Notes under the pieces: model-generated
What the model was told of the DNA's origin: nothing
Seen by the model: the letters and a program-made list of their open reading frames with translations, nothing else
Databases searched by the model: none
Part shown: positions 1 through 64,000 of the stretch, in pieces
Layout: each line of letters begins with the position of its first letter
How positions within the stretch are numbered: position 1 is the stretch's first letter
Program-made: the position numbers and the translations under genes
Source of the DNA: Acidimicrobiales bacterium
Lineage (GTDB): Bacteria > Actinomycetota > Acidimicrobiia > Acidimicrobiales > JBBRKR01
NCBI GenBank assembly: GCA_038231795.1
Contig: JBBRKR010000002.1
Coordinates: 90,702-154,701, forward strand
Direction of reading: 5' to 3'
DNA length: 64,000 bases

Positions 1-1
1 A

Positions 2-757
2 GTCGACAGTGGCTAGGGCACTTTCTGGCCAGCCAGCGTTGGTCACGATCACTTGTGCCTGATCAAGTCGAGCAATTGTTGACAACCCGGTGATTCCCCA
101 TTTAGTGCTATCGGTCACGACAACGAGCTGCTTTGCCGATTCGATAAAGGCCCGATTCGTTTCCGCTTCCATCATGTTGGGTGTGCTGAAACCGGCCGTT
201 TCCGACACACCATGAACGCCCATAAATACCTGATCGACATGTAGGGTTTTGAGCGCTGCAACAGCAATGGGGCCCACCAGCGCATCGGAGGGTGTACGCA
301 TCCCGCCAATCAAAACGACCGTTGTGTTTGTTGGCTTGGTGTGCGCAGACAGCGAATACCGGTACAGCACCTCGGCCGCCTGGACTGAGTTCGTGACCAC
401 GGTCAAGTTGTCGATCTTTGCCAAGTGATGCGCAAGCGCCCACGTAGTGGTTCCAGCTGTTAAACCGATGGCTGATCCTGGTGATACCAGGCGAGCGGCG
501 GCCGCCGCGATGAGGTCCTTTTCAACCTTCTGGCGATGCGATTTCGCTTCGAATCCAGGCTCGTCAATCGATCGGGGATTGATGGTTGTGGCACCGCCAT
601 GAATTTTTTCTAGAGAACCGGCAGCTGCCAATACGTCGAGATCTCGACGCACCGTCATATCGGAAACACCGAGCATCACGGTCAATTCGCTTACCCGTAC
701 CGTGCCCACACGCCGGAGTTCCTCGAGCACGAGGTTCTGACGTTGACGGGCGAGCAT
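2..757 (-). CDS. DeoR family transcriptional regulator (C-terminus cut by window edge)
   Basis: Absent from the ORF track because it runs off the window. Reverse-strand translation from the ATG (complement of 755-757) reads MLARQRQNLVLEELRRVGTVRVSELTVMLGVSDMTVRRDLDVLAAAGSLEKIHGGA, a DeoR HTH. A DeoR-C-type effector domain follows (VVTDSTKWG). It is divergent from a sugar ABC operon. Confidence 0.8.
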   Translation of the reverse strand, partial: MLARQRQNLVLEELRRVGTVRVSELTVMLGVSDMTVRRDLDVLAAAGSLEKIHGGATTINPRSIDEPGFEAKSHRQKVEKDLIAAAAARLVSPGSAIGLTAGTTTWALAHHLAKIDNLTVVTNSVQAAEVLYRYSLSAHTKPTNTTVVLIGGMRTPSDALVGPIAVAALKTLHVDQVFMGVHGVSETAGFSTPNMMEAETNRAFIESAKQLVVVTDSTKWGITGLSTIARLDQAQVIVTNAGWPESALATVD

Positions 758-1212
758 TCCGCAAGAGTGCTACGTGGAGGAATGAAAAGTCAACATAATC
801 AAACAAATATTTCGTGGGATCGACTCAAAATGCCTTCTGAGTTGATCGCGTTCTTCTTGCTGCCGCCATTTTTCAACGAAATATCACTGCCAGCGTCGAA
901 TGGCGGCGGTTGGTGAATTGTTTCGTTTTGCAGACAAAAGGCCAGAATCGGACGACAATGCTTGACAACTGCGGTGGATTCTGGGAGTTTTCGTTCCAAG
1001 TTGGTTGATTTTGGTCGGGTAAGTCTGCGGTTCATTGCGAATTGCCGAGTCTACGTAGCGAAAATCGGCTGATTACCCGGGGGTGGTCGACAAACGAACG
1101 CCAGAAATGGTGCTCAAGTCGACGATCGCCTAAATGACATACGAGCCTTAGGCCACGGAGATCATTTGGTCTCTTCTGGGGCGAGCCAATCACTTACAAA
1201 CCAAGGAGAGAA

Positions 1213-2598
1213 ATGGGTAACCACGAAGATCAAGGATCCTCAGATATGGGGATCAGCATGCCGTCAGTAAGCCGTCGCACCTTCCTCGCTGGCACTGCCG
1301 GCGTTGCCGCTGTGGCTGCATTGGCAGCATGTGGCAGCGATAAAAAGGCAGCTCCCACCACCGCCGCAACAACTGCGGCTGGCGTCACCACGACATCAGC
1401 AGCACCCGAAGTGACCACAACCTCAGCTGCGGCAGCAGCCAAGAAGACAATCACTTTCGGCTCGAACCAGTCTGACGCCAAGCCTAAGAATGCCGTTCAG
1501 GCCATGATGGACGCCTACAAGGCCAAGTCGGGTAACGACGTCAAGATCAACACCGTCGACCACAACACGTACCAAGAGCAGATCACCAGCTACCTCGGCG
1601 GCACCCCCGACGATGTGTACTCATGGTTCGCAGCTTTCCGTATGCAGTCACTCGTCAACCAGAACCTGGGTGGCGACATTTCCGACGTTTGGGGCGGCCT
1701 TAAGAACCAGACCGACGGCGTAAAGGCCGCATCGACCGCTGCCGATGGCAAGCAGTACTTCGTTCCTTTGTACTACTACCCATGGGCCGTGTTCTTCCGC
1801 AAGAGCCTGTTCGCCGAAAAGGGCTACACCGCCCCCAAGACCCTTGCTGAATTCAAGGCTCTTGGCGACAAGATGAAGGCCGACGGCTTGACCCCTATCG
1901 CTTTCGGCAACGATGGCAAGTGGCCAGCAATGGGCACCTTCGACTACCTCAACCTTCGCACCAACGGCTTCAAGTTCCATACAGAACTGATGGCCGGCAA
2001 GCAAGCTTGGGATTCCGCCGAAGTCAAGGCTGTATTCACGACGTGGGCAGAACTCCTTCCCTACCATCAGGCCGGTGCATCAGCTCGTAAATGGGAAGAT
2101 GCCGCTGCCTCGTTGGTGAAGAAAGAGTCCGGCATGTACACGATGGGCATGTTTGTTTCCAGCCAGTTCAAGAACGAAGATCTCGGCGATCTCGACTTCT
2201 TCCCCTTCCCGGAAATCAACCCCGCCCACGGCCAAGATTCACTCGAGGCACCGATCGACGGTTACATGATGGCTCCTAGCCCCAAAGATGCTGAAGGCGC
2301 GAAGTCACTCCTCGCCTTCCTTGCATCGGGCGATGCCGCCAACGCGTACCTCAAGATCGACCCAGGCAACCTTGCCTGCGCCACCGATGCCGACACCAGC
2401 GGTTACAACGACCTGCAAAAGAAGGGTCTTGAGCTGTGCAAAGGCGCCAAGAACGTCACCCAGTTCTTGGACCGCGACACGTTGCCGGCATTCGCAGGCC
2501 CCGCTGGTGAAGCGTTTGACGCCTTCCTCCAGAAGCCAGGCGATATCGACACCATCTTGAAGAATCTGGCCGCCAAGGCCAAGGAAATCTTCGCCTAA
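1213..2598 (+). CDS. ABC transporter sugar-binding lipoprotein (extracellular solute-binding family 1)
   Basis: 461-aa ORF with an AAGGAGAG Shine-Dalgarno just upstream. It has a Tat/lipobox signal, SRRTFLAGTAGVAAVAALAACGS, then a Thr/Ala-rich linker. Two MalF/MalG-type permease genes follow. Confidence 0.85.
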   Translation: MGNHEDQGSSDMGISMPSVSRRTFLAGTAGVAAVAALAACGSDKKAAPTTAATTAAGVTTTSAAPEVTTTSAAAAAKKTITFGSNQSDAKPKNAVQAMMDAYKAKSGNDVKINTVDHNTYQEQITSYLGGTPDDVYSWFAAFRMQSLVNQNLGGDISDVWGGLKNQTDGVKAASTAADGKQYFVPLYYYPWAVFFRKSLFAEKGYTAPKTLAEFKALGDKMKADGLTPIAFGNDGKWPAMGTFDYLNLRTNGFKFHTELMAGKQAWDSAEVKAVFTTWAELLPYHQAGASARKWEDAAASLVKKESGMYTMGMFVSSQFKNEDLGDLDFFPFPEINPAHGQDSLEAPIDGYMMAPSPKDAEGAKSLLAFLASGDAANAYLKIDPGNLACATDADTSGYNDLQKKGLELCKGAKNVTQFLDRDTLPAFAGPAGEAFDAFLQKPGDIDTILKNLAAKAKEIFA

Positions 2599-2622
2599 GC
2601 CATTTAGCTTAGAGTCAAAGAT

Positions 2623-3549
2623 ATGACAACTGCGATGAGCACTCCGGTCCGTCGGAAACGAAAGAATTCGGTTCTTTCCCGGCGCGACCGGGGTGTTCTC
2701 GCTGTTATGGCAGGAATTCCTACAGTCATCCATGTCGCGTTTATTTGGGTGCCAGCGGTCCTGTCGATTTTGCTGAGCTTCACCAAATGGAACGGTGTGA
2801 AATCGGTCCCCATTAAGTGGGTTGGCTTCAACAACTACCGAAGCCTTTTTTCGGTCTGGTGGCCAGATGATGTGTGGCCCGCAATTAAGCACAACCTCAT
2901 CTGGTTGTTGGCCATGACGATCGCCACCATGATTGGCTTGTTGTTGGCGGTGCTGCTCGATAAGAACATAAAGGGCAGCCGGGTTTACCAAAGCGTCTTG
3001 TATTTGCCAGTTGTGTTGTCGCTAGCTGTCGTTGGCTTCATGTGGCAATTGATTTATCGCATCGACGACGGATTTATCAACCAGTTGTTGGGCACGTCGT
3101 CTAAGAACGGCGGCACCGATTGGTTGGGTAATAGCGATATCAACTTGTATTCGATTTTGGTGGCGGCGGCGTGGCGACACGTGGGCTACATCATGGTGCT
3201 TTTCTTAGCTGGCTTGAAGGCCGTCGATCCCACACTGCGAGAAGCAGCTTCGATCGATGGAGCCTCTGAACCACAAACGTTCTTCCGCGTGATTCTGCCC
3301 GCGCTCAAACCCATCAACATCGTGGTAATGGTGGTCACGGTCATCGAGTCGTTGCGGGCGTTCGACTTGGTGTACATCGCCACCCGAGGCTCAAAAGGTA
3401 CGAAGCTGTTCTCCAACATTGTGTACGACAACATCGTGGGCGAAACGCGGCGGGTGGGCTTTGGTTCAGCAGCAGCCGTATTGATGTTGCTCGTATCGAC
3501 AGGCTTCATCTTTTCGTACCTATGGAGCAACTATAAGGAGTCACGATGA
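2623..3549 (+). CDS. carbohydrate ABC transporter permease (MalF/UgpA-like)
   Basis: 308 aa and multi-TM. It carries the EAA-type permease loop (REAASIDGASEPQTFFRVILPALKP). Confidence 0.85.
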   Translation: MTTAMSTPVRRKRKNSVLSRRDRGVLAVMAGIPTVIHVAFIWVPAVLSILLSFTKWNGVKSVPIKWVGFNNYRSLFSVWWPDDVWPAIKHNLIWLLAMTIATMIGLLLAVLLDKNIKGSRVYQSVLYLPVVLSLAVVGFMWQLIYRIDDGFINQLLGTSSKNGGTDWLGNSDINLYSILVAAAWRHVGYIMVLFLAGLKAVDPTLREAASIDGASEPQTFFRVILPALKPINIVVMVVTVIESLRAFDLVYIATRGSKGTKLFSNIVYDNIVGETRRVGFGSAAAVLMLLVSTGFIFSYLWSNYKESR

Positions 3550-4451
3550 CAGCGATCGCGTCGACGCCGCTCACCATCGTGCGAGCTGGCCAACGAAGCA
3601 AAAAAATCAAACGCATCGTGCTCTACGTGTTTCTCACCACGGTGGCGCTGATCTGGCTTTTCCCGGTATTGTACGCCATCTACACGGCGTTGCGTCCGTA
3701 CGACGACACCGCTAAGAACGGCTACGTCTCGATCGCTCACAAATTGAGTTTCGATAACTTCACCAACGCTTACAAGAACGCCCAATTCTCGAAGTACTAC
3801 ATCAATAGTTTTATCATCACGATTCCCGCCGTAATCCTCACGCTGTTTTTTTCGTCGATGGTGGCATTCGTGGTGGCTCGATTCAGTTTCAAACTCAATA
3901 TCGCGTTGTTGATGCTTTTTACAGCCGGCAACCTCCTGCCTCCCCAGATCATTTTGACGCCGCTGTACTACATCTTTTTGCGTCTTCCGCTACCGACGTG
4001 GATTTCCGAAAACGGCCTGTTTTATGACTCACATTTTGGTGTGATTGTGATCCACGTGGCTTTCCAAATTGGGTTCTGTACGTTCGTTCTGAGCAACTAC
4101 ATGAAGACGATCCCGAAGGAACTTGGCGAAGCAGCCGTGGTGGATGGTGCTGGCGTGTGGTTGCAGTTTCGCAAATTAATTCTGCCCTTGTGCCGCCCCG
4201 CTTTTGGAGCATTGGCGACGTTGGAATTCACCTGGATTTACAACGATTTCCTGTGGGCGTTGCTGCTATTCAAAACCGGCGACAAGCGGCCAATCACGGC
4301 AGCTCTCAACAACTTGTCCGGCCAGTTTTTCACCGACACCAACCTGGTGGCGGCCGGCTCGTTGCTCGCCGCTATTCCCACGATTGTCGTGTTCATTCTG
4401 CTGCAAAAGCAGTTCGTGGGCGGGCTTACCCTCGGCGCTAGCAAGGGTTAG
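3546..4451 (+). CDS. carbohydrate ABC transporter permease (MalG/UgpE-like)
   Basis: 301 aa with an ATGA start/stop overlap with the upstream permease. EAA loop: ELGEAAVVDGAGVWLQFRKLILPLCRP. Confidence 0.85.
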   Translation: MTAIASTPLTIVRAGQRSKKIKRIVLYVFLTTVALIWLFPVLYAIYTALRPYDDTAKNGYVSIAHKLSFDNFTNAYKNAQFSKYYINSFIITIPAVILTLFFSSMVAFVVARFSFKLNIALLMLFTAGNLLPPQIILTPLYYIFLRLPLPTWISENGLFYDSHFGVIVIHVAFQIGFCTFVLSNYMKTIPKELGEAAVVDGAGVWLQFRKLILPLCRPAFGALATLEFTWIYNDFLWALLLFKTGDKRPITAALNNLSGQFFTDTNLVAAGSLLAAIPTIVVFILLQKQFVGGLTLGASKG

Positions 4452-4748
4452 GTGGGCAGCTCAATGCCTGTCGAATTCGGCGATCCAATTTCCGATGAAG
4501 AGTTGACGTCGTTGGCGTTGGCGTCTGATCCCGATATGGAAATTCCGTTCGATGCCGTGCCGTTCGGAACGATGTATGCCAGTGCCGCTGGCGTGATGTT
4601 GCCGGCGTGGTACATGCCAGCTTCAGTCGGTCCTATACGAGCGGGACGTCGCTGGAAACGCATCGTGGCCCTCGTGGTGATCGCAGCGTTTCTGTTCATC
4701 AACGCCTACGGCTTGTGCAGCACGTACGGCGGCATCACGATCGCCTAG
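4452..4748 (+). CDS. hypothetical small membrane protein
   Basis: 98-aa ORF whose GTG start directly abuts the permease TAG stop. It has one C-terminal TM helix (IVALVVIAAFLFINAYGL). I recognise no family. Confidence 0.4.
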   Translation: MGSSMPVEFGDPISDEELTSLALASDPDMEIPFDAVPFGTMYASAAGVMLPAWYMPASVGPIRAGRRWKRIVALVVIAAFLFINAYGLCSTYGGITIA

Positions 4749-4784
4749 CGGCTGTTTCTACGCATTGCTTCGTAGAGTCTATTC

Positions 4785-5321
4785 ATGCCCCAACCCACAA
4801 TATTGCTTTTGTGTGGCAGCTTGAGTCAGACGTCTGCGAATCGAGCGGCATTGAATGTGGCCGCTGAATTCCTCAAACGATCAGTGCTGGCGGGGGCAAC
4901 GAATTTCGAGAACCTGATTGATGTGCCACCGTTGGAACCGGACCCCGATAGAGCTGCGCCGTGGGCGGTGGCGATTCTTCGAGGCCTGATCCATGAGGCG
5001 CAGGGAGTGTTGATCGCAGCCCCCGAATATGGCGGTGCGATCGCCGGCACAATAAAGAACGCGCTCGATTGGATCGTTGGCTCAGGGGAGTTCTATGCAA
5101 AGCCGGTGGCACTCATCAGCGCCGGCACAACCGGTGGAGTTCATGCAAGGCAGATGATGGCGCAGACGTTGCAATGGCAGGGCGCACGTGTGGTGGCCGA
5201 TCTTGGAATTTCGACGCCGAAGGTCAAGTCGGATAAGTCAGGTCGAATTGTGGACGTGTCGACGATTGCTGAAATCGAAAGAGTGGTGCGAGTGTTGGTC
5301 GCCGAGTCGATCTCAGCCTGA
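4785..5321 (+). CDS. NAD(P)H-dependent FMN reductase family protein
   Basis: 178 aa. The pattern LLLCGSLSQTSANRAAL ... APEYGGAIAGTIKNALDW is typical of the FMN_red family. Confidence 0.75.
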   Translation: MPQPTILLLCGSLSQTSANRAALNVAAEFLKRSVLAGATNFENLIDVPPLEPDPDRAAPWAVAILRGLIHEAQGVLIAAPEYGGAIAGTIKNALDWIVGSGEFYAKPVALISAGTTGGVHARQMMAQTLQWQGARVVADLGISTPKVKSDKSGRIVDVSTIAEIERVVRVLVAESISA

Positions 5322-6497
5322 CGAGCCTGAAACGGAGGTGAGGCGACTCCCGAGGAGCCGTTGAGTGTTGGCGGCGTAAAATCGTTCCTTGTCAGCCGGC
5401 GTGACGGCCGTCATGGTGCGTTCGCATTTGCCGAGTGGGTCGGCAGTGCCTTCGTGATGGGGATAGTCGGAGCTAAACATAAACAGCTCGGGCCCCGCTG
5501 CTTCGATCATGAATCCCACGTTTTCGCCGCCGAATGGCGAAAAGCAAAAGTGCTTGCGAACGTAGTCCGATGGCTTCATTTCCAAATGCGACAAATCCTG
5601 TAAACGACTGAAGCTGCGGGCAGCCGTGTCGATGAAATGAAGGAAACCAGGTACCCAGGTGGCGCCCAGTTCGGCGACACCGAATCGAAGGCGGGGATGG
5701 CGGGCCAAGACGCCGTCAAAAATCATCGAGCCAATGAAAAGTTGGGCGGGAAATCCGATCGAAAGGAACGACAACGCATCACCGGGCGCATCGCTGCGGA
5801 AGTGATCGAGCGTGCGTCCGTTGTTGAAGAAGCTCGGCCGAACGGGCCGCCATCCGTTGTCGAGCCCGATGTGGAGCATCACGGCAGCGTCGGCGTCTTC
5901 GATCGCCGACCACAGCGGATCGAAGTCAATATGGGTAGGCGAAACAGCATCGCGAGGAGGAATCGAATCAACCATCACGACGCCGCAACCGTCTCGTAGC
6001 GCTTGGTGAAATAGGCGAATGGCGACTTCCGGCCCATGATGAAACGGCACATATCCAACAGCATGAAGGCGGGGGTCGCTGGCGCAGAACGCGCCCATAC
6101 CGCGATTCATTGCTTGGGCCGCTTCTGCCTGAATGTGGTGGGGCGACATCACCACTTGAGGGAATGAGCCGGTCGGAAAGACGATCTGCAAATCGAATCC
6201 GAGGAGATCAAGGACACGAGATCTCTCGGTCACGTCGTTGTCGCCGAGTGCACCCCAACCCTTGCGGGGCATGGTCATCAGATCGCGCTCGGCAGCTGCA
6301 CGTTCGGCACTGTCGTGTTCACGTGTGAGGCGCAGGTTTGCGGACGCGGCAATGGTGGATTCGAAACCTGGATCACCCATATTCATGGGCGGCAAGTCGC
6401 CTCGGATCGAGGATGGGGCGAATGATTCCAACCAGCCCGTCGGCTCCATGATGTGAGCGTCGCAGTCCATTATTCGGCGGCCATTGGCGTACGTCAT
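5313..6497 (-). CDS. amidohydrolase family protein (amidohydrolase_2-like metal-dependent hydrolase)
   Basis: 394 aa with an N-terminal DCDAHIMEP metal motif and a C-terminal SSDYPHHEG motif. Confidence 0.7.
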   Translation of the reverse strand: MTYANGRRIMDCDAHIMEPTGWLESFAPSSIRGDLPPMNMGDPGFESTIAASANLRLTREHDSAERAAAERDLMTMPRKGWGALGDNDVTERSRVLDLLGFDLQIVFPTGSFPQVVMSPHHIQAEAAQAMNRGMGAFCASDPRLHAVGYVPFHHGPEVAIRLFHQALRDGCGVVMVDSIPPRDAVSPTHIDFDPLWSAIEDADAAVMLHIGLDNGWRPVRPSFFNNGRTLDHFRSDAPGDALSFLSIGFPAQLFIGSMIFDGVLARHPRLRFGVAELGATWVPGFLHFIDTAARSFSRLQDLSHLEMKPSDYVRKHFCFSPFGGENVGFMIEAAGPELFMFSSDYPHHEGTADPLGKCERTMTAVTPADKERFYAANTQRLLGSRLTSVSGSSG

Positions 6498-6563
6498 GAC
6501 TCCCCCTCAATCGTCACCGGATAATCGGATAATCGGCACCCTACCGCACGGTCGTTGCGGGGG

Positions 6564-7331
6564 CTACTGCTCAAAGAGCGTGGGGAGAATCTCGGAAATT
6601 GAGCCTGTGAGTACAAGATCGGCGGTGGCATCGTGAGCGGTCGGTCCTGCGTTGACAATGATCACGGAGGCGCCAGCCGCCTTTGCGTGGGGGACGCATT
6701 GGGCTACGGGATACACCTGGAGCGTGGTGCCGATCGCCACCAAGAGGTCACACTCCGAAGCAGCGGCGAACGCGGCGTCGATCACTTCGGGCACGAGCGA
6801 TTGGCCGAAGGAAATGGTGTCGCTTTTTAGTATTCCGCCGCACTCCATGCACTCGGGGTCTACTGCTCCTGCTCTAACTCGTTCGAGGGCGTCGGCCATA
6901 TTGCGAACGTCGTCACACGCCCAGCAGCGTGTGAGGCGCATGGTGCCGTGCACCTCGATCACCTTGGCGGCGTTGATACCCGAAAGTTGATGGAGACCAT
7001 CGACGTTTTGAGTGATGAGCGCGTGCAGGCGGCCGCTGTGCGCCAATGAGGCAATTGCAATATGGCCGCTATTGGGACGAGCGGTCCATGCTGGATTGTG
7101 GAGGCGCGCTTGCCACGACTTTTCGCGCACTGATCGATCATTCAGGTAGTGCGACAGCGTCGACATTTTCTCGGCCGCAGGATTGCGGGTCCACACGCCG
7201 TTTGGGCCCCGAAAATCGGGGATACCCGAGTCAGTTGAGATGCCTGCTCCGGTGAGCACCACGATTCGATCGGCACTTCTCGTGATGCTTGTGGCCCGTT
7301 GAAGTTGCAGGTCTGGACTAGTGGCGGTCAC
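6564..7331 (-). CDS. cobB: NAD-dependent protein deacylase, Sir2 family
   Basis: 255 aa with the motifs GAGISTDSGIPDFRGPNGVW and QNVDGLH. Zinc ribbon: CWAC...CMECGG. Confidence 0.85.
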   Translation of the reverse strand: MTATSPDLQLQRATSITRSADRIVVLTGAGISTDSGIPDFRGPNGVWTRNPAAEKMSTLSHYLNDRSVREKSWQARLHNPAWTARPNSGHIAIASLAHSGRLHALITQNVDGLHQLSGINAAKVIEVHGTMRLTRCWACDDVRNMADALERVRAGAVDPECMECGGILKSDTISFGQSLVPEVIDAAFAAASECDLLVAIGTTLQVYPVAQCVPHAKAAGASVIIVNAGPTAHDATADLVLTGSISEILPTLFEQ

Positions 7332-7382
7332 GTTGCAAAATCTAGTTGAGGGCGTGACGAGCGGCGGCGCGAAAATTCGCGC

Positions 7383-8219
7383 TCAGACGACCTGTTCGCA
7401 CAACAGGTGGGAAATGCCACTGGCCGTGAGTTGACCAGAATCGTTCCATACCTGCTGAGCGGTACCGATCAATCCGCCTGATCCATGGGCACTGGTGCCG
7501 TGCAAGAGATGCCAATCATCGCTCGAGTCGAGATGGTGAAATTCGCACGACACATCAATGCTGGGGCCAATGAAACGTTGGTCATTATGGCGCATGCCAA
7601 CTGCTGGCCAACCACCTAAGTCGACGAGAAGCAGTAACCGAGCGGCGTGTAGCCAGCGATCGTTTCTGTCGGTTGCGCCGAGATATTTGATCCACGCCAA
7701 ATAGTTCGGCGCCGTCAACTCTCGATTGTCCCAATCATCGATCCACGACGTTGGCCGTTGCTCAAAATTGTTCCAAAACGCAAACCGGTTCGGTGGCTCA
7801 ACCCCTGCCGCTGCGAACCGTTCCTGAGATGTAGGAAGTGTCGCCCAGCTGGGAACATCGGGCATAGTGGCTTCGTTGTGCTCGAGGCCTGTGATGTCGT
7901 CGTCGATACCCCAAACCATCGCATGGACGATCGGCTTGTGGTTTTGAGAAATATGTACAGCAACGCTGGTGGCTGATCTTGCCTGGCGCAACGTGGTGGG
8001 CATGATGACGAGCGGGTCGTCGAAATTGGCGACGCCCAGAAAATGCACAGTGGCATTCGCTGGTCGTGCACGGCCGCAATGCTTTCCAGCGGCCCGCAAT
8101 GCGAGCGCTGCCATGTAGCCGCCATTTGGTCCCCAAATTTCCCAATCACGGCTAACGGTGCGAGTAAATGACCCGTCACCTATTGGTGTGAATGACGTAT
8201 CGAAATCAAAGTCGCCCAT
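7383..8219 (-). CDS. acyl-CoA thioesterase-like (double hotdog) family protein
   Basis: 278 aa. The N-terminal GPNGGYMAALALRAAG pattern is typical of the TesB-like thioesterase family. Confidence 0.6.
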   Translation of the reverse strand: MGDFDFDTSFTPIGDGSFTRTVSRDWEIWGPNGGYMAALALRAAGKHCGRARPANATVHFLGVANFDDPLVIMPTTLRQARSATSVAVHISQNHKPIVHAMVWGIDDDITGLEHNEATMPDVPSWATLPTSQERFAAAGVEPPNRFAFWNNFEQRPTSWIDDWDNRELTAPNYLAWIKYLGATDRNDRWLHAARLLLLVDLGGWPAVGMRHNDQRFIGPSIDVSCEFHHLDSSDDWHLLHGTSAHGSGGLIGTAQQVWNDSGQLTASGISHLLCEQVV

Positions 8220-8276
8220 TCTCCGACCCTAGACGCGCAGCTGCTCGAGCTGCTGCCAGATTTACGCCGAAGGGCC

Positions 8277-9248
8277 TCACGATGGGCCAGTCGACATCCA
8301 TGTTCGAATGGCTTCGGCATGGCGGGTGATGCGCTCCGCTATCCCAAAACGTTGGAGCTGCAATCCCAGATTGAGCACGTTGAGATTGCGCGCCGCCGCC
8401 AGAACTGCCATGAGCTCCGGCTCGGCGGCGGAAGGCCACGGCCGCACGTCGCAGTAGCCCCGTTGAAAATCGGCAATGGCATCTGGGTAGTCGCGCTCCC
8501 AGGAGGAAAAGGCAATGGCGATGTCTTGTACGTCGAACCCGTATTGCAGATCTTGAAAGTCGATAGGCATCACACGGTTTCGCCATCGCATGATGTTGTG
8601 AGGGGCAAAGTCTCCGTGAAATAGGTGAGCGTCATGGGGTGGTGACGCCCACAGCCGGTCGAGTTCGCCTTGGGCTCGGTAAATGGCGTCGACGAACAAC
8701 GTGCCGTGTTTTGACTGCCACTTGCCGAGTACCGAAGTGTCCCCAAACGTGATCGGCTTGTCGGCTCGGATCAATTCGACAGAAGCGTCAAGTTTGAGCG
8801 ACGAGGCTTGCTCGTGGAGTTCGGCGAGTCGTGTGCCGGCTAACGCTGCTGCATCGTTTGAGAATCGGTCGCGCAAGTTGCGACCCGGCACCCACGTGAG
8901 TAGCGACACGACCCTCGGCTCATCGACGCCAGGAGAAGTAGCCGTGTCGCCGAACGTCCCACCAACCGTTGGCAATGATCTCATCGGCGTGATCGCATCG
9001 AGCGAATTCAGCCATTGGGATTCGATGGCCTCTACACCGGGAGCATGTATTCGCAATCCGTCGCCCAGTCGCAATGCATACCGGTGCTTGTCGCCACGAT
9101 CGACTCGAAACAAGGTGTTGAATGAGTGAGTGGCCAAAAGGGAGACCGACGCATTCGTGATCCCGAAACGATCGGCCAGCGCTAGGTGGGCAAGGTCGCG
9201 CAACCGGCGAGTTTTGCCCGTCGGTGAGAGTTCCCGAAACGGTTGCAC
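8277..9248 (-). CDS. phosphotransferase enzyme family protein (APH/choline-kinase fold)
   Basis: 323 aa with a kinase catalytic loop (HGDFAPHNIM) and a DFQD metal-binding motif. Confidence 0.65.
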   Translation of the reverse strand: MQPFRELSPTGKTRRLRDLAHLALADRFGITNASVSLLATHSFNTLFRVDRGDKHRYALRLGDGLRIHAPGVEAIESQWLNSLDAITPMRSLPTVGGTFGDTATSPGVDEPRVVSLLTWVPGRNLRDRFSNDAAALAGTRLAELHEQASSLKLDASVELIRADKPITFGDTSVLGKWQSKHGTLFVDAIYRAQGELDRLWASPPHDAHLFHGDFAPHNIMRWRNRVMPIDFQDLQYGFDVQDIAIAFSSWERDYPDAIADFQRGYCDVRPWPSAAEPELMAVLAAARNLNVLNLGLQLQRFGIAERITRHAEAIRTWMSTGPS

Positions 9249-9290
9249 TGACCCATTGTGCCGTATCTGCCCTTCGAGAGGACTGCAATT

Positions 9291-10061
9291 TTATTTGATG
9301 CGGGCTTGGTCGAGTGCTGATTGAAGCGACTGCACGTAGGCGTCGCTGGTGTACGTGGCGCCCGAAACGGTGTCGATCGAAGCGCTTTGGGCTTTGATTG
9401 TTTCCGAATTCAATGCCGGCACGGCACGACTGTTGATCTGCACGCTCTTGCGGTCGCCGTCGGGTGAAACCAGCACGGTGACTGTGGTGATTTGGCCATT
9501 GGCAACGTTGACTTCCACTTGGACGGGTCCGTATCGGGTGTCGATTGTGGATCCGTCAAACGTGCCGCTCGCCAATCCGTTGGTGGCTGCCACAGGAGCG
9601 GAGCCAACAATGGGCGCTGACGAGATAACTGTCGACTTGGCGGCCGTCGCGGCGGGAGCGCCTGTCGTGGCGGCCGTCGTGCCATCGGTGCCGGAATCGT
9701 CGATCGATATGGCCGCGCCAGCGACTGCGGTGGCTGCCGGGAGGGTCGCTGCCGCGGTCGCCGCAACTCTCGTCGAAACTATTGAGTTGGAGGTCGCACG
9801 AGTGGCGGTGCTGGTGGTGGCGCTGGCGTGGTCGGCGTAGTACAAACCACCAGCCAAGCCGAACGATGAGGTAAGGCTCAGGCCGAGGGCAACGGCCCGG
9901 CTGCCCTTGGCGGCGTGACGCTTTCCGGTGCCGGAACGAAGGTTGGCAATGCGTTCTGCAGTCGTGGCTGGGTTAGACGAGCTGGGTGCCGCGCCGGGAG
10001 TCATCGACCGACGTGTGGTGGGGGCTTCGGGCCGGGGAGGCGTTGCAATCATGGGGATCAC
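9291..10061 (-). CDS. membrane-anchored FMN-binding domain protein
   Basis: 256 aa with one TM anchor and an Ala/Thr-rich linker. The C-terminal FMN_bind domain carries the flavinylation-type motif IDTVSGATYTS. Confidence 0.65.
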   Translation of the reverse strand: MIPMIATPPRPEAPTTRRSMTPGAAPSSSNPATTAERIANLRSGTGKRHAAKGSRAVALGLSLTSSFGLAGGLYYADHASATTSTATRATSNSIVSTRVAATAAATLPAATAVAGAAISIDDSGTDGTTAATTGAPAATAAKSTVISSAPIVGSAPVAATNGLASGTFDGSTIDTRYGPVQVEVNVANGQITTVTVLVSPDGDRKSVQINSRAVPALNSETIKAQSASIDTVSGATYTSDAYVQSLQSALDQARIK

Positions 10062-10105
10062 TGTGACAGTCCACTTTGAGGGGACTGTTCGAGCACATTA
10101 AGAAC

Positions 10106-10654
10106 TTAGGAAGTCTTACGTTGCTCGATGACGCCCAAGATTCGCAATGACAACGGATACACGGCCAGTCCACACACGACTACTAACGCAGCTTTGAACG
10201 CCAAGGTCGGAGCGTCGGTACCGGTTTGGTGACCGTGAAGTCCAGCGAACACCACAGCCAGCACAGAGGTCAGGTGCACGGCCCGCCAGATTTTGCGAGG
10301 CAAGCGGATGGTTGGCCACGACGTGAACACCACAATGGCGAAGATGTATGTGGAAATGACGCCCCATGTGATGCCCATCGAAAAATCGCGAGCAGTGCCA
10401 GGAATGAAGATTTGCTTGAGGCCAATTCCGAGATCACTATCGGCGAATACGGCAACGATATGTGCACCAATAAAGGCGAGTGACAGGCCCCCGAGCCATT
10501 TGTGAAGATCGAGCCACCATGCCGGTCGGAGCTTTTTGCCGGTTTGACGGGCGGCAAATAGGAGCCCCCAAGCGAGCGAGGCGACGGCGAGCACCGTGGC
10601 CACAATGCCTGTGGAGCGCGAGACGTACCACCAAAATTCATTCATGGGCACCAT
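10106..10654 (-). CDS. ferric reductase-like transmembrane domain protein (MsrQ/YedZ-like heme b membrane protein)
   Basis: 182 aa and polytopic. Conserved His residues sit in TM helices (DLHKWLGG...GAHIV and VHLTS...GLHGH). It lies directly upstream of the FMN-bind gene on the same strand. Confidence 0.6.
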   Translation of the reverse strand: MVPMNEFWWYVSRSTGIVATVLAVASLAWGLLFAARQTGKKLRPAWWLDLHKWLGGLSLAFIGAHIVAVFADSDLGIGLKQIFIPGTARDFSMGITWGVISTYIFAIVVFTSWPTIRLPRKIWRAVHLTSVLAVVFAGLHGHQTGTDAPTLAFKAALVVVCGLAVYPLSLRILGVIEQRKTS

Positions 10655-10742
10655 TGTGTACGGCGAACGTCAAAGGGAGCTGCGATTCACCTATTTTCTT
10701 ACTGAGTGCTGAACAGCGACGGGCGTTACTAGGCTGGAAGGT

Positions 10743-12044
10743 ATGAACACGGACTCGATACCAACCCCGGTGGTTGTCGCGCCAACTACTCGCCGCCGTT
10801 TTCTGGGCATGATGGGCGCTGCCGCTGTTGGCGTAGGCGCATTGGCAAGTTGTTCCAACGATTCAGCCAAGCCTCGCGTTGCGTCTGGCGGCGACGATTC
10901 GCCGACCGCGCCTGCTGGGCCTACCTCACCTGGTTCAAGTGGTTCGGTTTCGAGTTCGCTCGCACCCACAACGGTGACCTCGAGCACGGCCGCTCCCGCA
11001 GTCACCGTGCCAGGTACCAATCGTCCGCCGCAGTTCGTCATGATCAGTTTCGATGGCTCGGGGTCGACGGGACTGATGAACTATTGGCGCAATGTTTCCG
11101 CCGAAACCGGCGCCAAGTTTTCATTCTTCATTTCCGGCGTGTACCTGCTCACGGAAGCCAACCGTAAGTTGTACCAGCCGCCTCGGCACTCCGCGGGTCG
11201 AAGCGACATCGGCAACTTCACGCCCGGCAAAGATGCCAATGGCAACCCGCTTGATATCCAAGCTGACATGTACGAGTTGCTGAAGCAATGGAAAGCGGCC
11301 CACGAAGAGGGCCACGAAATTGGCACCCACTTCAACGGTCACTTCTGTGGTGAGACCGATCCTACTTCGGTGCACAATTGGACGGCCGACGATTGGCGAA
11401 ACGAGATCAGTCAGTTCAATACGTTGTTGACGAACGTGGCGGAAAATAACGGGTTGCCCAAGATCGATTTGCCGTTCGGGCCCGCCGACATTAAAGGAGG
11501 CCGGACCCCTTGTTTACAGGGCAAACTCGACGATGTTTTGTACCCGACGTTGGCCGAGCTGGGTTGGCGTTACGACTCCAGTCATGACGCAGCCGAGGGT
11601 GTGTGGCCGAAGAAAATTGCCGGAATCTGGAGCCTTCCGTTGCACAACATCAAGTTGGTGGGAAGTAATTTGACGACCTTTACCATGGATTACAACTTCT
11701 TCGCTCAACAAACGTATCTGGCCACGAAGTCGTACACGCCCAAGTCGACCACCGATCCAGCTGTTGCCGACCAATACCGCCAACAGACGTACGATTCGTA
11801 CAAGCGGTATTTCGAAAATGCGTACTACGGCACCCGAGCACCAATGGTCATTGGCCACCACTTCGCGAAGTGGAATATGAGCGCCTATATCGACGCCATC
11901 ACTCAAGTGATCCGCGAATTGGCGCCAATGCCCGAAGTGCACTTTGTGACAAAGTCGACAATGTGTGATTGGCTCGACGCTCTGACGCCCGATCAGCTCA
12001 AGGCGTATCGCAACGAAAAATTCGACCGCCTCGTCAAGGCCTGA
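10743..12044 (+). CDS. polysaccharide deacetylase-like (NodB-type) secreted lipoprotein
   Basis: 433 aa with a Tat/lipobox signal (TRRRFLGMMGAAAVGVGALASCS). ISFDGSG and HEIGTHFNGH resemble NodB metal motifs. The family assignment is tentative. Confidence 0.5.
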   Translation: MNTDSIPTPVVVAPTTRRRFLGMMGAAAVGVGALASCSNDSAKPRVASGGDDSPTAPAGPTSPGSSGSVSSSLAPTTVTSSTAAPAVTVPGTNRPPQFVMISFDGSGSTGLMNYWRNVSAETGAKFSFFISGVYLLTEANRKLYQPPRHSAGRSDIGNFTPGKDANGNPLDIQADMYELLKQWKAAHEEGHEIGTHFNGHFCGETDPTSVHNWTADDWRNEISQFNTLLTNVAENNGLPKIDLPFGPADIKGGRTPCLQGKLDDVLYPTLAELGWRYDSSHDAAEGVWPKKIAGIWSLPLHNIKLVGSNLTTFTMDYNFFAQQTYLATKSYTPKSTTDPAVADQYRQQTYDSYKRYFENAYYGTRAPMVIGHHFAKWNMSAYIDAITQVIRELAPMPEVHFVTKSTMCDWLDALTPDQLKAYRNEKFDRLVKA

Positions 12045-12049
12045 CGGCG

Positions 12050-12835
12050 ATGCCCGTTGCCACTACCTCCGATGGCATCGCCATTCATTACACGACAATC
12101 GGTTCTGGCGATGATGTGGTTCTTGTCCATGGCCTCACGGATCGGAGCGAGTCGTGGGGTGCGATCGCTGACGCCCTCGCGAGCACGTATTGCGTTACGA
12201 CGCTCGACCTGCGCGGTCACGGCGCTTCGGATGATGCCAATGATTATCGATCGATCGGTATGGCCCGTGATGTGGCCGCGGTCGTCGCCGATGCTGGCAT
12301 CAGCAATCCGCTTGTGGTGGGCCACTCGCTGGGCGGCATTGTGGCCACCGCGTACGCCAGCGACCACCCGGTGCGCGGCGTTGTCAACGTAGATCAGAGC
12401 TTGCAACTCAGCGCCTTCAAGGACTCGTTGGCGCAGGGCGCGCCGTTTCTTCAAGATCCGTTGAGTTTCCCGGCCGTGATCGAGATGCTTTTCGATGGGC
12501 TCAATGGAGCGCACATCAGCGCCGAAATGGCAGCGGCTATTAAGTCCACGTCGACGCCACGCCAGGAAGTTGTGTTGGGCGTTTGGAATCAAGTGTTGGA
12601 TTCCACTGTCGAGGAACTCGACCGCCTCGTCAGCGAAATGTGCGCCACGGTTTCGGCTCCGTATTTGGCCCTGATTTTTGGCGACGAGGACCCGAATTAT
12701 CGGGCAAAATTGAGTGAGTGGTTGTCCCAATCACATTGCGAATTCTGGACCGGCGTAGGCCATTTTGGACATCGCGAACGCTCGCCGGAATTCGTGGCGC
12801 GAGTTATAGATTTCGACGAATCGTTGATTCGTTAA
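12050..12835 (+). CDS. alpha/beta hydrolase
   Basis: I moved the start from the track's 11969 to the ATG at 12050 to avoid overlapping the upstream gene. It has the nucleophile elbow VVGHSLGG and an HGL oxyanion region. Confidence 0.75.
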   Translation: MPVATTSDGIAIHYTTIGSGDDVVLVHGLTDRSESWGAIADALASTYCVTTLDLRGHGASDDANDYRSIGMARDVAAVVADAGISNPLVVGHSLGGIVATAYASDHPVRGVVNVDQSLQLSAFKDSLAQGAPFLQDPLSFPAVIEMLFDGLNGAHISAEMAAAIKSTSTPRQEVVLGVWNQVLDSTVEELDRLVSEMCATVSAPYLALIFGDEDPNYRAKLSEWLSQSHCEFWTGVGHFGHRERSPEFVARVIDFDESLIR

Positions 12836-13719
12836 TCGAGCCCGGCGAAAAATTCGGTGATCGTTGCGGCTACCAGTGCTGGCGCCTCCATGGGACCAAA
12901 ATGGGTGAGCTGATCAAACTGTTTGTATGAGCCATTTTTCATGTTGAGGGCTATCGTTTCGGCCATGGCTGCAGGACCAGCGCCGTCGATATTGCCGGCT
13001 ACTACGAGCACTGGGCACGTGACTTCGTTGAGCCTTTCGAAGGTCCCGTGGCTGCCGCCCATTTCGAATGTGAGCGCCTCGTTTTCGCCGGTGCATTTCA
13101 ACGTCACGGCGCCGTTGCCGTCATCCCGAAACCCATAGTCGACGTAGTCGCGCAGCATTGACGCGTTCCAACCCGATAACGGTGGCTTGGACCTGTAGTT
13201 GTCAAAAGCGGCATCAAACGAGGCAAAGGTGGAGCGTCGTTTCCGGGCTCCGGTGGCCAGAAAATTGTCTTGGCCTTGCGGTATCTCGATGACGGCGGGC
13301 ATGACAATTGGTTCAAAAACCACGAGGCCGGCAAACGTGCCTGGGGCCTCGAGCTCTGCCATCAGCAACGCTGCTCCACCCATCGAGTGCCCAAAGGCGA
13401 AGAGTGGTTTCGCGTCCAAGTGGGCGGCATAGGTAGTGGTGTCTTGCCCGTATCCGTGCCAATGGAAATCGCCCTCGGCCGGTGAGGAGGAGTCGCCGTG
13501 GCCCCGGTAATCAAGCGCCACACTGTGGTAGTTGGCAGCGAGTTCATTGGCCAGCGAACGATAAACACGGCCATGAAAGCCAGTGGCATGGGCCAGAAGC
13601 AGCATTGGTCCCGAGCCTCCGAAATCGTAGGTTGCGAGCTGAACACCGTTGGTCGATTCGAGTACCTGCACCGTAAGAGTTTTGCCGGGCGGCGTGCTTG
13701 CCGACGCATCGGCGGCCAC
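12832..13719 (-). CDS. alpha/beta hydrolase
   Basis: 295 aa with a GTG start, the nucleophile elbow FGHSMGG and an LLLAHATGFHG motif. Confidence 0.75.
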   Translation of the reverse strand: MAADASASTPPGKTLTVQVLESTNGVQLATYDFGGSGPMLLLAHATGFHGRVYRSLANELAANYHSVALDYRGHGDSSSPAEGDFHWHGYGQDTTTYAAHLDAKPLFAFGHSMGGAALLMAELEAPGTFAGLVVFEPIVMPAVIEIPQGQDNFLATGARKRRSTFASFDAAFDNYRSKPPLSGWNASMLRDYVDYGFRDDGNGAVTLKCTGENEALTFEMGGSHGTFERLNEVTCPVLVVAGNIDGAGPAAMAETIALNMKNGSYKQFDQLTHFGPMEAPALVAATITEFFAGLD

Positions 13720-13742
13720 CTCGCCGCCGTAACCTTGACCCT

Positions 13743-14618
13743 ATGACTCTTCGCCTGGCTACTCGGTCTAGCTTGCAAGCCAGAACTCAATCGGAATTCG
13801 TCGCCGCCCAAATTTCCGCTAAAACCGGTCGTGCGGTGGAGTTGGTTTTTGTTGACACTGCCGGTGATCGCGACCGCACCACACCATTGGGTCAGATCGG
13901 TGGCCGTGGCATCTTCGTGAAAGAAGTGCAACAGGCTGTTATCGATGGACACGCTGATTTTGCCGTGCACTCGGCCAAGGACTTGCCATCTAGTTTTCAT
14001 GCCGAAGGGCTCACGCTGGCAAGTGTTCCCCAACGGGGCGACGCCCGCGATGCGCTCGTGGGCGCATCGCTTGGCGATCTGCATAGCGGCTCCACTGTGG
14101 CCACCGGATCGGCTCGTCGTGAAGCCATGCTGGGGGCGCTCGTGCCGGGCCTGAAGTTCGTGTCTTTGCGAGGCAACACACCCACTCGGGTGGCTCGGGC
14201 GTCTGACCCAGAAATCGACGCCGTGATTGCCGCAGTGGCTGGAGTTACGTGGGTGGATCTGCAGCACGAATTGAGCTACATCTTTTCTCCAGACGAAATG
14301 GTTCCCCAGGTGGGCCAAGGCGCCCTCGCTTTGGAATGCCGTGCCGACGACCACCACACCATTGCCGCGTTGCGGCTCATCGAAGATCCGATCAGCCGCT
14401 TGGCCGTCGACGCCGAACGTGCCTATCTCAGCGAACTGGGTGGAGGATGCGAGCAGCCCGTAGGGGCGTACGCCACCATCGTGGGCGACCACATTTCGAT
14501 CGTGGGATTCTTAGCCGCCACGATTCATGGGCGGCATGTCAAGGCCACCATGGTGGGCGAGGATGCGTCGGTTGGTGCGCAGCTCGCCGATCAACTTCGA
14601 GCGTTACTCGCCGAGTAG
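13743..14618 (+). CDS. hemC: hydroxymethylbilane synthase (porphobilinogen deaminase)
   Basis: I moved the start to the ATG at 13743. MTLRLATRSSLQARTQ matches the usual HemC N-terminus as I remember it. The domain order is typical of the family. Confidence 0.85.
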   Translation: MTLRLATRSSLQARTQSEFVAAQISAKTGRAVELVFVDTAGDRDRTTPLGQIGGRGIFVKEVQQAVIDGHADFAVHSAKDLPSSFHAEGLTLASVPQRGDARDALVGASLGDLHSGSTVATGSARREAMLGALVPGLKFVSLRGNTPTRVARASDPEIDAVIAAVAGVTWVDLQHELSYIFSPDEMVPQVGQGALALECRADDHHTIAALRLIEDPISRLAVDAERAYLSELGGGCEQPVGAYATIVGDHISIVGFLAATIHGRHVKATMVGEDASVGAQLADQLRALLAE

Positions 14619-14640
14619 ATCGCCGGCCGGGGTTCGGCGA

Positions 14641-16755
14641 TTAGATGGCTTTGAGGTGCAACAGGAACACTGATTCGGGATGCAACACATTGAGCTGCAC
14701 GCCATGGTTCTCGAGTTGCTTGCCAGTGAGGTGAAGGAATCCAGTACGAAACCATCCGGTAGCTGTTTGCATGGCGCCGTATTCGGGCGTCGGCATGAGC
14801 ATTCGTACCTCGTAGCGGACCATTGGATCGAGACCCACTATCCGCACTGGAGCATTGATGCTGGAGAGCGGAAACGCCAATTGGGCAACGCTGACCACAG
14901 CCTCGGCCTTATCGGCGGCAATGAACGCCACAGCAGTGACGCTGGGGTCTGGATGTTCCTGGCGGACAACTGTCGAAGAGTGGAACAGTTTGCGATGGGT
15001 TTTGTGCACGCCGATAGCGCCTCGCAAATCAAGAAAATCGCGTTGCTCTGTGCGGATCAGATTCCATTCCACGCCAAGGTGGTAGGGCAGCGCGGTGGCA
15101 CTTCGGAATGCCGTGGAATGAGTGCGAGCCGTGGTGTGTGATTTTGGCGGACCAATGTGGGAACCCAAAATTTCCGGTGGCCAAAAATATGAGGCGCCGC
15201 GTTGGATGTGCTGACGCTCCAACGGATCGTTGCAATCCGACGTCCACACTCGCACTGTCCGTTTGAGGATCTCGGCGTCGATGCGGCCACCGCCAGAGGC
15301 GCAGCTCTCGATCTCCAGGCGCGGATATTCGATCATCAGTTTGTCGATTAAGCGATACAGCGCCAGCGTCTGATTGTGCATTGCGGCGCGGCCCAAATGG
15401 GCTGGCTGTGCCGTGTCACGGTTCATGTCCCACTTCAGATAGCTGATGGCATTGACGGCCAATAGACCATCCAGTTTGGTGAACAGGTAGTCAAATACTT
15501 CGGGATTGGTGAGGTCGAGCACCAACTGGTTCCGATACAAATCGCGTGGGTAGCCGTCGACGGCGAGCACCCAATCGGGGTGTTGGCGATAGAGGTCGGA
15601 GTCGGGGTTGACCATCTCCGGCTCGACCCACAGGCCGAACTCCATACCCAATTCACGCACCAATGTGATCAGCGGCGTGAGTCCGTCTGGGTACTGCCCA
15701 AGGTCCACCCACCAGTCGCCCAAGCCCGCTCGATCGTTGCGTCGTGAGCCGAACCAGCCGTCGTCGAGCACGAATCGTTCCACTCCCGCTTCTGCACCTT
15801 TGCGGGCTAGTTCTTGCAACGTTTCCATGTCGTGTTTGAAGTACACGGCTTCCCACGTGTTGAGCGTCACGGGGCGAAGTCGTTGCGGCGATGGGTGTCC
15901 TGGGCGGCTGCGCCAATGGGCGTGAAACTGCTGGCTGGCCTGGTTGAGACCGTTGGTCGACGGTGACGAAAAAACCTGCGGTGTGGTGTACGACTCGCCG
16001 GGTTGCAAAACCATTTCACCGGCGTCGAACAGCTCGCCGAGTTGTATGTACCCGCGTCCGTCGGTCATGCGTTCAACCCGCACGACGTGATTCCCGCTCC
16101 AGCCCAAATGCCAGCCGGTTACGTTGCCTCTGTGTTCGCCAAAGCCAGCTTCGCCGACGAAGACGCCGGGAAAGCGATCCGACGACGTGCGTCCGCGTCG
16201 GCTCTCGCGCACCAATGCATGAGGGCCAAGCATGGTGCGGGTAGCGGAAAATTCGTGACACCACCGGCCATCGAATCCGAGTACTTCGTGGGCGTACGGC
16301 GCAAGCGGCAGCGTGACCAGTAGCTCGTCAAGACTGTAGGGCGAATCGCCTTCGTTGGTGAGGGTGTAGTCCACCACGAGCACGTCGTTGGTGGGTGTTC
16401 CGAAGCGGAGCGCCATCTCAATCTTGAGCCCGGCTTGAGGGTCGCGACACGTTCCCGTGAAGCTGTCGAACCCGAGTTGGTAGGAGTCAAATTCGAATCG
16501 GGGCGACCAATCCAATCGATCGCGCTGCCCGCGCAAGCCAGGATGCCCCGTAAAGCCTCTGGAGGGCTCAGGGAGCAACGACAACGGTGCTTCGTGTATT
16601 TGTGATGCGTTGGTGACTGGGCGCCCGAGGGCGGCGCGCACCGTGGTTTCGTCGATGTCGCCCAGGTCTGCGCCAAACCACAGAACCTGGGGGACACCGT
16701 CATCAGTATCAATTACCAGCGAGACGCGTCCGCCTCGCAAATGAATCATGGCCAT
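14641..16755 (-). CDS. alpha-galactosidase, glycoside hydrolase family 36
   Basis: 704 aa with the GH36 motifs LKWDMNRD and IESCASGGGRID. Confidence 0.85.
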   Translation of the reverse strand: MAMIHLRGGRVSLVIDTDDGVPQVLWFGADLGDIDETTVRAALGRPVTNASQIHEAPLSLLPEPSRGFTGHPGLRGQRDRLDWSPRFEFDSYQLGFDSFTGTCRDPQAGLKIEMALRFGTPTNDVLVVDYTLTNEGDSPYSLDELLVTLPLAPYAHEVLGFDGRWCHEFSATRTMLGPHALVRESRRGRTSSDRFPGVFVGEAGFGEHRGNVTGWHLGWSGNHVVRVERMTDGRGYIQLGELFDAGEMVLQPGESYTTPQVFSSPSTNGLNQASQQFHAHWRSRPGHPSPQRLRPVTLNTWEAVYFKHDMETLQELARKGAEAGVERFVLDDGWFGSRRNDRAGLGDWWVDLGQYPDGLTPLITLVRELGMEFGLWVEPEMVNPDSDLYRQHPDWVLAVDGYPRDLYRNQLVLDLTNPEVFDYLFTKLDGLLAVNAISYLKWDMNRDTAQPAHLGRAAMHNQTLALYRLIDKLMIEYPRLEIESCASGGGRIDAEILKRTVRVWTSDCNDPLERQHIQRGASYFWPPEILGSHIGPPKSHTTARTHSTAFRSATALPYHLGVEWNLIRTEQRDFLDLRGAIGVHKTHRKLFHSSTVVRQEHPDPSVTAVAFIAADKAEAVVSVAQLAFPLSSINAPVRIVGLDPMVRYEVRMLMPTPEYGAMQTATGWFRTGFLHLTGKQLENHGVQLNVLHPESVFLLHLKAI

Positions 16756-16764
16756 AGGCCGAAG

Positions 16765-17778
16765 TTACCCCTTCGGTTGGGTAGTTGTGGTGGTCTGTCC
16801 TGCGGCTGGAGTGGTGACAAGCGGTGTAATCGGTTGCCCGAATGGGTAGAAGATGGTCGAGCCTGACTTTGACAGCGCTTCGATTTCTTTTGCCTTCAAC
16901 AACACATCGGTAAGAGACTTCGACAGAATGTTGTTGGCATCCGCCTCGCCTTGGGCGGAAATAACCTTGGCCTCGGCGTCAGTTTGAGCGACCTTCTTGC
17001 GGGTCTCAGCTTCCGTTTGCGCCTGGCCCTGCAGAATCAATGCCTTCTCGGCTTGTTGCTTCGCTTCCAGTTTTGCTGTGATCTGCGTCTGTAGTTTCTC
17101 TTCCAACTTGGCGTCGCGGACCTTCAAGGCGTCGAGGACTATGCCACGCTTTGCCAAGCGGTCTCGGAGCTCCGTTTCGGCGATCGTGGCAATGACTTCT
17201 CGTTTGGATGTATATGCCTCTTCGGCTTTGTAACGGGAGTACACATCACGAATCAGTGAGCGGGCATCGGGTCGGATGACGCGCTCGCGTATGCCGTCCA
17301 TCGAGCCCACTTGACGATACAACTGATCGGCGCTGTCGAGCACCAAGCTGTAGCGCACAGTTACGTCGAGTATCAGCCGCCCGCCTTCATTGCTCAATAC
17401 TTCCACGCCGTCTGGGGTGGTGCGATCGCCTTCGGTCGGCACATTGGTCATATTTGACTCTTGTAGCCGGGTAGAGAATTCGGTGATGGTGGTCCATGGC
17501 GCCACCACTTGTACGCCAGGCGAAAGGGGGCTGCCGATCTTGCCGAACGTCACGGGAATGCCGACCGACGTAGCGCCAACCACACGCACCATCGAGCCCA
17601 CAATGAGCACAATGCCGAGAACCAGCGGTATGAGAGCCAGTCCCCGAAGGCTTCGATGTTTGGCAGGAGTGACTTGCCCGAGGCGAGGATTGCCAATCGC
17701 CGGTGTGGTGACGCCCTTCACGATGAACATCACAACGCCGACGAGAATGAGCAGAATTCCGAAAATGAATGGGGCCAT
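16765..17778 (-). CDS. SPFH/band 7 (prohibitin-like) membrane protein
   Basis: 337 aa with two N-terminal TM helices, an SPFH core and a coiled-coil Ala/Glu/Gln-rich C-terminal region. Confidence 0.8.
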   Translation of the reverse strand: MAPFIFGILLILVGVVMFIVKGVTTPAIGNPRLGQVTPAKHRSLRGLALIPLVLGIVLIVGSMVRVVGATSVGIPVTFGKIGSPLSPGVQVVAPWTTITEFSTRLQESNMTNVPTEGDRTTPDGVEVLSNEGGRLILDVTVRYSLVLDSADQLYRQVGSMDGIRERVIRPDARSLIRDVYSRYKAEEAYTSKREVIATIAETELRDRLAKRGIVLDALKVRDAKLEEKLQTQITAKLEAKQQAEKALILQGQAQTEAETRKKVAQTDAEAKVISAQGEADANNILSKSLTDVLLKAKEIEALSKSGSTIFYPFGQPITPLVTTPAAGQTTTTTQPKG

Positions 17779-17840
17779 GGCCGCAACTATGCCCGGTCGC
17801 TCACCGAATTCACAACCTTCGTCTTAACGAAAGGCGGTAT

Positions 17841-18467
17841 TCAGATTCGTTTGACGATGCGGAGGCCCGCCCACGCCAGGTCAGCAGCTTGCTGAGCCAA
17901 TTTTGCGGGGTCGATGGTGAGGCCCTCTGCAACGCACAATTGGCCCATCCCCTCGGCCATGGCCACGATGCCGACGGACAACATTCGCCGGTGGGCGTCA
18001 TCGATATCGGCGTGGATCAACGTGGCAATTGTGGTGGCAATCGAAGCCTTGAGCGCCCGCACCGGCTCGTGCAATTCGGCGTCCACTCCGGCGGCATCTG
18101 TGAACAAGACGGTGAAGGCAGGTTGGTGATGCACGACGAATGTGAAGTACGCCAGGAAGCCTCTGCTGACCTGCTCATGAGGTGTTGGAGCATCGGCGGT
18201 GGCCTTCACGATCTCGTTCAGCAGACGGGCGCAGCAATCGTCGAGCACGGCCAAATACAGTTCGCGCTTTGAGGGAAAATGGCGGTACAACACTGGCTTG
18301 GTGATGCCTGCCGCGGCGGCAAGATCGTTCATTGACGTGGCGTGATAGCCAGCCGTTCCAAACGAATTTTCGGCCACCTCAAGGAGCTGCGCCCGGCGGT
18401 CTCGTTTGGTCATGCGGGCAACGCTTGCGCTTCCAGTGGCACCTGTACCTGTTGCGTCAACGAGCAT
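17841..18467 (-). CDS. TetR/AcrR family transcriptional regulator
   Basis: 208 aa with the TetR HTH motif GYHATSMNDLAAAAGITKPVLYRHFPSKRELY. Confidence 0.85.
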   Translation of the reverse strand: MLVDATGTGATGSASVARMTKRDRRAQLLEVAENSFGTAGYHATSMNDLAAAAGITKPVLYRHFPSKRELYLAVLDDCCARLLNEIVKATADAPTPHEQVSRGFLAYFTFVVHHQPAFTVLFTDAAGVDAELHEPVRALKASIATTIATLIHADIDDAHRRMLSVGIVAMAEGMGQLCVAEGLTIDPAKLAQQAADLAWAGLRIVKRI

Positions 18468-18736
18468 TACATGCGGCGCTTTCTCGGAATGCCGAGCTCT
18501 TCGCGCACGGCTTTTTTCACGCCGTAGTCAAAGACGATGGCGGGAGCCAGAATGAGTGAGCCAACGGCCATGCACGCAGTAATGGAGCTGGTGATAGGGA
18601 CCGTGAATCCGCGGGCAAACCCAATCCCGAACAAAATACACGCCGCCAAAAACATTAGGTAACCGAGTCGTTTCCCGAGTTTCACCGCCGTCGAAATACG
18701 GGCTCGTTGCTGGTCGACGGAAGAAGTCACGGACAC
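18467..18736 (-). CDS. hypothetical small membrane protein
   Basis: 89 aa with two predicted TM helices. Its stop overlaps the TetR start (TAATG), which suggests co-transcription. Confidence 0.45.
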   Translation of the reverse strand: MSVTSSVDQQRARISTAVKLGKRLGYLMFLAACILFGIGFARGFTVPITSSITACMAVGSLILAPAIVFDYGVKKAVREELGIPRKRRM

Positions 18737-18781
18737 AAGCCTGCCTGAAACGTGCTCGTGCGGTGAAGTGCACCCGGTAAC

Positions 18782-19963
18782 TTGCCTGACGTGAATCGCG
18801 TACCGTTTCTAGCCGAACGTCTTCAAGGATTCGGCACCACAATTTTCGCCGAGATGTCGGGACTGGCATTGGCCACAGGAGCCATCAATCTGGGGCAAGG
18901 TTTCCCCGATACCGATGGGCCCGCCGAGGTGCTCGAAGCTGCCATCGCCGCCATGCGGTCCGGCGCCAATCAATACCCACCAGGTACTGGCGTCCCAGCC
19001 CTGCGGCGCGCTATTTCTGATCATCAACAACGCTTCTACGGATTGTCCTTCGACCCGGATACCGAAGTGTTGGTAACCGCCGGCGCTACAGAAGCCATTG
19101 CCGCGTCGCTACTGAGCCTGGTCGATCCCGGGGATGAAGTAATTGTATTTGAGCCCATGTACGACAGCTACTCGGCATGCATCTCTATGGCCGGTGGAGT
19201 GCGCGTTCCCGTGCTCCTCAACGCACCTGATTACGCCGTAGACCTCACCGCCTTGCGGCACGCAGTAACCCCGCGTACGAAGGCGATTCTGGTCAACTCG
19301 CCCCACAATCCAACCGGCAAGGTGTTTAGTCGCCTTGAGCTTTCCGCGATTGCCGAGTTAGCTGTGAAGCACGACCTGTTGGTGATTAGCGATGAGGTGT
19401 ACGAGCATCTGGTGTTCGAGGGTGAGCATGTGCCCATGGCCGCATTGCCGGGAATGCGTGACCGCACGGTGACAATTTCGAGTGGTGGGAAGTCGTTCAG
19501 TTTCACTGGGTGGAAAGTTGGTTGGGCCTGCGCTAGTGCGGCCCTCGTGAGTGCAATTCGCACTGCCAAACAATTCTTGACATACGTCAATGGTTCCGGA
19601 TTTCAAGAGGGGATCGCCGTCGGCCTTGGGCTCCCCGACACCTACTTCATGGATTTCGCCGCCGACATGAAGTCAAAACGAGATCGGTTGTCGAGTGGGT
19701 TGGCGGCCGCTGGGTTTGCCGTAATGCCCACCAGCGGCACCTATTTCGTGACCGCCGATATCACGCCATTTGGTGAAGTTGACGGCTATGAATTTTGTCG
19801 CCAGCTGCCTCATCGCTGTGGCGTGGTGGCCGTGCCCAATGTGGTGTTTTACGACAACAAAACAGTTGGCCAGTCGCTGGTGAGATTCGCGTTTTGCAAA
19901 CGCCATGCGGTGATCGACGAGGCGTGCGATCGTCTCGCCACTCTGCAAGGATCAGGGCTATGA
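18782..19963 (+). CDS. pyridoxal phosphate-dependent aminotransferase (class I/II)
   Basis: About 393 aa with a non-ATG (TTG) start in the track. PLP-lysine region: SSGGKSFSFTGWKVGW. It also has the NSPHNPTG motif. Confidence 0.8.
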   Translation: MPDVNRVPFLAERLQGFGTTIFAEMSGLALATGAINLGQGFPDTDGPAEVLEAAIAAMRSGANQYPPGTGVPALRRAISDHQQRFYGLSFDPDTEVLVTAGATEAIAASLLSLVDPGDEVIVFEPMYDSYSACISMAGGVRVPVLLNAPDYAVDLTALRHAVTPRTKAILVNSPHNPTGKVFSRLELSAIAELAVKHDLLVISDEVYEHLVFEGEHVPMAALPGMRDRTVTISSGGKSFSFTGWKVGWACASAALVSAIRTAKQFLTYVNGSGFQEGIAVGLGLPDTYFMDFAADMKSKRDRLSSGLAAAGFAVMPTSGTYFVTADITPFGEVDGYEFCRQLPHRCGVVAVPNVVFYDNKTVGQSLVRFAFCKRHAVIDEACDRLATLQGSGL

Positions 19964-20718
19964 AGGTTGCTGCGATACAACACGACATTGTGTGGGAAGA
20001 CGCTGCTGCCACGTGTGCTGTGCTCGAGCCTATGGTGGCCGGCGCAGCGGCGTGCGGCGCTCGGTTGGTGGTGCTCACCGAAATGTTTGCTACCGGCTTT
20101 TCGATGAGTCCCGACAAGATCGTCGAGCCGATCAACGGGCCGACCGCCAGGTGGTTGGTTGGTCAAGCAAAGCAGCACGACGTTTGGATTTGTGGCTCGA
20201 TACCCACAGCCATCGGCATGAACTCCAAACCTGTGAATCGTTTGTTACTGGCCTCGCCCGATGGCTCTACTCGTTTTTACGACAAGATCCATCCGTTCAC
20301 GTACGCCAAAGAGGACCAATTTTATGCCGCCGGCACCGGGCATGTGACGGTTGAAATCGACGGTCTGTTGGTGTCATTGTTTGTGTGTTACGACCTACGA
20401 TTTGCCGACGAATTCTGGGGCCTTGCCGACGGCACCGATTGCTATGTGGTGGTGGCCAATTGGCCGGAATCGCGACGAACGCATTGGAAGGCGTTGTTGC
20501 AGGCTCGGGCTATCGAAAATCAGGCCTACGTGATCGGTGTGAATCGAGTGGGCGAGGGCGGCGGGCTGGTGTACGCCGGCGACTCGCTAATTATCGATCC
20601 GCTCGGCGAAATCCTGGCGTCTGGAGCCCGTACGGAGGCCATTCTTATTGCCGAAATAGATGAGGCGCTTGTTGCCCAAGTGCGAGCCAAATTTCCGTTC
20701 CTCCAAGACCGCAGATAA
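19960..20718 (+). CDS. carbon-nitrogen hydrolase family protein (omega-amidase-like)
   Basis: I moved the start to the ATG at 19960, which gives an ATGA overlap with the aminotransferase stop. The Glu-Lys-Cys triad context is LTEMF, KIHPF and VCYDLRF. Confidence 0.8.
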   Translation: MKVAAIQHDIVWEDAAATCAVLEPMVAGAAACGARLVVLTEMFATGFSMSPDKIVEPINGPTARWLVGQAKQHDVWICGSIPTAIGMNSKPVNRLLLASPDGSTRFYDKIHPFTYAKEDQFYAAGTGHVTVEIDGLLVSLFVCYDLRFADEFWGLADGTDCYVVVANWPESRRTHWKALLQARAIENQAYVIGVNRVGEGGGLVYAGDSLIIDPLGEILASGARTEAILIAEIDEALVAQVRAKFPFLQDRR

Positions 20719-20726
20719 CGACGAAT

Positions 20727-21515
20727 TCAAGGCTTGATGTCGCGGATGATCAACGCGGTGATGCGTTGGGGGATCGATGTGATGAATGGAAACACGCCTG
20801 CCCGCTTTGGTAGCCACACGGCGTTTTTGTCGCGCTCGATGGCGTTGGCGGTGTGTTGAGCCACTCGTTCGCGGGGAACGATTGGCATCACTTGTAGACG
20901 ACGGAACCGGGCAAAGCTGCGATCCGTCGGCGAGTAGTCGTTGACATTGGCCAGCATGTCCGTGGGCACGGGACCTATCTCCACAGCCGTCAATTTCACT
21001 GGCGTGTCTTTGAGATCTTGGCGAACCACTCGGGTGAATTGAGACAATCCGGCTTTTGTAGAGCAGTACACGCTGAGCCCTGGAAATCCGGCGGAAGAGG
21101 CCATGCTCGACACGTTGACGATGTGCCCGGAACCTCGCTCGATCAGGCCGGGAATGAGTTGACGGCACAACTCGATCGGGCTGATCAAATTGATTTGATG
21201 GATGTCGGCGACCTCGGCCGAAGTCATGTCGGTGAAGCGCTTTGTGACATCGATTCCTGCGTTGTTGACGAGTATGTCGACTGGACGGCCCGCCGCTTTT
21301 TCGCACCGAGCCATGAGCCCATCTACTTGTGTCGGGTCGGCTAGATCGGCAGCCACATGATGGCCGCCGAGCTCCTTCGCCAGATGGGTGATCGCGATCT
21401 CGTTCCGTGCAACGAGTGTCACCAACGCTCCGCGTTTGGCGAGCTCTCGCGCTATCGATTCGCCGATGCCCCGTGATGCCCCGGTAATGACTGCATGACT
21501 GCCAGGTACTTGCAT
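20727..21515 (-). CDS. SDR family oxidoreductase
   Basis: 262 aa with the cofactor motif TGASRGIG and the catalytic YCSTK (YxxxK). Confidence 0.85.
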   Translation of the reverse strand: MQVPGSHAVITGASRGIGESIARELAKRGALVTLVARNEIAITHLAKELGGHHVAADLADPTQVDGLMARCEKAAGRPVDILVNNAGIDVTKRFTDMTSAEVADIHQINLISPIELCRQLIPGLIERGSGHIVNVSSMASSAGFPGLSVYCSTKAGLSQFTRVVRQDLKDTPVKLTAVEIGPVPTDMLANVNDYSPTDRSFARFRRLQVMPIVPRERVAQHTANAIERDKNAVWLPKRAGVFPFITSIPQRITALIIRDIKP

Positions 21516-21558
21516 TTGGTCCCCTTCCGGCCGCCACGACGACGATCGATTCGCTAGG

Positions 21559-22500
21559 TTAATTATCCAGGAGATGCCGGCGAAGTGCGTCGACGTAACT
21601 TTGGCGGAACTTCAGCACCACTGGAGCTTTGCGACTGACCACATCGAATGCGTGATAGGCGCCCGGCACGATCATTGAGTCGCACAATACGCCAACTTCG
21701 TTGAGACGCCTGGCGTACTCAATGCCTTCGTCGTGGAATAAGTCATATGTGCCGACGCCGAGCCATGCTGGGGCAAGCCCCGTCAGGTCTTGTCGACGGG
21801 CGGGAGCAAAGTACGGATCGACTTCTTCGCCGCTTGCAGATCCGCGGTACGACGCCCATGCGAAGGCGTTGCTTTTTGTGTTCCAAACCTTCAGTTTGGA
21901 TACGTCGATGTCGTCTCGTTGCACAGTGCGATCGTCCAACATTGGGTACACGAGTAGTTGAAAAGCCACTGGATTTTCTTGGCGATCATGCGCCATGAGC
22001 GCTACAGCCGCAGCGAGTCCGCCTCCCGCGCTTGCACCACCAACGGCGATTTTGTCGGGGCGAATGCCAAGCGATTCTGCGTTGGCATGAAGCCAACTCA
22101 GAGCGGCGTAGCAGTCGTCAGTCGGAGCGGGGAAGGGATGCTCTGGCGCCAGCCGGTAGGCGGTCGCCGCTACCGCGATGCCGAGCTCCCGAACGGTCGC
22201 CACGCAATTGACGACATCTTGTTCAGGATTGCCAATGACCATGCCGCCGCCATGAATCCACAACAGCGCTGGGATTGATCCCGATGACCCTGCGGGTGTA
22301 TAGAGCCTGATGCGCTGCCCAGGCGATCCGTCATGAGCAGGTACGAAATAATCCTTTACGGTGACGCCGTCGAACGTACGAATCTTCGGAGTTTTGCCCG
22401 GTTTCCTGAGCCGTCGCATGAAGCGAACTGATCGTGCTGATGTGGTGAAGTTCGGCAAAAAACGGGCGGTCTTGTGCAGGTCAGGATGAAAGGTCGTCAC
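21559..22500 (-). CDS. alpha/beta hydrolase fold-3 esterase/lipase (HSL family)
   Basis: 313 aa with an HGGG oxyanion motif (WIHGGGMVIG) and the nucleophile motif GGASAGG. Confidence 0.8.
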   Translation of the reverse strand: MTTFHPDLHKTARFLPNFTTSARSVRFMRRLRKPGKTPKIRTFDGVTVKDYFVPAHDGSPGQRIRLYTPAGSSGSIPALLWIHGGGMVIGNPEQDVVNCVATVRELGIAVAATAYRLAPEHPFPAPTDDCYAALSWLHANAESLGIRPDKIAVGGASAGGGLAAAVALMAHDRQENPVAFQLLVYPMLDDRTVQRDDIDVSKLKVWNTKSNAFAWASYRGSASGEEVDPYFAPARRQDLTGLAPAWLGVGTYDLFHDEGIEYARRLNEVGVLCDSMIVPGAYHAFDVVSRKAPVVLKFRQSYVDALRRHLLDN

Positions 22501-22545
22501 AGGCGGAGCCTACATACACCAGTGCACGCCATGGCGTGTCGTGGG

Positions 22546-23586
22546 CTATGTGGTTGAGACTGAGTCGATGAGTGTCCATGCCGCGTCGGCGAGGGCCGTC
22601 GCAGCAGGACCTTGCTCCAGGACTGCGGCAGCTTTCGCAGCAGACTCTGCATAGCCGCGGGCCACTTCGATGGCCTCCGCCACACCAGGTCCGCTGCGCA
22701 CGATATCGAGGGCGCGTTGATGCTCTGCACCATGAATCGGCCCGCCGAGGAGCGAACGCAACTCGTCACCTGCCGCGAGGCCGTTCGCGAGTGTGAACAT
22801 CACGGGAAGCGTGTACACGCCTTCCACCAAGTCGTGCCCGGCCGGTTTGCCGAGTTCCTCGTCGGTGGCCGTGAGGTCCAGGATGTCGTCCACAATTTGG
22901 AACGCCATGCCATACGCATCGCCCACGGCTGTGGCGGCGTCGATTCGATCTCGCGACAGCCCGGCCACGATGGCACCAATGCGGGCCGAGGCACTGAACA
23001 GCGAAGCCGTTTTCCCGTTGATCGACGCCACATACGACTCGACCGTTCGAACGGGGTTGTACGTATTGCGCAACTCCAAAATCTGGCCTTCACATAAGCG
23101 ACCAATGGTCTGCGCCAACAACTTGGCGACTTCTACGCCAAGGTCGGCGGCAATCTCTGATGCCTTGGAGAGCAAAAAGTCGCCAGACAGAATGGCCGTA
23201 AGGTTGCCCCATTTTGCGTTGACGCTCGTGACGCCTCGACGCATTTCGGCTTCATCCATCACGTCATCGTGGTACAGCGATCCAACCTGCACGAGTTCGA
23301 CGGAAACACCGCCCAAGATGACATCGTCGGACACGGTGTTGTGGGCGGTACGTGCCACTGCTGCGGCCATCACTGGACGCAGTCTTTTGCCGCCCGCAAC
23401 GATCAAATGGGAAGCCAATTCGGTGAGAAAGTCGTCGCTCGTGGTGACCGCAGCGCGCAGGGCGGCTTCGATGCGCTCTCGGTCGGCGTCCATCCCTGCA
23501 AGTTGTAAGAGCGGACTTGATGACGCCACGTCGTCACGATAGGCGACGGGCTTGTGGGCAATCGAAGCCACTCGTGTCACCAACAT
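22546..23586 (-). CDS. polyprenyl diphosphate synthase (trans-isoprenyl diphosphate synthase family)
   Basis: 346 aa with the first and second Asp-rich motifs, DDVMDEAEMRRG and DDILD. The N-terminal start is uncertain. Confidence 0.85.
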   Translation of the reverse strand: MLVTRVASIAHKPVAYRDDVASSSPLLQLAGMDADRERIEAALRAAVTTSDDFLTELASHLIVAGGKRLRPVMAAAVARTAHNTVSDDVILGGVSVELVQVGSLYHDDVMDEAEMRRGVTSVNAKWGNLTAILSGDFLLSKASEIAADLGVEVAKLLAQTIGRLCEGQILELRNTYNPVRTVESYVASINGKTASLFSASARIGAIVAGLSRDRIDAATAVGDAYGMAFQIVDDILDLTATDEELGKPAGHDLVEGVYTLPVMFTLANGLAAGDELRSLLGGPIHGAEHQRALDIVRSGPGVAEAIEVARGYAESAAKAAAVLEQGPAATALADAAWTLIDSVSTT

Positions 23587-23721
23587 GCCGAGGCAGCTTC
23601 ACAATTTACCGAAACTTGCCGATTATCTGCATCGTGAGGTTCGCCATTTGGCCGATACACTCAGTCATCCGTCTATCTCGTTGGTAGCGGGTTAGTCATG
23701 AACGATGTAGGGAAGGCCACA

Positions 23722-26229
23722 GTGTTCGAACGATTTACAGACCGGGCTCGCCGGGTAGTGGTGCTGGCACAAGAAGAAGCACGACTGCTCAATCACAATT
23801 ACATCGGCACCGAGCACATCCTGCTGGGCCTGATTCACGAGGGCGAAGGCGTTGCCGCCAAGGCTCTAGAGAGCTTGAGTATCTCGCTCGAGGGTGTACG
23901 CACCAAGGTCGAAGAGATCATTGGCCAAGGCGGCTCTTCGCCGTCTGGGCACATCCCCTTTACGCCTCGGGCCAAAAAGGTGCTCGAGTTGTCGTTGCGT
24001 GAAGCGCTGCAACTTGGCCACAATTACATCGGCACCGAGCACATTCTGCTGGGCCTGATTCGTGAGGGCGAAGGTGTTGCCGCCCAAGTGCTCGTGCAAC
24101 TGGGCGCCGATTTGAGTCGAGTTCGTCAGCAAGTTATTCAACTCCTGAGTGGTTACTCAGGCCCTGCTGGCGCCTCGACGGCCGGCAAAGAAACAGCTGG
24201 CGCAGCCAGCGGCTCCCAAACCGGTGAGACGCCAAGTGGCTCGGCAGTGCTTGATCAGTTCGGCCGCAACCTCACCCAAGCAGCTCGCGAGAAGAAGCTT
24301 GATCCTGTGATTGGTCGAGTTAAGGAAATGGAGCGCCTCATGCAGGTGCTCAGCCGACGTACTAAGAATAACCCAGTGCTGATTGGCGAGCCAGGCGTTG
24401 GCAAGACCGCCGTTGTAGAAGGTTTGGCCCAGAAGATTGTGGCCAACGATGTGCCTGAAACGATTCGCGGCAAGCAGCTCTACACGCTCGATTTGGGCGC
24501 ATTGGTGGCTGGCAGTCGGTACCGGGGCGATTTCGAAGAGCGACTGAAGAAGGTGTTGAAGGAAATCAAGACTCGTGGCGACATCATTCTGTTCATCGAC
24601 GAGATCCATACGTTGGTAGGCGCCGGAGCAGCTGAAGGTGCCATCGATGCTGCCAGCATCCTCAAGCCAATGTTGGCTCGTGGCGAATTGCAAACGATTG
24701 GCGCCACCACGCTCGAAGAGTTCCGCAAATATTTCGAAAAAGATGCCGCTCTCGAGCGTCGCTTCCAACCCATCAAAGTGGAAGAGCCAACCGTTGCTCA
24801 CACCATTGAAATTCTGAAGGGTCTTCGTGACCGTTACGAATCTCATCATCGGGTCACCATCACCGATCAGGCGTTGATTGCGGCTGCCAACTTGGCCGAT
24901 CGCTACATCGCCGATCGTCAACTTCCCGACAAGGCCATCGACCTCATCGACGAGGCTGGCAGCCGTTTGCGTATCAAGCGCATGGAGACTCCTCCCGACC
25001 TCAAGGAGATCGACAACAAGCTCACCCAAGTCCAGCAGCTAAAGAAAGACGCTGTTGAAAATCAACGCTTCGAAGAGGCCGGAAAGCTACGCGATACCGA
25101 AAAGGCGTTGCTCGAAGAGAAGGCCGCCAAAGAGGCTGAAATCAAGGCTTCTGGCGTCGACCTGTTCGACGAAGTGGATGAAGAAGCGATTGCCGAAGTG
25201 CTCTCCATGTGGACCGGTATACCGGTATACAAGCTCACCGAAGAAGAGACCGCCAAGCTGTTGCGCATGGAAGATGAATTGCATCATCGGGTGATTGGGC
25301 AGGAGTCGGCGATCAAGGCCGTCAGCCAGGCCATCCGTCGTACCCGCGCTGGATTGAAGGATCCCAAGCGGCCATCGGGTTCGTTCATATTCCTCGGACC
25401 ATCTGGCGTCGGTAAAACCGAGCTCGCCAAGACACTTGCGGAGTTTCTCTTCGGAGATGAGCAGTCCTTGATCTCGCTCGACATGAGTGAGTACATGGAG
25501 AAGCACACCGTGAGTCGTTTGGTCGGTTCGCCCCCTGGATATGTGGGCTACGACGAAGGCGGCCAGCTCACAGAAGCTGTGCGTCGCAAGCCGTTCAGCG
25601 TGGTGCTCTTCGACGAAATCGAAAAGGCCCACCCTGATGTATTCAACATACTGTTGCAAATTCTTGAAGAGGGCCGCTTGACCGATAGCCAAGGCCGCTC
25701 CGTCGACTTCCGCAACACGGTGTTGATCATGACCTCGAACCTTGGTACCCAAGACCTTCGCAAGGGTCATGTCGGTTTCTCCAAGAACGATGAGGCCATC
25801 AGTTACGAGAAGATGAAGGCCAAAGTCAATGAAGCCCTAAAGCAACATTTTCGGCCCGAATTCTTGAACCGTATCGACGACACCATCGTGTTCCACGAAT
25901 TGTCCAAGCCTGAAGTCACCCAGATCGTCGACCTCTTGCTCAAGCGGTTGCGTACCCAGTTGCAAGCTCAAGGCCTCGGCATCGAGCTCACCGATGCCGC
26001 CAAGGCACTTTTGGTCGACCGCGGTTACGACGCCACCATGGGTGCTCGTCCGTTGCGTCGTGCAATGCAGCGCATGCTTGAGGATCCGTTGTCGGAACGC
26101 TTATTGTTCAAGGAGTTCACGGCTGGTCATGTGATCATCGCCGATGTCGAAAACGACGACATAGTGTTTCGTACGATTGAGGGTTTCGAGCCTCCAACCG
26201 TAGAAATGGCCGACAAAGTCGCTGAGTGA
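23722..26229 (+). CDS. clpC: ATP-dependent Clp protease ATP-binding subunit ClpC
   Basis: The track ORF starts at 23698. I prefer the GTG at 23722, which gives [21 protein letters not shown] and has GGGAAGG upstream. It has two Clp-N repeats and Walker A motifs GEPGVGKT and GPSGVGKT. Confidence 0.9.
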
Positions 26230-26248
26230 CCGGGCGCGCTATGCGCCC

Positions 26249-27010
26249 GTGTACCAGAATCACGCCGTGAGTTTTTCCAAACTGATTCGTCGCGCCATTG
26301 TGTGCATGTGCGCAATGCTGGTGCTGGCTTCGTGTCGCGTCGACGCCCAGGTCAATTTGATTGTCAACAACGATGGCTCCGGCATATTGACCGTGAAAGT
26401 TGGCGTCGACGACGACACCTTGGCGCAAGAGCCTGGTTTGGTTGGCGAGGTCCGCACGTCGGATCTCCAGCAAGCAGGATGGCAGGTCGTCGGCCCGGCT
26501 AAAGGCGAACGGGGCCTGACGTGGATTTCGATCTCGAAGCCGTTTGCAAATGCGGCGCAGGCGAATGAACTCTTGAAAGAAATCACCGGTGACGCCGGAT
26601 TTATACGTAACGCCAAACTGTCCCGAGATGCTCCATTTGGTCGCATCTCGTCCACGTTCACTGCAGTCGTGGAACCCTCCAATGGCATGAACTCATTTGT
26701 GGACAGCGAATTGCTGACAGCTATCGAGGGGGCCAGGCCACTCGACGCCCAGCTCAAGAAACTTGAAGCTCAAGGCAAGTCGCTTGACCAGGTGCTCCAT
26801 TTGAAAATTTCGGTCACGTTACCGGGCGCCGATGGACCTGCAGTGTGGACGCCAAAACTGGTGGGCTCGCCCACAAAGTTGTCCGCCGACTCCTCGGAGT
26901 ATCACTACTTCACGCTGGGTTTCGGACTAGCCGCGCTCGCCATGTTTGTGTTGTGTGCGTTCTTGCTGGTGTCGCATTTCCTCTTCGGGTGGGGCAACAG
27001 GCGGCGGTAG
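26249..27010 (+). CDS. hypothetical lipoprotein with C-terminal TM anchor (possibly LppM/DUF3153-like)
   Basis: 253-aa ORF. The internal GTG at 26267 would give a classic lipobox signal, SFSKLIRRAIVCMCAMLVLASC. It has a C-terminal TM helix. The family name is from memory only. Confidence 0.5.
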   Translation: MYQNHAVSFSKLIRRAIVCMCAMLVLASCRVDAQVNLIVNNDGSGILTVKVGVDDDTLAQEPGLVGEVRTSDLQQAGWQVVGPAKGERGLTWISISKPFANAAQANELLKEITGDAGFIRNAKLSRDAPFGRISSTFTAVVEPSNGMNSFVDSELLTAIEGARPLDAQLKKLEAQGKSLDQVLHLKISVTLPGADGPAVWTPKLVGSPTKLSADSSEYHYFTLGFGLAALAMFVLCAFLLVSHFLFGWGNRRR

Positions 27011-27066
27011 CCCACTCGGAAAATTGCTCTGGCGTCTGTGTGACACCCCCTCGTTAGAGTTCACCT

Positions 27067-28581
27067 ATGGCCAAGTTGAGATCAATCCATCGTTGCAGCG
27101 AATGTGGCGCCTCTACGCCGAAGTGGGTTGGTAAATGCCCGGCATGTAACGCGTGGAACACTCTTGTTGAAGATGTGGAGCTGGTGTCTGGGCGTTCTAG
27201 CGCACCGTTGCCAGCGGTTGAACGGCCAGTTGAAATCCCGAATGTGGATATCCATGAATGGGTAGCGACGCCCACCGGAATTGGCGAACTCGATCGGGTG
27301 CTGTCGGGAGGGCTTGTGCCGGGGTCGGTCACGCTGGTGGGTGGCGAGCCGGGCGTCGGCAAGTCCACGTTGCTACTTCAAGCCTCGGCAGCAATGGCAA
27401 AGGCCGGTCGCAAGGTGCTGTATATCTCGGCTGAAGAAAGCCGTCAGCAAGTTCGGTTGAGGGCCGATCGGCTTGGGGCCGTGGTTCATGGGCTGTGGTT
27501 GGGCAGTGACACGGTTGTGCCTTCGATAGTGGCGTCAATCGAAGAAATGCGCCCCGACGTTGTGATCATCGACTCCATCCAAACCGTCCACGATCCTGAG
27601 TTGGGTTCTGCTCCTGGGTCTGTTGTACAGGTGCGTGAGTCGGCCCACAGGTTGGTGCGAGAAGCGAAAATTCGCGGCATCGCCACGCTGCTCGTTGGGC
27701 ATGTCACCAAAGACGGCGGTTTGGCCGGGCCCCGCGTGTTGGAACACGTTGTGGATACGGTGCTGTCGTTTGAAGGCGAGCGCCATCATGCGTTGCGGAT
27801 GCTACGAGCCACGAAACATCGGTTTGGCAGCACAGCAGAGTTGGGCTTGTTTGAAATGCTTGAGCACGGCCTGGAGGGAGTGCCAGATCCCAGTGGGTTG
27901 TTCCTCGCCGATCGTCAAGTAGGTATTGCCGGCTCTGTCGTGGTACCCACTATGGAAGGCCATCGGCCGTTGCTCGTCGAGATTCAGGCGTTGGTGGCCG
28001 GTACTGGTTACTCATCCCCAAAGCGCAGCGCCCAAGGCGTTGATCCCGGGCGGTTAGGGCTCTTGCTGGCCGTCATCGAGCAGAGGGCCATGATTCCCGT
28101 GGGTGATTTCGATGTGTTTGCCTCTGCTGTGGGAGGCGTGAAAGTAGTCGAGCCGGGCAGCGATTTGGCGCTTGCTTTGGCCGTAGTGTCAAGTCTGTCG
28201 GGCATGGCTTTGCCCGGCGACCTGGTGGCGTGTGGCGAGATTGGTTTGGGCGGAGAACTGCGCCAGGCTGCGCAAACCGGCAGACGATTGGCGGAGGCTG
28301 CCCGATTGGGTTTTCGCACAGCCGTAGTGCCGGCCAGCGCCCCCGATGGGCCAGAGGGGATGACGTTGATTAGAGGCCACAGTTTGCGCGAAGTGATCGA
28401 AAAATTGGGCCTGAAGGTCCCCGAGAGCAACGGCCGCGATCGCCGTTCGGGCAAGCCAGGAGGCTCGGGCGGAAGTGGGCTGTCGGCCCGGCCGGTGCCC
28501 TCAGTGCAAGTCGGCGAGTCGATGGGCCGGAGTGTGTCGTCGTGGGATCCCGCCGATTTAAGCGACGACGACGAGTTCTAA
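27067..28581 (+). CDS. radA: DNA repair protein RadA/Sms with extended C-terminal tail
   Basis: 504 aa with the zinc finger CSECGASTPKWVGKCPACNAWNT, Walker A GGEPGVGKST and the KNRFG-type motif KHRFGS. A Lon-like C-terminal domain is followed by a roughly 55-aa Gly/Ser-rich acidic tail. Confidence 0.9.
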   Translation: MAKLRSIHRCSECGASTPKWVGKCPACNAWNTLVEDVELVSGRSSAPLPAVERPVEIPNVDIHEWVATPTGIGELDRVLSGGLVPGSVTLVGGEPGVGKSTLLLQASAAMAKAGRKVLYISAEESRQQVRLRADRLGAVVHGLWLGSDTVVPSIVASIEEMRPDVVIIDSIQTVHDPELGSAPGSVVQVRESAHRLVREAKIRGIATLLVGHVTKDGGLAGPRVLEHVVDTVLSFEGERHHALRMLRATKHRFGSTAELGLFEMLEHGLEGVPDPSGLFLADRQVGIAGSVVVPTMEGHRPLLVEIQALVAGTGYSSPKRSAQGVDPGRLGLLLAVIEQRAMIPVGDFDVFASAVGGVKVVEPGSDLALALAVVSSLSGMALPGDLVACGEIGLGGELRQAAQTGRRLAEAARLGFRTAVVPASAPDGPEGMTLIRGHSLREVIEKLGLKVPESNGRDRRSGKPGGSGGSGLSARPVPSVQVGESMGRSVSSWDPADLSDDDEF

Positions 28582-29237
28582 CGACTTCGGTTTTCCAGTT
28601 CGCTTCGTTTGATGAATCTGTACTCTCGCCCCGATTGCTCAATCCATCCCAGCTTGATAAACGCAGCGATTGCTTTGTTGACACGCTCGCGCGACGCGCC
28701 GACCATGCCGGAGAGTTCTTCCTGAGTTACAGGGAGGATAAAGGTGTCTGAGCCTGCCGACAGTTCGAGGAGCCGTTTAGCAGTTCGGCCAATGACGTCC
28801 AGGAACACTGCATCGGCGAGCACTTCGTCCATGTTGCGCAACCGGGTGGCCAATAGTTCGGCAACCTGCCAAAGAAGCGATGGCTCCTCGGAATAGACCT
28901 TGCGAAGTTGTTCGTACGGCAACCGAACGACGGAACTTGTTTCGATTGCTCGTGCCTCGGCCGATCGCCCACGCCCATCAAACATGCCGAGTTCACCAAA
29001 TGGATCGCCCGTCTCCATCAGCGCCACCAACGATTCGCGGCCGTCGTAGCTGCGGTTGCCAACAGCAATACGGCCCCGCATGACCACAAACATGTCTTGT
29101 GGTTGGTCGCCTTCTTGGAACAACACATCGCCCCGATGTAAGTCGTGGACCTGCGCACTAGAGGCAATGGCATCGAGTTGTTCGTCAGTCAATTTTGCGA
29201 AGAGTTCGACCCCGGCGAGGAGTTGTCGATTCACCAT
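28578..29237 (-). CDS. Crp/Fnr family transcriptional regulator (cyclic nucleotide-binding)
   Basis: 219 aa with a cNMP-binding domain (FGELGMFDGRGRSAEARA) and a C-terminal HTH (ELSGMVGASRERVNKAIAAF). Confidence 0.85.
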   Translation of the reverse strand: MVNRQLLAGVELFAKLTDEQLDAIASSAQVHDLHRGDVLFQEGDQPQDMFVVMRGRIAVGNRSYDGRESLVALMETGDPFGELGMFDGRGRSAEARAIETSSVVRLPYEQLRKVYSEEPSLLWQVAELLATRLRNMDEVLADAVFLDVIGRTAKRLLELSAGSDTFILPVTQEELSGMVGASRERVNKAIAAFIKLGWIEQSGREYRFIKRSELENRSR

Positions 29238-29296
29238 GGCTTCGCAGCGTACTCAGAAGTGGCGAATCCGTCTGTTCGTAGCTCTAACCTGGAGTC

Positions 29297-29995
29297 ATGT
29301 CGAAAGTTGAGTCACAGGTAGATCAAGTCGAATCGGTGTGGACCATCGTGGTCGCCGCTGGGTCCGGAAACCGGTTTGGTGGCGCAAAGCAATACCAACT
29401 TGCTCACGGGCAACGAGTTCTCGATTGGTCTATTTTTGCAGCTCAACAGGTAAGCAACGGCATTGTTTTGGTAGTGCACCCCGAGTTCGTGGACCAGCCA
29501 GAACCAGCAGCGTCGGCCGTAGTGGCCGGCGGCCAAACACGAACTGAGTCGGTGCGAAATGGCTTGGTTGCAGTGCCCGCCTCGGCGACGGTTGTTCTTG
29601 TGCACGACGCGGCACGACCGTGCGCCACCGCCGACCTTTTTCGTCGTGTCGTCGCCGAGGTGACGAGCGGGCAAGGGGTAACGGCGGTAGTTCCCGGAGT
29701 AACAGTTAACGACACAGTAAAGCGAGTGGAAATGGGTTCCGATGGCCGGGCCGTGGTGGCAGAGACATTGCCTCGTGATCGCTTACGAGCGATTCAAACT
29801 CCTCAAGGTTTTCGGGCGGAAACGCTTCGTGACATGTATGCCAGCGGCCACGACGCAACCGACGATTCAGCGTTGGCGGAGGCCAACGGCATCGTCGTTT
29901 CAGTGATCGAAGGCGAGGTTCGCAACGTGAAGGTAACCCATCGTGACGATCTCGAATTCGTGGAACGGATCCTCAGGGATCGAGCAATTTCGTGA
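29297..29995 (+). CDS. ispD: 2-C-methyl-D-erythritol 4-phosphate cytidylyltransferase
   Basis: 232 aa with the VVAAGSGNRFGG motif. Its stop overlaps the ispF start. Confidence 0.85.
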   Translation: MSKVESQVDQVESVWTIVVAAGSGNRFGGAKQYQLAHGQRVLDWSIFAAQQVSNGIVLVVHPEFVDQPEPAASAVVAGGQTRTESVRNGLVAVPASATVVLVHDAARPCATADLFRRVVAEVTSGQGVTAVVPGVTVNDTVKRVEMGSDGRAVVAETLPRDRLRAIQTPQGFRAETLRDMYASGHDATDDSALAEANGIVVSVIEGEVRNVKVTHRDDLEFVERILRDRAIS

Positions 29996-30501
29996 GAATC
30001 GGACAAGGTTTCGACATCCACCCGTTCAGCACCGATGTGACCCGCCCGTTGATTTTGGGCGGTGTCCATTTCGATGGTGAGCAAGGGCTTGTCGGGCATA
30101 GCGATAGTGATGTGGTGGCCCACGCCGTCACCGACGCCATCCTGGGCGCGGCCGGTCTTGGCGATATCGGCGAGCTGTACCCCGACACGGACGCCGAGTT
30201 CCACAATGCAGATTCCATGATGATTTTGGGCGACGCGGTGAGTCGAGTACGGGGCGCTGGTTACACGATTGTCAACGTGGATTGCACCGTGATTTGCGAA
30301 GCGCCGAAGCTGGCTCCCCGCAAACAGGCCATGCGTGACAACTTGTCAGATGTGTTGGGATCCCCCTGCAACATCAAGGGAAAACGGGCAGAAGGTTTGG
30401 GCGCGCTTGGGCGGCGCGAAGGCATCGCCTGCATGGCGGTGGCCTTGGTCAGTCACAATGGTGGGCCTGCTTCTACAGCAGATGATTTTGGAGGAAGTTG
30501 A
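29992..30501 (+). CDS. ispF: 2-C-methyl-D-erythritol 2,4-cyclodiphosphate synthase
   Basis: 169 aa with the motifs RIGQGFDIHPF and GHSDSDVVAHA. Confidence 0.9.
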   Translation: MRIGQGFDIHPFSTDVTRPLILGGVHFDGEQGLVGHSDSDVVAHAVTDAILGAAGLGDIGELYPDTDAEFHNADSMMILGDAVSRVRGAGYTIVNVDCTVICEAPKLAPRKQAMRDNLSDVLGSPCNIKGKRAEGLGALGRREGIACMAVALVSHNGGPASTADDFGGS

Positions 30502-31598
30502 TGAAAGAGCCTGGATACCGCAAACCGAAAACCGCCACGGGGTCTAAACCAGGCTCGGCCAAGTTCGCCGCCGGGCGGCCATCAGCCGGAAAACCAGCCG
30601 ATGCACCAACGGCGCCTGCTCGCAAACGGGGCACGCCCGGTCAGTTCACGAAGGCCAAGCCCGGCAAGCCGTTGTCGATCGCAGCCCAAAAAGCCATCGC
30701 CGGAAAGCTCGATCGTCAACAAAAATCGAGTGATTTCGGCCGGCGTGATGCCGACGACCGCCAACGCGGGCTCGCTCAAGCACGTCGTTCCTCCAACGCT
30801 TCTCGCCCGCTTTCCGAAGGCCGCGGCGGACGTGATGAGGGCCTGGGTGGCGAGCAGGTTGAGGGCCGTCAAGCAGTGCGCGAGTTGCTACTGGCGGGTA
30901 CCCGTCGTACCCGCGAAATCTGGATTGCCGAAGATATCGATCCGGCACCAATTCTGGAAGACATCATCGAATTAGCAGAAGAATCACGAGTGATCGTAAA
31001 GCACGTTGGGCGTCGTCAAATTGAAAACGCGGCCCGCACCGACGCCCCCCAAGGTGTCATAGCGTTCGCCAATTCGCTACAGCCAGTTGAGCTTGATGAG
31101 CTCGCCATTCGCGAGCCAGGGCGCCCGGCGCCGTTCCTCCTGGCATTGGATGGAGTAACTGACCCTGGAAACCTGGGTGCAGTGCTTCGCAGTGCAGAGT
31201 GCGCTGGAGTCACTGGCGTGATTCTGCCCAAACATCGCGCCGTACACATCACCCCCACCGTTGCCAAGACGGCTGCGGGTGCCATCGAGCATTTGCCGAT
31301 GGCCATGGTGGGTGGCTTGCCGAATGCGCTACGGCGCTTGAGCGAGCTTGGCGTGTGGTCGATCGGCCTCGACGCGGCTGCCGACATTTCGTTGCATCAA
31401 CTCACCGGAACCGATGCCCCCGTGGTGCTGGTGCTCGGTGCCGAGGGCGCTGGTCTGAGCCGGTTGGTGCGCGAGCGCTGCGATTCTGTGTGCTCGATTC
31501 CTATGGCCGGTCGCCTTGATTCGCTCAACGTAAGCGTGGCAGGGGCATTGGCTTGTTTCGAAGTAGCACGAGGGCGTCAGCGCAAAACAGTGGAGTAG
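30498..31598 (+). CDS. rlmB: 23S rRNA (guanosine-2'-O)-methyltransferase RlmB (SpoU/TrmH family) with basic N-terminal extension
   Basis: 366 aa. The SpoU substrate-binding and methylase domains are present (DGVTDPGNLGAVLRSA, SLNVSVA). The N-terminal roughly 110 aa are Lys/Arg/Ala/Pro-rich. Confidence 0.8.
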   Translation: MMKEPGYRKPKTATGSKPGSAKFAAGRPSAGKPADAPTAPARKRGTPGQFTKAKPGKPLSIAAQKAIAGKLDRQQKSSDFGRRDADDRQRGLAQARRSSNASRPLSEGRGGRDEGLGGEQVEGRQAVRELLLAGTRRTREIWIAEDIDPAPILEDIIELAEESRVIVKHVGRRQIENAARTDAPQGVIAFANSLQPVELDELAIREPGRPAPFLLALDGVTDPGNLGAVLRSAECAGVTGVILPKHRAVHITPTVAKTAAGAIEHLPMAMVGGLPNALRRLSELGVWSIGLDAAADISLHQLTGTDAPVVLVLGAEGAGLSRLVRERCDSVCSIPMAGRLDSLNVSVAGALACFEVARGRQRKTVE

Positions 31599-31617
31599 GT
31601 CACGCCCAACAACTAGG

Positions 31618-31693
31618 TGGAGCCCGAAGACGGATTTGAACCGACGACCTGCCGCTTACAAGGCGGCTGCTCTACCAGCTGAGCTATTCGGGC
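31618..31693 (-). tRNA. tRNA-Thr (anticodon UGU), CCA encoded
   Basis: I folded the cloverleaf by hand from the reverse complement gcccgaatagctcagctggtagagcagccgccttgtaagcggcaggtcgtcggttcaaatccgtcttcgggctcca. It has a 7-bp acceptor stem, an anticodon stem gccgc/gcggc, the loop cTTGTAa, and a TTCAAAT T-loop with one U-U mismatch in the T stem. Confidence 0.85.
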
Positions 31694-31793
31694 GAAGTTG
31701 CCATAGTAACCGGCGCGTATGCGTGAATTCGACCACGTTTCACGACTACGATCGGCCGCACAAGCCCCACCCCACTACGGAAAGGTGCTCTAC

Positions 31794-32393
31794 ATGAGTT
31801 CCGATCAAAACTCCGAAGACTTTTATGGTCGAGGCAACAACGCCGCCGCCGGCCGAGGTATAGCCCTGGTTGTTGTAGCTATTGCAGTTGGCTTGGCAGT
31901 TTTAAAATGGGGTCTCGACGACACCAGCACGGCTGGTACCGCACCCGCCAAAATCACCACGACGACGGCTGCCAAAACCACAACCACGCCTCCACCTGGT
32001 GGTGTGACAACCCTGGATCCCAATGCGACCCCGTCAACGTCGTCGGTGATACCGCAAGCAGCCCTGCGTGATCCATCGCTGGTAGCTGTTCAGGTGGCGA
32101 ACGGATCTGGCCAGAACGGAGTTGGTAGCCAGTACTCGACGCAGCTCACAACGGCGAACTACGTGGCAAAAAAGGCCAAGACTGGCAAGGCCACAACCAC
32201 GTCGGTTGTGTACTACAAGGAGACCTACCAGCAGGAGGCAGTGGTAGTAGCGACCCTGTTGAAGATTCCCGTCACCAGCGTGCTACCGGTACCACCCGAA
32301 GGTCTCGCTGGTAAGGACGAAGACTTGATGGCTGACAAGCCCAACATCGTGGTGATCATCGGGAGCGATCTGGTTCCCGCAACAAACGGGTAG
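31794..32393 (+). CDS. LytR C-terminal domain-containing membrane protein
   Basis: I moved the start to the ATG at 31794 (GGAAAGG upstream). It has one TM helix, a Thr-rich linker and a LytR_C-like segment (VAVQVANGSGQNGVGSQ...VVYYKETYQQEA). Confidence 0.6.
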   Translation: MSSDQNSEDFYGRGNNAAAGRGIALVVVAIAVGLAVLKWGLDDTSTAGTAPAKITTTTAAKTTTTPPPGGVTTLDPNATPSTSSVIPQAALRDPSLVAVQVANGSGQNGVGSQYSTQLTTANYVAKKAKTGKATTTSVVYYKETYQQEAVVVATLLKIPVTSVLPVPPEGLAGKDEDLMADKPNIVVIIGSDLVPATNG

Positions 32394-32413
32394 TACCTCG
32401 CGTCGAAAACCCG

Positions 32414-33397
32414 ATGAAGGTCTTAGTAGCCCCCGATAAATTCCGGGGCACAGTTTCAGCTCGGCAAGTGTGCGTTGCCGTCGAACGCGCCGCCAGCCAC
32501 TTAGGCCACACGTGCGCGAGTCAACCAATGGCCGATGGCGGAGAAGGCACGCTTGAGGCGCTTGGCGGTGCCAATCGCACGTCGGATGTAAGGGGCCCCC
32601 TTGGTTTGCCGGTGCGCGCTGCGTGGCGATATTCAGACCGGGTGGCTGTCATCGAAATGGCGGCTGCATCGGGACTGAGTTTGGCCGGTGGCGCAACGCG
32701 AAATTCGCCGCTTGATGCCACTACCTACGGCACCGGTGAATTGATCCGTCACGCGCTTGCGGCGCGGGCGACCAAGATCATTGTGTGTCTTGGCGGCTCG
32801 GCCACCACAGACGGCGGCTGGGGCGCGATCGAAGCGGTTGGTGGAGTGCACAGGCTCAAGGGCGTGGAGCTTGTCGTGGCGTGCGACGTTGACACGTTGT
32901 TCGTTGCCGCGGCTGAGGTGTTTGGGCCGCAGAAGGGAGCCACCGCGGTCCAAGTGCGGCTCCTCACGCGCCGGTTGGAGACGGTGGCCGATGGCTTTAT
33001 GAGTCAGTTCGGCGTCGATGTGCGCAACACACCGGGCGCTGGCGCAGCGGGCGGACTGGCTGGCGCTCTACTCGCCATAGGAGGCGTGCTGCATCCAGGC
33101 TTCGACGTGGTGGCCGATCATGTTGGTCTCGGCGAATTGATCGACGATGCCGATTTCGTGATCACGGGAGAAGGTCATCTAGATCAGGAAAGTTTCAACG
33201 GCAAAGTGGTCGGCGGCGTGGCTGCCATGTGCGCGGCTCGCGGCGTGAAGTGTGCGGCCATTGTGGGCGCTGCCGACGACGATGCCGCGGGTTTGATCGA
33301 CCATGTGTCGCTGGTGGAAATGTTCGGGCACGACCAAGCAATGTGGGCCACCCAAGCGTGCATCGAAGATGCCGCACTTGCCCTATTGCGTGGGTAG
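32414..33397 (+). CDS. glycerate kinase
   Basis: 327 aa with the motifs MKVLVAPDKFRGTVSA, ADGGEGT and ITGEGHLDQES. It is compact compared with typical family members. Confidence 0.8.
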   Translation: MKVLVAPDKFRGTVSARQVCVAVERAASHLGHTCASQPMADGGEGTLEALGGANRTSDVRGPLGLPVRAAWRYSDRVAVIEMAAASGLSLAGGATRNSPLDATTYGTGELIRHALAARATKIIVCLGGSATTDGGWGAIEAVGGVHRLKGVELVVACDVDTLFVAAAEVFGPQKGATAVQVRLLTRRLETVADGFMSQFGVDVRNTPGAGAAGGLAGALLAIGGVLHPGFDVVADHVGLGELIDDADFVITGEGHLDQESFNGKVVGGVAAMCAARGVKCAAIVGAADDDAAGLIDHVSLVEMFGHDQAMWATQACIEDAALALLRG

Positions 33398-33407
33398 CGA
33401 ACTGCGC

Positions 33408-34289
33408 CTAGCGGGCGTGACGTTCTCGGTACTCAGCGAGTGAACACAATGGTGGACGTTCCGTCATCGACACGAGAAGTTCCGTGTCGTCGGCCATCCG
33501 AAGGGGGCGCACTGCCTCAGGCATTGGTACTCCAGCTCGAACGATGATCGTCTGCATGACCGCCATAGCCATGGGACCCAATTCGGCGAGTGGCCGATTG
33601 CGATGCACTCGCAAACCAAGGTCCACTTGGGTCATTGATTCAACGCTGAACTTTTTGGCGATATCGATGAGAAGCGCCACGTCGACTCCGTAGCCCTGAG
33701 CAAATGAGACTGCTTCGAGCACCCGTCGACGCCCAGCGTATTCACCGGCCAACGGCTGTACGAGATGACTGAGTTCGGGGAAATACAACGACAACAGTGG
33801 TCGTGCCACGAGTTCGGTAACTCTGCCGCCGCCGAGTGCCATGCCGTTGTAGTTACGTTCGTAAAACCCTTTGACGAAATTTATGGTTGGGTCGGTGAGC
33901 AGTGGGCCAAGTAGGCCGAGCACGAAATGGGCACCGAAGTTGGTCACGTCGGCATCGCACCACACGATGATGTCGCCGGTCGACGCGTGTACTGATTTCC
34001 ATAGTGCTTCGCCTTTTCCAGCACCAGGGCCACACGACTCAAGCACGTCTTGTACGGCCACCACGGTGGCTCCTGCCATGCGTGCCACGGCCGAGGTGTG
34101 ATCGGTCGAATGGTCATCGATCACGATTACTTCGTCGATCAATCCATTGAGTTCTGCTCGGATAATCGTGACGATGGCAGCCACTGTGGCTTCTTCGTTT
34201 CGGGCAGGCAGGCACACCGAAATTCGTTGCGTACCCTTGGCCGCCATCAGCGATGCCAACGTGAACTCGCTGTGCTGTCGCTTCAACAT
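33408..34289 (-). CDS. glucosyl-3-phosphoglycerate synthase-like glycosyltransferase (GT-A fold)
   Basis: 293 aa with ISVCLPARNEEATV and the DxD-type motifs VIDDHSTD and CDADV. The resemblance to actinobacterial GpgS is from memory. Confidence 0.6.
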   Translation of the reverse strand: MLKRQHSEFTLASLMAAKGTQRISVCLPARNEEATVAAIVTIIRAELNGLIDEVIVIDDHSTDHTSAVARMAGATVVAVQDVLESCGPGAGKGEALWKSVHASTGDIIVWCDADVTNFGAHFVLGLLGPLLTDPTINFVKGFYERNYNGMALGGGRVTELVARPLLSLYFPELSHLVQPLAGEYAGRRRVLEAVSFAQGYGVDVALLIDIAKKFSVESMTQVDLGLRVHRNRPLAELGPMAMAVMQTIIVRAGVPMPEAVRPLRMADDTELLVSMTERPPLCSLAEYRERHAR

Positions 34290-34433
34290 TGTGTATGTAT
34301 ACCCGTTAGATGCCCGCGTTCCAAACGGAGTGAAGGGAAACTTTGTCTGTCCCGCTACGATTGTTGAGCGGTTTAGTCAACAATTGATTTGGTCGCGGTA
34401 ACCTTCGGCATCCCGTTAGCTTTTGGAGCACAC

Positions 34434-34712
34434 ATGAGCGCAAAAATTCGTATCCCTACCACGCTTCGCCCTGCCACAGGCGGGGTGGCCGAGGTCGAGG
34501 TAGAGGCTGGCACATTGGCGGCCGTGCTCGATGGCTTGGAATCTCAACACCCCGGGTTCAAGTCGCGGATTTTTGACGATGAGGGCGGCCTGCGCAGATT
34601 CGTGAACGTGTTCGTTGGCGATGAAGATGTTCGCTACACCGGTGGTTTGGATACCGACGTTCCTGATGGTGAAACAGTCGCCATCATCCCCGCCGTGGCC
34701 GGCGGCTTTTAA
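34434..34712 (+). CDS. MoaD/ThiS/CysO-family sulfur carrier protein, C-terminus GGF
   Basis: I moved the start to the ATG at 34434 (GGAG upstream). The 92-aa protein has IPTTLRPATGG ... RFVNVFVGDEDVRYTGG ... IIPAVAGGF. It closely resembles mycobacterial CysO as I remember it, with one extra Phe after the GG. Confidence 0.75.
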   Translation: MSAKIRIPTTLRPATGGVAEVEVEAGTLAAVLDGLESQHPGFKSRIFDDEGGLRRFVNVFVGDEDVRYTGGLDTDVPDGETVAIIPAVAGGF

Positions 34713-34761
34713 CCGCCCCAACGCCCGCCCCAACGCAGCTGGCAACATCCCATCGGGCAGA

Positions 34762-35670
34762 TTAGGCGGCCCGAAAAACTCCTGGTCCGATTTCCAACAC
34801 CGCGCTGTTGCGCATCAATCGAGTGACATGCATGCGGGCCGATGTACGTTCTACGTCGTCGGCAAACAAAATCTCGACGCCGGGCCGGTAGATAAATCGA
34901 TGTTGCACCATCTCTTCAATCGTGTGCGGTTCCGCCAGGTACGCCAACATTCGGCGATCACGGTCGGGGATCACGGCGGCGAACCTATCGAGAGCCGTTA
35001 AGAAATCGGCTCGCCCATCTATTACGCCTTTGTGGTGAAACGTCACGAAGTGCTTGGCGTCGATGTGGCGGCAGGCCTCGATCGATCGTTCGAAATCTTC
35101 AAGATCGCTCCAATGGTCTCCGTAGTACGGACCGAATGCCGATAGGTCGATATCGGCCACAAAAAATACGCCGTCGGGTTCGATCAAAAATCCGCTATGC
35201 CCTCGTGTGTGCCCAGGCAAATGAATCACGCGAACCGTCACTCCTCCGAGGTCAAAGACTGCTCCGTCTTCAAACGAGCTGGCACTAGGGCGCGGGGTGA
35301 AATGGAACTTCGACAGGATCTCGGCTTCCCATTGCTCCCGCACGCCTGGTGCCATCCCGTAGATATTGAGAAACCCCTCCAGTGATGCAATGCCAGGGTG
35401 ATCGGCTGTATGGATGTTGACAGTCGCCGAACCGCACATATGGGTGCCGCAGAAGTGGTCCTCATGCGCATGGCTAATGAGCACGTGATCGACGTGATCG
35501 GCAGGCACCCCGCCCCGCTCCACGACGCTGAGCGACGGGTCAATTACGACGGTTCCGTGGCTGCCTTGCACAAGCACAGAATTACCGTTCGGGTACTTGC
35601 CGTTGTCGGCTCCCATGAGCACACCGACGTGGCCAATTCGGCGATCGCTATCTAGCCACGGTGCCGTCAT
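34762..35670 (-). CDS. MBL fold metallo-hydrolase
   Basis: 302 aa with the HxHxDH motif (SHAHEDH). It overlaps the upstream FAD oxidoreductase gene by 4 nt. Confidence 0.75.
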   Translation of the reverse strand: MTAPWLDSDRRIGHVGVLMGADNGKYPNGNSVLVQGSHGTVVIDPSLSVVERGGVPADHVDHVLISHAHEDHFCGTHMCGSATVNIHTADHPGIASLEGFLNIYGMAPGVREQWEAEILSKFHFTPRPSASSFEDGAVFDLGGVTVRVIHLPGHTRGHSGFLIEPDGVFFVADIDLSAFGPYYGDHWSDLEDFERSIEACRHIDAKHFVTFHHKGVIDGRADFLTALDRFAAVIPDRDRRMLAYLAEPHTIEEMVQHRFIYRPGVEILFADDVERTSARMHVTRLMRNSAVLEIGPGVFRAA

Positions 35671-37130
35671 GCTGATGCACCGATGAGTTCCATAAGTTCG
35701 GCTCGTGGCGGACCAAACGTGGGCTCTGGTCCCCGCTCGTCACGGGCGTTCCACACCGCCAAAACGCGGGCCTGCACTTCGGGATTCGAGATAAGCGTGT
35801 CGGGCGCGTCGAGCAAATTGAATGCTCGAAAAAATGCCCGCAGGACTACGGCGTCGATGCGAAGGGCGGGGAAGAGTCCCTCTCGAAGTACCGACCGCAT
35901 GAACGTGCGTGGGTCGTTGGGGTCGCCATCGGGATTTGTGCCGTTGAGTATTGCGCTGGAGACCCGGCGGGCCTCGCCGTCTTGGGCTACAGAGCTGCGG
36001 TAGTGCGGCTCCACCTCACTCACCACGGCCGCGTGGTAGGCGATTGCTTGTGCCACGAGGTCATCTGGGTGATCGGCAATGGCCTGGGCAGCGAGGTAGG
36101 CCGTCCAAAAGCCGGTTGAGCAACCCCGGCCGTAGAGGGGATTGGTGCATAGCCGGGCGTCGCCAATGGGTAACACTCCAGTGGCGATGGGGAGCCCGTC
36201 GGCCACGAATACTCGAAGGCGATTGAGGAGGCCAGCCATCGATTGGACGGGCGTAATGGGCTCTGCCCTGCCGCTCTCGACCCACTTTGCCGTGGCCGGC
36301 AAGTTCGCCGCGATTGAGGCGAATACTGACTCGTTAGTTAACAATTTCCGCAACTCGACATCTTCTGTACTGGTAGCCAAGGTGATGCTGAACGTGCGAT
36401 TGTCGCCCACAAAAACGCCGTACTTGAGGTAGCCCAAATCTCCTCCGATGCCGCCCTCGGCAGTCGGGAAATCTTGGCCGTCATTCAAACGATAGAACTG
36501 TGAGAAATAGACAATGCCTGTGTCTTGAACTTCTTCGGGTTGGGTGACGGCCCCGATGGCTTCAAGCCATTCTGGTAACGCCGAGCGGCGGCCATTGGCC
36601 ACGATTACGAGGTCGCTTTCGAGCACACGACCGTCATCGAGGGTGACACCAGTAACTCGCGGAATATTTGCGCCTTCGTTCGCAGCGGCCACGAGGCCGA
36701 CAACACCACTACCAGTTGCGATGTTGACAGCGCCTTCTTCTACGACGATTTTGCGTAGCACCCACTCAAACGTGGTGCGCCGGCAGGCCAACAACCCGAG
36801 ATCGCTATCTGATGGTTCTGGCACGTAATTGGTGACGGTGGGAGCCATATTTTCGCCGAATCGCATCTCGGTGGCACCAGCCGCCAAGAGCGCTTCGAGC
36901 ACGTCGGGGTAGTGGTCGCGCAGGAGGTTTCGCAGTCGAGCCAGGAATGCATGGCTGTGACGCACCTGCGGGGCTCCTCTGCGATCCCACTCGAAGGCTT
37001 CGTCGGCCGTGTTTGGCAAAGGGGTGTCGTCGCGTTCGATGACGGTTACCTGGTGATCGGCTCTGGAAAGCATAAGTGCAGCTCCAAGCCCTGAAACGCC
37101 TCCACCAACCACGATAATGTGCATAGACAC
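35667..37130 (-). CDS. FAD-dependent oxidoreductase
   Basis: 487 aa with an N-terminal Rossmann dinucleotide motif (IIVVGGGVSGLGAALML...VTVIERDD). Confidence 0.7.
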   Translation of the reverse strand: MSMHIIVVGGGVSGLGAALMLSRADHQVTVIERDDTPLPNTADEAFEWDRRGAPQVRHSHAFLARLRNLLRDHYPDVLEALLAAGATEMRFGENMAPTVTNYVPEPSDSDLGLLACRRTTFEWVLRKIVVEEGAVNIATGSGVVGLVAAANEGANIPRVTGVTLDDGRVLESDLVIVANGRRSALPEWLEAIGAVTQPEEVQDTGIVYFSQFYRLNDGQDFPTAEGGIGGDLGYLKYGVFVGDNRTFSITLATSTEDVELRKLLTNESVFASIAANLPATAKWVESGRAEPITPVQSMAGLLNRLRVFVADGLPIATGVLPIGDARLCTNPLYGRGCSTGFWTAYLAAQAIADHPDDLVAQAIAYHAAVVSEVEPHYRSSVAQDGEARRVSSAILNGTNPDGDPNDPRTFMRSVLREGLFPALRIDAVVLRAFFRAFNLLDAPDTLISNPEVQARVLAVWNARDERGPEPTFGPPRAELMELIGASA

Positions 37131-37155
37131 TAGGTTACTGGCAGAAATTTCTTGG

Positions 37156-38932
<1,777 letters not shown>

Positions 38933-38953
38933 GTTTGCCGCATAAAAGTGTGT

Positions 38954-38991
38954 GAATGGCCCGGGAGCGATCCCGGGCCATTCAGATTTTT
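38954..38991 (+). terminator. rho-independent terminator of groEL
   Basis: A 12-bp perfect stem (gaatggcccggg / cccgggccattc) with a 6-nt loop, followed by agattttt. Confidence 0.8.
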
Positions 38992-39073
38992 GTCACGAAG
39001 CTTGGTCTTTTGGGCGGGTGCAAAGTACGTGCACGGTGGGTTACGGGCGAGTGAACAAAGCTAAGGTCGCCGC

Positions 39074-39661
39074 GTGGCACGCATTTCCGATCCGGTCAAA
39101 CGGCTGGCATTGCTGGATGAGGTTGTGGCCTACCTGGCGTCCCATGGTTTAGGACCTTTGTCGATGCGGCCGCTAGCTGCCCACCTGGGAGTGAGCACGA
39201 ATCGCCTGGTTCACCATTTCGGTAGCAAGGAAGAACTCGTGGCCGCCGCGCTGGCTCGCGCTGAGGAGCAGCAACTCGCGGTTCGTGATCAATGGCTCGT
39301 CAAAGCCCCAAATTTGTCGCAAGCCGAGCAGCTCCGCAAATGGTGGGTCTGGCTGAACCGGTCGCCCCGCAACCTGGCGTTGGTGCGTCTTGGGCTTGAA
39401 GCAGTCGCCATCGATGCCACGTCGTCGGGAGTGCCTGGCGATGTGCGGGCCCGTCAGATCGGCGTGTGGCGCGTTGAGATCGAGCATGGCCTAACGCGCG
39501 CTGGTCTATCAAACGCCGAAGCAGAAATTGAGGCGTCGATTGTGAAGGCAATTTTCACTGGGTTGGTACTCGACCTGATTGCTAGTGGCGACAGGACAAG
39601 ACTCTCGGCAGCGTTGGAAGTGGCGTTGGCGCGCCTTGAGTCACGAGTTCTCCAGCCGTAG
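39074..39661 (+). CDS. TetR family transcriptional regulator
   Basis: 195 aa with a GTG start. The HTH region is LALLDEVVAYLASHGLGPLSMRPLAAHLGVSTNRLVHHFGSKEEL. Confidence 0.8.
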   Translation: MARISDPVKRLALLDEVVAYLASHGLGPLSMRPLAAHLGVSTNRLVHHFGSKEELVAAALARAEEQQLAVRDQWLVKAPNLSQAEQLRKWWVWLNRSPRNLALVRLGLEAVAIDATSSGVPGDVRARQIGVWRVEIEHGLTRAGLSNAEAEIEASIVKAIFTGLVLDLIASGDRTRLSAALEVALARLESRVLQP

Positions 39662-40510
39662 TTTCCGGAGCAATCGGGGCACATCGACTGGCTGCACGAT
39701 GGCTGCCCGAATTAAATCGTCGAAGTGTTCGATCATGGTGCGGACATGATCTTCCGAATTGACGACGAGAAACATCTGTCCCAAATACAGAGCCGCTCGA
39801 CGCACGCCGAAGATGGTGATGGGCGTGGAATAGCGCTGGCGACCGTCGAAGAGGAACCAACGGAAGTTGGGATAAATCTCGTCGAGTAGTTCGATCATGT
39901 GATCGACGGCGGCCAACCTTTTGCGCTTGTCGAATGTGGCCCAAATGCCTTCCCCACGTACAAATCCTTCGACAGATTGCACACTGCTACACGCTTCCAC
40001 ATCGGTGCCCGGACGGCGGGCCAAATCGAGTCGCGCCGCAGCTGTTTCCATTTGTTGTTCTGGCCGCACGGTGGCGAACTTGTTGAGTTCGTGGCGAATC
40101 ACAGCGTCTTGTTTGAGGAGGTCAGGAATAGTCATGGGTACGTATCGCACTTTGCTGCCGATGGCTTCGGTGAGCCACCCCATCAGCCGTTCGTCGTTGG
40201 GCGACAGAGCGTCTCGTTCAATCGACATTTGTTCGACCATCATTTCGGTTCGAGCCTGACCATCGTCGGAAAGCCCGAGAAGCCAATCGAGTGACACGCC
40301 TAGGGTCTGGGCGATAGCGGCCAACGTTTCTGCTCTCGGCAGTCGGTTGCTGTGCGGCGAGAGGAGCTGCGACAGGGTCGAACGGTCAATGCCAAGCTGG
40401 GCCGCGAATTGCCCCTGATTGAGAGGCTGCGTTGCCACGAGATGACGGAACCGGGTGTTGAATTGGTCCACAAATTGATTTGTCATACCATCATTATGAT
40501 GTATAAACAC
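39641..40510 (-). CDS. XRE family helix-turn-helix transcriptional regulator with uncharacterised C-terminal domain
   Basis: 289 aa from the GTG at 40510. An alternative ATG at 40486 (MTNQFVDQF) is more likely because the extra codons lie in AT-rich sequence. HTH: QFAAQLGIDRSTLSQLLSP...LAAIAQTLGVSLDWLLGLS. Confidence 0.7.
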   Translation of the reverse strand: MFIHHNDGMTNQFVDQFNTRFRHLVATQPLNQGQFAAQLGIDRSTLSQLLSPHSNRLPRAETLAAIAQTLGVSLDWLLGLSDDGQARTEMMVEQMSIERDALSPNDERLMGWLTEAIGSKVRYVPMTIPDLLKQDAVIRHELNKFATVRPEQQMETAAARLDLARRPGTDVEACSSVQSVEGFVRGEGIWATFDKRKRLAAVDHMIELLDEIYPNFRWFLFDGRQRYSTPITIFGVRRAALYLGQMFLVVNSEDHVRTMIEHFDDLIRAAIVQPVDVPRLLRKLRLENS

Positions 40511-40567
40511 AACAACGTGATGTAATTGTTCACAATGGGTGATGATGTAACCGATTTGTAACGGGGT

Positions 40568-41554
40568 GTGACTGGCATGGCAAAGCCGTTACAGGTTCAA
40601 TTGCTGACAGTGGTCCCATCAACACAAACTCGTGAGCTTGGCGGTTCGACGCGCCTAGGGGCCGAGTGGCTAACCGTCGGCACCGGGGTCGCTGTGTTCG
40701 CGGCGTTCCTCTCGGTCACATTTCTCGGCGGCCGTTGGCCTCTGTGGGTACTCCTCCCATTGCTCGCCGTTACCAGCGCGTGGCACAGTTCGTTTCAACA
40801 CGAACTCCTCCATGGACACCCATTCCAAAACCAAACGGTCAACGATGTGATTGGTTTGCTCTCGCCGCAATTGTGGATTCCGTATCGGGAATATCGGCGT
40901 ACCCACCTCCTGCACCATCGCAATGAGTTTTTGACCATGCCGGGCGTCGACCCGGAGGCGTACTACACCACCCGCCAAGTTTGGCGAGGGCGTAACTGGT
41001 TTGAGAAGACGTTGTTTCGGGCTAATCGAACACTGCTCGGCCGCCTAACAGTAGGTCCATTTCTAGTGATAGCCAGCTCGCTCAAAGCCGAGATTCCGCG
41101 AGTGATCAACGGCGAAGGCCGCGCCCGTCGCAGCTGGGCGGAACACGTGGTGGCCAACGGCATCGTGCTGTGGTGGGTTGTGAGCATGTGCAACATGCGG
41201 GTGTGGGTGTACCTCGTTGGCGCTGTGTATGGCGGGTTGGCCTTGGTGCTCCATCGCAGTTTTATCGAGCATCGGTTCGTGGCGGCCGACCGTGGGCGTA
41301 CGGCAATGGTCCAAGCTGGCCCGTTTTGGGCATTGCTGTACCTCAACAACAACTTGCACGACACGCACCACGAGCAGCCCCGTGCCCCGTGGTACCAGCT
41401 TCCTGCGCTAAGTGAACAGCTCGATTCAGCCACTAAGGCGCAAGCGGGTGGGGGCTTGTATCGCGGGTACTGGGACGTTGCTCGCCGGTATGGCCTGCGG
41501 CCATTTGATCAATCGGTGCACCCAAGCGAACTCGGTCTACAGTCCACTCGGTGA
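40568..41554 (+). CDS. membrane fatty acid desaturase-family di-iron protein
   Basis: 328 aa with three His boxes (HELLHGH, HLLHH, HDTHHEQP) and TM helices. The start is GTG at 40568 or ATG at 40577. Confidence 0.8.
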   Translation: MTGMAKPLQVQLLTVVPSTQTRELGGSTRLGAEWLTVGTGVAVFAAFLSVTFLGGRWPLWVLLPLLAVTSAWHSSFQHELLHGHPFQNQTVNDVIGLLSPQLWIPYREYRRTHLLHHRNEFLTMPGVDPEAYYTTRQVWRGRNWFEKTLFRANRTLLGRLTVGPFLVIASSLKAEIPRVINGEGRARRSWAEHVVANGIVLWWVVSMCNMRVWVYLVGAVYGGLALVLHRSFIEHRFVAADRGRTAMVQAGPFWALLYLNNNLHDTHHEQPRAPWYQLPALSEQLDSATKAQAGGGLYRGYWDVARRYGLRPFDQSVHPSELGLQSTR

Positions 41555-42330
41555 GCCCCGTTGCGACCTTGCCAATGTACGACCTGCCGGAGGTCGTTGG
41601 CCATACGAACGCTTTGTGGAATGCCATTGGCAGTCGAATTGATGGCGCCCCAAAATGGCTCACTCGTCCGACATCGACGCCCGAAATGCATGCATTGTGG
41701 AAGCATCCCGAGCTCGTGCTCGGACAGACATGCGGGTGGCCTCTTGTCACGGAGTTGTGGCCGTTGGTGATGAGCGGCGCGTTGAGCGTCGTAGGGACGT
41801 TTTGGTATCACGCGTCGACCGAAGATGGTTATTACAACGCCAATCACGTGTACCCAAATCCGAGGGGTGCCGTTCATTCGCCGCGCTCGGCGGTGAATTC
41901 TTACGACAGCTTGTCGGGGTGGGTAAGCCACGCGTATCGAAATACCGAAGCCATTACCTCGGTCCTGCTCACGGGCTCACACGTCGAGACGTTGCGGGCG
42001 ATTCAATCGAACACAGCCGACATGGGCACCATTGATGCAGTTACCTATGACCTCCTTCGCCGCCATCGCCCTGAGGCCGTGAGTGGGATTTTGGTCAGTA
42101 AAGGAGACCTTCGGGTGCCATGCCTTCCACTCATCACGACCCGGCCGGTGGAGGAAATTCGAGAAGCGATCGTGGACGCCCTCGCTCAGCCTGAATTGGC
42201 CACCGACCTCGACGCGCTTGCAATTTACGAATTCGTGCCGATGGACGCTTCGCATTACGAGCACCTACTTCGATACTCTGGCGATGCGAATTTCCGTTAC
42301 GATCGTCCCGGTAATTCTTTGCGAAATTAA
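41551..42330 (+). CDS. PhnD/SsuA-like substrate-binding-fold protein without signal peptide
   Basis: 259 aa with a GTGA overlap with the desaturase stop. The motifs PMYDLPEV, GQTCGWPLVTEL, NSYDSLSG, TGSHVETLRAIQ and IDAVTYDLLRRHRPE match the phosphonate-bd (PF12974-type) family as I remember it. Confidence 0.7.
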   Translation: MSPVATLPMYDLPEVVGHTNALWNAIGSRIDGAPKWLTRPTSTPEMHALWKHPELVLGQTCGWPLVTELWPLVMSGALSVVGTFWYHASTEDGYYNANHVYPNPRGAVHSPRSAVNSYDSLSGWVSHAYRNTEAITSVLLTGSHVETLRAIQSNTADMGTIDAVTYDLLRRHRPEAVSGILVSKGDLRVPCLPLITTRPVEEIREAIVDALAQPELATDLDALAIYEFVPMDASHYEHLLRYSGDANFRYDRPGNSLRN

Positions 42331-42378
42331 CCGGCCGCATTGCCGTCATATTTTGCTGACCAACGAGGGAGTGCACGA

Positions 42379-43932
42379 ATGAGCGAACCAGAATCAGCCG
42401 AGCCGCGTAAGCGTCGTGGCGGTCGCAGCGATGCCGTGCGCAGTCGTCTGCCCGAACAGGTCGCTTACAACCAGCCGCGGCTCCGGTACGCCCCCACAGA
42501 GGTCGTTTCGGCCGACGAGTTGGAGTCGATTCACAACGCGTCGCTCACAATTCTGGAAACCACGGGCATGGATTTCCTGGACGATGAAGCACGCCGTCTG
42601 CTCAAAGATGCGGGCGCCGATGTAAGGCCCGGAAGTGAGCGTGTTCGCTTCGACCGGGACATGATTCTTGAACGCATCAAAACGGTGCCCAAGCAGTTCA
42701 CGTTGCACTCGCGCAACCCAGCCCACAACATCGAAATCGGCGGCAACTATGTGTCGTATGGATCGGTGGCCAGTGCCCCCAATGTGTACGACATGGATAG
42801 GGGCCGGCGGGTCGGCAATCACGAGGATTATAAGAATCTGCTCCGCCTAAGCCAGATGCTCAACACGGTGCACTTTATAGCCGGATACCCCGTGGAGCCC
42901 ATCGACATTCACGCATCAGTACGCCATCTCGACGCCACCTACGACGCCTTAACCCTGACCGATAAGCCTATCCACGCCTATAGTTTGGGTCGTCAACGCA
43001 ACCAGGATTGCCTGGAACTCGTGCGATTGGCCCGCGGTATTGAGGACGCCACTCTCGATCAAGAACCATCGATTTTCACCGTCATCAACTCAAGTTCGCC
43101 ACTGCGTCTCGACACGCCAATGTTGCACGGAATTCTGGAATTTTCTGCCCGCAATCAAGTGATCGTGCTGACGCCATTCACGTTGTCGGGAGCAATGGCC
43201 CCCATCACGTTGGCTGGGGCGTTGGCGCAACAAAATGCAGAAGCACTGGCCGGCATCACATTGACTCAAGTGGTGCGCCCGGGATCGCCTGCGGTCTACG
43301 GCGGCTTTACCAGCAACGTGGATATGCAATCGGGCGCACCTGCATTCGGCACTCCGGAATTCATGCGCACCGCAATGGTCGGTGGGCAACTTGCTCGGCG
43401 GTATGGCTTTCCGTATCGCAGCTCCAACGTGTGCGCGGCCAATGCCCTCGACATGCAAGCGGCCTGGGAATCAGTCTTTTCCATCTGGGGAGCGTTGATG
43501 GGTGGCGTGAACATGATGATGCACGGCGCTGGATGGATGGAAGGCGGCCTGCACGCCGGTTACGAAAAAATGATCGTGGATGCCGAGCTTCTACAAATGG
43601 TGACTGCGTTCATGGAACCCATTGCTGTCGACAACGACTCTCTGGCGTTGGAGGCCATTGAAGAGGTCGGGCCTGGTGGTCACTTTTTTGGCACGTCGCA
43701 CACTCAAGCCCGCTTTCGCACGGCGTTCCATCACCCGATGTTGAGCGATTGGCGCAACTGGGAATCGTGGGAAGAAGCCGGCTCACCACAGACTCCTGGC
43801 AAGGCCAACGCCATCTGGAAGGAAATGCTCAACGCGTACGAGGCGCCATCAATTGATGACGCAGCGCGCGAAGGGATGGCGGCGTTCGTGAGTCGTCGCA
43901 AAGCCGCCGGTGGCGTCCCTACCGACTTCTAA
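42379..43932 (+). CDS. trimethylamine methyltransferase (MttB) superfamily protein, non-pyrrolysine type
   Basis: I moved the start to the ATG at 42379 (GAGGGA upstream), giving about 517 aa. The family-typical N-terminus is ADELESIHNASLTILETTGM, and length fits the family. The ORF is uninterrupted, with no internal TAG. Confidence 0.85.
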   Translation: MSEPESAEPRKRRGGRSDAVRSRLPEQVAYNQPRLRYAPTEVVSADELESIHNASLTILETTGMDFLDDEARRLLKDAGADVRPGSERVRFDRDMILERIKTVPKQFTLHSRNPAHNIEIGGNYVSYGSVASAPNVYDMDRGRRVGNHEDYKNLLRLSQMLNTVHFIAGYPVEPIDIHASVRHLDATYDALTLTDKPIHAYSLGRQRNQDCLELVRLARGIEDATLDQEPSIFTVINSSSPLRLDTPMLHGILEFSARNQVIVLTPFTLSGAMAPITLAGALAQQNAEALAGITLTQVVRPGSPAVYGGFTSNVDMQSGAPAFGTPEFMRTAMVGGQLARRYGFPYRSSNVCAANALDMQAAWESVFSIWGALMGGVNMMMHGAGWMEGGLHAGYEKMIVDAELLQMVTAFMEPIAVDNDSLALEAIEEVGPGGHFFGTSHTQARFRTAFHHPMLSDWRNWESWEEAGSPQTPGKANAIWKEMLNAYEAPSIDDAAREGMAAFVSRRKAAGGVPTDF

Positions 43933-43972
43933 TCAGCTAGAAATTGAACATCTACAACAAAGGATTGTGCTC

Positions 43973-46408
43973 GTGAAGTCATCGGCTCAGGTCGTCGTTA
44001 TTGGTGGTGGGGTAGTGGGGTGCAGTGTGCTGTATCACCTCACGAAGGCCGGTTGGACCGACGTTGTTTTGTTGGAACGCAAAGAACTCACGGCTGGTTC
44101 TACGTGGCATTCTGCGGGTGGCATGCACACCCTCAACGGTGACCCCAATGTGTCAAAATTGCAGCAGTACACGATCGAGCTCTACAAAGAAATCGAGAAG
44201 GTTTCTGGGCAAGATTGCAGTATCCATTTGCCAGGCGGCCTCATGTTGGCCGATACCGAAGTGCGCATGGACTGGCTGAAGATGGCCAAAGCCCGAGGCC
44301 GCTATCTGGGAATGGACCTCGACATCATCAGCTCCAAAGAGGCTGCTGATCTGTTCCCCCTACTTGATCCCAAGTACTTCGTGGGGGCGCTGTACGACCC
44401 TGTAGAAGGTCACGTGGATCCATCTGGTGTCACCCACGCATATGCCAAAGCAGCGCGCATGGCGGGCGCCGAGGTGTATCGCAACAACTGGGTTACAGGG
44501 CTCCAACATCGCCCAGATGGCACATGGACGGTGATTGCCGAACAGGGTGAAATTCACGCAGAACACGTGGTGAACTGTGGTGGTTTGTGGGCCCGCGAAG
44601 TAGGCCGTATGGCTGGTATCGAGCTGCCCGTGTTGGCCATGGAGCACATGTATATGGTCACAGAAGAAATGCCAGAAGTGGCAGCTCACTTCGCCGCTAC
44701 CGGCAAGGAAATGCCGATGGCCCTCGACTTCGCCGGCGAAATCTACATTCGTCAAGAACAAGGCGGCATGTTGCTTGGCACCTACGAGCAACAAGCCAAG
44801 GCGTGGTCGCCACGCACGACGCCATGGAACTTTGGTTTCGAACTCTTGACGCCCGATGTCGACCGCATCGCTCCCGAACTGGAAGTAGCGTTTAAGCATT
44901 ACCCGGCGATGGCTACCGCTGGTATCAAGAAGATTGTCAACGGACCATTTACGTTTTCGCCAGACGGCAACCCGCTCGTAGGGCCGATACGCGGCAAGCA
45001 AAACTATTGGGTGGCGTGCGCGGTGATGGCCGGCCTGAGCCAAGGTGGCGGCGTAGGTTTGGCGCTCGCCAACTGGATGACGCAAGGCGACCCCGGCCTT
45101 GATATCTGGGGCATGGACGTCGCTCGCTATGGCGATTACGCAACGTTGGCGTACACCAATGCCAAGGTGAACGAAAATTATCGTCGCCGTTTTCGCATCA
45201 CATTTCCCAACGAAGAGCTGCCAGCTGGACGCCCGCTGCACACCACCCCCATTTACGATCGACTCACCGAACACAACGCGGTGTGGGGTGCGTCGTTCGG
45301 CCTCGAGCACCCACTGTGGTTCCAAGAGCCCGGCAAAGATCCAGTGGAAGACGTCACCTTCAAACGGTCGAATGCGTTCGACATTGTGGCAGAGGAGTGC
45401 CGCGCCGTACGCGAAGCAGTGGGCCTAACCGAGACGTCCAACTTCGCCAAATATCACGTGAGTGGCAGCGATAGTGCGGCGTGGCTGCAGGGCCTGTTCA
45501 CTAACGCGTTGCCGCGTATCGGGCGTGTGATTTTGACAGCCATGCTGACGCCACGCGGGTTCATCGCCGGTGAATTTTCGGTGGCTCGAGTGGGCGCCAA
45601 CGAGTTCTATCTGTTCGGTTCCCAAGCCGCTGAAGTACACCATTCTCGTTGGTTCCTCAGCCATATTCCCGCTGGCGCCGACGTGAATTTCAAGGTGCTG
45701 GCCCTCGACCTTGTGGGCCTCAGCATTGCCGGTCCTCACGCTCGTGACGTACTGCAATCTGTCGTAGGCGACGACGTGAGCAACGACGCTTTCAAGTTCA
45801 TGGAGTTCCGTCAGATGGACGTTGGCATGGTGCCCGCCCACGTAGGTCGCATGACGTACTCAGGTGACCTGGGTTACGAAATTTGGATGGCCCCCGAATA
45901 TCAGCGCATGGCTTTCGACATGTTGTGGAAGGCCGGCCAGCCCTATGGCATGAAGCTATTTGGGTTCCGGGCGTTGATGAGTTTGCGTCTCGAGAAAAAC
46001 TTCGGCACATGGTTCCGTGAGTACCGCCCGATCTATACGCCGCTCGAAGCCGGCATGGAGCGCTACCTCAAATTGGACCACGAGTTCATGGGTCGTGAAG
46101 CGCTCGAAGCGGAAATGAAAGTTGGACCAGGCCGCAAGTTGGTGGCCATGGTCGTTGACGTTGACGTTGACGGTGCCGATGTGATCGGCGACGAGCCGAT
46201 TTGGCACGACGGCAAAGTGGTCGGTTGGGTCACATCAGGCGGGTACGTTCACTACTCCAAGAAGTCATTGGCCCTTGGCTACATTCCCGCCGAATTGGCC
46301 ACCCGCACTGACGAGGTATTCGAGATCGAAATCATCGGCGAGCGACGCACGGCTCGTTTGCAACTTCAGCCGTTGCTCGATCCCGCCGGCCAACGTATGC
46401 GGAGCTAG
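43973..46408 (+). CDS. dimethylglycine/sarcosine dehydrogenase-like FAD oxidoreductase with C-terminal GcvT folate-binding domain
   Basis: The track ORF starts at 43910 inside mttB. I prefer the GTG at 43973 (AAAGGA 9 nt upstream; the GTG at 43967 is also possible). It has a DAO motif (VVVIGGGVVGCS) and an aminomethyltransferase-like C-terminal half. Confidence 0.85.
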   Translation: MKSSAQVVVIGGGVVGCSVLYHLTKAGWTDVVLLERKELTAGSTWHSAGGMHTLNGDPNVSKLQQYTIELYKEIEKVSGQDCSIHLPGGLMLADTEVRMDWLKMAKARGRYLGMDLDIISSKEAADLFPLLDPKYFVGALYDPVEGHVDPSGVTHAYAKAARMAGAEVYRNNWVTGLQHRPDGTWTVIAEQGEIHAEHVVNCGGLWAREVGRMAGIELPVLAMEHMYMVTEEMPEVAAHFAATGKEMPMALDFAGEIYIRQEQGGMLLGTYEQQAKAWSPRTTPWNFGFELLTPDVDRIAPELEVAFKHYPAMATAGIKKIVNGPFTFSPDGNPLVGPIRGKQNYWVACAVMAGLSQGGGVGLALANWMTQGDPGLDIWGMDVARYGDYATLAYTNAKVNENYRRRFRITFPNEELPAGRPLHTTPIYDRLTEHNAVWGASFGLEHPLWFQEPGKDPVEDVTFKRSNAFDIVAEECRAVREAVGLTETSNFAKYHVSGSDSAAWLQGLFTNALPRIGRVILTAMLTPRGFIAGEFSVARVGANEFYLFGSQAAEVHHSRWFLSHIPAGADVNFKVLALDLVGLSIAGPHARDVLQSVVGDDVSNDAFKFMEFRQMDVGMVPAHVGRMTYSGDLGYEIWMAPEYQRMAFDMLWKAGQPYGMKLFGFRALMSLRLEKNFGTWFREYRPIYTPLEAGMERYLKLDHEFMGREALEAEMKVGPGRKLVAMVVDVDVDGADVIGDEPIWHDGKVVGWVTSGGYVHYSKKSLALGYIPAELATRTDEVFEIEIIGERRTARLQLQPLLDPAGQRMRS

Positions 46409-46410
46409 CG

Positions 46411-48579
46411 ATGGCTCGTTTCGTGATCGACGGCCAGCCCCTTGACTATGAGCCTGGCGATTCATTGGCGGTGGCGCTGTTTCGATCCGGACATCACCCA
46501 GCCCACGGCGGCACGTTGTGCCTGGCCGGCGATTGCGGAAACTGTGTTGCTGAAGTGAACGGAACAGCCTACGTACGTACGTGTCAAACCCTTGCTGCGC
46601 CAGGCACTGTGGTCAATCGGCATCCCGCAGTCGGCGCCCCGAAGTTTCGCTCGGTGCCGCAGAAAAATCCGGTCGAGACGCCGTTGGCGAGTGAGATCCC
46701 CGTGCGTCGCCGGTCGGCAGATGTGGTGGTCATCGGGTGTGGAGATTCGGGCGCGAATGCCGCGGCCCGCGCCGAGGCGGATGGGCGTCAGGTGACCATG
46801 CTGGACTCGAAGTTGGGTCACGAAGTTGTGGGTGTGTACGGCGGCCCGTCAGTGATCGTGCGCAGCCACGAGGGCATGACGCACCTCCATGCGCACGACG
46901 TGGTCATCTCCACCGGTGCCGCAGAACTACACCCCGTCTGCGAGGGCAATTTGCTCAAGGGCGCTGTCACAAAAAAGGCAGCAGAGTTGTTGTTGGCCGC
47001 TGGTGTTGAGCTGCCCCAAATGGTCACCGTTACCGATACTCCGCAACGCATCATCGGCAATGAAAATGGGTGGATCCGCGAAGTCGTGTTAGCCGGCGGC
47101 GAGACCGTGCCGTGCCACGTATTGGTGGTTGATCTCGGGCTTGCGCCACGTGACCTGTTGGCCCGAATGACTGACGAATCAAACGTCACAGTCGTAGGCC
47201 CGGCCGCCCAAAAATATTCTTTGCCGCCCTGCCCCACGAGCGGTTTCGTGTGCCCGTGCTCCAAGATCACTGTCGAAGATATCGATGGCGTGTGGGACCG
47301 TGGTTTTCACGAGCTCGAATTGGTGAAGCGATCGGCTCTGGTGGGTACTGGCACATGCCAAGGCGGGGCGTGCTTGCCTCACCTTCAGGCCTACGTGAAT
47401 GAGAAATCAGGTGCAGAATCCAAGCCGTTCACGGCCCGCCCGATTGCCCGCCAGTTGACGATCGGCGAAGCAGCGGCGGGCGCTTACGTGGACACCTTTC
47501 GCCGCACGGGGCTGCATGACGAGCACCTCAAACTGGGTGCCAACATGGACCGATTTGGCGGTTGGTGGCGGCCATGGAACTACGGAGATTTCCTGCAGGA
47601 ATATTGGGCAGTGCGCGAAGCCGTCTCCCTCGGCGATGTGAGCACACTCGGCAAGATGGTGATCTCTGGTCCCGATGCTCTCGAGGTTTTGGAACGCCTG
47701 TATCCCAACAACGTTTTTGATATCAAGCCCGGCCGCAGTCGTTATGTGTTGTTGCTCAACGAGCGAGGCCATCTCCTCGACGACGGCATGATCTGCCGCG
47801 AGTCCGACACACGCTTCGTGCTCACATTTACATCCGGTGGCGCGTCCTTCGCCGAGATGTGGGTACGGGACTGGATCGAAACGTGGGGTCTTGATGCCCA
47901 TGTGCTGGATCGCACTACATCGCTGGGAGCCATAAACGTAACTGGCCCGTTTGCCAAAGAATTACTGAGTCGAGTGGGCGTGAGTGATCCGCCGAAATTC
48001 TTGCAGCACACGCATATCGAAGTGGCCGGCGTGCCGTGTCATGTGATGCGGTTGAGCTTCACTGGCGAGGCGTCCTTCGAGCTCCACCACCCCATAGACC
48101 GGTCGGCTGAATTGTGGCAAGCCCTCATGGCGGCCGGCGCCGACCTCGGCATCCGGCCTCACGGGTTGCAAGCGCTATTTGCCCTTCGGCTCGAAAAGGG
48201 TCACGTGATTGTGGGTATGGATTCCGAGCTGGATTCCTCGCCTCGCCGTCTGCAATTGGAATGGGCTGTAAAGATGGACAAGCCCTACTTCGTGGGACGC
48301 GAAGCACTGGCCAGAGTGATGCCGCTGCCGAACCACCGCCAACTGTTTGGCTTCACAATGGACAGTCCAGGGCCTGTAGAAGGTGCGCCAATTTTCGACG
48401 GCCCCGACATCGTGGGTCACGTTGCTTCGAGTTTCGATTCGCCGTTGTTGGGTGAGGCCGTGATGTTGGGCTGGCTCAAACGCACGCCATTTCCCACCGA
48501 GGTCACCATCAACGGACGCACCGCCACCGTTGCCCACACACCGTTCTACGACAAAGAAGGCGGCAGGGCACGTGGATAA
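46411..48579 (+). CDS. soxA: sarcosine oxidase alpha subunit family protein (short form)
   Basis: 722 aa. It has an N-terminal 2Fe-2S-like domain (LCLAGDCGNCVAEVNG), the dinucleotide motif VVVIGCGDSGANAA and a C-terminal GcvT domain. Confidence 0.8.
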   Translation: MARFVIDGQPLDYEPGDSLAVALFRSGHHPAHGGTLCLAGDCGNCVAEVNGTAYVRTCQTLAAPGTVVNRHPAVGAPKFRSVPQKNPVETPLASEIPVRRRSADVVVIGCGDSGANAAARAEADGRQVTMLDSKLGHEVVGVYGGPSVIVRSHEGMTHLHAHDVVISTGAAELHPVCEGNLLKGAVTKKAAELLLAAGVELPQMVTVTDTPQRIIGNENGWIREVVLAGGETVPCHVLVVDLGLAPRDLLARMTDESNVTVVGPAAQKYSLPPCPTSGFVCPCSKITVEDIDGVWDRGFHELELVKRSALVGTGTCQGGACLPHLQAYVNEKSGAESKPFTARPIARQLTIGEAAAGAYVDTFRRTGLHDEHLKLGANMDRFGGWWRPWNYGDFLQEYWAVREAVSLGDVSTLGKMVISGPDALEVLERLYPNNVFDIKPGRSRYVLLLNERGHLLDDGMICRESDTRFVLTFTSGGASFAEMWVRDWIETWGLDAHVLDRTTSLGAINVTGPFAKELLSRVGVSDPPKFLQHTHIEVAGVPCHVMRLSFTGEASFELHHPIDRSAELWQALMAAGADLGIRPHGLQALFALRLEKGHVIVGMDSELDSSPRRLQLEWAVKMDKPYFVGREALARVMPLPNHRQLFGFTMDSPGPVEGAPIFDGPDIVGHVASSFDSPLLGEAVMLGWLKRTPFPTEVTINGRTATVAHTPFYDKEGGRARG

Positions 48580-48952
48580 TTTCGACACCATTCATTGTCG
48601 ACGGGTAGTCGCCACCGCTGCCGCGCTTGACGGCGCCACATGGCCGAGCGGCGCTCTGATTTTGCGTATTGCCCCCGATGATGTGTTGGTTATCGGCGAC
48701 GGCGATATCGCTATCGACGATATGCACGCCATCGTCTGCGACGAGGCCGGATTCTCGGGAACGTGGCTCGATTACGAAGCGTTTGCGCCATTCGCCGAAA
48801 GCCACATTCACTGGTCGCTACCAACCGGTCGGTCCGTTCTGGCTCAAGGTCTGCTGGCTCAAGTCCCCGTGAAATTGTGGCTGGGAAGCGACAGCGTTTT
48901 GCTCCTTGTAGCCACAGTTTCGAAACACGAATTGACGGAGCGGCTGGCATGA
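48572..48952 (+). CDS. sarcosine oxidase gamma subunit-like protein (short)
   Basis: A GTG at 48572 overlaps the soxA stop (GTGGATAA), giving about 126 aa. The LRIAPDDVLVIG motif and the overall pattern resemble SoxG. It sits between soxA and soxB. Confidence 0.5.
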   Translation: MDNFDTIHCRRVVATAAALDGATWPSGALILRIAPDDVLVIGDGDIAIDDMHAIVCDEAGFSGTWLDYEAFAPFAESHIHWSLPTGRSVLAQGLLAQVPVKLWLGSDSVLLLVATVSKHELTERLA

Positions 48953-50157
48953 ACGAATTCGTGGAAACCATCTTGGACCTTACGTGGCACGAACCGAAGT
49001 CGAGCTACGACGTGGTGATTGTGGGAGGCGGCGGTCATGGCTTGGCTACTGCTTATTACCTCGCCACTCGGCACGGTATTACCAACGTCGCAGTCATCGA
49101 AAAGGACTACATCGGGTCAGGCAATTCAGGGCGCAACACCACGATTATCCGCGCCAATTACGGCATCCCAGAATCGATTCGTTTTTACTCACACAGCTTG
49201 CGCCTCTACGAGAATCTGGAAGCCGAAACCGGCTGCTGGATCATGCATGCTACAAAAGGCCTGATGTGGCTGGCTCACACGGAATCGGCCATGCGAGCAG
49301 AGCGTGCCCGATGCCAGCTCAACACTGCGTGCGGCACCGAAACCGTGATGGTCACCCCTGCCGAAGCAAAGCAAATCTGCCCACAACTCGACCTCAGCGG
49401 GGGTGGTCGTTACCCGCTGTTGGGAGCTTCGCATCACACTGGCGCAGCCACGGCGCGCCATGACCGCGTGGTGTGGGCCTATGCCCAAGGGGCCATGCGT
49501 CAAGGTGTGCACGTGTTGCAAAATACGGCTGTTACAGGTCTTGTGATGGACGGCGAACGAGTCACTGGGGTGCGCACTCCGCAGGGCATCATTTCGGCAG
49601 GCATTGTGATGAGCGCCGTCGGCGGCGATGTCACCTCGTTGGCGGCCCACGCTGGCGTGCGATTGCCGATTCGTACCCATCCTCTGCAAGCGTTCGTCAC
49701 CAACGGGTACGCCCAGAGTTTCGGGCCCATTATTAGCGACACTGAACTGCTGTGTTACGTGTCGCAGACCGCCCGCGGGCAGATGCTCATCGGCGCCGAA
49801 TTTGATCGCCAGCAAAGCTTTTCGCGGCAATCTACTTTTGATTTCGTGCAATCTGTTTCGGCCAAGCTTTCTCACCTGTTGCCGTTCCTGAGGGATCTAC
49901 GAATCATGCGGCAGTGGACGGGCCGATGCGATGTGTCGAGCGACTTTTCGCCCGTCATGGGGTTCACCGGCGTGGACGGTTTTGTTATCACAACGGGATG
50001 GGGCACATGGGGCTTCAAAGGTATCCCTGCTGGCGGTGAGCAAATGGCACAGCTCATTGCCACTGGGCAGACGCCAGATCTCATCAAACCGTTTGCTCTG
50101 AGCCGGTTCAGTACCGATCACGCCATGGCCGACCAAGGATCGACAGGTACTCGCTGA
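48949..50157 (+). CDS. soxB: sarcosine oxidase beta subunit
   Basis: I moved the start to the ATG at 48949 (ATGA overlap with the upstream stop), giving 402 aa. The sequence includes YDVVIVGGGGHGLATAYYLATRHGITNVAVIEKDYIGSGNSGRNTTIIRANY. Confidence 0.9.
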   Translation: MNEFVETILDLTWHEPKSSYDVVIVGGGGHGLATAYYLATRHGITNVAVIEKDYIGSGNSGRNTTIIRANYGIPESIRFYSHSLRLYENLEAETGCWIMHATKGLMWLAHTESAMRAERARCQLNTACGTETVMVTPAEAKQICPQLDLSGGGRYPLLGASHHTGAATARHDRVVWAYAQGAMRQGVHVLQNTAVTGLVMDGERVTGVRTPQGIISAGIVMSAVGGDVTSLAAHAGVRLPIRTHPLQAFVTNGYAQSFGPIISDTELLCYVSQTARGQMLIGAEFDRQQSFSRQSTFDFVQSVSAKLSHLLPFLRDLRIMRQWTGRCDVSSDFSPVMGFTGVDGFVITTGWGTWGFKGIPAGGEQMAQLIATGQTPDLIKPFALSRFSTDHAMADQGSTGTR

Positions 50158-50393
50158 TGTTGTGGATCACATGCCCATGCTGCGGTCATCGACCGGTGGA
50201 TGAATTCCGCTTTGGTGGTGAGATGCCCGACGTTCCCGCATCAGTGGTGGGCGACGACGCTCGCGATCTCGATCGGGTGTAGATGTTTAACAACATCGAT
50301 GGGCCGTCCGTGGAGCGTTGGTTTCATGAAGGCGGTTGCCGCAGGTGGTATACGGTTACTCGCGACACGCACAGCGATCGCGTGCTGAGTTAG
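50157..50393 (+). pseudogene. soxD: sarcosine oxidase delta subunit interrupted by in-frame TAG at 50280-50282 (nonsense, split gene or recoding)
   Basis: Not in the ORF track because both halves are under 60 aa. The frame starting at the ATG at 50157 (TGATG overlap with the soxB stop) reads MLWITCPCCGHRPVDEFRFGGEMPDVPASVVGDDARDLDRV, then TAG, then MFNNIDGPSVERWFHEGGCRRWYTVTRDTHSDRVLS, then TAG. Both halves match the SoxD zinc-binding pattern (CPxCG ... ERWxHxxGCRRW). Confidence 0.75.
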
Positions 50394-50402
50394 ATTTTTG
50401 TT

Positions 50403-51602
50403 GTGACGCTCATTGGTGACTTCGACGTATACCTTCGGGTGGCAGCCCTCGAAACGGTGGCGGCCAATTGTGACCGTGTGACGGCAACATGGAGCGATGG
50501 TCATGTTGGGCACTTTCACTTGGTGTGGCTACGTGACAATTGCCCGTGCGAGATGTGTGTTCATACTGGGACCAAAGAGCAAACCTTTGAATTGTTGGAT
50601 GGGCCATCCGACTTGACACTCGTGTCGGGTGGAGTTGTCTCGGCAAGAGACATGGATCTCACATGGTTCGACGGCCACCGCACCGTGATCGACGGAGCGT
50701 GGCTACGAGCCCATTGCTATTGCGATCTGTGCTTGGCGAATGCCGGCGCAGCGCCGAAGCTGTGGACCGCCGCCACCATGAGCGAGCCGCCTACCTTCGC
50801 ATGGTCGAGCGTGTCGACACTCGACAGTGCTCGATACGAGTGGCTTTCGGCACTGCGAGATTTCGGCACCACCCGAGTGAGCGGCTTACCCACTACCGAT
50901 GAGATGGTTGGCGAGTTGGCCCGCTTGATTGGCCCGGTGCGTGACACCAACTTTGGCGTACAGTGGGATGTGTGGACAGAGCCAGACCCTGTCACTAACG
51001 CCAACACGGCATTGCTTCTCCCGTCGCACGTCGACTTACCGACACGGGAATACCAGCCAGGCCTTCAGTTTTTACACTGCCTAGAAAATGAGGCAGCAGG
51101 TGGGATGAGCACCATGGTCGATGGATTTGCGGTAGCCAACGCGCTGCGCAAATTCGATTCAGAGGCGTTTGAAACTCTCACTACGGTGCCGTGGAATTGG
51201 GCCAACAGGTCCAAGACCAGCGACTACCGATGGGCGTCGCCAATGATCGTGACCGACCACACCGGTGCGGTCACCGAAGTACGAGTGGGCAACTGGCTAC
51301 GCGCTCCGCTGCAGACAAAAGCAGCAGATGTGGAGCGGGCCTACACGGCGTATCGAGCATTTGCCACGCTGACTCGAAGCAAGGAGTTCCGCATCGAATT
51401 CCGCTTCGAACCAGGTGACTGTATCGCCTTTGACAACCGACGGATTTTACACGGCCGCACTGCGTTCGATGATGGCGACAATGGTCGCCGTCATTTGCGG
51501 GGGTGCTACTCAGAACGCGATGAATTGCACTCGCGGCTGCGAATTTTAGAGCGTCAACGGCGGGCTGTCGGGAGCCACGATGATGCGCACAATCATGAAT
51601 GA
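50403..51602 (+). CDS. gamma-butyrobetaine hydroxylase-like dioxygenase (DUF971 N-domain + TauD/TfdA Fe(II)/2-oxoglutarate domain)
   Basis: 399 aa with a GTG start. The N-terminal zinc motif is WSDGHVGHFHLVWLRDNCPCEMC. The TauD-like core has the HVD facial-triad context (LLLPSHVDLP) and RILHGR. Confidence 0.8.
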   Translation: MTLIGDFDVYLRVAALETVAANCDRVTATWSDGHVGHFHLVWLRDNCPCEMCVHTGTKEQTFELLDGPSDLTLVSGGVVSARDMDLTWFDGHRTVIDGAWLRAHCYCDLCLANAGAAPKLWTAATMSEPPTFAWSSVSTLDSARYEWLSALRDFGTTRVSGLPTTDEMVGELARLIGPVRDTNFGVQWDVWTEPDPVTNANTALLLPSHVDLPTREYQPGLQFLHCLENEAAGGMSTMVDGFAVANALRKFDSEAFETLTTVPWNWANRSKTSDYRWASPMIVTDHTGAVTEVRVGNWLRAPLQTKAADVERAYTAYRAFATLTRSKEFRIEFRFEPGDCIAFDNRRILHGRTAFDDGDNGRRHLRGCYSERDELHSRLRILERQRRAVGSHDDAHNHE

Positions 51603-52733
51603 ACCAAGGACGCAATTGATGGTGAGTAGCGCCCAAAAGTATCCCGTTGATCCCAGGTGACTCATCGAAGTTGAGCTAATGAGCGGACCGGTCATGGCGC
51701 CGATGGCATACAACCTCACAAGAGCACTGCCGGCGGCCACCACTTTGTCGGCGGGGAGCCAATCGTTGGTGTACACGTTGGCCAGGCCGTAGAGCGGCGT
51801 GCTCAAGCCTCCTAGAAGCCCAAAGGCCACGAGTGAGGGCGTAGATCCTGGTTGCAGAGACACGAGCGCTAAGCACGTGCCAGCGCTGCCCAACGCTAAA
51901 ACGACGAAGAGCAGCCGGCGTGGGACCTTGTCGGCAACTACGCCCGCTGGCACTTGCAGAAGCACTGTCCCCATCATGATGGCGATCATTACTTTCGCTA
52001 TTTGAGAAGACGTCAGTCCGACGTTGGTTGCCCACACCGATGCCATCACGATGACAGCGCTCTGTGTCATGCCCACCAACACCATGGCAATGGCACCTGA
52101 CGGCACAAGTTGCACAACGCTCTTCAAAGAAATGTGGCCATCGTTGCTGGCTAACGAGCGGCTGGCGGGGATTCGAATCAGCGCTAGGGATGCCGCCGCC
52201 GTGGCCGTTCCCGCGATCAGAAAGGGCACCACCGTATTGGTGTTGGCCACGTTGAGTAACACCTGTCCAACTGCAATGCCTCCCGAGATCACGGCTACGT
52301 AGATAGCGATCAAACGACCGCGGGTTTTGTTGGAAGCCAGGTCATTGAGCCACGATTCCACGACGACGTACACTCCTCCCAATGATCCTCCACCGATAAG
52401 TCGCAGCAGCATCCATGAAGGCTTGTTGACTAAAACTCCATACATCACACAGGCACTGGCCATTGTGGAAGCAAACATCGCGAAGCAGGTCGTCCGTGTG
52501 AAGCGACCCAGCATGCGCACGGCCAACGGGGTGGCGATCAAGAACCCGACATACGTCATCGAGTTGATGACCCCCATGGAATCAGTCGAGAATCCCTCGG
52601 CTTTCGCTCGAATACTCAACAGTGAGCCGAGCAGCCCGTAGCCGACCATCAAGATGCCCATGCCCACGATGATCGACGTCGCTGCGCGACGCGATGGGGT
52701 GCCGTGAACCTTCCCGAGTACAACGGTGATCAT
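51546..52733 (-). CDS. MFS transporter
   Basis: 395 aa with about 12 predicted TM segments. Its 3' end overlaps the convergent dioxygenase gene by 57 nt. Confidence 0.85.
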   Translation of the reverse strand: MITVVLGKVHGTPSRRAATSIIVGMGILMVGYGLLGSLLSIRAKAEGFSTDSMGVINSMTYVGFLIATPLAVRMLGRFTRTTCFAMFASTMASACVMYGVLVNKPSWMLLRLIGGGSLGGVYVVVESWLNDLASNKTRGRLIAIYVAVISGGIAVGQVLLNVANTNTVVPFLIAGTATAAASLALIRIPASRSLASNDGHISLKSVVQLVPSGAIAMVLVGMTQSAVIVMASVWATNVGLTSSQIAKVMIAIMMGTVLLQVPAGVVADKVPRRLLFVVLALGSAGTCLALVSLQPGSTPSLVAFGLLGGLSTPLYGLANVYTNDWLPADKVVAAGSALVRLYAIGAMTGPLISSTSMSHLGSTGYFWALLTINCVLGSFMIVRIIVAPDSPPLTL

Positions 52734-52806
52734 GCCCCACTTTAGCTCGCACGATTTGTTGCCAAACTCGTCGAGCCCCCTTGAGCTGCCGACCTAATGT
52801 GGGCGG

Positions 52807-53979
52807 ATGTCTGCACCAGATCCTCGCCTTGCCGCCCGAACGTACGGCGTGGCGCCGTTCCATGTAGTGGCACTGAGCGAGGTGGCGTATTCCTTGATGG
52901 CACAAGGCCGTGACGTGATCATGATGCTTCCCGGCGAGCCCGATTTTGGTACTCCGCAACCAGTGGTCGATGCGGTCACTCAGGCACTGCAAAATGGTCG
53001 TGTGCGATACACACAATCGTTCGGTATTCCATCGTTGCGACTCAAGATCGCCGAGTACTACGCCACTCGGTTCGGAGTGACGGTGCCGATGGAGCGCATT
53101 GCCGTCACCACTGGTGCATCCAGCGCTTTGCTGTTGGCTCTGGCTGCCACACTCGACAAAGGCCAACAGCTCTTGCTCTCCGATCCGGGTTATCCGTGTA
53201 ATCGTCACTTTGCACGGATCTACGAAGGACGCAGCGTCAACGTGCCGGTGGGGCCAGAAACCAACTACCAGCTGTCGGCCGAACTCATTGATCAGCATTG
53301 GACTGCCGATACCGGCGGCGTTCTCATTGCTACGCCGTCGAATCCCACGGGAACCATCGTGCCTCCCGACGAGTTGGCTCGAATTGCCGTGACTGTGGCG
53401 GGGCACGGCGGCACGTTGATCGTCGACGAGATTTACGCCGAGCTGGTGTACGACTCCGACCCGAAAACGATTTTGAGCTACACCCACGATGCCTTTGTAA
53501 TCAACAGCTTCTCGAAAACTTTTGGCATGACGGGCTGGCGATTGGGATGGATGATCGTGCCCGAATGGGCTGTGGCGGCCGTCACCAGACTGGCAGCCAA
53601 CATGTACATCTCCGCACCTGAAATATCACAACACGCCGGCGCCGCATGTTTCACGCCCGAAGTGTGGGCCATCGTGGCGCAAAGAAAAGCCGAGCTGCAG
53701 GCCCGTCGCGATCTGTTGGTGGCGGGCTTGCGGGAGCTTGGATTCGGGGTGCCGGTTGTGCCTGAGGGAGCGTTCTATGTGTACGCCGATTGTTCTGCGT
53801 TTACCGACAATTCCTACGACTGGTGTGTGCGTCTGCTCAATGAGGAATTTGTGGGCGTCACGCCGGGAATCGACTTCGGAAAAAATCGGGCCCGGGAGCA
53901 TGTGCGTTTCAGCTACACCTGTTCACAAAAACAAATCACAGAAGCATTGCACCGGATCGCCCGTTTCCTGAACCTATGA
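52807..53979 (+). CDS. pyridoxal phosphate-dependent aminotransferase (aspartate aminotransferase-like, class I)
   Basis: 390 aa with ATPSNPTG and the PLP-lysine motif NSFSKTFGMTGWRLGW. Confidence 0.85.
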   Translation: MSAPDPRLAARTYGVAPFHVVALSEVAYSLMAQGRDVIMMLPGEPDFGTPQPVVDAVTQALQNGRVRYTQSFGIPSLRLKIAEYYATRFGVTVPMERIAVTTGASSALLLALAATLDKGQQLLLSDPGYPCNRHFARIYEGRSVNVPVGPETNYQLSAELIDQHWTADTGGVLIATPSNPTGTIVPPDELARIAVTVAGHGGTLIVDEIYAELVYDSDPKTILSYTHDAFVINSFSKTFGMTGWRLGWMIVPEWAVAAVTRLAANMYISAPEISQHAGAACFTPEVWAIVAQRKAELQARRDLLVAGLRELGFGVPVVPEGAFYVYADCSAFTDNSYDWCVRLLNEEFVGVTPGIDFGKNRAREHVRFSYTCSQKQITEALHRIARFLNL

Positions 53980-54896
53980 GTAGCAAACAGGATCACCATC
54001 CGTTGGCCATTGGCGGCGAGCTGGTGGCAGTTTTGGCATGGGGCGCGTCAGCAGGCTGGAGTCGCCACAGCCATGCGTCGGGATTCGTGTTCGCGTTTTG
54101 GCGACTGGGTTATGGCGCTGTATTGAGCTATGTCGCGTTGCGAATCAGCGGTCGCCGGTTGACGTGGCAGCAGCTCAAATTGTCGATCCCTGGCGGATTG
54201 ATTTTCGCGACGCATTTGGCCCTGTTTTTCACCTGTATTCGTCACACCACGGTTGCCAATGTGACGGTCATCGAAGCGCTGTCACCGGTGCTCATCTTGC
54301 CGTTCGCCAAACGGTTCTTTGGCGAGGTTGCTGGCCGTCGCGAGTGGCTGCTGGCTCTTGTGGCCGTAACGGGCGTAACGGTGGCCATTGCGGCTGGCGC
54401 TAGCGGCGGACATTCCAGCACATTCGGAGTGGTGGTGGCAGGATTCAATCTTGTGTCGTGGACGTTGTATTTCATGATCGGCAAAACGGCCAGGCGGCAT
54501 CTGGACGCTATGACCTTTATGGCGGGGCTCATGATCGTGGCGTGTATTTCATTTGCTCCCGTTGCATTGCTTGCATCAGATGTCACAGATGTTCGATCGC
54601 GTGATTGGTTGTGGTTTTTCTTAGCGGCTGCTGTGCCCGGCATGTTGGGTCACGGGATGATCAATTGGGCGCACAAGTTCGTTCCCGTCTCGGTTTCGGC
54701 GGTCATGGCTCTCGGTGTTCCTGTGGTTGCAGCGTTGGTTGCGTGGCCCGAATTCGGGGAGCGTATTTCGGTGCTGCAAGCGGCGGGCATGTCGGTGGTC
54801 ATTGGGGCTCTGGCGGTTATGGCCGTCATAGAGGCCCGTCGCGAGCAATCGGCCGTTTACCCGATCAGTGCCGCAGAGGCCACCGCAGGTCCGTAG
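53976..54896 (+). CDS. EamA/DMT family transporter
   Basis: 306 aa with 10 predicted TM segments in two EamA-like halves. It has an ATGA overlap with the aminotransferase stop. Confidence 0.85.
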   Translation: MSSKQDHHPLAIGGELVAVLAWGASAGWSRHSHASGFVFAFWRLGYGAVLSYVALRISGRRLTWQQLKLSIPGGLIFATHLALFFTCIRHTTVANVTVIEALSPVLILPFAKRFFGEVAGRREWLLALVAVTGVTVAIAAGASGGHSSTFGVVVAGFNLVSWTLYFMIGKTARRHLDAMTFMAGLMIVACISFAPVALLASDVTDVRSRDWLWFFLAAAVPGMLGHGMINWAHKFVPVSVSAVMALGVPVVAALVAWPEFGERISVLQAAGMSVVIGALAVMAVIEARREQSAVYPISAAEATAGP

Positions 54897-54906
54897 GCTC
54901 ATAGCC

Positions 54907-55608
54907 ATGACCGACGCCCTACAAAAGACCTCCTCGCAACTCAGTATTGGTTGGGGGGTGGTGCACCTTTTCGCCAAAGTGGCCGGCTACGACGTTGACA
55001 AAAAAGCCGTCGTCGCCGCAGTGGCCAAAGCACAAGCGGCCGATCACCAGGTGGTGTGCATTGCCACGTTGGGGCACAAAGCCGACGTGTGTTTCATGGC
55101 ATTGGGTCCTGACATGTGGGTGTTGCGCACCTTGCAAACCGACCTTCAGATGGCGGGCGTCGACATCATCGATTCGTATGTTTCGTTGACCGAGATCAGC
55201 GAGTACGCGCAGGGTATTCCCGAGGAAATGCAAAACGCACGCTTGTACCCGCAACTGCCTCCGGCCGGGAAGGAAGCGTGGTGCTTCTATCCCATGTCCA
55301 AGCGCCGCGGCGACAAGGACAACTGGTTTTCTCTGCCATATGAACAACGCAAAGAACTCATGCATGGCCATGGAATTTCGGGCCGCAAGTTCGCCGGCCG
55401 CATTGTGCAACTCATTACTGGATCAACGGGCGTAGACGACTTTGAGTGGGGAGTGACGCTTTTTGGCGGGCACCCGGATGATCTAAAGGATGTGGTCTAC
55501 ACGATGCGTTTCGACGAGGCGTCGGCCAACTTTGCCGAGTTCGGATTCTTCATCACCGGACTGGTGTGCGCCGATGCTCGAGAGTTATTGGCCCGCGTTT
55601 GTCCATGA
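54907..55608 (+). CDS. hemQ: chlorite dismutase family protein, coproheme decarboxylase type (HemQ/ChdC)
   Basis: I moved the start to the ATG at 54907. FYPMSKRRGDKDNWFSLPYEQRKELMHGHG and DDFEWGVTLFGGHPDDLKDVVYTMRFDEAS are typical of actinobacterial HemQ. Confidence 0.8.
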   Translation: MTDALQKTSSQLSIGWGVVHLFAKVAGYDVDKKAVVAAVAKAQAADHQVVCIATLGHKADVCFMALGPDMWVLRTLQTDLQMAGVDIIDSYVSLTEISEYAQGIPEEMQNARLYPQLPPAGKEAWCFYPMSKRRGDKDNWFSLPYEQRKELMHGHGISGRKFAGRIVQLITGSTGVDDFEWGVTLFGGHPDDLKDVVYTMRFDEASANFAEFGFFITGLVCADARELLARVCP

Positions 55609-55698
55609 TGTTTGCGCTAAGCGGCTGTTTCTCGTAGGCTTGCCGTTCTCACGCTCGGGAGCCGATCTCTCGGGCAGTCAAATGACACAAGGGGAAAT

Positions 55699-56829
55699 AT
55701 GAATAAGAAATTAGCTCTGCGCGTCGGCGCAGCGGTATTGAGCTTGGCCTTCGTGGCGAGCGCATGTAGTTCCGACAAAAAGGCCGATGATCCGAATTGT
55801 GGCGACATCCATATTGGATTCGTTGGAGCGCTCACCGGTGCCAATGGCGCCCTCGGCACCAACATGGTGCACGGTGCACAGATTGCTATCGACGAGTACA
55901 ACGCAACTCAGAAGAGCTGCAAGACCAAGGTCAGCCTGATCCAAAAGGATTCACAAGGCGATCCCAAGGTTGCCCCGCCGTTGGCTACAGCATTGGTTGA
56001 TGACAAGTCAGTCGTCGGCTTGATTGGCCCAGGCTTCTCAGGCGAGACCAAGGCCACCATGCCTACCTTCGAAGCCGCTGGCTTGCCCATGATCACACCT
56101 GGCGCCACAAACGCCAAGTTGTCGACCAATGGTTGGAAGATGTTCCACCGCATTCTGGCCAACGACGACAAGCAGGCTCCTGGCATTGTGTCCTACCTCA
56201 AGACTGCTGGTGCCAAAACGGTTGCCGTCATCGACGATGCCTCGGAATATGGCAAGGGCTTGGCCGATTCGGTCCGTAGCGGCCTCGGCGCGTTGAAGAC
56301 CGCCGATGCGACCATCGATCCCAAAGCATCTGATTTCGGTGCCGCCGTTTCGGCGATGAAGACGGCTAACGCCGACTACATCTTCTACGGTGGCTACTAC
56401 GCAGAAGCAGCCAAGCTGGTTACCCAGCTGCGCGATGCTGGCGTGAAGTCAGTGTTCATGTCAGGCGACGGTTCGCTCGACCCAGCATTCATCACCGCTG
56501 CTGGCAAGAACGGCGAAGGTGCCATCTTGACCGCCACCGGCGCTCCTTCGGACGTCAACCCGGCATTCTCGGCTTCGTTCAAGGCCAAATGGGCCACCGA
56601 TCCGTTGCTGTACAGCCCAGAAGCGTACGACTGCGCCAAGGTGTTCCTGGCTGGCCTCGCCGCCGGCAAGACCACCCGTGCCGATCTCGCCGCATTCGTG
56701 TCGGCGTACGACGCACCTGGCATCACCAAGCAAATCAAGTTTGATGCCACCGGCGAGCCGGCTGGTAGCGCTGTCTACTCGTATGTCGTCAAAGACGGCA
56801 AACTTGTTAGCCTTGGCTTGATCAAGTAA
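55699..56829 (+). CDS. branched-chain amino acid ABC transporter substrate-binding lipoprotein
   Basis: 376 aa with the lipobox LAFVASACSS and a type I periplasmic-binding-fold pattern (IGFVGALTGANGALG, GPGFSGET). Confidence 0.85.
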   Translation: MNKKLALRVGAAVLSLAFVASACSSDKKADDPNCGDIHIGFVGALTGANGALGTNMVHGAQIAIDEYNATQKSCKTKVSLIQKDSQGDPKVAPPLATALVDDKSVVGLIGPGFSGETKATMPTFEAAGLPMITPGATNAKLSTNGWKMFHRILANDDKQAPGIVSYLKTAGAKTVAVIDDASEYGKGLADSVRSGLGALKTADATIDPKASDFGAAVSAMKTANADYIFYGGYYAEAAKLVTQLRDAGVKSVFMSGDGSLDPAFITAAGKNGEGAILTATGAPSDVNPAFSASFKAKWATDPLLYSPEAYDCAKVFLAGLAAGKTTRADLAAFVSAYDAPGITKQIKFDATGEPAGSAVYSYVVKDGKLVSLGLIK

Positions 56830-56844
56830 CACGTACTAAAAATT

Positions 56845-56878
56845 GAAAGGGTCGGGGGCATGTGCCCCCGACCCTTTC
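56845..56878 (+). terminator. strong GC-rich stem-loop between the binding-protein and permease genes (attenuator or partial terminator)
   Basis: A perfect 14-bp stem (gaaagggtcggggg / cccccgaccctttc) with the loop catgtg. No immediate U-tract follows, so this is not a classical intrinsic terminator. Confidence 0.5.
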
Positions 56879-56917
56879 TGCATCTAATATCGGAATTTTT
56901 AAAGGGGGGACCTTTAT

Positions 56918-57922
56918 ATGTGGCTCTTAGCCGTAGCAAAAACGACGTTTCACTTCGATGACCTGATCAACGGATTTTGGGACATCACAATCAGTGGCCT
57001 TGTGCTTGGCGCCATCTACGCACTTGTTGCACTTGGCTACACCCTTGTGTACGGGGTACTCCGCCTAATCAACTTCGCCCATTCCGAAGTTTGGATGTTG
57101 GGCGCTTTCGGTTCGTTCGCCGCCCTGTGGGGATTTGGTGTTCCCACCCGCCTGGCCAATGGTAACGACCCGACGAAGACGGGGCTTGTGCTCGTGGGGA
57201 TGCTTTTGGCCTGTCTCCTGGTCTCGATGCTGTTTAGCGGTATCGCTGCCGTAGTTGTTGAAACATTCGCCTACCGGCCGCTTCGAAGGAAGAAAGCGCC
57301 TCGGCTGAATTTCTTGATCGCCGCTATTGGTGCAAGTTTCATCCTTGCTGAGCTGGTGGGTATTAACGGCGCCAAACATCGCGAGGAATACACATTGCAA
57401 CGGATCTTCGAAAAGAAGATCGTTTTCCACCTTTTCTCTGGCCAGGTTCGACTGAACCAGGTAATCGTGCTCGTTGTCGCCCTTGGAATGATGTTGGGCT
57501 TGTCGAAATTTGTGAGCAGCACCAGGACCGGTCGCGGCATCCGTGCGGTGGCTCAAGACGGTGAGACTGCCCGCCTCATGGGTGTCAATACCGACAGGAT
57601 CATTTTGATCACATTCATCGTCGGTGGCATGATGGCCGGAGCCGCCGCATTCTTCTTTGAAATTACCTACGGAGTTGCCCGGTTCAATACAGGGTTTCAG
57701 ATTGGCGTGAAATCGTTTACGGCGGCCGTACTTGGCGGGATCGGCAATATTCGTGGTGCCTACGTGGGCGGAATCTTGTTGGGTCTCATCGAGCTGTATA
57801 CCTCGGTCATTTTTGCTGATCAAAAGATGGGCACTGTGTCGGCATTCGTCGTACTTGTGCTGGTGTTGATGTTCCGTCCCAACGGACTCCTCGGCGAGTC
57901 GCTTTCGGCGGCGCGGGCATGA
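56918..57922 (+). CDS. livH: branched-chain amino acid ABC transporter permease (LivH-like)
   Basis: 334 aa and polytopic. AAAGGGGGGA lies upstream. The motif GAIYALVALGYTLVYG is present. Confidence 0.85.
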   Translation: MWLLAVAKTTFHFDDLINGFWDITISGLVLGAIYALVALGYTLVYGVLRLINFAHSEVWMLGAFGSFAALWGFGVPTRLANGNDPTKTGLVLVGMLLACLLVSMLFSGIAAVVVETFAYRPLRRKKAPRLNFLIAAIGASFILAELVGINGAKHREEYTLQRIFEKKIVFHLFSGQVRLNQVIVLVVALGMMLGLSKFVSSTRTGRGIRAVAQDGETARLMGVNTDRIILITFIVGGMMAGAAAFFFEITYGVARFNTGFQIGVKSFTAAVLGGIGNIRGAYVGGILLGLIELYTSVIFADQKMGTVSAFVVLVLVLMFRPNGLLGESLSAARA

Positions 57923-59121
57923 GTCGACCCCTAGAGACTTCCACGCCAAATCCGGTGGTGGAGATCGCCAAATCGGTTTGGCAGGCGCTATTAGAAATCA
58001 CTCGGGCATATGTTCGAATTCGCAACAACGTTCTGTCTCCGGTATTCACCATTTTTCGGGAGGCGGGCCAAGCGGTGAGCCGCTGGTGGCGAGAGCAACC
58101 TAAAGCAGTCCGAGTGGCCGTGGGAGTTTTGGGAGTTGCCTCGTTGTATTTGCTGCCGCAACGAAATATTCCGATCATTACGACGCCGGATTCAAACTTC
58201 ATGACGTTGTTGGGTGGAGTCGTGATTGTGTACGTGTTGGTTGCCCTCGGCCTTAATGTTGTGGTGGGCTGGGCCGGGCTTCTCGACCTCGGGTATGTCG
58301 GTTTCTATGCCGTTGGGGCGTACACGGTCGCCGTATTGAGCTCGAAGCACGCCAACTTGCCATGGCTCATCTGCGTGCCAATTGCCATGGCCGTGTCGAT
58401 GCTCTCTGGCGTCATTTTGGGAGGGCCGACGCTTCGTCTGCGGGGCGATTATTTAGCGATCGTCACGTTGGGGTTCGGTGAAATCATTCGCCTGCTGGCC
58501 GAGCATTTCGACTGGCTTGGCGGAGCATCTGGCATCAGCAACATCAAACGGCCACCCAGCATTGGCCCGATCAAGTTTGGCCCTCTTAATGCTAAGCACT
58601 ATTTCTGGCTCGGACTTACGGTGGTGATCATCGTGGTATTTTTCCTCCGACGTCTCGAACATTCACGTGTTGGCCGATCGTGGATGGCTATCAAGGAAGA
58701 CGAAGACGCCGCCGAAATTATGGGTGTGCCGACCTTCAAGTTCAAGCTGTGGGCATTCGCCATAGGGGCGGCTATCGGCGGCTTGGCGGGCACGATGTAC
58801 GCCGGGAACGTGTCGTTCATCAACCCCGACAACTTCGATTTGCAGCTGTCAATTTTGTTCCTGGCCGCTGTTGTGTTGGGCGGCCCAGGAAATATTGGTG
58901 GCGTGATTGTGGGCGCGGTGCTCGTGAGCTATTTGCCAGAGCGCCTTCGATTCCTGAATGCCAATCGATTTTTCTGGTTCGGCACTGCCTTAGTGGTCAT
59001 GATGATTTTCAGGCCTCGCGGGCTGTGGCCGCGTAAGGTTCTTGGGCAACGCGGCAGGCTCCCGGGCGAGCGATCTGAAGCATCTACCCCCGAGTCAGTT
59101 GTGGAGGCCCAACATGGCTGA
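57919..59121 (+). CDS. livM: branched-chain amino acid ABC transporter permease (LivM-like)
   Basis: 400 aa with an ATGA overlap with the livH stop. The motif GWAGLLDLGYVGFYAVGAY is present. Confidence 0.85.
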   Translation: MSRPLETSTPNPVVEIAKSVWQALLEITRAYVRIRNNVLSPVFTIFREAGQAVSRWWREQPKAVRVAVGVLGVASLYLLPQRNIPIITTPDSNFMTLLGGVVIVYVLVALGLNVVVGWAGLLDLGYVGFYAVGAYTVAVLSSKHANLPWLICVPIAMAVSMLSGVILGGPTLRLRGDYLAIVTLGFGEIIRLLAEHFDWLGGASGISNIKRPPSIGPIKFGPLNAKHYFWLGLTVVIIVVFFLRRLEHSRVGRSWMAIKEDEDAAEIMGVPTFKFKLWAFAIGAAIGGLAGTMYAGNVSFINPDNFDLQLSILFLAAVVLGGPGNIGGVIVGAVLVSYLPERLRFLNANRFFWFGTALVVMMIFRPRGLWPRKVLGQRGRLPGERSEASTPESVVEAQHG

Positions 59122-59890
59122 TGCACTACTCGAGGTAAACCACGTGACTATGCGTTTCGGCGGTGTCACTGCGTTGAATGATGTTGATTTTTCGATCAAT
59201 AGCGGTGAAATTTTGGGCCTCATTGGCCCCAACGGTGCCGGCAAAACTACGTGCTTCAACGTGATGACCGGTGTGTATCAAGCCACCGACGGCGACGTTG
59301 TGTTCGATGGTAAATCGGTGATCGGCGTTGACCGTCACAAAATCACACGGCGCGGCATCGCCCGCACATTTCAAAATATTCGCTTGTTCCCGGAAATGTC
59401 GGCGATCGACAACGTGAAGGTCGGCTGCGATGCCCACCACCGCACGGGGATTGCAGCCGCTTTATTTCATCTGCCGATCCACAAGCGAGAAGAGATCTCC
59501 GGTCGAGCCAAGGCCATTGAATTACTTGAATTCATGGGCATCGCAGATCGGGGTGAGGATGCAGCGAAAAACCTGCCATACGGATATCAACGCCGCCTGG
59601 AAATTGCGAGAGCGTTGGCAACCGAACCAAAGCTGCTGTGTCTCGACGAGCCAGCCGCTGGTTTCAACCCGGCCGAAAAGCAAGACCTAATGAATTTGAT
59701 TCGCAAAATTCGCGACAAGGGGTATACCGTTCTGCTCATCGAACACGACATGAGCTTGGTGATGGGAGTCACCGACCGCATCGTGGTGCTCGATTTCGGC
59801 AAGAAAATTGCTGAAGGCTTGCCGGAAGACATCCGCAACAATCCTGCCGTGATCGAAGCGTATTTAGGAGCACCCGACGATGTTGCTTGA
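59114..59890 (+). CDS. livG: branched-chain amino acid ABC transporter ATP-binding protein (LivG-like)
   Basis: I moved the start to the ATG at 59114 (MADALLEVNHVTMRFGG). Walker A is GPNGAGKTT, and the signature region is LPYGYQRRLEIARAL. Confidence 0.9.
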   Translation: MADALLEVNHVTMRFGGVTALNDVDFSINSGEILGLIGPNGAGKTTCFNVMTGVYQATDGDVVFDGKSVIGVDRHKITRRGIARTFQNIRLFPEMSAIDNVKVGCDAHHRTGIAAALFHLPIHKREEISGRAKAIELLEFMGIADRGEDAAKNLPYGYQRRLEIARALATEPKLLCLDEPAAGFNPAEKQDLMNLIRKIRDKGYTVLLIEHDMSLVMGVTDRIVVLDFGKKIAEGLPEDIRNNPAVIEAYLGAPDDVA

Positions 59891-60602
59891 AGTCGAAAAC
59901 CTACACGTTTTTTACGGCCGAATTGAAGCCATCAAGGGCATCAGTTTTTCGGTCAATGAGGGCGAAATCGTCACGCTGATCGGAGCCAACGGTGCCGGTA
60001 AGACGACCACCATGAAGACTGTTTCTGGTGTTCGTCCGGTGGCTGAAGGCCGGATCCTGTTTGACGGCCGAGACATCACCAAGCTGCCCGCTCACAAGCG
60101 CACTGAGATTGGTATTTGTCAAGCGCCGGAGGGACGAGGGATTTTTCCGGGCATGAGTGTTCTCGAAAACCTCGGCATGGGTGCCTATTTGCGTAACGAC
60201 CAAAAGACAAAGGGCTATCAAGACGACCTCGATCGAGTCTTCACGTTTTTCCCCCGTCTCAAGGAACGCATCACGCAGGCCGGTGGATCGCTGTCGGGTG
60301 GTGAGCAGCAGATGCTGGCCATTGGTCGTGCGCTTATGAGTCGTCCCCGAATCCTGCTCCTCGATGAACCGTCAATGGGCCTAGCACCGATGTTTATTCA
60401 GCAGATTTTTAACATCATTACCGAGATCAACTCGCAGGGAACCACGGTGTTGTTGGTCGAGCAGAACGCAGCCCAGGCCCTCAAGCGAGCCCACAGGGCC
60501 TACGTACTTGAGACCGGCAAAATCGTGATGGAAGGCAGCGGCGCCGACCTCCTCCACAGTGACGCTGTACGCGACGCATACCTGGGTGGCGGCGGTCACT
60601 AG
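59880..60602 (+). CDS. livF: branched-chain amino acid ABC transporter ATP-binding protein (LivF-like)
   Basis: 240 aa with Walker A GANGAGKTT, the signature LSGGEQQMLAIGRAL and Walker B ILLLDEPS. Confidence 0.9.
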   Translation: MLLEVENLHVFYGRIEAIKGISFSVNEGEIVTLIGANGAGKTTTMKTVSGVRPVAEGRILFDGRDITKLPAHKRTEIGICQAPEGRGIFPGMSVLENLGMGAYLRNDQKTKGYQDDLDRVFTFFPRLKERITQAGGSLSGGEQQMLAIGRALMSRPRILLLDEPSMGLAPMFIQQIFNIITEINSQGTTVLLVEQNAAQALKRAHRAYVLETGKIVMEGSGADLLHSDAVRDAYLGGGGH

Positions 60603-60637
60603 CAACACTGGCTAGTGCCAGCTGGCAAACTGTAGCG

Positions 60638-61357
60638 GTGACCGATCTCGCCTATCTTCGCGATGCGTACGTAACGACGCTCGAGTCGACCGTCACAGCG
60701 GTCGATGGTCTTCGGGTAGCAACTGCCGCGACAATCTTGTATCCAACTGGCGGTGGCCAGCCTCATGACACAGGCACCATCGCGTGGTCATTGGGTACAG
60801 CAGTCATTGAGTCGGTGCGTAAGGAAGATGGATCTGTGTGGCACACGCTGGCCGCTGACTCGCCGGTGCCCGAAGTTGGCCACGCAGTGACGCTCACCGT
60901 CGATTGGGAGCGGCGTCATCAACTCATGCGCACCCATACGGCAATGCACATCTTGTGCGGTGTCATCTGGAACGAGTACGGAAAGCCTGTGACCGGCGGA
61001 GATATGCAGCCGTTAAGTGCCCGCATGGATTTCGAGTTTGACCCCTTGCCCGACGGTTTCGCCGAGACGGTCGAACGTCGAGTCAATGAGGAGATACGCG
61101 CCGACCGGCAAATTGTGGTGTCGTTCTTGCCTCGTGAGACGGCGGTTGTAGACGCTGACCTCATCCGCACGAAAGTGAGCTTGATTCCAGACTCGGCGAG
61201 TGAAATTCGTATTGTCGAAATCGTCGGGCTCGACAAACAAGCAGACGGCGGTACTCACGTGCGGTCTACGAAGGATGTTGGCGTATTCAAGGTCATCAAG
61301 ACGGAGAGCAAAGGCAAAGGCAACAAACGCATTCGGATCGAGCTGCACGATGCTTGA
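60638..61357 (+). CDS. alanyl-tRNA editing domain protein (AlaX-M-like, threonyl/alanyl tRNA synthetase second additional domain)
   Basis: 239 aa with a GTG start. It has the HxxxH motif HTAMHILCG. The second metal motif reads DGGTHV rather than CGGTH. Confidence 0.75.
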   Translation: MTDLAYLRDAYVTTLESTVTAVDGLRVATAATILYPTGGGQPHDTGTIAWSLGTAVIESVRKEDGSVWHTLAADSPVPEVGHAVTLTVDWERRHQLMRTHTAMHILCGVIWNEYGKPVTGGDMQPLSARMDFEFDPLPDGFAETVERRVNEEIRADRQIVVSFLPRETAVVDADLIRTKVSLIPDSASEIRIVEIVGLDKQADGGTHVRSTKDVGVFKVIKTESKGKGNKRIRIELHDA

Positions 61358-62153
61358 CCTCACCGAAGCGTTGAGCAAACTCGAGACCGAACTGCACGCC
61401 CTTGGCAATGTGGTGGTGGCATTTTCTGGCGGCGCCGATTCAGCGTTCCTGGCCGTCATTGCGACTCAGACTCTCGGAGCGCAGCATGTGAAGTGTGTGA
61501 CTGCAGTGTCGCCGTCGTTGGCCGAGATGGAGCTCGAAGAGTGCGGCACTCTGGCCGCCGAATGGGCGCTGAATTGGCACACCGTGCATACCGACGAGAT
61601 GGAAAACGCGGCATACCAAACCAACGATGCCATGCGGTGCTTCCATTGTAAGTCTGCGTTGATGGAAGCATTGACGCCGTCGATTGCAAGCGGGTACACG
61701 GCAGTCCTTGGCGTAAACGTGGATGACATGGGCGATCATCGCCCTGGTCAACAGGCGGCTCGTGAGGCTGGGGCTCGCTTCCCGTTGCTCGATGCAGGGT
61801 TCACAAAACAGATGATTCGGGACGCTTCGCAGCGCATTGGATTGCGCACGTGGGACAAGCCGGCTGCCGCGTGCTTGGCATCCCGTATCCCGTACGGCAC
61901 GCAGGTCACCGTGGCGTTGCTGGGCCGGGTAGAACGGGCAGAGGCTGCACTGAAGCTGCTTGGCTTTGCCGCAGTGCGAGTGCGCCACTACGGCGATACG
62001 GCTCGGCTCGAGGTACCGCTGGATCAACTGACGGCGGTCGTCGAACAGCGAGAGCGGATCGTGGCCGTCGTGAAAGATTCTGGGTACTCGTACGTGACGC
62101 TCGATCTAGAAGGCTTGCGTAGTGGGAACCTCAACGCCGCCCTCAGCCTGTAG
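61350..62153 (+). CDS. PP-loop ATP pyrophosphatase, LarE-like (TIGR00268-type adenine nucleotide alpha hydrolase)
   Basis: I moved the start to the ATG at 61350, which overlaps the alaX-like stop by 8 nt. It has the PP-loop VAFSGGADSAFLAV and three Cys residues in RCFHCKS and AACLASRIPYG. Confidence 0.75.
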   Translation: MLDLTEALSKLETELHALGNVVVAFSGGADSAFLAVIATQTLGAQHVKCVTAVSPSLAEMELEECGTLAAEWALNWHTVHTDEMENAAYQTNDAMRCFHCKSALMEALTPSIASGYTAVLGVNVDDMGDHRPGQQAAREAGARFPLLDAGFTKQMIRDASQRIGLRTWDKPAAACLASRIPYGTQVTVALLGRVERAEAALKLLGFAAVRVRHYGDTARLEVPLDQLTAVVEQRERIVAVVKDSGYSYVTLDLEGLRSGNLNAALSL

Positions 62154-62593
62154 TGGACCTCGAAGTCGACCTCGGCCCGTACGCTCAGCCCCTGTACGAA
62201 GCGCTGCGAGTAGCTGTACCCGAATGGGTCACTCTGTGCCTCAATCGCTTCGGGATCGCTAGCCACGGCGTGCAAGACGCCGGTGAGCACGCATGGGAGT
62301 CGATCGCCGTTGCGTTGCGCAAAGCACTTGACCTCAGCAATGCAGCGCCAGGGCCAAACCCATTGGCTGTGTTGCGACGGGTGGCGGTAGTGCCCACTGA
62401 ACTGTTGCGAGCGGCAGGAGCGTCGCTACCGGTGCGAGACGAGTTCAACGTGCGGCGTTCCCCCGACGATGTTTACGATTTGGAACCAGCGACGTGGCGC
62501 GACTTTGGTGACCAGATTCATGACTTGGGCATCATTTGGGGAGCGGCGAAAACGCACGCCCATCTTGCAGCACGAGCCAAATCCGAAGCTTGA
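62153..62593 (+). CDS. hypothetical protein
   Basis: 146 aa. The GTG start overlaps the upstream TAG stop (TAGTG). I recognise no family. Support comes only from coding-like third-position GC and the translational coupling. Confidence 0.4.
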   Translation: MDLEVDLGPYAQPLYEALRVAVPEWVTLCLNRFGIASHGVQDAGEHAWESIAVALRKALDLSNAAPGPNPLAVLRRVAVVPTELLRAAGASLPVRDEFNVRRSPDDVYDLEPATWRDFGDQIHDLGIIWGAAKTHAHLAARAKSEA

Positions 62594-62623
62594 AATTCAT
62601 TCTGGCGCGGAAGCCGATCGGTG

Positions 62624-62821
62624 CTATTCGGTGTACGGAGCGGTCCACCCAATGGTGATCGACCGACCGCGGTCCTCGAAAAATACGCAGTCGTCGGGGC
62701 AGGCAAATGGCACAGGCTCATTCACTCCCAATCGACATTTCGAAATCACCGAAGCTGCCGCGCCAGTGCCAACGCTTCGCGTTGAAAAGTGTTTGCAGTC
62801 GCTTCGTACGCCCATTGGCAT
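62624..62821 (-). CDS. candidate small Cys-rich protein (hypothetical)
   Basis: A 65-aa ORF in an otherwise empty 275-bp gap. It has four Cys residues (DCKH, KCRL, ACPDDC). I checked no RBS and recognise no family. Confidence 0.3.
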   Translation of the reverse strand: MPMGVRSDCKHFSTRSVGTGAAASVISKCRLGVNEPVPFACPDDCVFFEDRGRSITIGWTAPYTE

Positions 62822-62823
62822 AA

Positions 62824-63212
<389 letters not shown>

Positions 63213-63213
<1 letters not shown>

Positions 63214-64000
63214 TGGCGAGCGAACTCGCTGCCATTCGGGCGGCGGTTATCGGGAACGGGGATCTTGCGGCGGCGGCAATGTCGGCTGAACTCGTTGCCG
63301 CAACAGACAATTTCCTGAGCGACCTTTTCGACAATTGTGTTGGTGATGCGCCCCAAGGGTTCGCTCTGGTGGCAGTGGGCGGCTACGGCCGCAGTGAACT
63401 GTGCCCTGGCAGTGACCTCGACCTGTTACTGCTCCATGCCGACGACCGGAAAACTGTCAAACGGGTTGCCGAGTTGGCGGAAAAGTTGTGGTACCCAATT
63501 TGGGATTCCGGCATAAAGCTGGGCCACGCCGTGCGTACCGAGAGCCAAGCGTTGGCCTTAGCCGCAGAAGACCTCGACACCGCGACAGCGTTGTTGAGCG
63601 CTCGCCATGTGGCTGGCGATGAGTTGCTTACGTCAAGCCTGCGAGACCGGGCCCGCACGTCGTGGAAACGACGAGGAATCCATTGGCTTGGTGAACTCAT
63701 CACGGCTCGCGACGCCCGTCATACCAAAGCTGGCGACGTAGCGTTCCTCCTTGAGCCCGATCTCAAAGGTGGTTGGGGCGGATTGCGCGATGTGCAGGTG
63801 ATCCAGTGGGCGAGTGCCACCGGAAAGTTGGCCAGCCCTCCCGACGTGGGCCGCTTGGTCGAAGCGTACGACGTGTTGTTCGCTGCTCGCTGCCAACTCC
63901 ATGTGCTCAGCGGGCGGCCCAATGACGTGTTACGCCTCGAAGATCAGGACGGCGTGGCCAAGGTGTTGGGCGACGCCAATGCCGACGTGCTCATGGCCCG
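63213..64000 (+). CDS. glnD: [protein-PII] uridylyl/adenylyl-transferase GlnD (N-terminal part, runs off window)
   Basis: The GTG start overlaps the glnB TAG (TAGTG). The nucleotidyltransferase motif is VAVGGYGRSELCPGSDLDLLLLH. The ORF is still open at position 64000. Confidence 0.85.

What the first reader, a model, noticed from the sequence alone, without database searches (positions are those of the whole stretch)
39641..52733. Candidate aerobic quaternary-amine N-demethylation island combining an MttB-family methyltransferase with O2-dependent demethylases
Nine consecutive plus-strand genes are packed with start/stop overlaps: GTGA at 41551-41554, GTGGATAA at 48572-48579, ATGA at 48949-48952 and TGATG at 50155-50159. 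The genes are:
- a membrane di-iron desaturase-like protein
- a signal-less PhnD-like binding protein
- a non-Pyl MttB-superfamily methyltransferase
- a DMGDH-like FAD/GcvT enzyme
- soxA, a soxG-like gene, soxB and soxD
- a gamma-butyrobetaine-hydroxylase-like DUF971/TauD dioxygenase
A divergent XRE regulator (39641-40510) and a convergent MFS transporter (51546-52733) bracket the block. Characterised non-Pyl MttB members (MtgB, MtcB, MtpB, MtyB) remove one methyl group from glycine betaine, carnitine, proline betaine or gamma-butyrobetaine in anaerobes. They do so using a corrinoid protein. DMGDH and heterotetrameric sarcosine oxidase remove the remaining N-methyl groups onto tetrahydrofolate. 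BBOX-type enzymes hydroxylate gamma-butyrobetaine. Putting these in one operon suggests a complete trimethylammonium-to-primary-amine route in an aerobe. In it the first, chemically hardest demethylation would be done by an MttB homolog rather than a Rieske (GbcAB) or BHMT system. Two additional uncharacterised components (desaturase-like and PhnD-like) are part of the same unit. The substrate identity and the methyl acceptor are unknown.
Basis: partly seen in the sequence, partly recalled or inferred. Interest (0 to 1): 0.65.

Follow-up and report, generated by a model that had tools for sequence, protein, structure and literature searches.

The report
Glycine betaine demethylation operon, MttB-led
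This is a real operon, conserved across several phyla, that most likely strips the three methyl groups from glycine betaine using an MttB-family methyltransferase, a dimethylglycine dehydrogenase and a sarcosine-oxidase-like complex; the same principle was published for aerobic marine bacteria in 2025, so it is a new variant rather than a new kind.

Summary
The nine plus-strand genes, their overlaps and nearly all domain calls are confirmed. Three corrections apply:
- soxD carries an in-frame TAG (50280-50282) where four relatives have TGG (Trp).
- The "soxG-like" gene has no detectable SoxG similarity.
- The PhnD-like Pfam hit is below threshold in the window copy, although the predicted fold confirms a PhnD/AioX-type binding protein.

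The core MttB-DMGDH-SoxA-small subunit-SoxB-SoxD is colinear in about 50 of 80 related loci from Acidimicrobiia, other Actinomycetota, Chloroflexota and Verrucomicrobiia. It is often flanked by genes for choline-to-betaine conversion, an OpuA-type betaine transporter and folate C1 metabolism. Glycine betaine is therefore the likely substrate.

The MttB clade keeps the carboxylate-binding Arg and His of characterised MtgB but lacks both aromatic cage residues. No corrinoid protein lies in the window or in any related locus.

The gamma-butyrobetaine-hydroxylase-like gene and the MFS transporter occur only in this lineage. XRE/desaturase/PhnD-like is a separate, Actinomycetota-specific module that is inverted here.

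MttB-family betaine demethylation in aerobes is already published (Ruegeria pomeroyi MtgBCD, PNAS 2025). I call this a new variant of a known kind, of moderate interest.

The parts
39641..40510 (-). XRE-family regulator: an HTH domain plus a C-terminal domain of about 200 aa of unknown family. It is divergent from the desaturase gene.
   Evidence: PF01381 HTH_3, 33.5 bits. Conserved at 55-60% identity next to MttB in about 12 actinobacterial loci. It is 33% identical over its full length to an HTH protein paired with a desaturase on the Phaeobacter sp. G2 plasmid. In other Proteobacteria its homologs pair with DUF2061 in unrelated contexts.
40568..41554 (+). Membrane di-iron FA_desaturase/hydroxylase-family protein. 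Substrate unknown.
   Evidence: PF00487, 95.6 bits. The His boxes HELLH, HLLHH and HDTHH are visible in the translation. The best NCBIfam hits (CrtR, CrtW, DesA, GntB) are all far below their cut-offs. It is 36% identical to the Phaeobacter plasmid desaturase that lies beside carnitine 3-dehydrogenase, and 40-44% identical to homologs on Rhizobium and Ensifer replicons.
41551..42330 (+). PhnD/AioX-like class II binding-protein fold with no signal peptide, presumably cytoplasmic. Ligand unknown.
   Evidence: PF12974, 23.6 bits, below the gathering score of 27. The AlphaFold model has mean pLDDT 90.5. The best Foldseek PDB matches are AioX and ArrX (TM about 0.75), then PtxB, PhnD and HtxB. The family is small (230 proteins) and mostly from Acidimicrobiia. 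More distant members sit in unrelated contexts.
42379..43932 (+). Non-pyrrolysine MttB-superfamily methyltransferase (the ORF opens at 42340; the likely start is ATG 42379). Proposed glycine betaine methyltransferase.
   Evidence: PF06253, 648.8 bits; TIGR02369 (Pyl-type MttB) scores 308, below its cut-off of 525. There is no internal stop codon. The clade is 70-89% identical across phyla. Identity is 40% to S. meliloti 4YYC and 33% to D. hafniense MtgB. R347 and H382 correspond to MtgB R312 and H348. A131 and G390 replace Y97 and F356.
43910..46408 (+). Dimethylglycine dehydrogenase orthologue (FAD domain plus folate-binding GcvT domains). The true start may lie about 20 codons downstream.
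   Evidence: DAO, FAO_M, GCV_T and GCV_T_C domains. It scores 619 bits to human DMGDH 5L46 and 615 bits to rat DMGDH 4P9S, against 314 bits to Arthrobacter DMG oxidase. It lies immediately after MttB in most of the 80 loci, at 69-90% identity.
46411..48579 (+). Short-form sarcosine-oxidase alpha-like subunit: two 2Fe-2S-type motifs, one dinucleotide-binding motif, an A3 domain and a GcvT folate domain.
   Evidence: Fer2_4, Fer2_BFD, SO_alpha_A3, GCV_T and GCV_T_C domains. Only residues 287-720 align to the heterotetrameric sarcosine oxidase alpha subunits 2GAG and 1VRQ, which are 965 aa long. TIGR01372 scores 261, below its cut-off of 1164.
48572..48952 (+). Conserved 126-aa small subunit in the position of soxG. 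Family unassigned.
   Evidence: No Pfam, NCBIfam or PDB-sequence hit. hhalign against one canonical SoxG gives probability 1%. The gene is nevertheless present between SoxA and SoxB in about 45 loci, with 12 invariant residues across 17 sequences.
48949..50157 (+). Sarcosine oxidase beta-family flavoprotein.
   Evidence: PF01266, 213 bits. TIGR01373 soxB scores 401.9 bits, below its cut-off of 529. Identity in relatives is 65-90%.
50157..50393 (+). soxD (delta subunit), interrupted by an amber codon at 50280-50282. An ATG follows the TAG directly.
   Evidence: In-frame TAG. The aligned codon is TGG (Trp) in L083, L004 and L011. The near-identical strain has an intact 78-aa SoxD.
50403..51602 (+). 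Fe(II)/2-oxoglutarate dioxygenase of the gamma-butyrobetaine hydroxylase / TmpA / trimethyllysine hydroxylase family. A lineage-specific add-on.
   Evidence: TauD 165 bits plus GBBH-like_N. TIGR02409 scores 318 (cut-off 415) and TmpA NF049936 scores 293 (cut-off 400). In the PDB, TmpA scores 190 bits and human BBOX 179 bits. It is absent from all 80 MttB loci and present in the 94%-identical strain L083. A 52% homolog in an Acidimicrobiales MAG lies next to 3HCDH, BKACE, MTHFR-like and FolD genes.
51546..52733 (-). Convergent MFS transporter. Its 3' end overlaps the dioxygenase gene by 57 nt.
   Evidence: PF07690, 90.8 bits. The same gene follows the dioxygenase in L083. It is absent next to the operon in other relatives.

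Best explanation
The core of the island (42379-50393) is a catabolic operon that converts glycine betaine to glycine.

Step 1 (inferred). The non-Pyl MttB-family enzyme removes the first methyl group from glycine betaine to give dimethylglycine. It most probably passes the methyl group to a corrinoid protein encoded elsewhere in the genome. From there it would go to tetrahydrofolate or homocysteine, as in the MtgBCD(E) system of aerobic Ruegeria pomeroyi.

Step 2 (by strong orthology). The DMGDH orthologue oxidises dimethylglycine to sarcosine and transfers the C1 unit to tetrahydrofolate.

Step 3 (by family and operon position). The SoxA/small-subunit/SoxB/SoxD complex converts sarcosine to glycine, again loading tetrahydrofolate.

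In this strain soxD carries a TGG-to-TAG change. The last step is therefore either impaired, or rescued by re-initiation at the adjacent ATG, or the base call is an error.

The gamma-butyrobetaine-hydroxylase-like dioxygenase and the MFS transporter are recent additions. They plausibly import another trimethylammonium compound and hydroxylate it: gamma-butyrobetaine to carnitine, or a TmpA-type substrate. The product would feed the betaine pool through genes outside the window.

XRE/desaturase/PhnD-like is a neighbouring Actinomycetota-specific module. The XRE protein probably controls the divergent desaturase/PhnD-like pair and possibly the operon. The biochemical role of that pair is unknown.
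For: Conservation of the core:
- The colinear core occurs in about 50 of 80 loci from several phyla. Identities are MttB 70-89%, DMGDH 69-90% and SoxB 65-90%.
- No Rieske GbcA-type gene was found in the window or among the annotated recurrent neighbour families. BHMT-type genes occur in only 4 loci. MttB is therefore the only candidate for the betaine-to-dimethylglycine step.

Flanking genes in relatives:
- OpuAC-type binding protein, CBS-containing ABC ATPase and permease (about 24 loci).
- Aldehyde dehydrogenase directly upstream of MttB and co-directional (22 loci).
- Fe-ADH after soxD (18 loci).
- GMC oxidoreductase, FTHFS, and a BHMT/MtgE-like gene (NF005718, 500 bits) after soxD.

Enzyme assignments:
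- DMGDH scores 619 bits to human DMGDH.
- MttB retains the Arg and His that bind the betaine carboxylate in MtgB, invariant in the 120 closest clade members (PMC13080624).

Precedent: MtgB homologs act in aerobic betaine catabolism together with MtgC and MtgD, which are not always adjacent (PMC12478193).

Dioxygenase: a homolog in an Acidimicrobiales MAG is clustered with carnitine-dehydrogenase-like, BKACE, MTHFR-like and FolD genes.
Against: - The two aromatic residues (Y97, F356) that form the cation-pi site for betaine in MtgB are replaced by Ala/Ser/Gly and by Gly throughout the clade. The authors of that study regard the four-residue motif as a likely minimum for betaine activity (PMC13080624).
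- No protein with a corrinoid-binding motif, and no pterin-binding methyltransferase among the Pfam-scanned ORFs, lies in the 64-kb window or within 10 kb of MttB in 80 loci.
- Identity to characterised MtgB is only 33%.
- MR_MLE genes in 18 loci, and the S. medicae homolog's context, would also fit proline- or hydroxyproline-betaine chemistry.
- No experimental data exist for this clade.
- soxD is interrupted in this strain.
Confidence: 0.6

Rival explanations
1. The MttB clade demethylates a different acidic quaternary amine, such as proline betaine, hydroxyproline betaine, carnitine or gamma-butyrobetaine. The betaine-to-dimethylglycine step is done by an unlinked enzyme.
For: Both aromatic cage residues of MtgB are absent. 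Characterised non-betaine MttB members likewise keep the Arg and His but not the aromatic pair (PMC13080624). MR_MLE (enolase-superfamily) genes lie near the operon in 18 loci. The S. medicae pSymA homolog sits with MR_MLE, an Ldh-family oxidoreductase and a betaine-type ABC transporter. In the window, a gamma-butyrobetaine-hydroxylase-like gene is adjacent.
Against: MttB is immediately followed by DMGDH and the Sox genes in about 50 loci. The products of proline-betaine or carnitine demethylation are not DMGDH substrates. Genes for choline-to-betaine conversion flank the operon. The hydroxylase-like gene is absent from all 80 loci, so it cannot define the clade's substrate.
Confidence: 0.2
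2. The clade is a corrinoid-protein-independent methyltransferase. It would pass the methyl group directly to tetrahydrofolate or homocysteine, or use free cobalamin or an unrecognised carrier.
For: No ORF with a DxHxxG...SxL...GG motif occurs in the window or in 80 loci. No B12-binding or pterin-binding Pfam domain was found in any Pfam-scanned window ORF or in the scanned neighbour families. The operon partners are all folate enzymes. A BHMT-like gene follows soxD in 4 loci and FTHFS precedes MttB in 4 loci. The active site is altered.
Against: Every characterised MttB-superfamily member methylates a corrinoid. In R. pomeroyi the partner genes are also dispersed (PMC12478193). Absence within 10 kb says nothing about the rest of the genome. 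An MTHFR-like/FolD pair near betaine-related genes in a MAG that carries the operon fits methyl-THF formation through a corrinoid route.
Confidence: 0.1
3. In this particular strain the pathway is decaying. The amber codon in soxD is real and the sarcosine step is non-functional.
For: TAG replaces a Trp codon that is invariant in four relatives. TAG is used as an ordinary stop in this operon, at the ends of DMGDH and soxD.
Against: It is a single base change in an otherwise intact nine-gene block with no other internal stops. An ATG follows the TAG immediately, so two half-peptides could be made. A sequencing or assembly error cannot be excluded. This reading is compatible with the best explanation for the operon's ancestral function.
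Confidence: 0.3
4. Desaturase-like, PhnD-like and dioxygenase genes act together on a phosphonate or lipid-type trimethylammonium compound. One example is a TmpA-like hydroxylation followed by di-iron C-P cleavage to give betaine, which would feed the operon.
For: The dioxygenase scores slightly higher to TmpA than to BBOX among PDB sequences. The PhnD-like fold belongs to the family of phosphonate- and oxyanion-binding proteins. The product of the TmpA/TmpB pathway is glycine betaine (my own knowledge of Rajakovich et al. 2019; not checked here).
Against: The dioxygenase never co-occurs with the desaturase/PhnD-like pair in the other loci. No HD-domain TmpB is present in the window. XRE homologs and distant PhnD-like homologs occur in unrelated contexts.
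Confidence: 0.05

Closest known systems
MtgBCD(E) glycine betaine methyltransferase system of aerobic Ruegeria pomeroyi DSS-3 (PMC12478193)
   Same: A PF06253 MttB-family enzyme acts as the first betaine demethylase in an aerobe. It is followed by DMG and sarcosine demethylation that feeds folate-linked C1 oxidation. In other Proteobacteria these genes are often co-located with the downstream demethylation genes.
   Different: This locus is from a different phylum, and proteobacterial homologs are at most 56% identical. No mtgC, mtgD or ramA lies in the window or in 80 related loci. MttB is fused into a single operon with DMGDH and a rearranged sox gene set.
MtgB of Desulfitobacterium hafniense (PDB 2QNE/9YCE; PMC13080624)
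   Same: Same superfamily, and the sequences align over the full length (309 bits). The carboxylate-binding residues R312 and H348 are conserved.
   Different: Identity is 33%. Y97 and F356 are replaced by Ala and Gly. MtgB comes from an anaerobe and has an adjacent corrinoid protein, which this locus lacks.
Sinorhizobium meliloti putative trimethylamine methyltransferase, PDB 4YYC
   Same: It is the best match among solved structures (373 bits, 40% identity). It also has Gly at the F356 position and comes from an aerobe.
   Different: It keeps Tyr at the Y97 position. Its function is uncharacterised.
Mammalian dimethylglycine dehydrogenase (PDB 5L46, 4P9S)
   Same: Full-length alignment at 615-619 bits, with the same DAO-FAO_M-GcvT architecture.
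   Different: This is a bacterial enzyme, and no ETF genes are adjacent in the window.
Heterotetrameric sarcosine oxidase SoxBDAG (PDB 2GAG, 1VRQ/3AD7)
   Same: Beta-family, delta-family and the C-terminal two-thirds of the alpha subunit are present, together with a fourth small subunit. The alpha subunit has a folate-binding GcvT domain.
   Different: The gene order is A-small-B-D instead of B-D-A-G. The alpha subunit is about 240 aa shorter, with Cys motifs typical of 2Fe-2S clusters. The small subunit has no detectable SoxG similarity. The SoxA and SoxB scores are below the NCBIfam cut-offs.
Gamma-butyrobetaine dioxygenase (BBOX) and TmpA (PDB 3MS5, 6NPB)
   Same: DUF971/GBBH-like_N plus TauD architecture. 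A CxCxxC zinc motif and an HxD...H iron motif are visible in the translation.
   Different: It is below both equivalog cut-offs (318 against 415; 293 against 400). The two PDB scores are nearly equal, so the substrate cannot be assigned.
GbcAB/BmoAB Rieske betaine monooxygenase, and BHMT
   Same: They perform the same metabolic step, betaine to dimethylglycine, in other aerobes.
   Different: They are unrelated enzyme families. No Rieske GbcA-type gene was found in the window or among the annotated recurrent neighbour families of the conserved operon. A BHMT/MtgE-like gene is present in only 4 loci.

Membership tests
MttB superfamily (PF06253) | Full-length match to the MTTB profile above the gathering score | tested here: met
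   648.8 bits against a cut-off of 25, covering residues 25-524 of the ORF.
Pyrrolysine-containing trimethylamine methyltransferase MttB | In-frame UAG (Pyl) codon and a score above the TIGR02369 equivalog cut-off | tested here: not met
   No internal stop codon in 42379-43932. TIGR02369 scores 308, below its cut-off of 525.
MtgB (glycine betaine:corrinoid methyltransferase) | Carboxylate-binding residues R312 and H348 | tested here: met
   R347 and H382 in the window protein. Both are invariant in the 120 closest clade members.
MtgB (glycine betaine:corrinoid methyltransferase) | Cation-pi pair Y97 and F356 | tested here: not met
   A131 and G390 in the window protein. In the clade these positions are A/S/G and invariant G.
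MtgB (glycine betaine:corrinoid methyltransferase) | Cognate corrinoid protein and methylcobalamin:THF methyltransferase encoded nearby or elsewhere in the genome | tested here: inconclusive
   None in the 64-kb window or within 10 kb in 80 loci. The rest of the genome is not available.
MtgB (glycine betaine:corrinoid methyltransferase) | Betaine-dependent methylation of cob(I)alamin | not testable with these tools
   This needs an enzyme assay.
Dimethylglycine dehydrogenase | DAO + FAO_M + GcvT + GcvT_C architecture, with closest similarity to characterised DMGDH | tested here: met
   All four domains are present. It scores 619 bits to human DMGDH and 314 bits to DMG oxidase.
Heterotetrameric sarcosine oxidase | Beta subunit above the TIGR01373 cut-off | tested here: not met
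   401.9 bits against a cut-off of 529.45. It is the best family hit but sub-threshold.
Heterotetrameric sarcosine oxidase | Full-length alpha subunit (about 965-1000 aa; TIGR01372) | tested here: not met
   The protein is 722 aa. It scores 261 against a cut-off of 1164, and only residues 287-720 align to 2GAG_A.
Heterotetrameric sarcosine oxidase | Intact delta subunit (PF04267) | tested here: inconclusive
   It hits PF04267 at 67.6 bits only after TAG is replaced by Trp. As encoded, the gene is interrupted.
Heterotetrameric sarcosine oxidase | Gamma subunit (SoxG family) | tested here: not met
   No Pfam or NCBIfam hit. A profile search against PDB sequences found nothing. hhalign against one Azospirillum SoxG gave probability 1%.
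Gamma-butyrobetaine dioxygenase / TmpA | Score above the equivalog cut-off | tested here: not met
   TIGR02409 scores 317.6 against a cut-off of 414.75. NF049936 scores 293.1 against a cut-off of 400.
Gamma-butyrobetaine dioxygenase / TmpA | N-terminal GBBH-like Zn domain plus TauD catalytic domain | tested here: met
   PF06155 at 53.5 bits and PF02668 at 165.1 bits.
Membrane fatty-acid desaturase/hydroxylase family | PF00487 match and the three histidine boxes | tested here: met
   95.6 bits. HELLH, HLLHH and HDTHH are present in the translation.
PhnD/PtxB/AioX periplasmic binding proteins | Class II binding-protein fold | tested here: met
   The model has pLDDT 90.5. Foldseek TM is about 0.75 to AioX and ArrX, and 0.72-0.74 to PtxB and PhnD.
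PhnD/PtxB/AioX periplasmic binding proteins | Export signal and an associated ABC transporter or sensor kinase | tested here: not met
   The N-terminus MSPVATLPMYDLPEVV has no hydrophobic signal segment. No adjacent ABC or histidine-kinase genes.

The most novel reading that the evidence does not exclude
This highly conserved MttB subclade has Ala and Gly in place of the MtgB aromatic pair. It is never next to a corrinoid protein in 80 loci, and it is nearly always joined to folate-dependent DMGDH and Sox enzymes. It could therefore be a betaine methyltransferase that works without a dedicated corrinoid protein. The acceptor might be tetrahydrofolate or homocysteine directly, or a carrier not yet recognised. 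That would make it a mechanistically new branch of the superfamily and the main betaine demethylase of soil and freshwater Actinomycetota and Chloroflexota.
Probability: 0.1. Interest if true: 0.8.

Novelty: new variant of a known kind. Interest (0 to 1): 0.45.

Why it matters
Glycine betaine is a major osmolyte and a source of carbon, nitrogen and C1 units. Which enzyme starts its breakdown in aerobes that lack GbcAB was resolved only in 2025, and only for marine Proteobacteria.

This locus shows that a distinct, very conserved MttB subclade is wired directly into a DMGDH/sarcosine-oxidase operon. The operon occurs in Acidimicrobiia, other Actinomycetota, Chloroflexota (Limnocylindrales and others) and Verrucomicrobiia from soils, streams and lakes.

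It gives a gene marker and a clear test case for betaine turnover, and possibly cobalamin demand, in these abundant and mostly uncultured groups.

It also raises a mechanistic question. The published betaine-binding aromatic pair is missing, and no corrinoid partner is linked.

Tried and rejected
- Exact-sequence look-ups of the window MttB and of P0001 found no contig.
- A first greedy ORF clustering of the 80 loci picked long antisense ORFs, which is typical of GC-rich DNA. I redid it with a GC3 filter.
- A regex scan for the corrinoid motif DxHxxG...SxL...GG gave six hits, all in out-of-frame junk.
- tblastn with carnitine dehydrogenase, BKACE, MTHFR, FolD and ETF from L084 found none of these in the window.
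- The SoxG test by profile against PDB sequences and by hhalign against one canonical SoxG was negative.
- The promoter/terminator scan was no better than shuffles. Rfam found no riboswitch, only a tRNA-Thr.
- A TGATGTAA direct repeat in the XRE-desaturase spacer is not conserved in relatives, so I dropped it as an operator candidate.
- Contexts of distant PhnD-like homologs, and of XRE homologs in Proteobacteria, were unrelated to quaternary amines. These genes therefore cannot be tied to the pathway.
- OlsE (ornithine-lipid hydroxylase) was considered as the nearest characterised relative of the desaturase. It could not be tested because no sequence was available.
- Literature searches for this exact operon in Actinomycetota or Chloroflexota found nothing.

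Full report
OBSERVATION

The four start/stop overlaps read as stated.

Pfam and NCBIfam confirm these assignments:
- FA_desaturase (95.6 bits)
- MTTB (648.8 bits)
- a DAO-FAO_M-GCV_T-GCV_T_C protein
- a SoxA-like protein
- a SoxB-family protein
- a GBBH-like_N + TauD dioxygenase
- an XRE HTH regulator
- an MFS transporter

Four corrections are needed.

(i) soxD (50157-50393) has an in-frame TAG at 50280-50282. In a 94%-identical strain (L083) and in two more distant relatives the aligned codon is TGG. L083 encodes an intact 78-aa SoxD. The repaired window sequence matches PF04267 at 67.6 bits. TAG is an ordinary stop here, since DMGDH and soxD both end in TAG. This is therefore a nonsense mutation or a base-call error, not recoding.

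(ii) The PhnD-like Pfam match is sub-threshold (23.6 bits against 27). However, a confident model (pLDDT 90.5) matches AioX, ArrX, PtxB and PhnD at TM about 0.75.

(iii) The 126-aa 'soxG-like' protein has no sequence-detectable relation to SoxG. It is nevertheless conserved in that position in about 45 loci.

(iv) MttB most likely starts at ATG 42379, behind a GAGGGAG ribosome-binding site.

ORIGIN

The window is a housekeeping chromosomal region. It carries ClpC, RadA, IspD, GroEL, HemC and a tRNA-Thr. The organism's closest sequenced relative is an Acidimicrobiia MAG.

CONSERVATION

The MttB protein belongs to a very tightly conserved clade. Members are 70-89% identical across MAGs of Acidimicrobiia, other Actinomycetota, Chloroflexota (Limnocylindrales and 'Chloroflexia'), Verrucomicrobiia and Methylomirabilota. 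At least 577 GTDB species representatives carry it.

I ran tblastn with all window proteins against 80 loci, each with 10 kb of flank on both sides. The order MttB-DMGDH-SoxA-small ORF-SoxB-SoxD is colinear in about 50 of them. Most of the rest are truncated contigs.

The other genes behave differently:
- The dioxygenase and the MFS gene are found in none of the 80 loci. They occur only in the near-identical strain L083.
- XRE, desaturase and PhnD-like genes accompany the operon in about 12 actinobacterial loci. The arrangement there is <-PhnD-like <-desaturase XRE-> MttB->.
- In the window and its nearest relative this three-gene block is inverted. That inversion is why the desaturase and PhnD-like genes now read in the same direction as the operon.

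SUBSTRATE

After GC3-filtered ORF calling and clustering, I annotated the recurrent neighbours of the core operon in relatives:
- An OpuA-type ABC transporter: CBS-ATPase, permease and an OpuAC binding protein (about 24 loci).
- An aldehyde dehydrogenase immediately upstream of MttB and co-directional (22 loci). Its top NCBIfam hits include betaine-aldehyde dehydrogenase, below cut-off.
- An Fe-alcohol dehydrogenase after soxD (18 loci). Choline dehydrogenase GbsB is among its top hits, below cut-off.
- A GMC oxidoreductase, and formate-THF ligase directly upstream of MttB (4 loci).
- A protein that passes the NCBIfam 'betaine-homocysteine S-methyltransferase' model (500 bits against a cut-off of 338), located after soxD (4 loci).
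- IclR regulators and MR_MLE enzymes.

The 832-aa enzyme is a clear DMGDH orthologue: 619 bits to human DMGDH against 314 bits to DMG oxidase.

This context describes the route choline, betaine aldehyde, glycine betaine, dimethylglycine, sarcosine, glycine, with folate-linked C1 handling. The only step without an assigned enzyme is betaine to dimethylglycine, and the only unassigned conserved catalyst is MttB. This assignment is an inference from context, not a demonstration.

THE MttB CLADE COMPARED WITH CHARACTERISED ENZYMES

The best solved relatives are S. meliloti 4YYC (40% identity) and D. hafniense MtgB 2QNE/9YCE (33% identity).

Picking et al. (PMC13080624) showed that MtgB binds betaine through Y97 and F356 (cation-pi) and through R312 and H348 (carboxylate). 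I mapped these residues using chain index = native number + 16, checked on all four residues.
- The window protein has R347 and H382 at the carboxylate positions. Both are invariant in the 120 closest clade members.
- It has Ala131 and Gly390 at the aromatic positions. In the clade these are A/S/G and invariant G.

The clade therefore binds an acidic quaternary amine but fails half of the published MtgB motif. Either other aromatics substitute (for example the Trp in the conserved HGAGW), or the substrate differs.

No corrinoid-type or pterin-binding protein was found among the Pfam-scanned ORFs of the 64-kb window. No ORF with a DxHxxG...SxL...GG motif lies within 10 kb of MttB in any of the 80 loci.

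This does not exclude a distant partner. In R. pomeroyi the mtgB, mtgC and mtgD genes are also dispersed (PMC12478193). In addition, an Acidimicrobiales MAG that carries the operon has an MTHFR-like/FolD pair next to carnitine and betaine genes about 30 kb away. That is what one expects if methyl-THF is produced.

THE ADD-ONS

Dioxygenase. It belongs to the BBOX/TmpA/TMLH family but is below both equivalog cut-offs. Its scores to TmpA and to human BBOX among solved structures are nearly equal. A 52% homolog in the Acidimicrobiales MAG lies beside 3-hydroxyacyl-CoA-dehydrogenase-type (carnitine-dehydrogenase-like) and BKACE genes. This favours gamma-butyrobetaine hydroxylation feeding the route carnitine, dehydrocarnitine, betaine. 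None of those genes is in the window.

XRE/desaturase pair. It recurs at 33% and 36% identity on a Phaeobacter plasmid beside carnitine 3-dehydrogenase. However, XRE homologs elsewhere pair with DUF2061 in metal-resistance or unrelated contexts. Desaturase homologs on Rhizobium replicons have varied neighbours, once with a 30%-identical PhnD-like protein about 6 kb away.

I cannot assign a function to the pair. The most that can be said is this. It consists of an intact di-iron membrane oxygenase and a cytoplasmic oxyanion-type binding protein. Both probably sit under the control of the divergent XRE regulator, and the module is syntenic with the betaine operon within Actinomycetota.

COMPARISON WITH THE LITERATURE AND NOVELTY

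Mausz et al. (PNAS 2025, PMC12478193) showed by proteomics and genetics that aerobic R. pomeroyi demethylates betaine with MtgB (PF06253), the corrinoid protein MtgC and the bidirectional methyltransferase MtgD. They also reported that these genes are often co-located with DMG and sarcosine demethylation genes in Alpha-, Gamma- and Deltaproteobacteria. About 5% of marine mtgC reads were assigned to Actinomycetota.

What is new here is the following:
- a distinct subclade, at most 56% identical to proteobacterial homologs;
- an altered binding site;
- tight fusion into a rearranged DMGDH/SoxA-x-B-D operon;
- wide distribution in terrestrial and freshwater Actinomycetota and Chloroflexota;
- the consistent lack of a linked corrinoid partner.

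I found no paper that describes this operon in these phyla.

VERDICT

My best explanation is a choline/betaine-to-glycine operon led by an MtgB-like enzyme that probably depends on a corrinoid (confidence about 0.6). I rate it a new variant of a known kind, with interest 0.45. The most novel reading that remains open is a corrinoid-protein-independent betaine methyltransferase. I give it about 10%.

Noticed in passing
window 50280-50282: An amber codon sits inside soxD where four relatives have TGG (Trp). The next codon is ATG, so the two halves could be made separately. It could also be a sequencing error.
   Followed up: yes
window 39641-42330, compared with L011, L017, L031, L033 and L053: The three-gene block XRE/desaturase/PhnD-like is inverted in this lineage relative to other Actinomycetota. 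In those, XRE is co-directional with MttB and the other two genes are divergent.
   Followed up: partly
L021 11838-12098, L026 12534-12773, L060 2573-2980, L063 3318-3797: In several Chloroflexota loci, type II toxin-antitoxin pairs (RHH or Phd antitoxin plus a PIN toxin) are inserted between MttB and DMGDH, inside the otherwise conserved operon.
   Followed up: partly
L004 18188-19309 (also L020, L042, L057); L016 8085-9827: A gene that passes the NCBIfam betaine-homocysteine S-methyltransferase model follows soxD in four actinobacterial loci. Mausz et al. argue that such proteins are the MtgE module. Formate-THF ligase lies directly upstream of MttB in four loci.
   Followed up: partly
L090 (Phaeobacter sp. 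G2 plasmid) 1-5343: The gene run is carnitine 3-dehydrogenase, an SDR, an XRE homolog (33% identical), DUF2061, a desaturase homolog (36% identical) and a DMT transporter. The same regulator/desaturase pair therefore lies beside a quaternary-amine gene in an alphaproteobacterium.
   Followed up: partly
L093 (S. medicae pSymA) 8163-22284: An MttB homolog (45% identical) is clustered with a DMGDH-sized FAD oxidoreductase, a betaine-type ABC transporter, MR_MLE and an Ldh-family oxidoreductase. This looks like a proline- or hydroxyproline-betaine cluster that uses a methyltransferase instead of a Rieske demethylase.
   Followed up: no
window 46411-48579: The SoxA-like subunit is about 240 aa shorter than canonical alpha subunits. 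It carries Cys patterns typical of two 2Fe-2S clusters (CX4CX2C...C near the N-terminus, and CXC...CX3C in the BFD-like segment). Whether the complex is an oxidase or a dehydrogenase is open.
   Followed up: partly
window 34762-39661, compared with L001 1132-7280: The upstream block MBL-fold hydrolase, FAD oxidoreductase, GroEL paralog and TetR is shared with the nearest MAG. That MAG has an extra APH-family kinase gene between GroEL and TetR, which is missing from the window.
   Followed up: no
window 51546-51602: The convergent dioxygenase and MFS genes overlap by 57 nt at their 3' ends. In the 94%-identical strain L083 they do not overlap, and the dioxygenase is 393 aa instead of 399 aa.
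   Followed up: no
window 1213-2598, 10743-12044, 26249-27010: Three sizeable ORFs (461, 433 and 253 aa) have no Pfam match.
   Followed up: no
L009 and L006 (Actinomycetes/Actinomycetota MAGs): Two loci carry an MttB that is 80-81% identical but has no DMGDH or sox genes within 10 kb. There it sits next to an ABC transporter and acyltransferase and dehydrogenase genes. The clade is therefore not always tied to the operon.
   Followed up: no

What the first reader, a model, noticed from the sequence alone, without database searches (positions are those of the whole stretch)
50157..50393. soxD is interrupted by an in-frame TAG that is immediately followed by ATG
Read from the ATG at 50157, the frame gives a textbook SoxD N-terminus (MLWITCPCCGHRPVDEFRFGGE...DLDRV). 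A TAG follows at 50280-50282. The same frame then continues MFNNIDGPSVERWFHEGGCRRWYTVTRDTHSDRVLS to a second TAG at 50391-50393. The zinc site of SoxD uses ligands from both halves (CPxCG and HxxGC), so both pieces are needed. In my recollection of homologs (…DYLFMRDNPKG…ERWxH…), the TAG falls at an aromatic Phe/Tyr position and the following Met is the conserved Met.

Possible explanations:
- a recent Tyr (TAC/TAT) to TAG nonsense mutation, or a base-call error
- a genuinely split gene expressed as peptides of 41 and 36 aa by termination-reinitiation at TAGATG
- low-level amber read-through

The rest of the operon looks intact, which argues against long-standing decay. The amber codon lies a few kb from an MttB-family gene, and that family is famous for amber-encoded pyrrolysine. 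I regard this as coincidence; see the rejected items.
Basis: partly seen in the sequence, partly recalled or inferred. Interest (0 to 1): 0.6.

Follow-up and report, generated by a model that had tools for sequence, protein, structure and literature searches.

The report
One-base nonsense change in soxD
The stop codon inside this small sarcosine-oxidase-type subunit gene is a single G-to-A change of a conserved tryptophan codon that is absent from an otherwise identical independent assembly and from 80 relatives, so it is an ordinary fresh mutation or sequence error, not a special coding mechanism.

Summary
An in-frame TAG at 50280-50282 splits a 78-codon SoxD-family gene (50157-50393) into pieces of 41 and 36 codons, and an ATG follows it directly.

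The interesting readings do not hold. A public Logan contig (run SRR19962015, locus L003) matches window 46352-51813 with one mismatch in 5,462 bases. That mismatch is window 50281, A versus G, which makes TAG versus TGG (Trp). A second contig from the same run matches 51838-54279 with no mismatch. In 80 related loci the aligned codon is TGG in 74, TTC in 3 and TAC in 3, and none has an internal stop.

The ATG is the family's conserved Met43, not a newly evolved start. TAG is a normal stop in this genome: it ends 15 of 55 long ORFs, soxD itself and a neighbouring operon gene. The window has no pylT, and the MttB-family gene has no internal TAG. soxD has been under strong purifying selection in both halves (omega 0.03-0.27).

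The best reading is a private, very recent TGG-to-TAG transition. It is either a real nonsense allele or a consensus error, and only reads can decide. Interest is low.

The parts
50157..50279 (+). soxD-family gene, codons 1-41 (N-terminal piece with the CPxCG motif, C6 and C9)
   Evidence: The start ATG overlaps the soxB stop (TGATG at 50155-50159).
50280..50282 (+). Premature TAG at codon 42. Base 50281 is A here and G (TGG, Trp) in the otherwise identical Logan contig L003.
   Evidence: One search found a single mismatch in 5,462 bases. One search found TGG in 74, TTC in 3 and TAC in 3 of 80 loci.
50283..50393 (+). soxD-family gene, codons 43-78 plus the natural TAG stop (C-terminal piece with ERWFHEGGC, H57 and C61). 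It begins with the conserved Met43.
   Evidence: Omega for this half is 0.03 against L001 and L002.
48949..50157 (+). SoxB-family FAD oxidoreductase (402 aa), intact
   Evidence: TIGR01373, 401.9 bits, below the cut-off of 529. It is 100% identical to L003.
48572..48952 (+). 126-aa ORF conserved between the SoxA-like and SoxB genes; no family match
   Evidence: called as a gene in L001 and L003; no match; conserved in most related loci at 35-66% identity.
46411..48579 (+). Short SoxA-like subunit (722 aa: Fer2_4, Fer2_BFD/SO_alpha_A3, GCV_T, GCV_T_C), intact
   Evidence: The exact protein is encoded on L003.
43910..46408 (+). Dimethylglycine-dehydrogenase-like protein (DAO + FAO_M + GCV_T + GCV_T_C); its ORF ends in TAG
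42340..43932 (+). MttB-family methyltransferase with no internal TAG (non-pyrrolysine type)
   Evidence: PF06253, profile positions 1-499 of 500 in one uninterrupted ORF. (TIGR02369, 308 bits against a cut-off of 525).
50403..51602 (+). Gamma-butyrobetaine-hydroxylase-like (TauD family) dioxygenase, starting 9 nt after the soxD stop
   Evidence: It is identical in L003.

Best explanation
Codon 42 of a normal, strongly constrained soxD-family gene has undergone a single unprogrammed G-to-A transition at window position 50281, turning TGG (Trp) into TAG. TAG is an ordinary stop codon in this organism. As written, the gene is therefore a nonsense allele that would terminate after 41 residues. The change is private to this assembly and extremely recent. 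I cannot tell from sequence alone whether the A exists in the cells or only in the consensus. If it is in the cells, it is a fresh loss-of-function mutation or a minority variant picked up by the assembler. If it is only in the consensus, it is a base or assembly error, or a later alteration of the record. I put the two at roughly even odds. In either case the TAG-ATG junction is an accident: the ATG is the family's conserved Met43. There is no evolved recoding, split-gene or pyrrolysine mechanism. This much is shown: the one-base difference, the Trp ancestry, the absence of stops in relatives, normal use of TAG as a stop, and purifying selection on both halves. That the product is non-functional, and that early termination may lower expression of the downstream dioxygenase gene, are inferences.
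For: 1. Logan contig L003 (run SRR19962015) encodes the identical 722-aa SoxA-like protein and a 78-aa uninterrupted SoxD. It aligns to window 46352-51813 with one mismatch in 5,462 bases. That mismatch is 50281, A against G, i.e. TAG against TGG.
2. Contig L082 from the same run matches window 51838-54279 at 100% over 2,442 bases. Together the two contigs give 7,904 compared bases with one difference.
3. The seven database homologs (64-94% identity) are uninterrupted proteins of 76-81 aa. Six have W and one has F at this position.
4. In 80 loci (77 GTDB genomes plus L001-L003) the aligned codon is TGG in 74, TTC in 3 and TAC in 3. None has an internal stop.
5. Met43 is present in 67 of 80, so the ATG predates the TAG.
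6. TAG terminates 15 of 55 long ORFs in the window, including the operon's DMGDH-like gene. It also terminates soxD itself, here and in the close relatives.
7. Between the window and its relatives L001 and L002, omega is 0.04-0.11 for the whole gene and 0.03 for the C-terminal half. The gene was therefore functional until very recently.
8. Neighbouring genes give full-length family matches, with no sign of general decay or of an error-ridden assembly.
Against: I had no reads, so I cannot verify the A directly or choose between a real allele and an artefact. Bacterial termination-reinitiation is mechanistically possible here: the stop abuts an ATG, and a GGGTG 5 nt upstream pairs with the anti-Shine-Dalgarno sequence at -6.3 kcal/mol, similar to real starts in the operon. 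Some C-terminal peptide could therefore be made, and a partly functional split delta subunit cannot be excluded. It is also somewhat odd that the only difference in 7.9 kb is a nonsense change.
Confidence: 0.9

Rival explanations
1. The gene is genuinely split. The delta subunit is made as 41-aa and 36-aa peptides by termination-reinitiation at TAGATG, and the two peptides assemble around the zinc site into a working enzyme.
For: The stop and the ATG are directly adjacent. An SD-like GGGTG lies 5 nt upstream and pairs at -6.3 kcal/mol, compared with -5.8 to -6.5 for the SoxA-like, 126-aa and SoxB starts. The operon already uses a stop-start overlap at soxB/soxD (TGATG). The ligand motifs in both halves are intact.
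Against: Both the ATG and the GGGTG are ordinary coding sequence (Arg40-Val41, Met43), present unchanged in relatives that carry TGG, so nothing has been adapted for a split. No split occurs in any of 80 loci. An otherwise identical assembly reads TGG. The conserved aromatic residue 42 would be lost. About 11% of random positions in the window pair with the anti-SD equally well.
Confidence: 0.04
2. The TAG is real and the gene stays partly functional through low-level amber read-through by a near-cognate tRNA (for example Tyr or Gln) or by a suppressor tRNA encoded elsewhere in the genome.
For: Basal read-through of stop codons exists in bacteria (general knowledge). Tyr occurs naturally at this position in 3 of 80 relatives, so a Tyr insertion would probably be tolerated. 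The rest of the operon is intact.
Against: TAG ends 27% of the long ORFs, including soxD's own end, so efficient suppression would be harmful genome-wide. The only tRNA in the window is tRNA-Thr. The flanking sequence is identical to the TGG allele, so no read-through signal has evolved. The TAG is not conserved anywhere.
Confidence: 0.04
3. The TAG encodes pyrrolysine or reflects a reassigned amber codon, linked to the nearby MttB-family gene.
For: Only proximity: the amber codon lies about 6 kb from an MttB-family gene.
Against: The MttB-family ORF is uninterrupted over the whole Pfam profile and scores below the cut-off of the pyrrolysine-type equivalog model. No pylT is in the window. TAG is a common stop here (15 of 55). 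Orthologs have Trp, Phe or Tyr at the site. Relatives are Acidimicrobiia and Chloroflexota MAGs, which to my knowledge are not pyrrolysine users.
Confidence: 0.005

Closest known systems
Delta subunit (SoxD) of heterotetrameric sarcosine oxidase: Corynebacterium sp. U-96 (PDB 1VRQ/1X31 chain D) and Stenotrophomonas maltophilia (PDB 2GAG/2GAH chain D)
   Same: A small protein matching Pfam PF04267 over its full length. It aligns to the PDB chains at E = 3e-12 and 4e-11, with C6, C9, H57 and C61 opposite C6, C9, H59 and C63. From my own knowledge of the published structures, not verified here, those four residues are the Cys3His zinc ligands. The gene sits directly after a SoxB-family gene.
   Different: About 20 residues shorter than the 99-residue PDB chains, and below NCBIfam's soxD cut-off. 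The cassette order is SoxA-like (722 aa, with 2Fe-2S-type domains), a 126-aa ORF, SoxB, SoxD, rather than soxBDAG. The substrate is unknown. This copy carries a premature TAG.
Ordinary nonsense alleles, young pseudogenes, or single-base consensus errors in assemblies
   Same: One transition in a conserved sense codon, private to one sequence, with no accompanying changes and no conservation in relatives.
   Different: Nothing distinguishes it, apart from the coincidental ATG after the stop.
Translational coupling by termination-reinitiation at overlapping or adjacent stop-start codons in bacterial operons
   Same: A stop directly followed by an ATG, with a weak SD-like element upstream. The natural soxB/soxD junction (TGATG) is of this type.
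   Different: Known cases are junctions between genes and are conserved. Here the junction lies inside a domain and is found in one sequence only.
Amber-encoded pyrrolysine in MttB, MtbB and MtmB methyltransferases
   Same: An in-frame TAG in a genome region that also holds an MttB-family gene.
   Different: The TAG is in a different gene. The local MttB homolog has no TAG, no pyl genes or pylT were seen, TAG is a frequent stop, and the site is Trp in orthologs.

Membership tests
SoxD family (Pfam PF04267) | Full-length match to the family profile above the gathering score | tested here: met
   65.9 bits against a cut-off of 27; residues 4-77 match profile positions 2-77 of 82, with the stop bridged by X.
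SoxD family (NCBIfam TIGR01374, soxD subfamily) | Score above NCBI's curated cut-off | tested here: not met
   60.6 bits against a cut-off of 116.5. The protein is a divergent branch of the family.
SoxD family | Four metal-ligand residues (CxxC near the N-terminus, HxxxC near the C-terminus) | tested here: met
   C6, C9, H57 and C61 align to C6, C9, H59 and C63 of 1VRQ_D and 2GAG_D. They are conserved in 78-79 of 79 related loci. That these residues bind zinc is from my memory of the published structures.
SoxD family | An uninterrupted reading frame giving one polypeptide | tested here: not met
   TAG at codon 42. All 80 compared loci are uninterrupted.
Canonical heterotetrameric sarcosine oxidase operon (soxBDAG) | Gene order B-D-A-G, with an alpha subunit of about 1000 aa and a recognisable gamma subunit | tested here: not met
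   The order is SoxA-like (722 aa; TIGR01372 261 bits against 1164), a 126-aa ORF with no family match, SoxB, SoxD.
Canonical heterotetrameric sarcosine oxidase | Sarcosine oxidase activity | not testable with these tools
   Needs biochemistry. All three subunit matches fall below NCBIfam's cut-offs, so the substrate is uncertain.
Pyrrolysine-encoding amber codon | pylT/pylS machinery present | tested here: inconclusive
   The only tRNA in the 64-kb window is tRNA-Thr. The rest of the genome could not be examined.
Pyrrolysine-encoding amber codon | TAG conserved at the site in orthologs, and TAG depleted as a stop codon | tested here: not met
   0 of 80 orthologous loci have TAG at the site. 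TAG ends 15 of 55 long ORFs.
Evolved split gene or programmed termination-reinitiation | The split is conserved in related genomes | tested here: not met
   No split in 80 loci. An otherwise identical assembly has TGG.
Evolved split gene or programmed termination-reinitiation | Stop next to a start codon with a ribosome-binding element | tested here: met
   TAGATG, with GGGTG 5 nt upstream at -6.3 kcal/mol. Both elements are ancestral coding sequence.

The most novel reading that the evidence does not exclude
The A at 50281 is a real allele carried by living cells, and the delta subunit still works. It would do so either as two peptides made by accidental termination-reinitiation at TAGATG that reassemble around the metal site, or through leaky amber read-through. 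That would be a snapshot of a gene surviving fission at the moment it happens.
Probability: 0.06. Interest if true: 0.35.

Novelty: already known. Interest (0 to 1): 0.1.

Why it matters
It matters little. If the base is real, one strain has just lost, or crippled, the small subunit of a sarcosine-oxidase-like amine oxidase in a quaternary-amine catabolism cluster. If the base is an error, the gene should be annotated as intact. The practical lesson is for annotation: this site should not be taken as evidence of recoding, pyrrolysine or gene fission. The conserved non-canonical cassette around it (SoxA-like with iron-sulfur-type domains, an unknown 126-aa protein, SoxB, SoxD) in Acidimicrobiia and Chloroflexota is more interesting than the stop codon.

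Tried and rejected
- Exact-product look-ups for the 41-aa and 36-aa pieces found no gene call anywhere in the public collection. The TAG allele was therefore not seen in any other assembly.
- A scan of JGI metagenome contigs with a 29-base pattern that accepts either allele found nothing. There are no further same-species copies in that collection.
- The genome-contig scan did not return the window's own genome; the closest locus there, L069, is 85% identical over residues 1-48, where its contig ends. I could not inspect the source record or its annotation.
- Exact look-ups for two other window proteins (843 aa at 23698-26229, and MttB with its TTG start) found nothing. This is probably due to start-codon choice or contig breaks.
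- Two literature searches for the zinc ligands of SoxD returned nothing useful. The statement that these residues bind zinc rests on my own knowledge.
- I looked for signs of an error-prone assembly, such as frameshifted or split neighbours. The ten further ORFs tested gave full-length domain matches or were shadow ORFs, so there is no general quality problem.
- The 126-aa ORF was tested as a possible SoxG. It has no Pfam, NCBIfam or credible PDB match, so this remains unresolved.

Full report
**Observation.** An ATG at 50157 opens a frame reading MLWITCPCCGHRPVDEFRFGGEMPDVPASVVGDDARDLDRV. A TAG follows at 50280-50282 and an ATG at 50283. The same frame then continues MFNNIDGPSVERWFHEGGCRRWYTVTRDTHSDRVLS to a second TAG at 50391-50393. 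With the stop bridged, the 78-residue product matches Pfam SoxD (PF04267) across essentially the whole profile (65.9 bits, cut-off 27). It also aligns to the delta chains of the two solved heterotetrameric sarcosine oxidases, 1VRQ_D and 2GAG_D (E = 3e-12 and 4e-11). The two pieces are therefore halves of one gene.

**Origin of the TAG.** A search of the large protein collection returned seven homologs at 64-94% identity. All are uninterrupted proteins of 76-81 residues; six have Trp and one has Phe at the interrupted position. The decisive result came from looking up where the window's own SoxA-like protein (722 aa) is encoded.
- A Logan contig from run SRR19962015 (L003) carries exactly that protein, and next to it a SoxD called as an intact 78-aa gene.
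- L003 aligns to window 46352-51813 with one mismatch in 5,462 bases.
- That mismatch is window position 50281, A in the window and G in L003, which makes TAG against TGG.
- A second contig of the same run (L082) matches window 51838-54279 with no mismatch in 2,442 bases.

So 7,904 bases of an independent assembly of the same strain differ from the window at one base, and that base creates the stop.

**Relatives.** A scan of one genome per GTDB species with the SoxD alignment gave 78 loci, mostly MAGs of Acidimicrobiia and other Actinomycetota and of Chloroflexota (Limnocylindria). Across 80 loci, including L001-L003, the codon aligned to the TAG is TGG in 74, TTC in 3 and TAC in 3. No locus has an internal stop. 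The following residue is Met in 67 of 80, so the ATG after the stop is ancestral. The four ligand positions C6, C9, H57 and C61 are kept in 78-79 of 79. Comparison with the two closest divergent relatives (L001, L002) gives omega of 0.04-0.11 for the gene and 0.03 for the part downstream of the stop. Both halves were under strong purifying selection until the change occurred. The ancestral codon was Trp and the change is a G-to-A transition.

**Is TAG a stop here?** Yes.
- It ends 15 of the 55 non-overlapping long ORFs in the window (TGA 24, TAA 16), including the DMGDH-like gene of the same cluster.
- It is soxD's own conserved terminator, in the window and in the close relatives.
- The only tRNA in the window is tRNA-Thr.
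- The MttB-family gene at 42340-43932 is one uninterrupted ORF covering the entire Pfam profile, and it scores below the cut-off of the pyrrolysine-type equivalog model.

**Could the split be expressed?** It could, mechanically. The stop abuts an ATG. A GGGTG 5 nt upstream pairs with the anti-Shine-Dalgarno sequence at -6.3 kcal/mol, in the range of real starts in the operon (-5.8 to -6.5). About 11% of random positions in the window pair equally well. The soxB-soxD junction itself is a TGATG overlap. However, the ATG and the GGGTG are ordinary coding sequence (Arg40-Val41, Met43) and are present unchanged in relatives that carry TGG. Nothing has been shaped for reinitiation. Any C-terminal peptide would be an accidental by-product lacking the conserved aromatic residue 42. 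Whether two such peptides could assemble is unknown. I rate a functional split or read-through at a few percent each.

**Real mutation or artefact?** The sequence alone cannot decide this. The neighbouring genes are intact and identical to L003. Ten further ORFs I examined gave full-length domain matches or were shadow ORFs, so the assembly is not generally error-prone. The A could be one of three things:
- a fresh nonsense mutation;
- a minority variant that one assembler chose and the other did not;
- a consensus or record error.

Look-ups for the two short products found no gene call in any public assembly. A JGI metagenome scan for either allele found nothing. Read-level inspection of 50281 is the decisive test.

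**Context.** The cluster is not a textbook soxBDAG operon. The gene order is:
- an MttB-family methyltransferase;
- a DMGDH-like protein;
- a short SoxA-like protein (722 aa with Fer2_4 and BFD-like domains and the folate-binding GCV_T domains);
- a 126-aa ORF with no Pfam, NCBIfam or PDB match;
- SoxB;
- SoxD;
- a gamma-butyrobetaine-hydroxylase-like dioxygenase;
- an MFS transporter on the opposite strand;
- an aminotransferase.

The SoxA-like, SoxB and SoxD proteins all score below NCBIfam's cut-offs. The SoxA-like, 126-aa, SoxB, SoxD order recurs in about 60 of the related loci, often preceded by the DMGDH-like gene. The canonical B-D-A order appears only in distant hits. SoxD is thus a conserved terminal member of a distinct cassette, which fits with it being needed. 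Because soxD ends 9 nt before the dioxygenase start, early termination could also reduce expression of that gene. This last point is an inference.

**Verdict.** The favoured interpretation is an ordinary one-base nonsense change or error in a conserved Trp codon (confidence about 0.9). The split-gene, read-through and pyrrolysine readings lack any support from conservation. Novelty: already known kind of event. Interest: low.

Noticed in passing
window 43910-50393; loci L004-L078: A non-canonical sarcosine-oxidase-like cassette: DMGDH-like protein, SoxA-like protein (722 aa, with N-terminal Fer2_4 and BFD-like 2Fe-2S-type domains and most of the usual nucleotide-binding part missing), a 126-aa ORF, SoxB, SoxD. 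It recurs in this order in about 60 MAGs of Acidimicrobiia/Actinomycetota and Chloroflexota (Limnocylindria). All subunits score below NCBIfam's sarcosine oxidase cut-offs, so the substrate and electron acceptor may differ from classical sarcosine oxidase.
   Followed up: partly
window 48572-48952 (+): A conserved 126-aa ORF between the SoxA-like and SoxB genes. It has no Pfam or NCBIfam match and only a non-significant PDB hit (VirK, E = 0.087). It is present at 35-66% identity in most related loci. It may be a very divergent gamma-type subunit or a new subunit.
   Followed up: partly
window 50403-51602 (+): A GBBH/TauD-family dioxygenase that scores similarly, and below cut-off, for gamma-butyrobetaine dioxygenase (318 bits against 415) and for 2-trimethylaminoethylphosphonate dioxygenase TmpA (293 bits against 400). 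Only the closest relatives (L001-L003) have it directly after soxD. With the MttB-family gene, this suggests a quaternary-amine catabolism island.
   Followed up: no
window around 51561-51570; L001, L002: Mosaic identity to relatives. L001 is 95% identical to the window downstream of 51561 but only 82% identical upstream, whereas L002 is 93-95% identical on both sides. This suggests recombination among closely related strains near the 3' end of the dioxygenase gene.
   Followed up: no
window 50155-50159: The soxB stop and the soxD start overlap (TGATG), which implies translational coupling of the two subunits.
   Followed up: no
window 40568-42330 (+): A fatty-acid-desaturase-family protein and a weak phosphonate-binding-protein-like ORF lie directly upstream of the MttB-family gene. 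Their link to the amine catabolism cluster is unclear.
   Followed up: no
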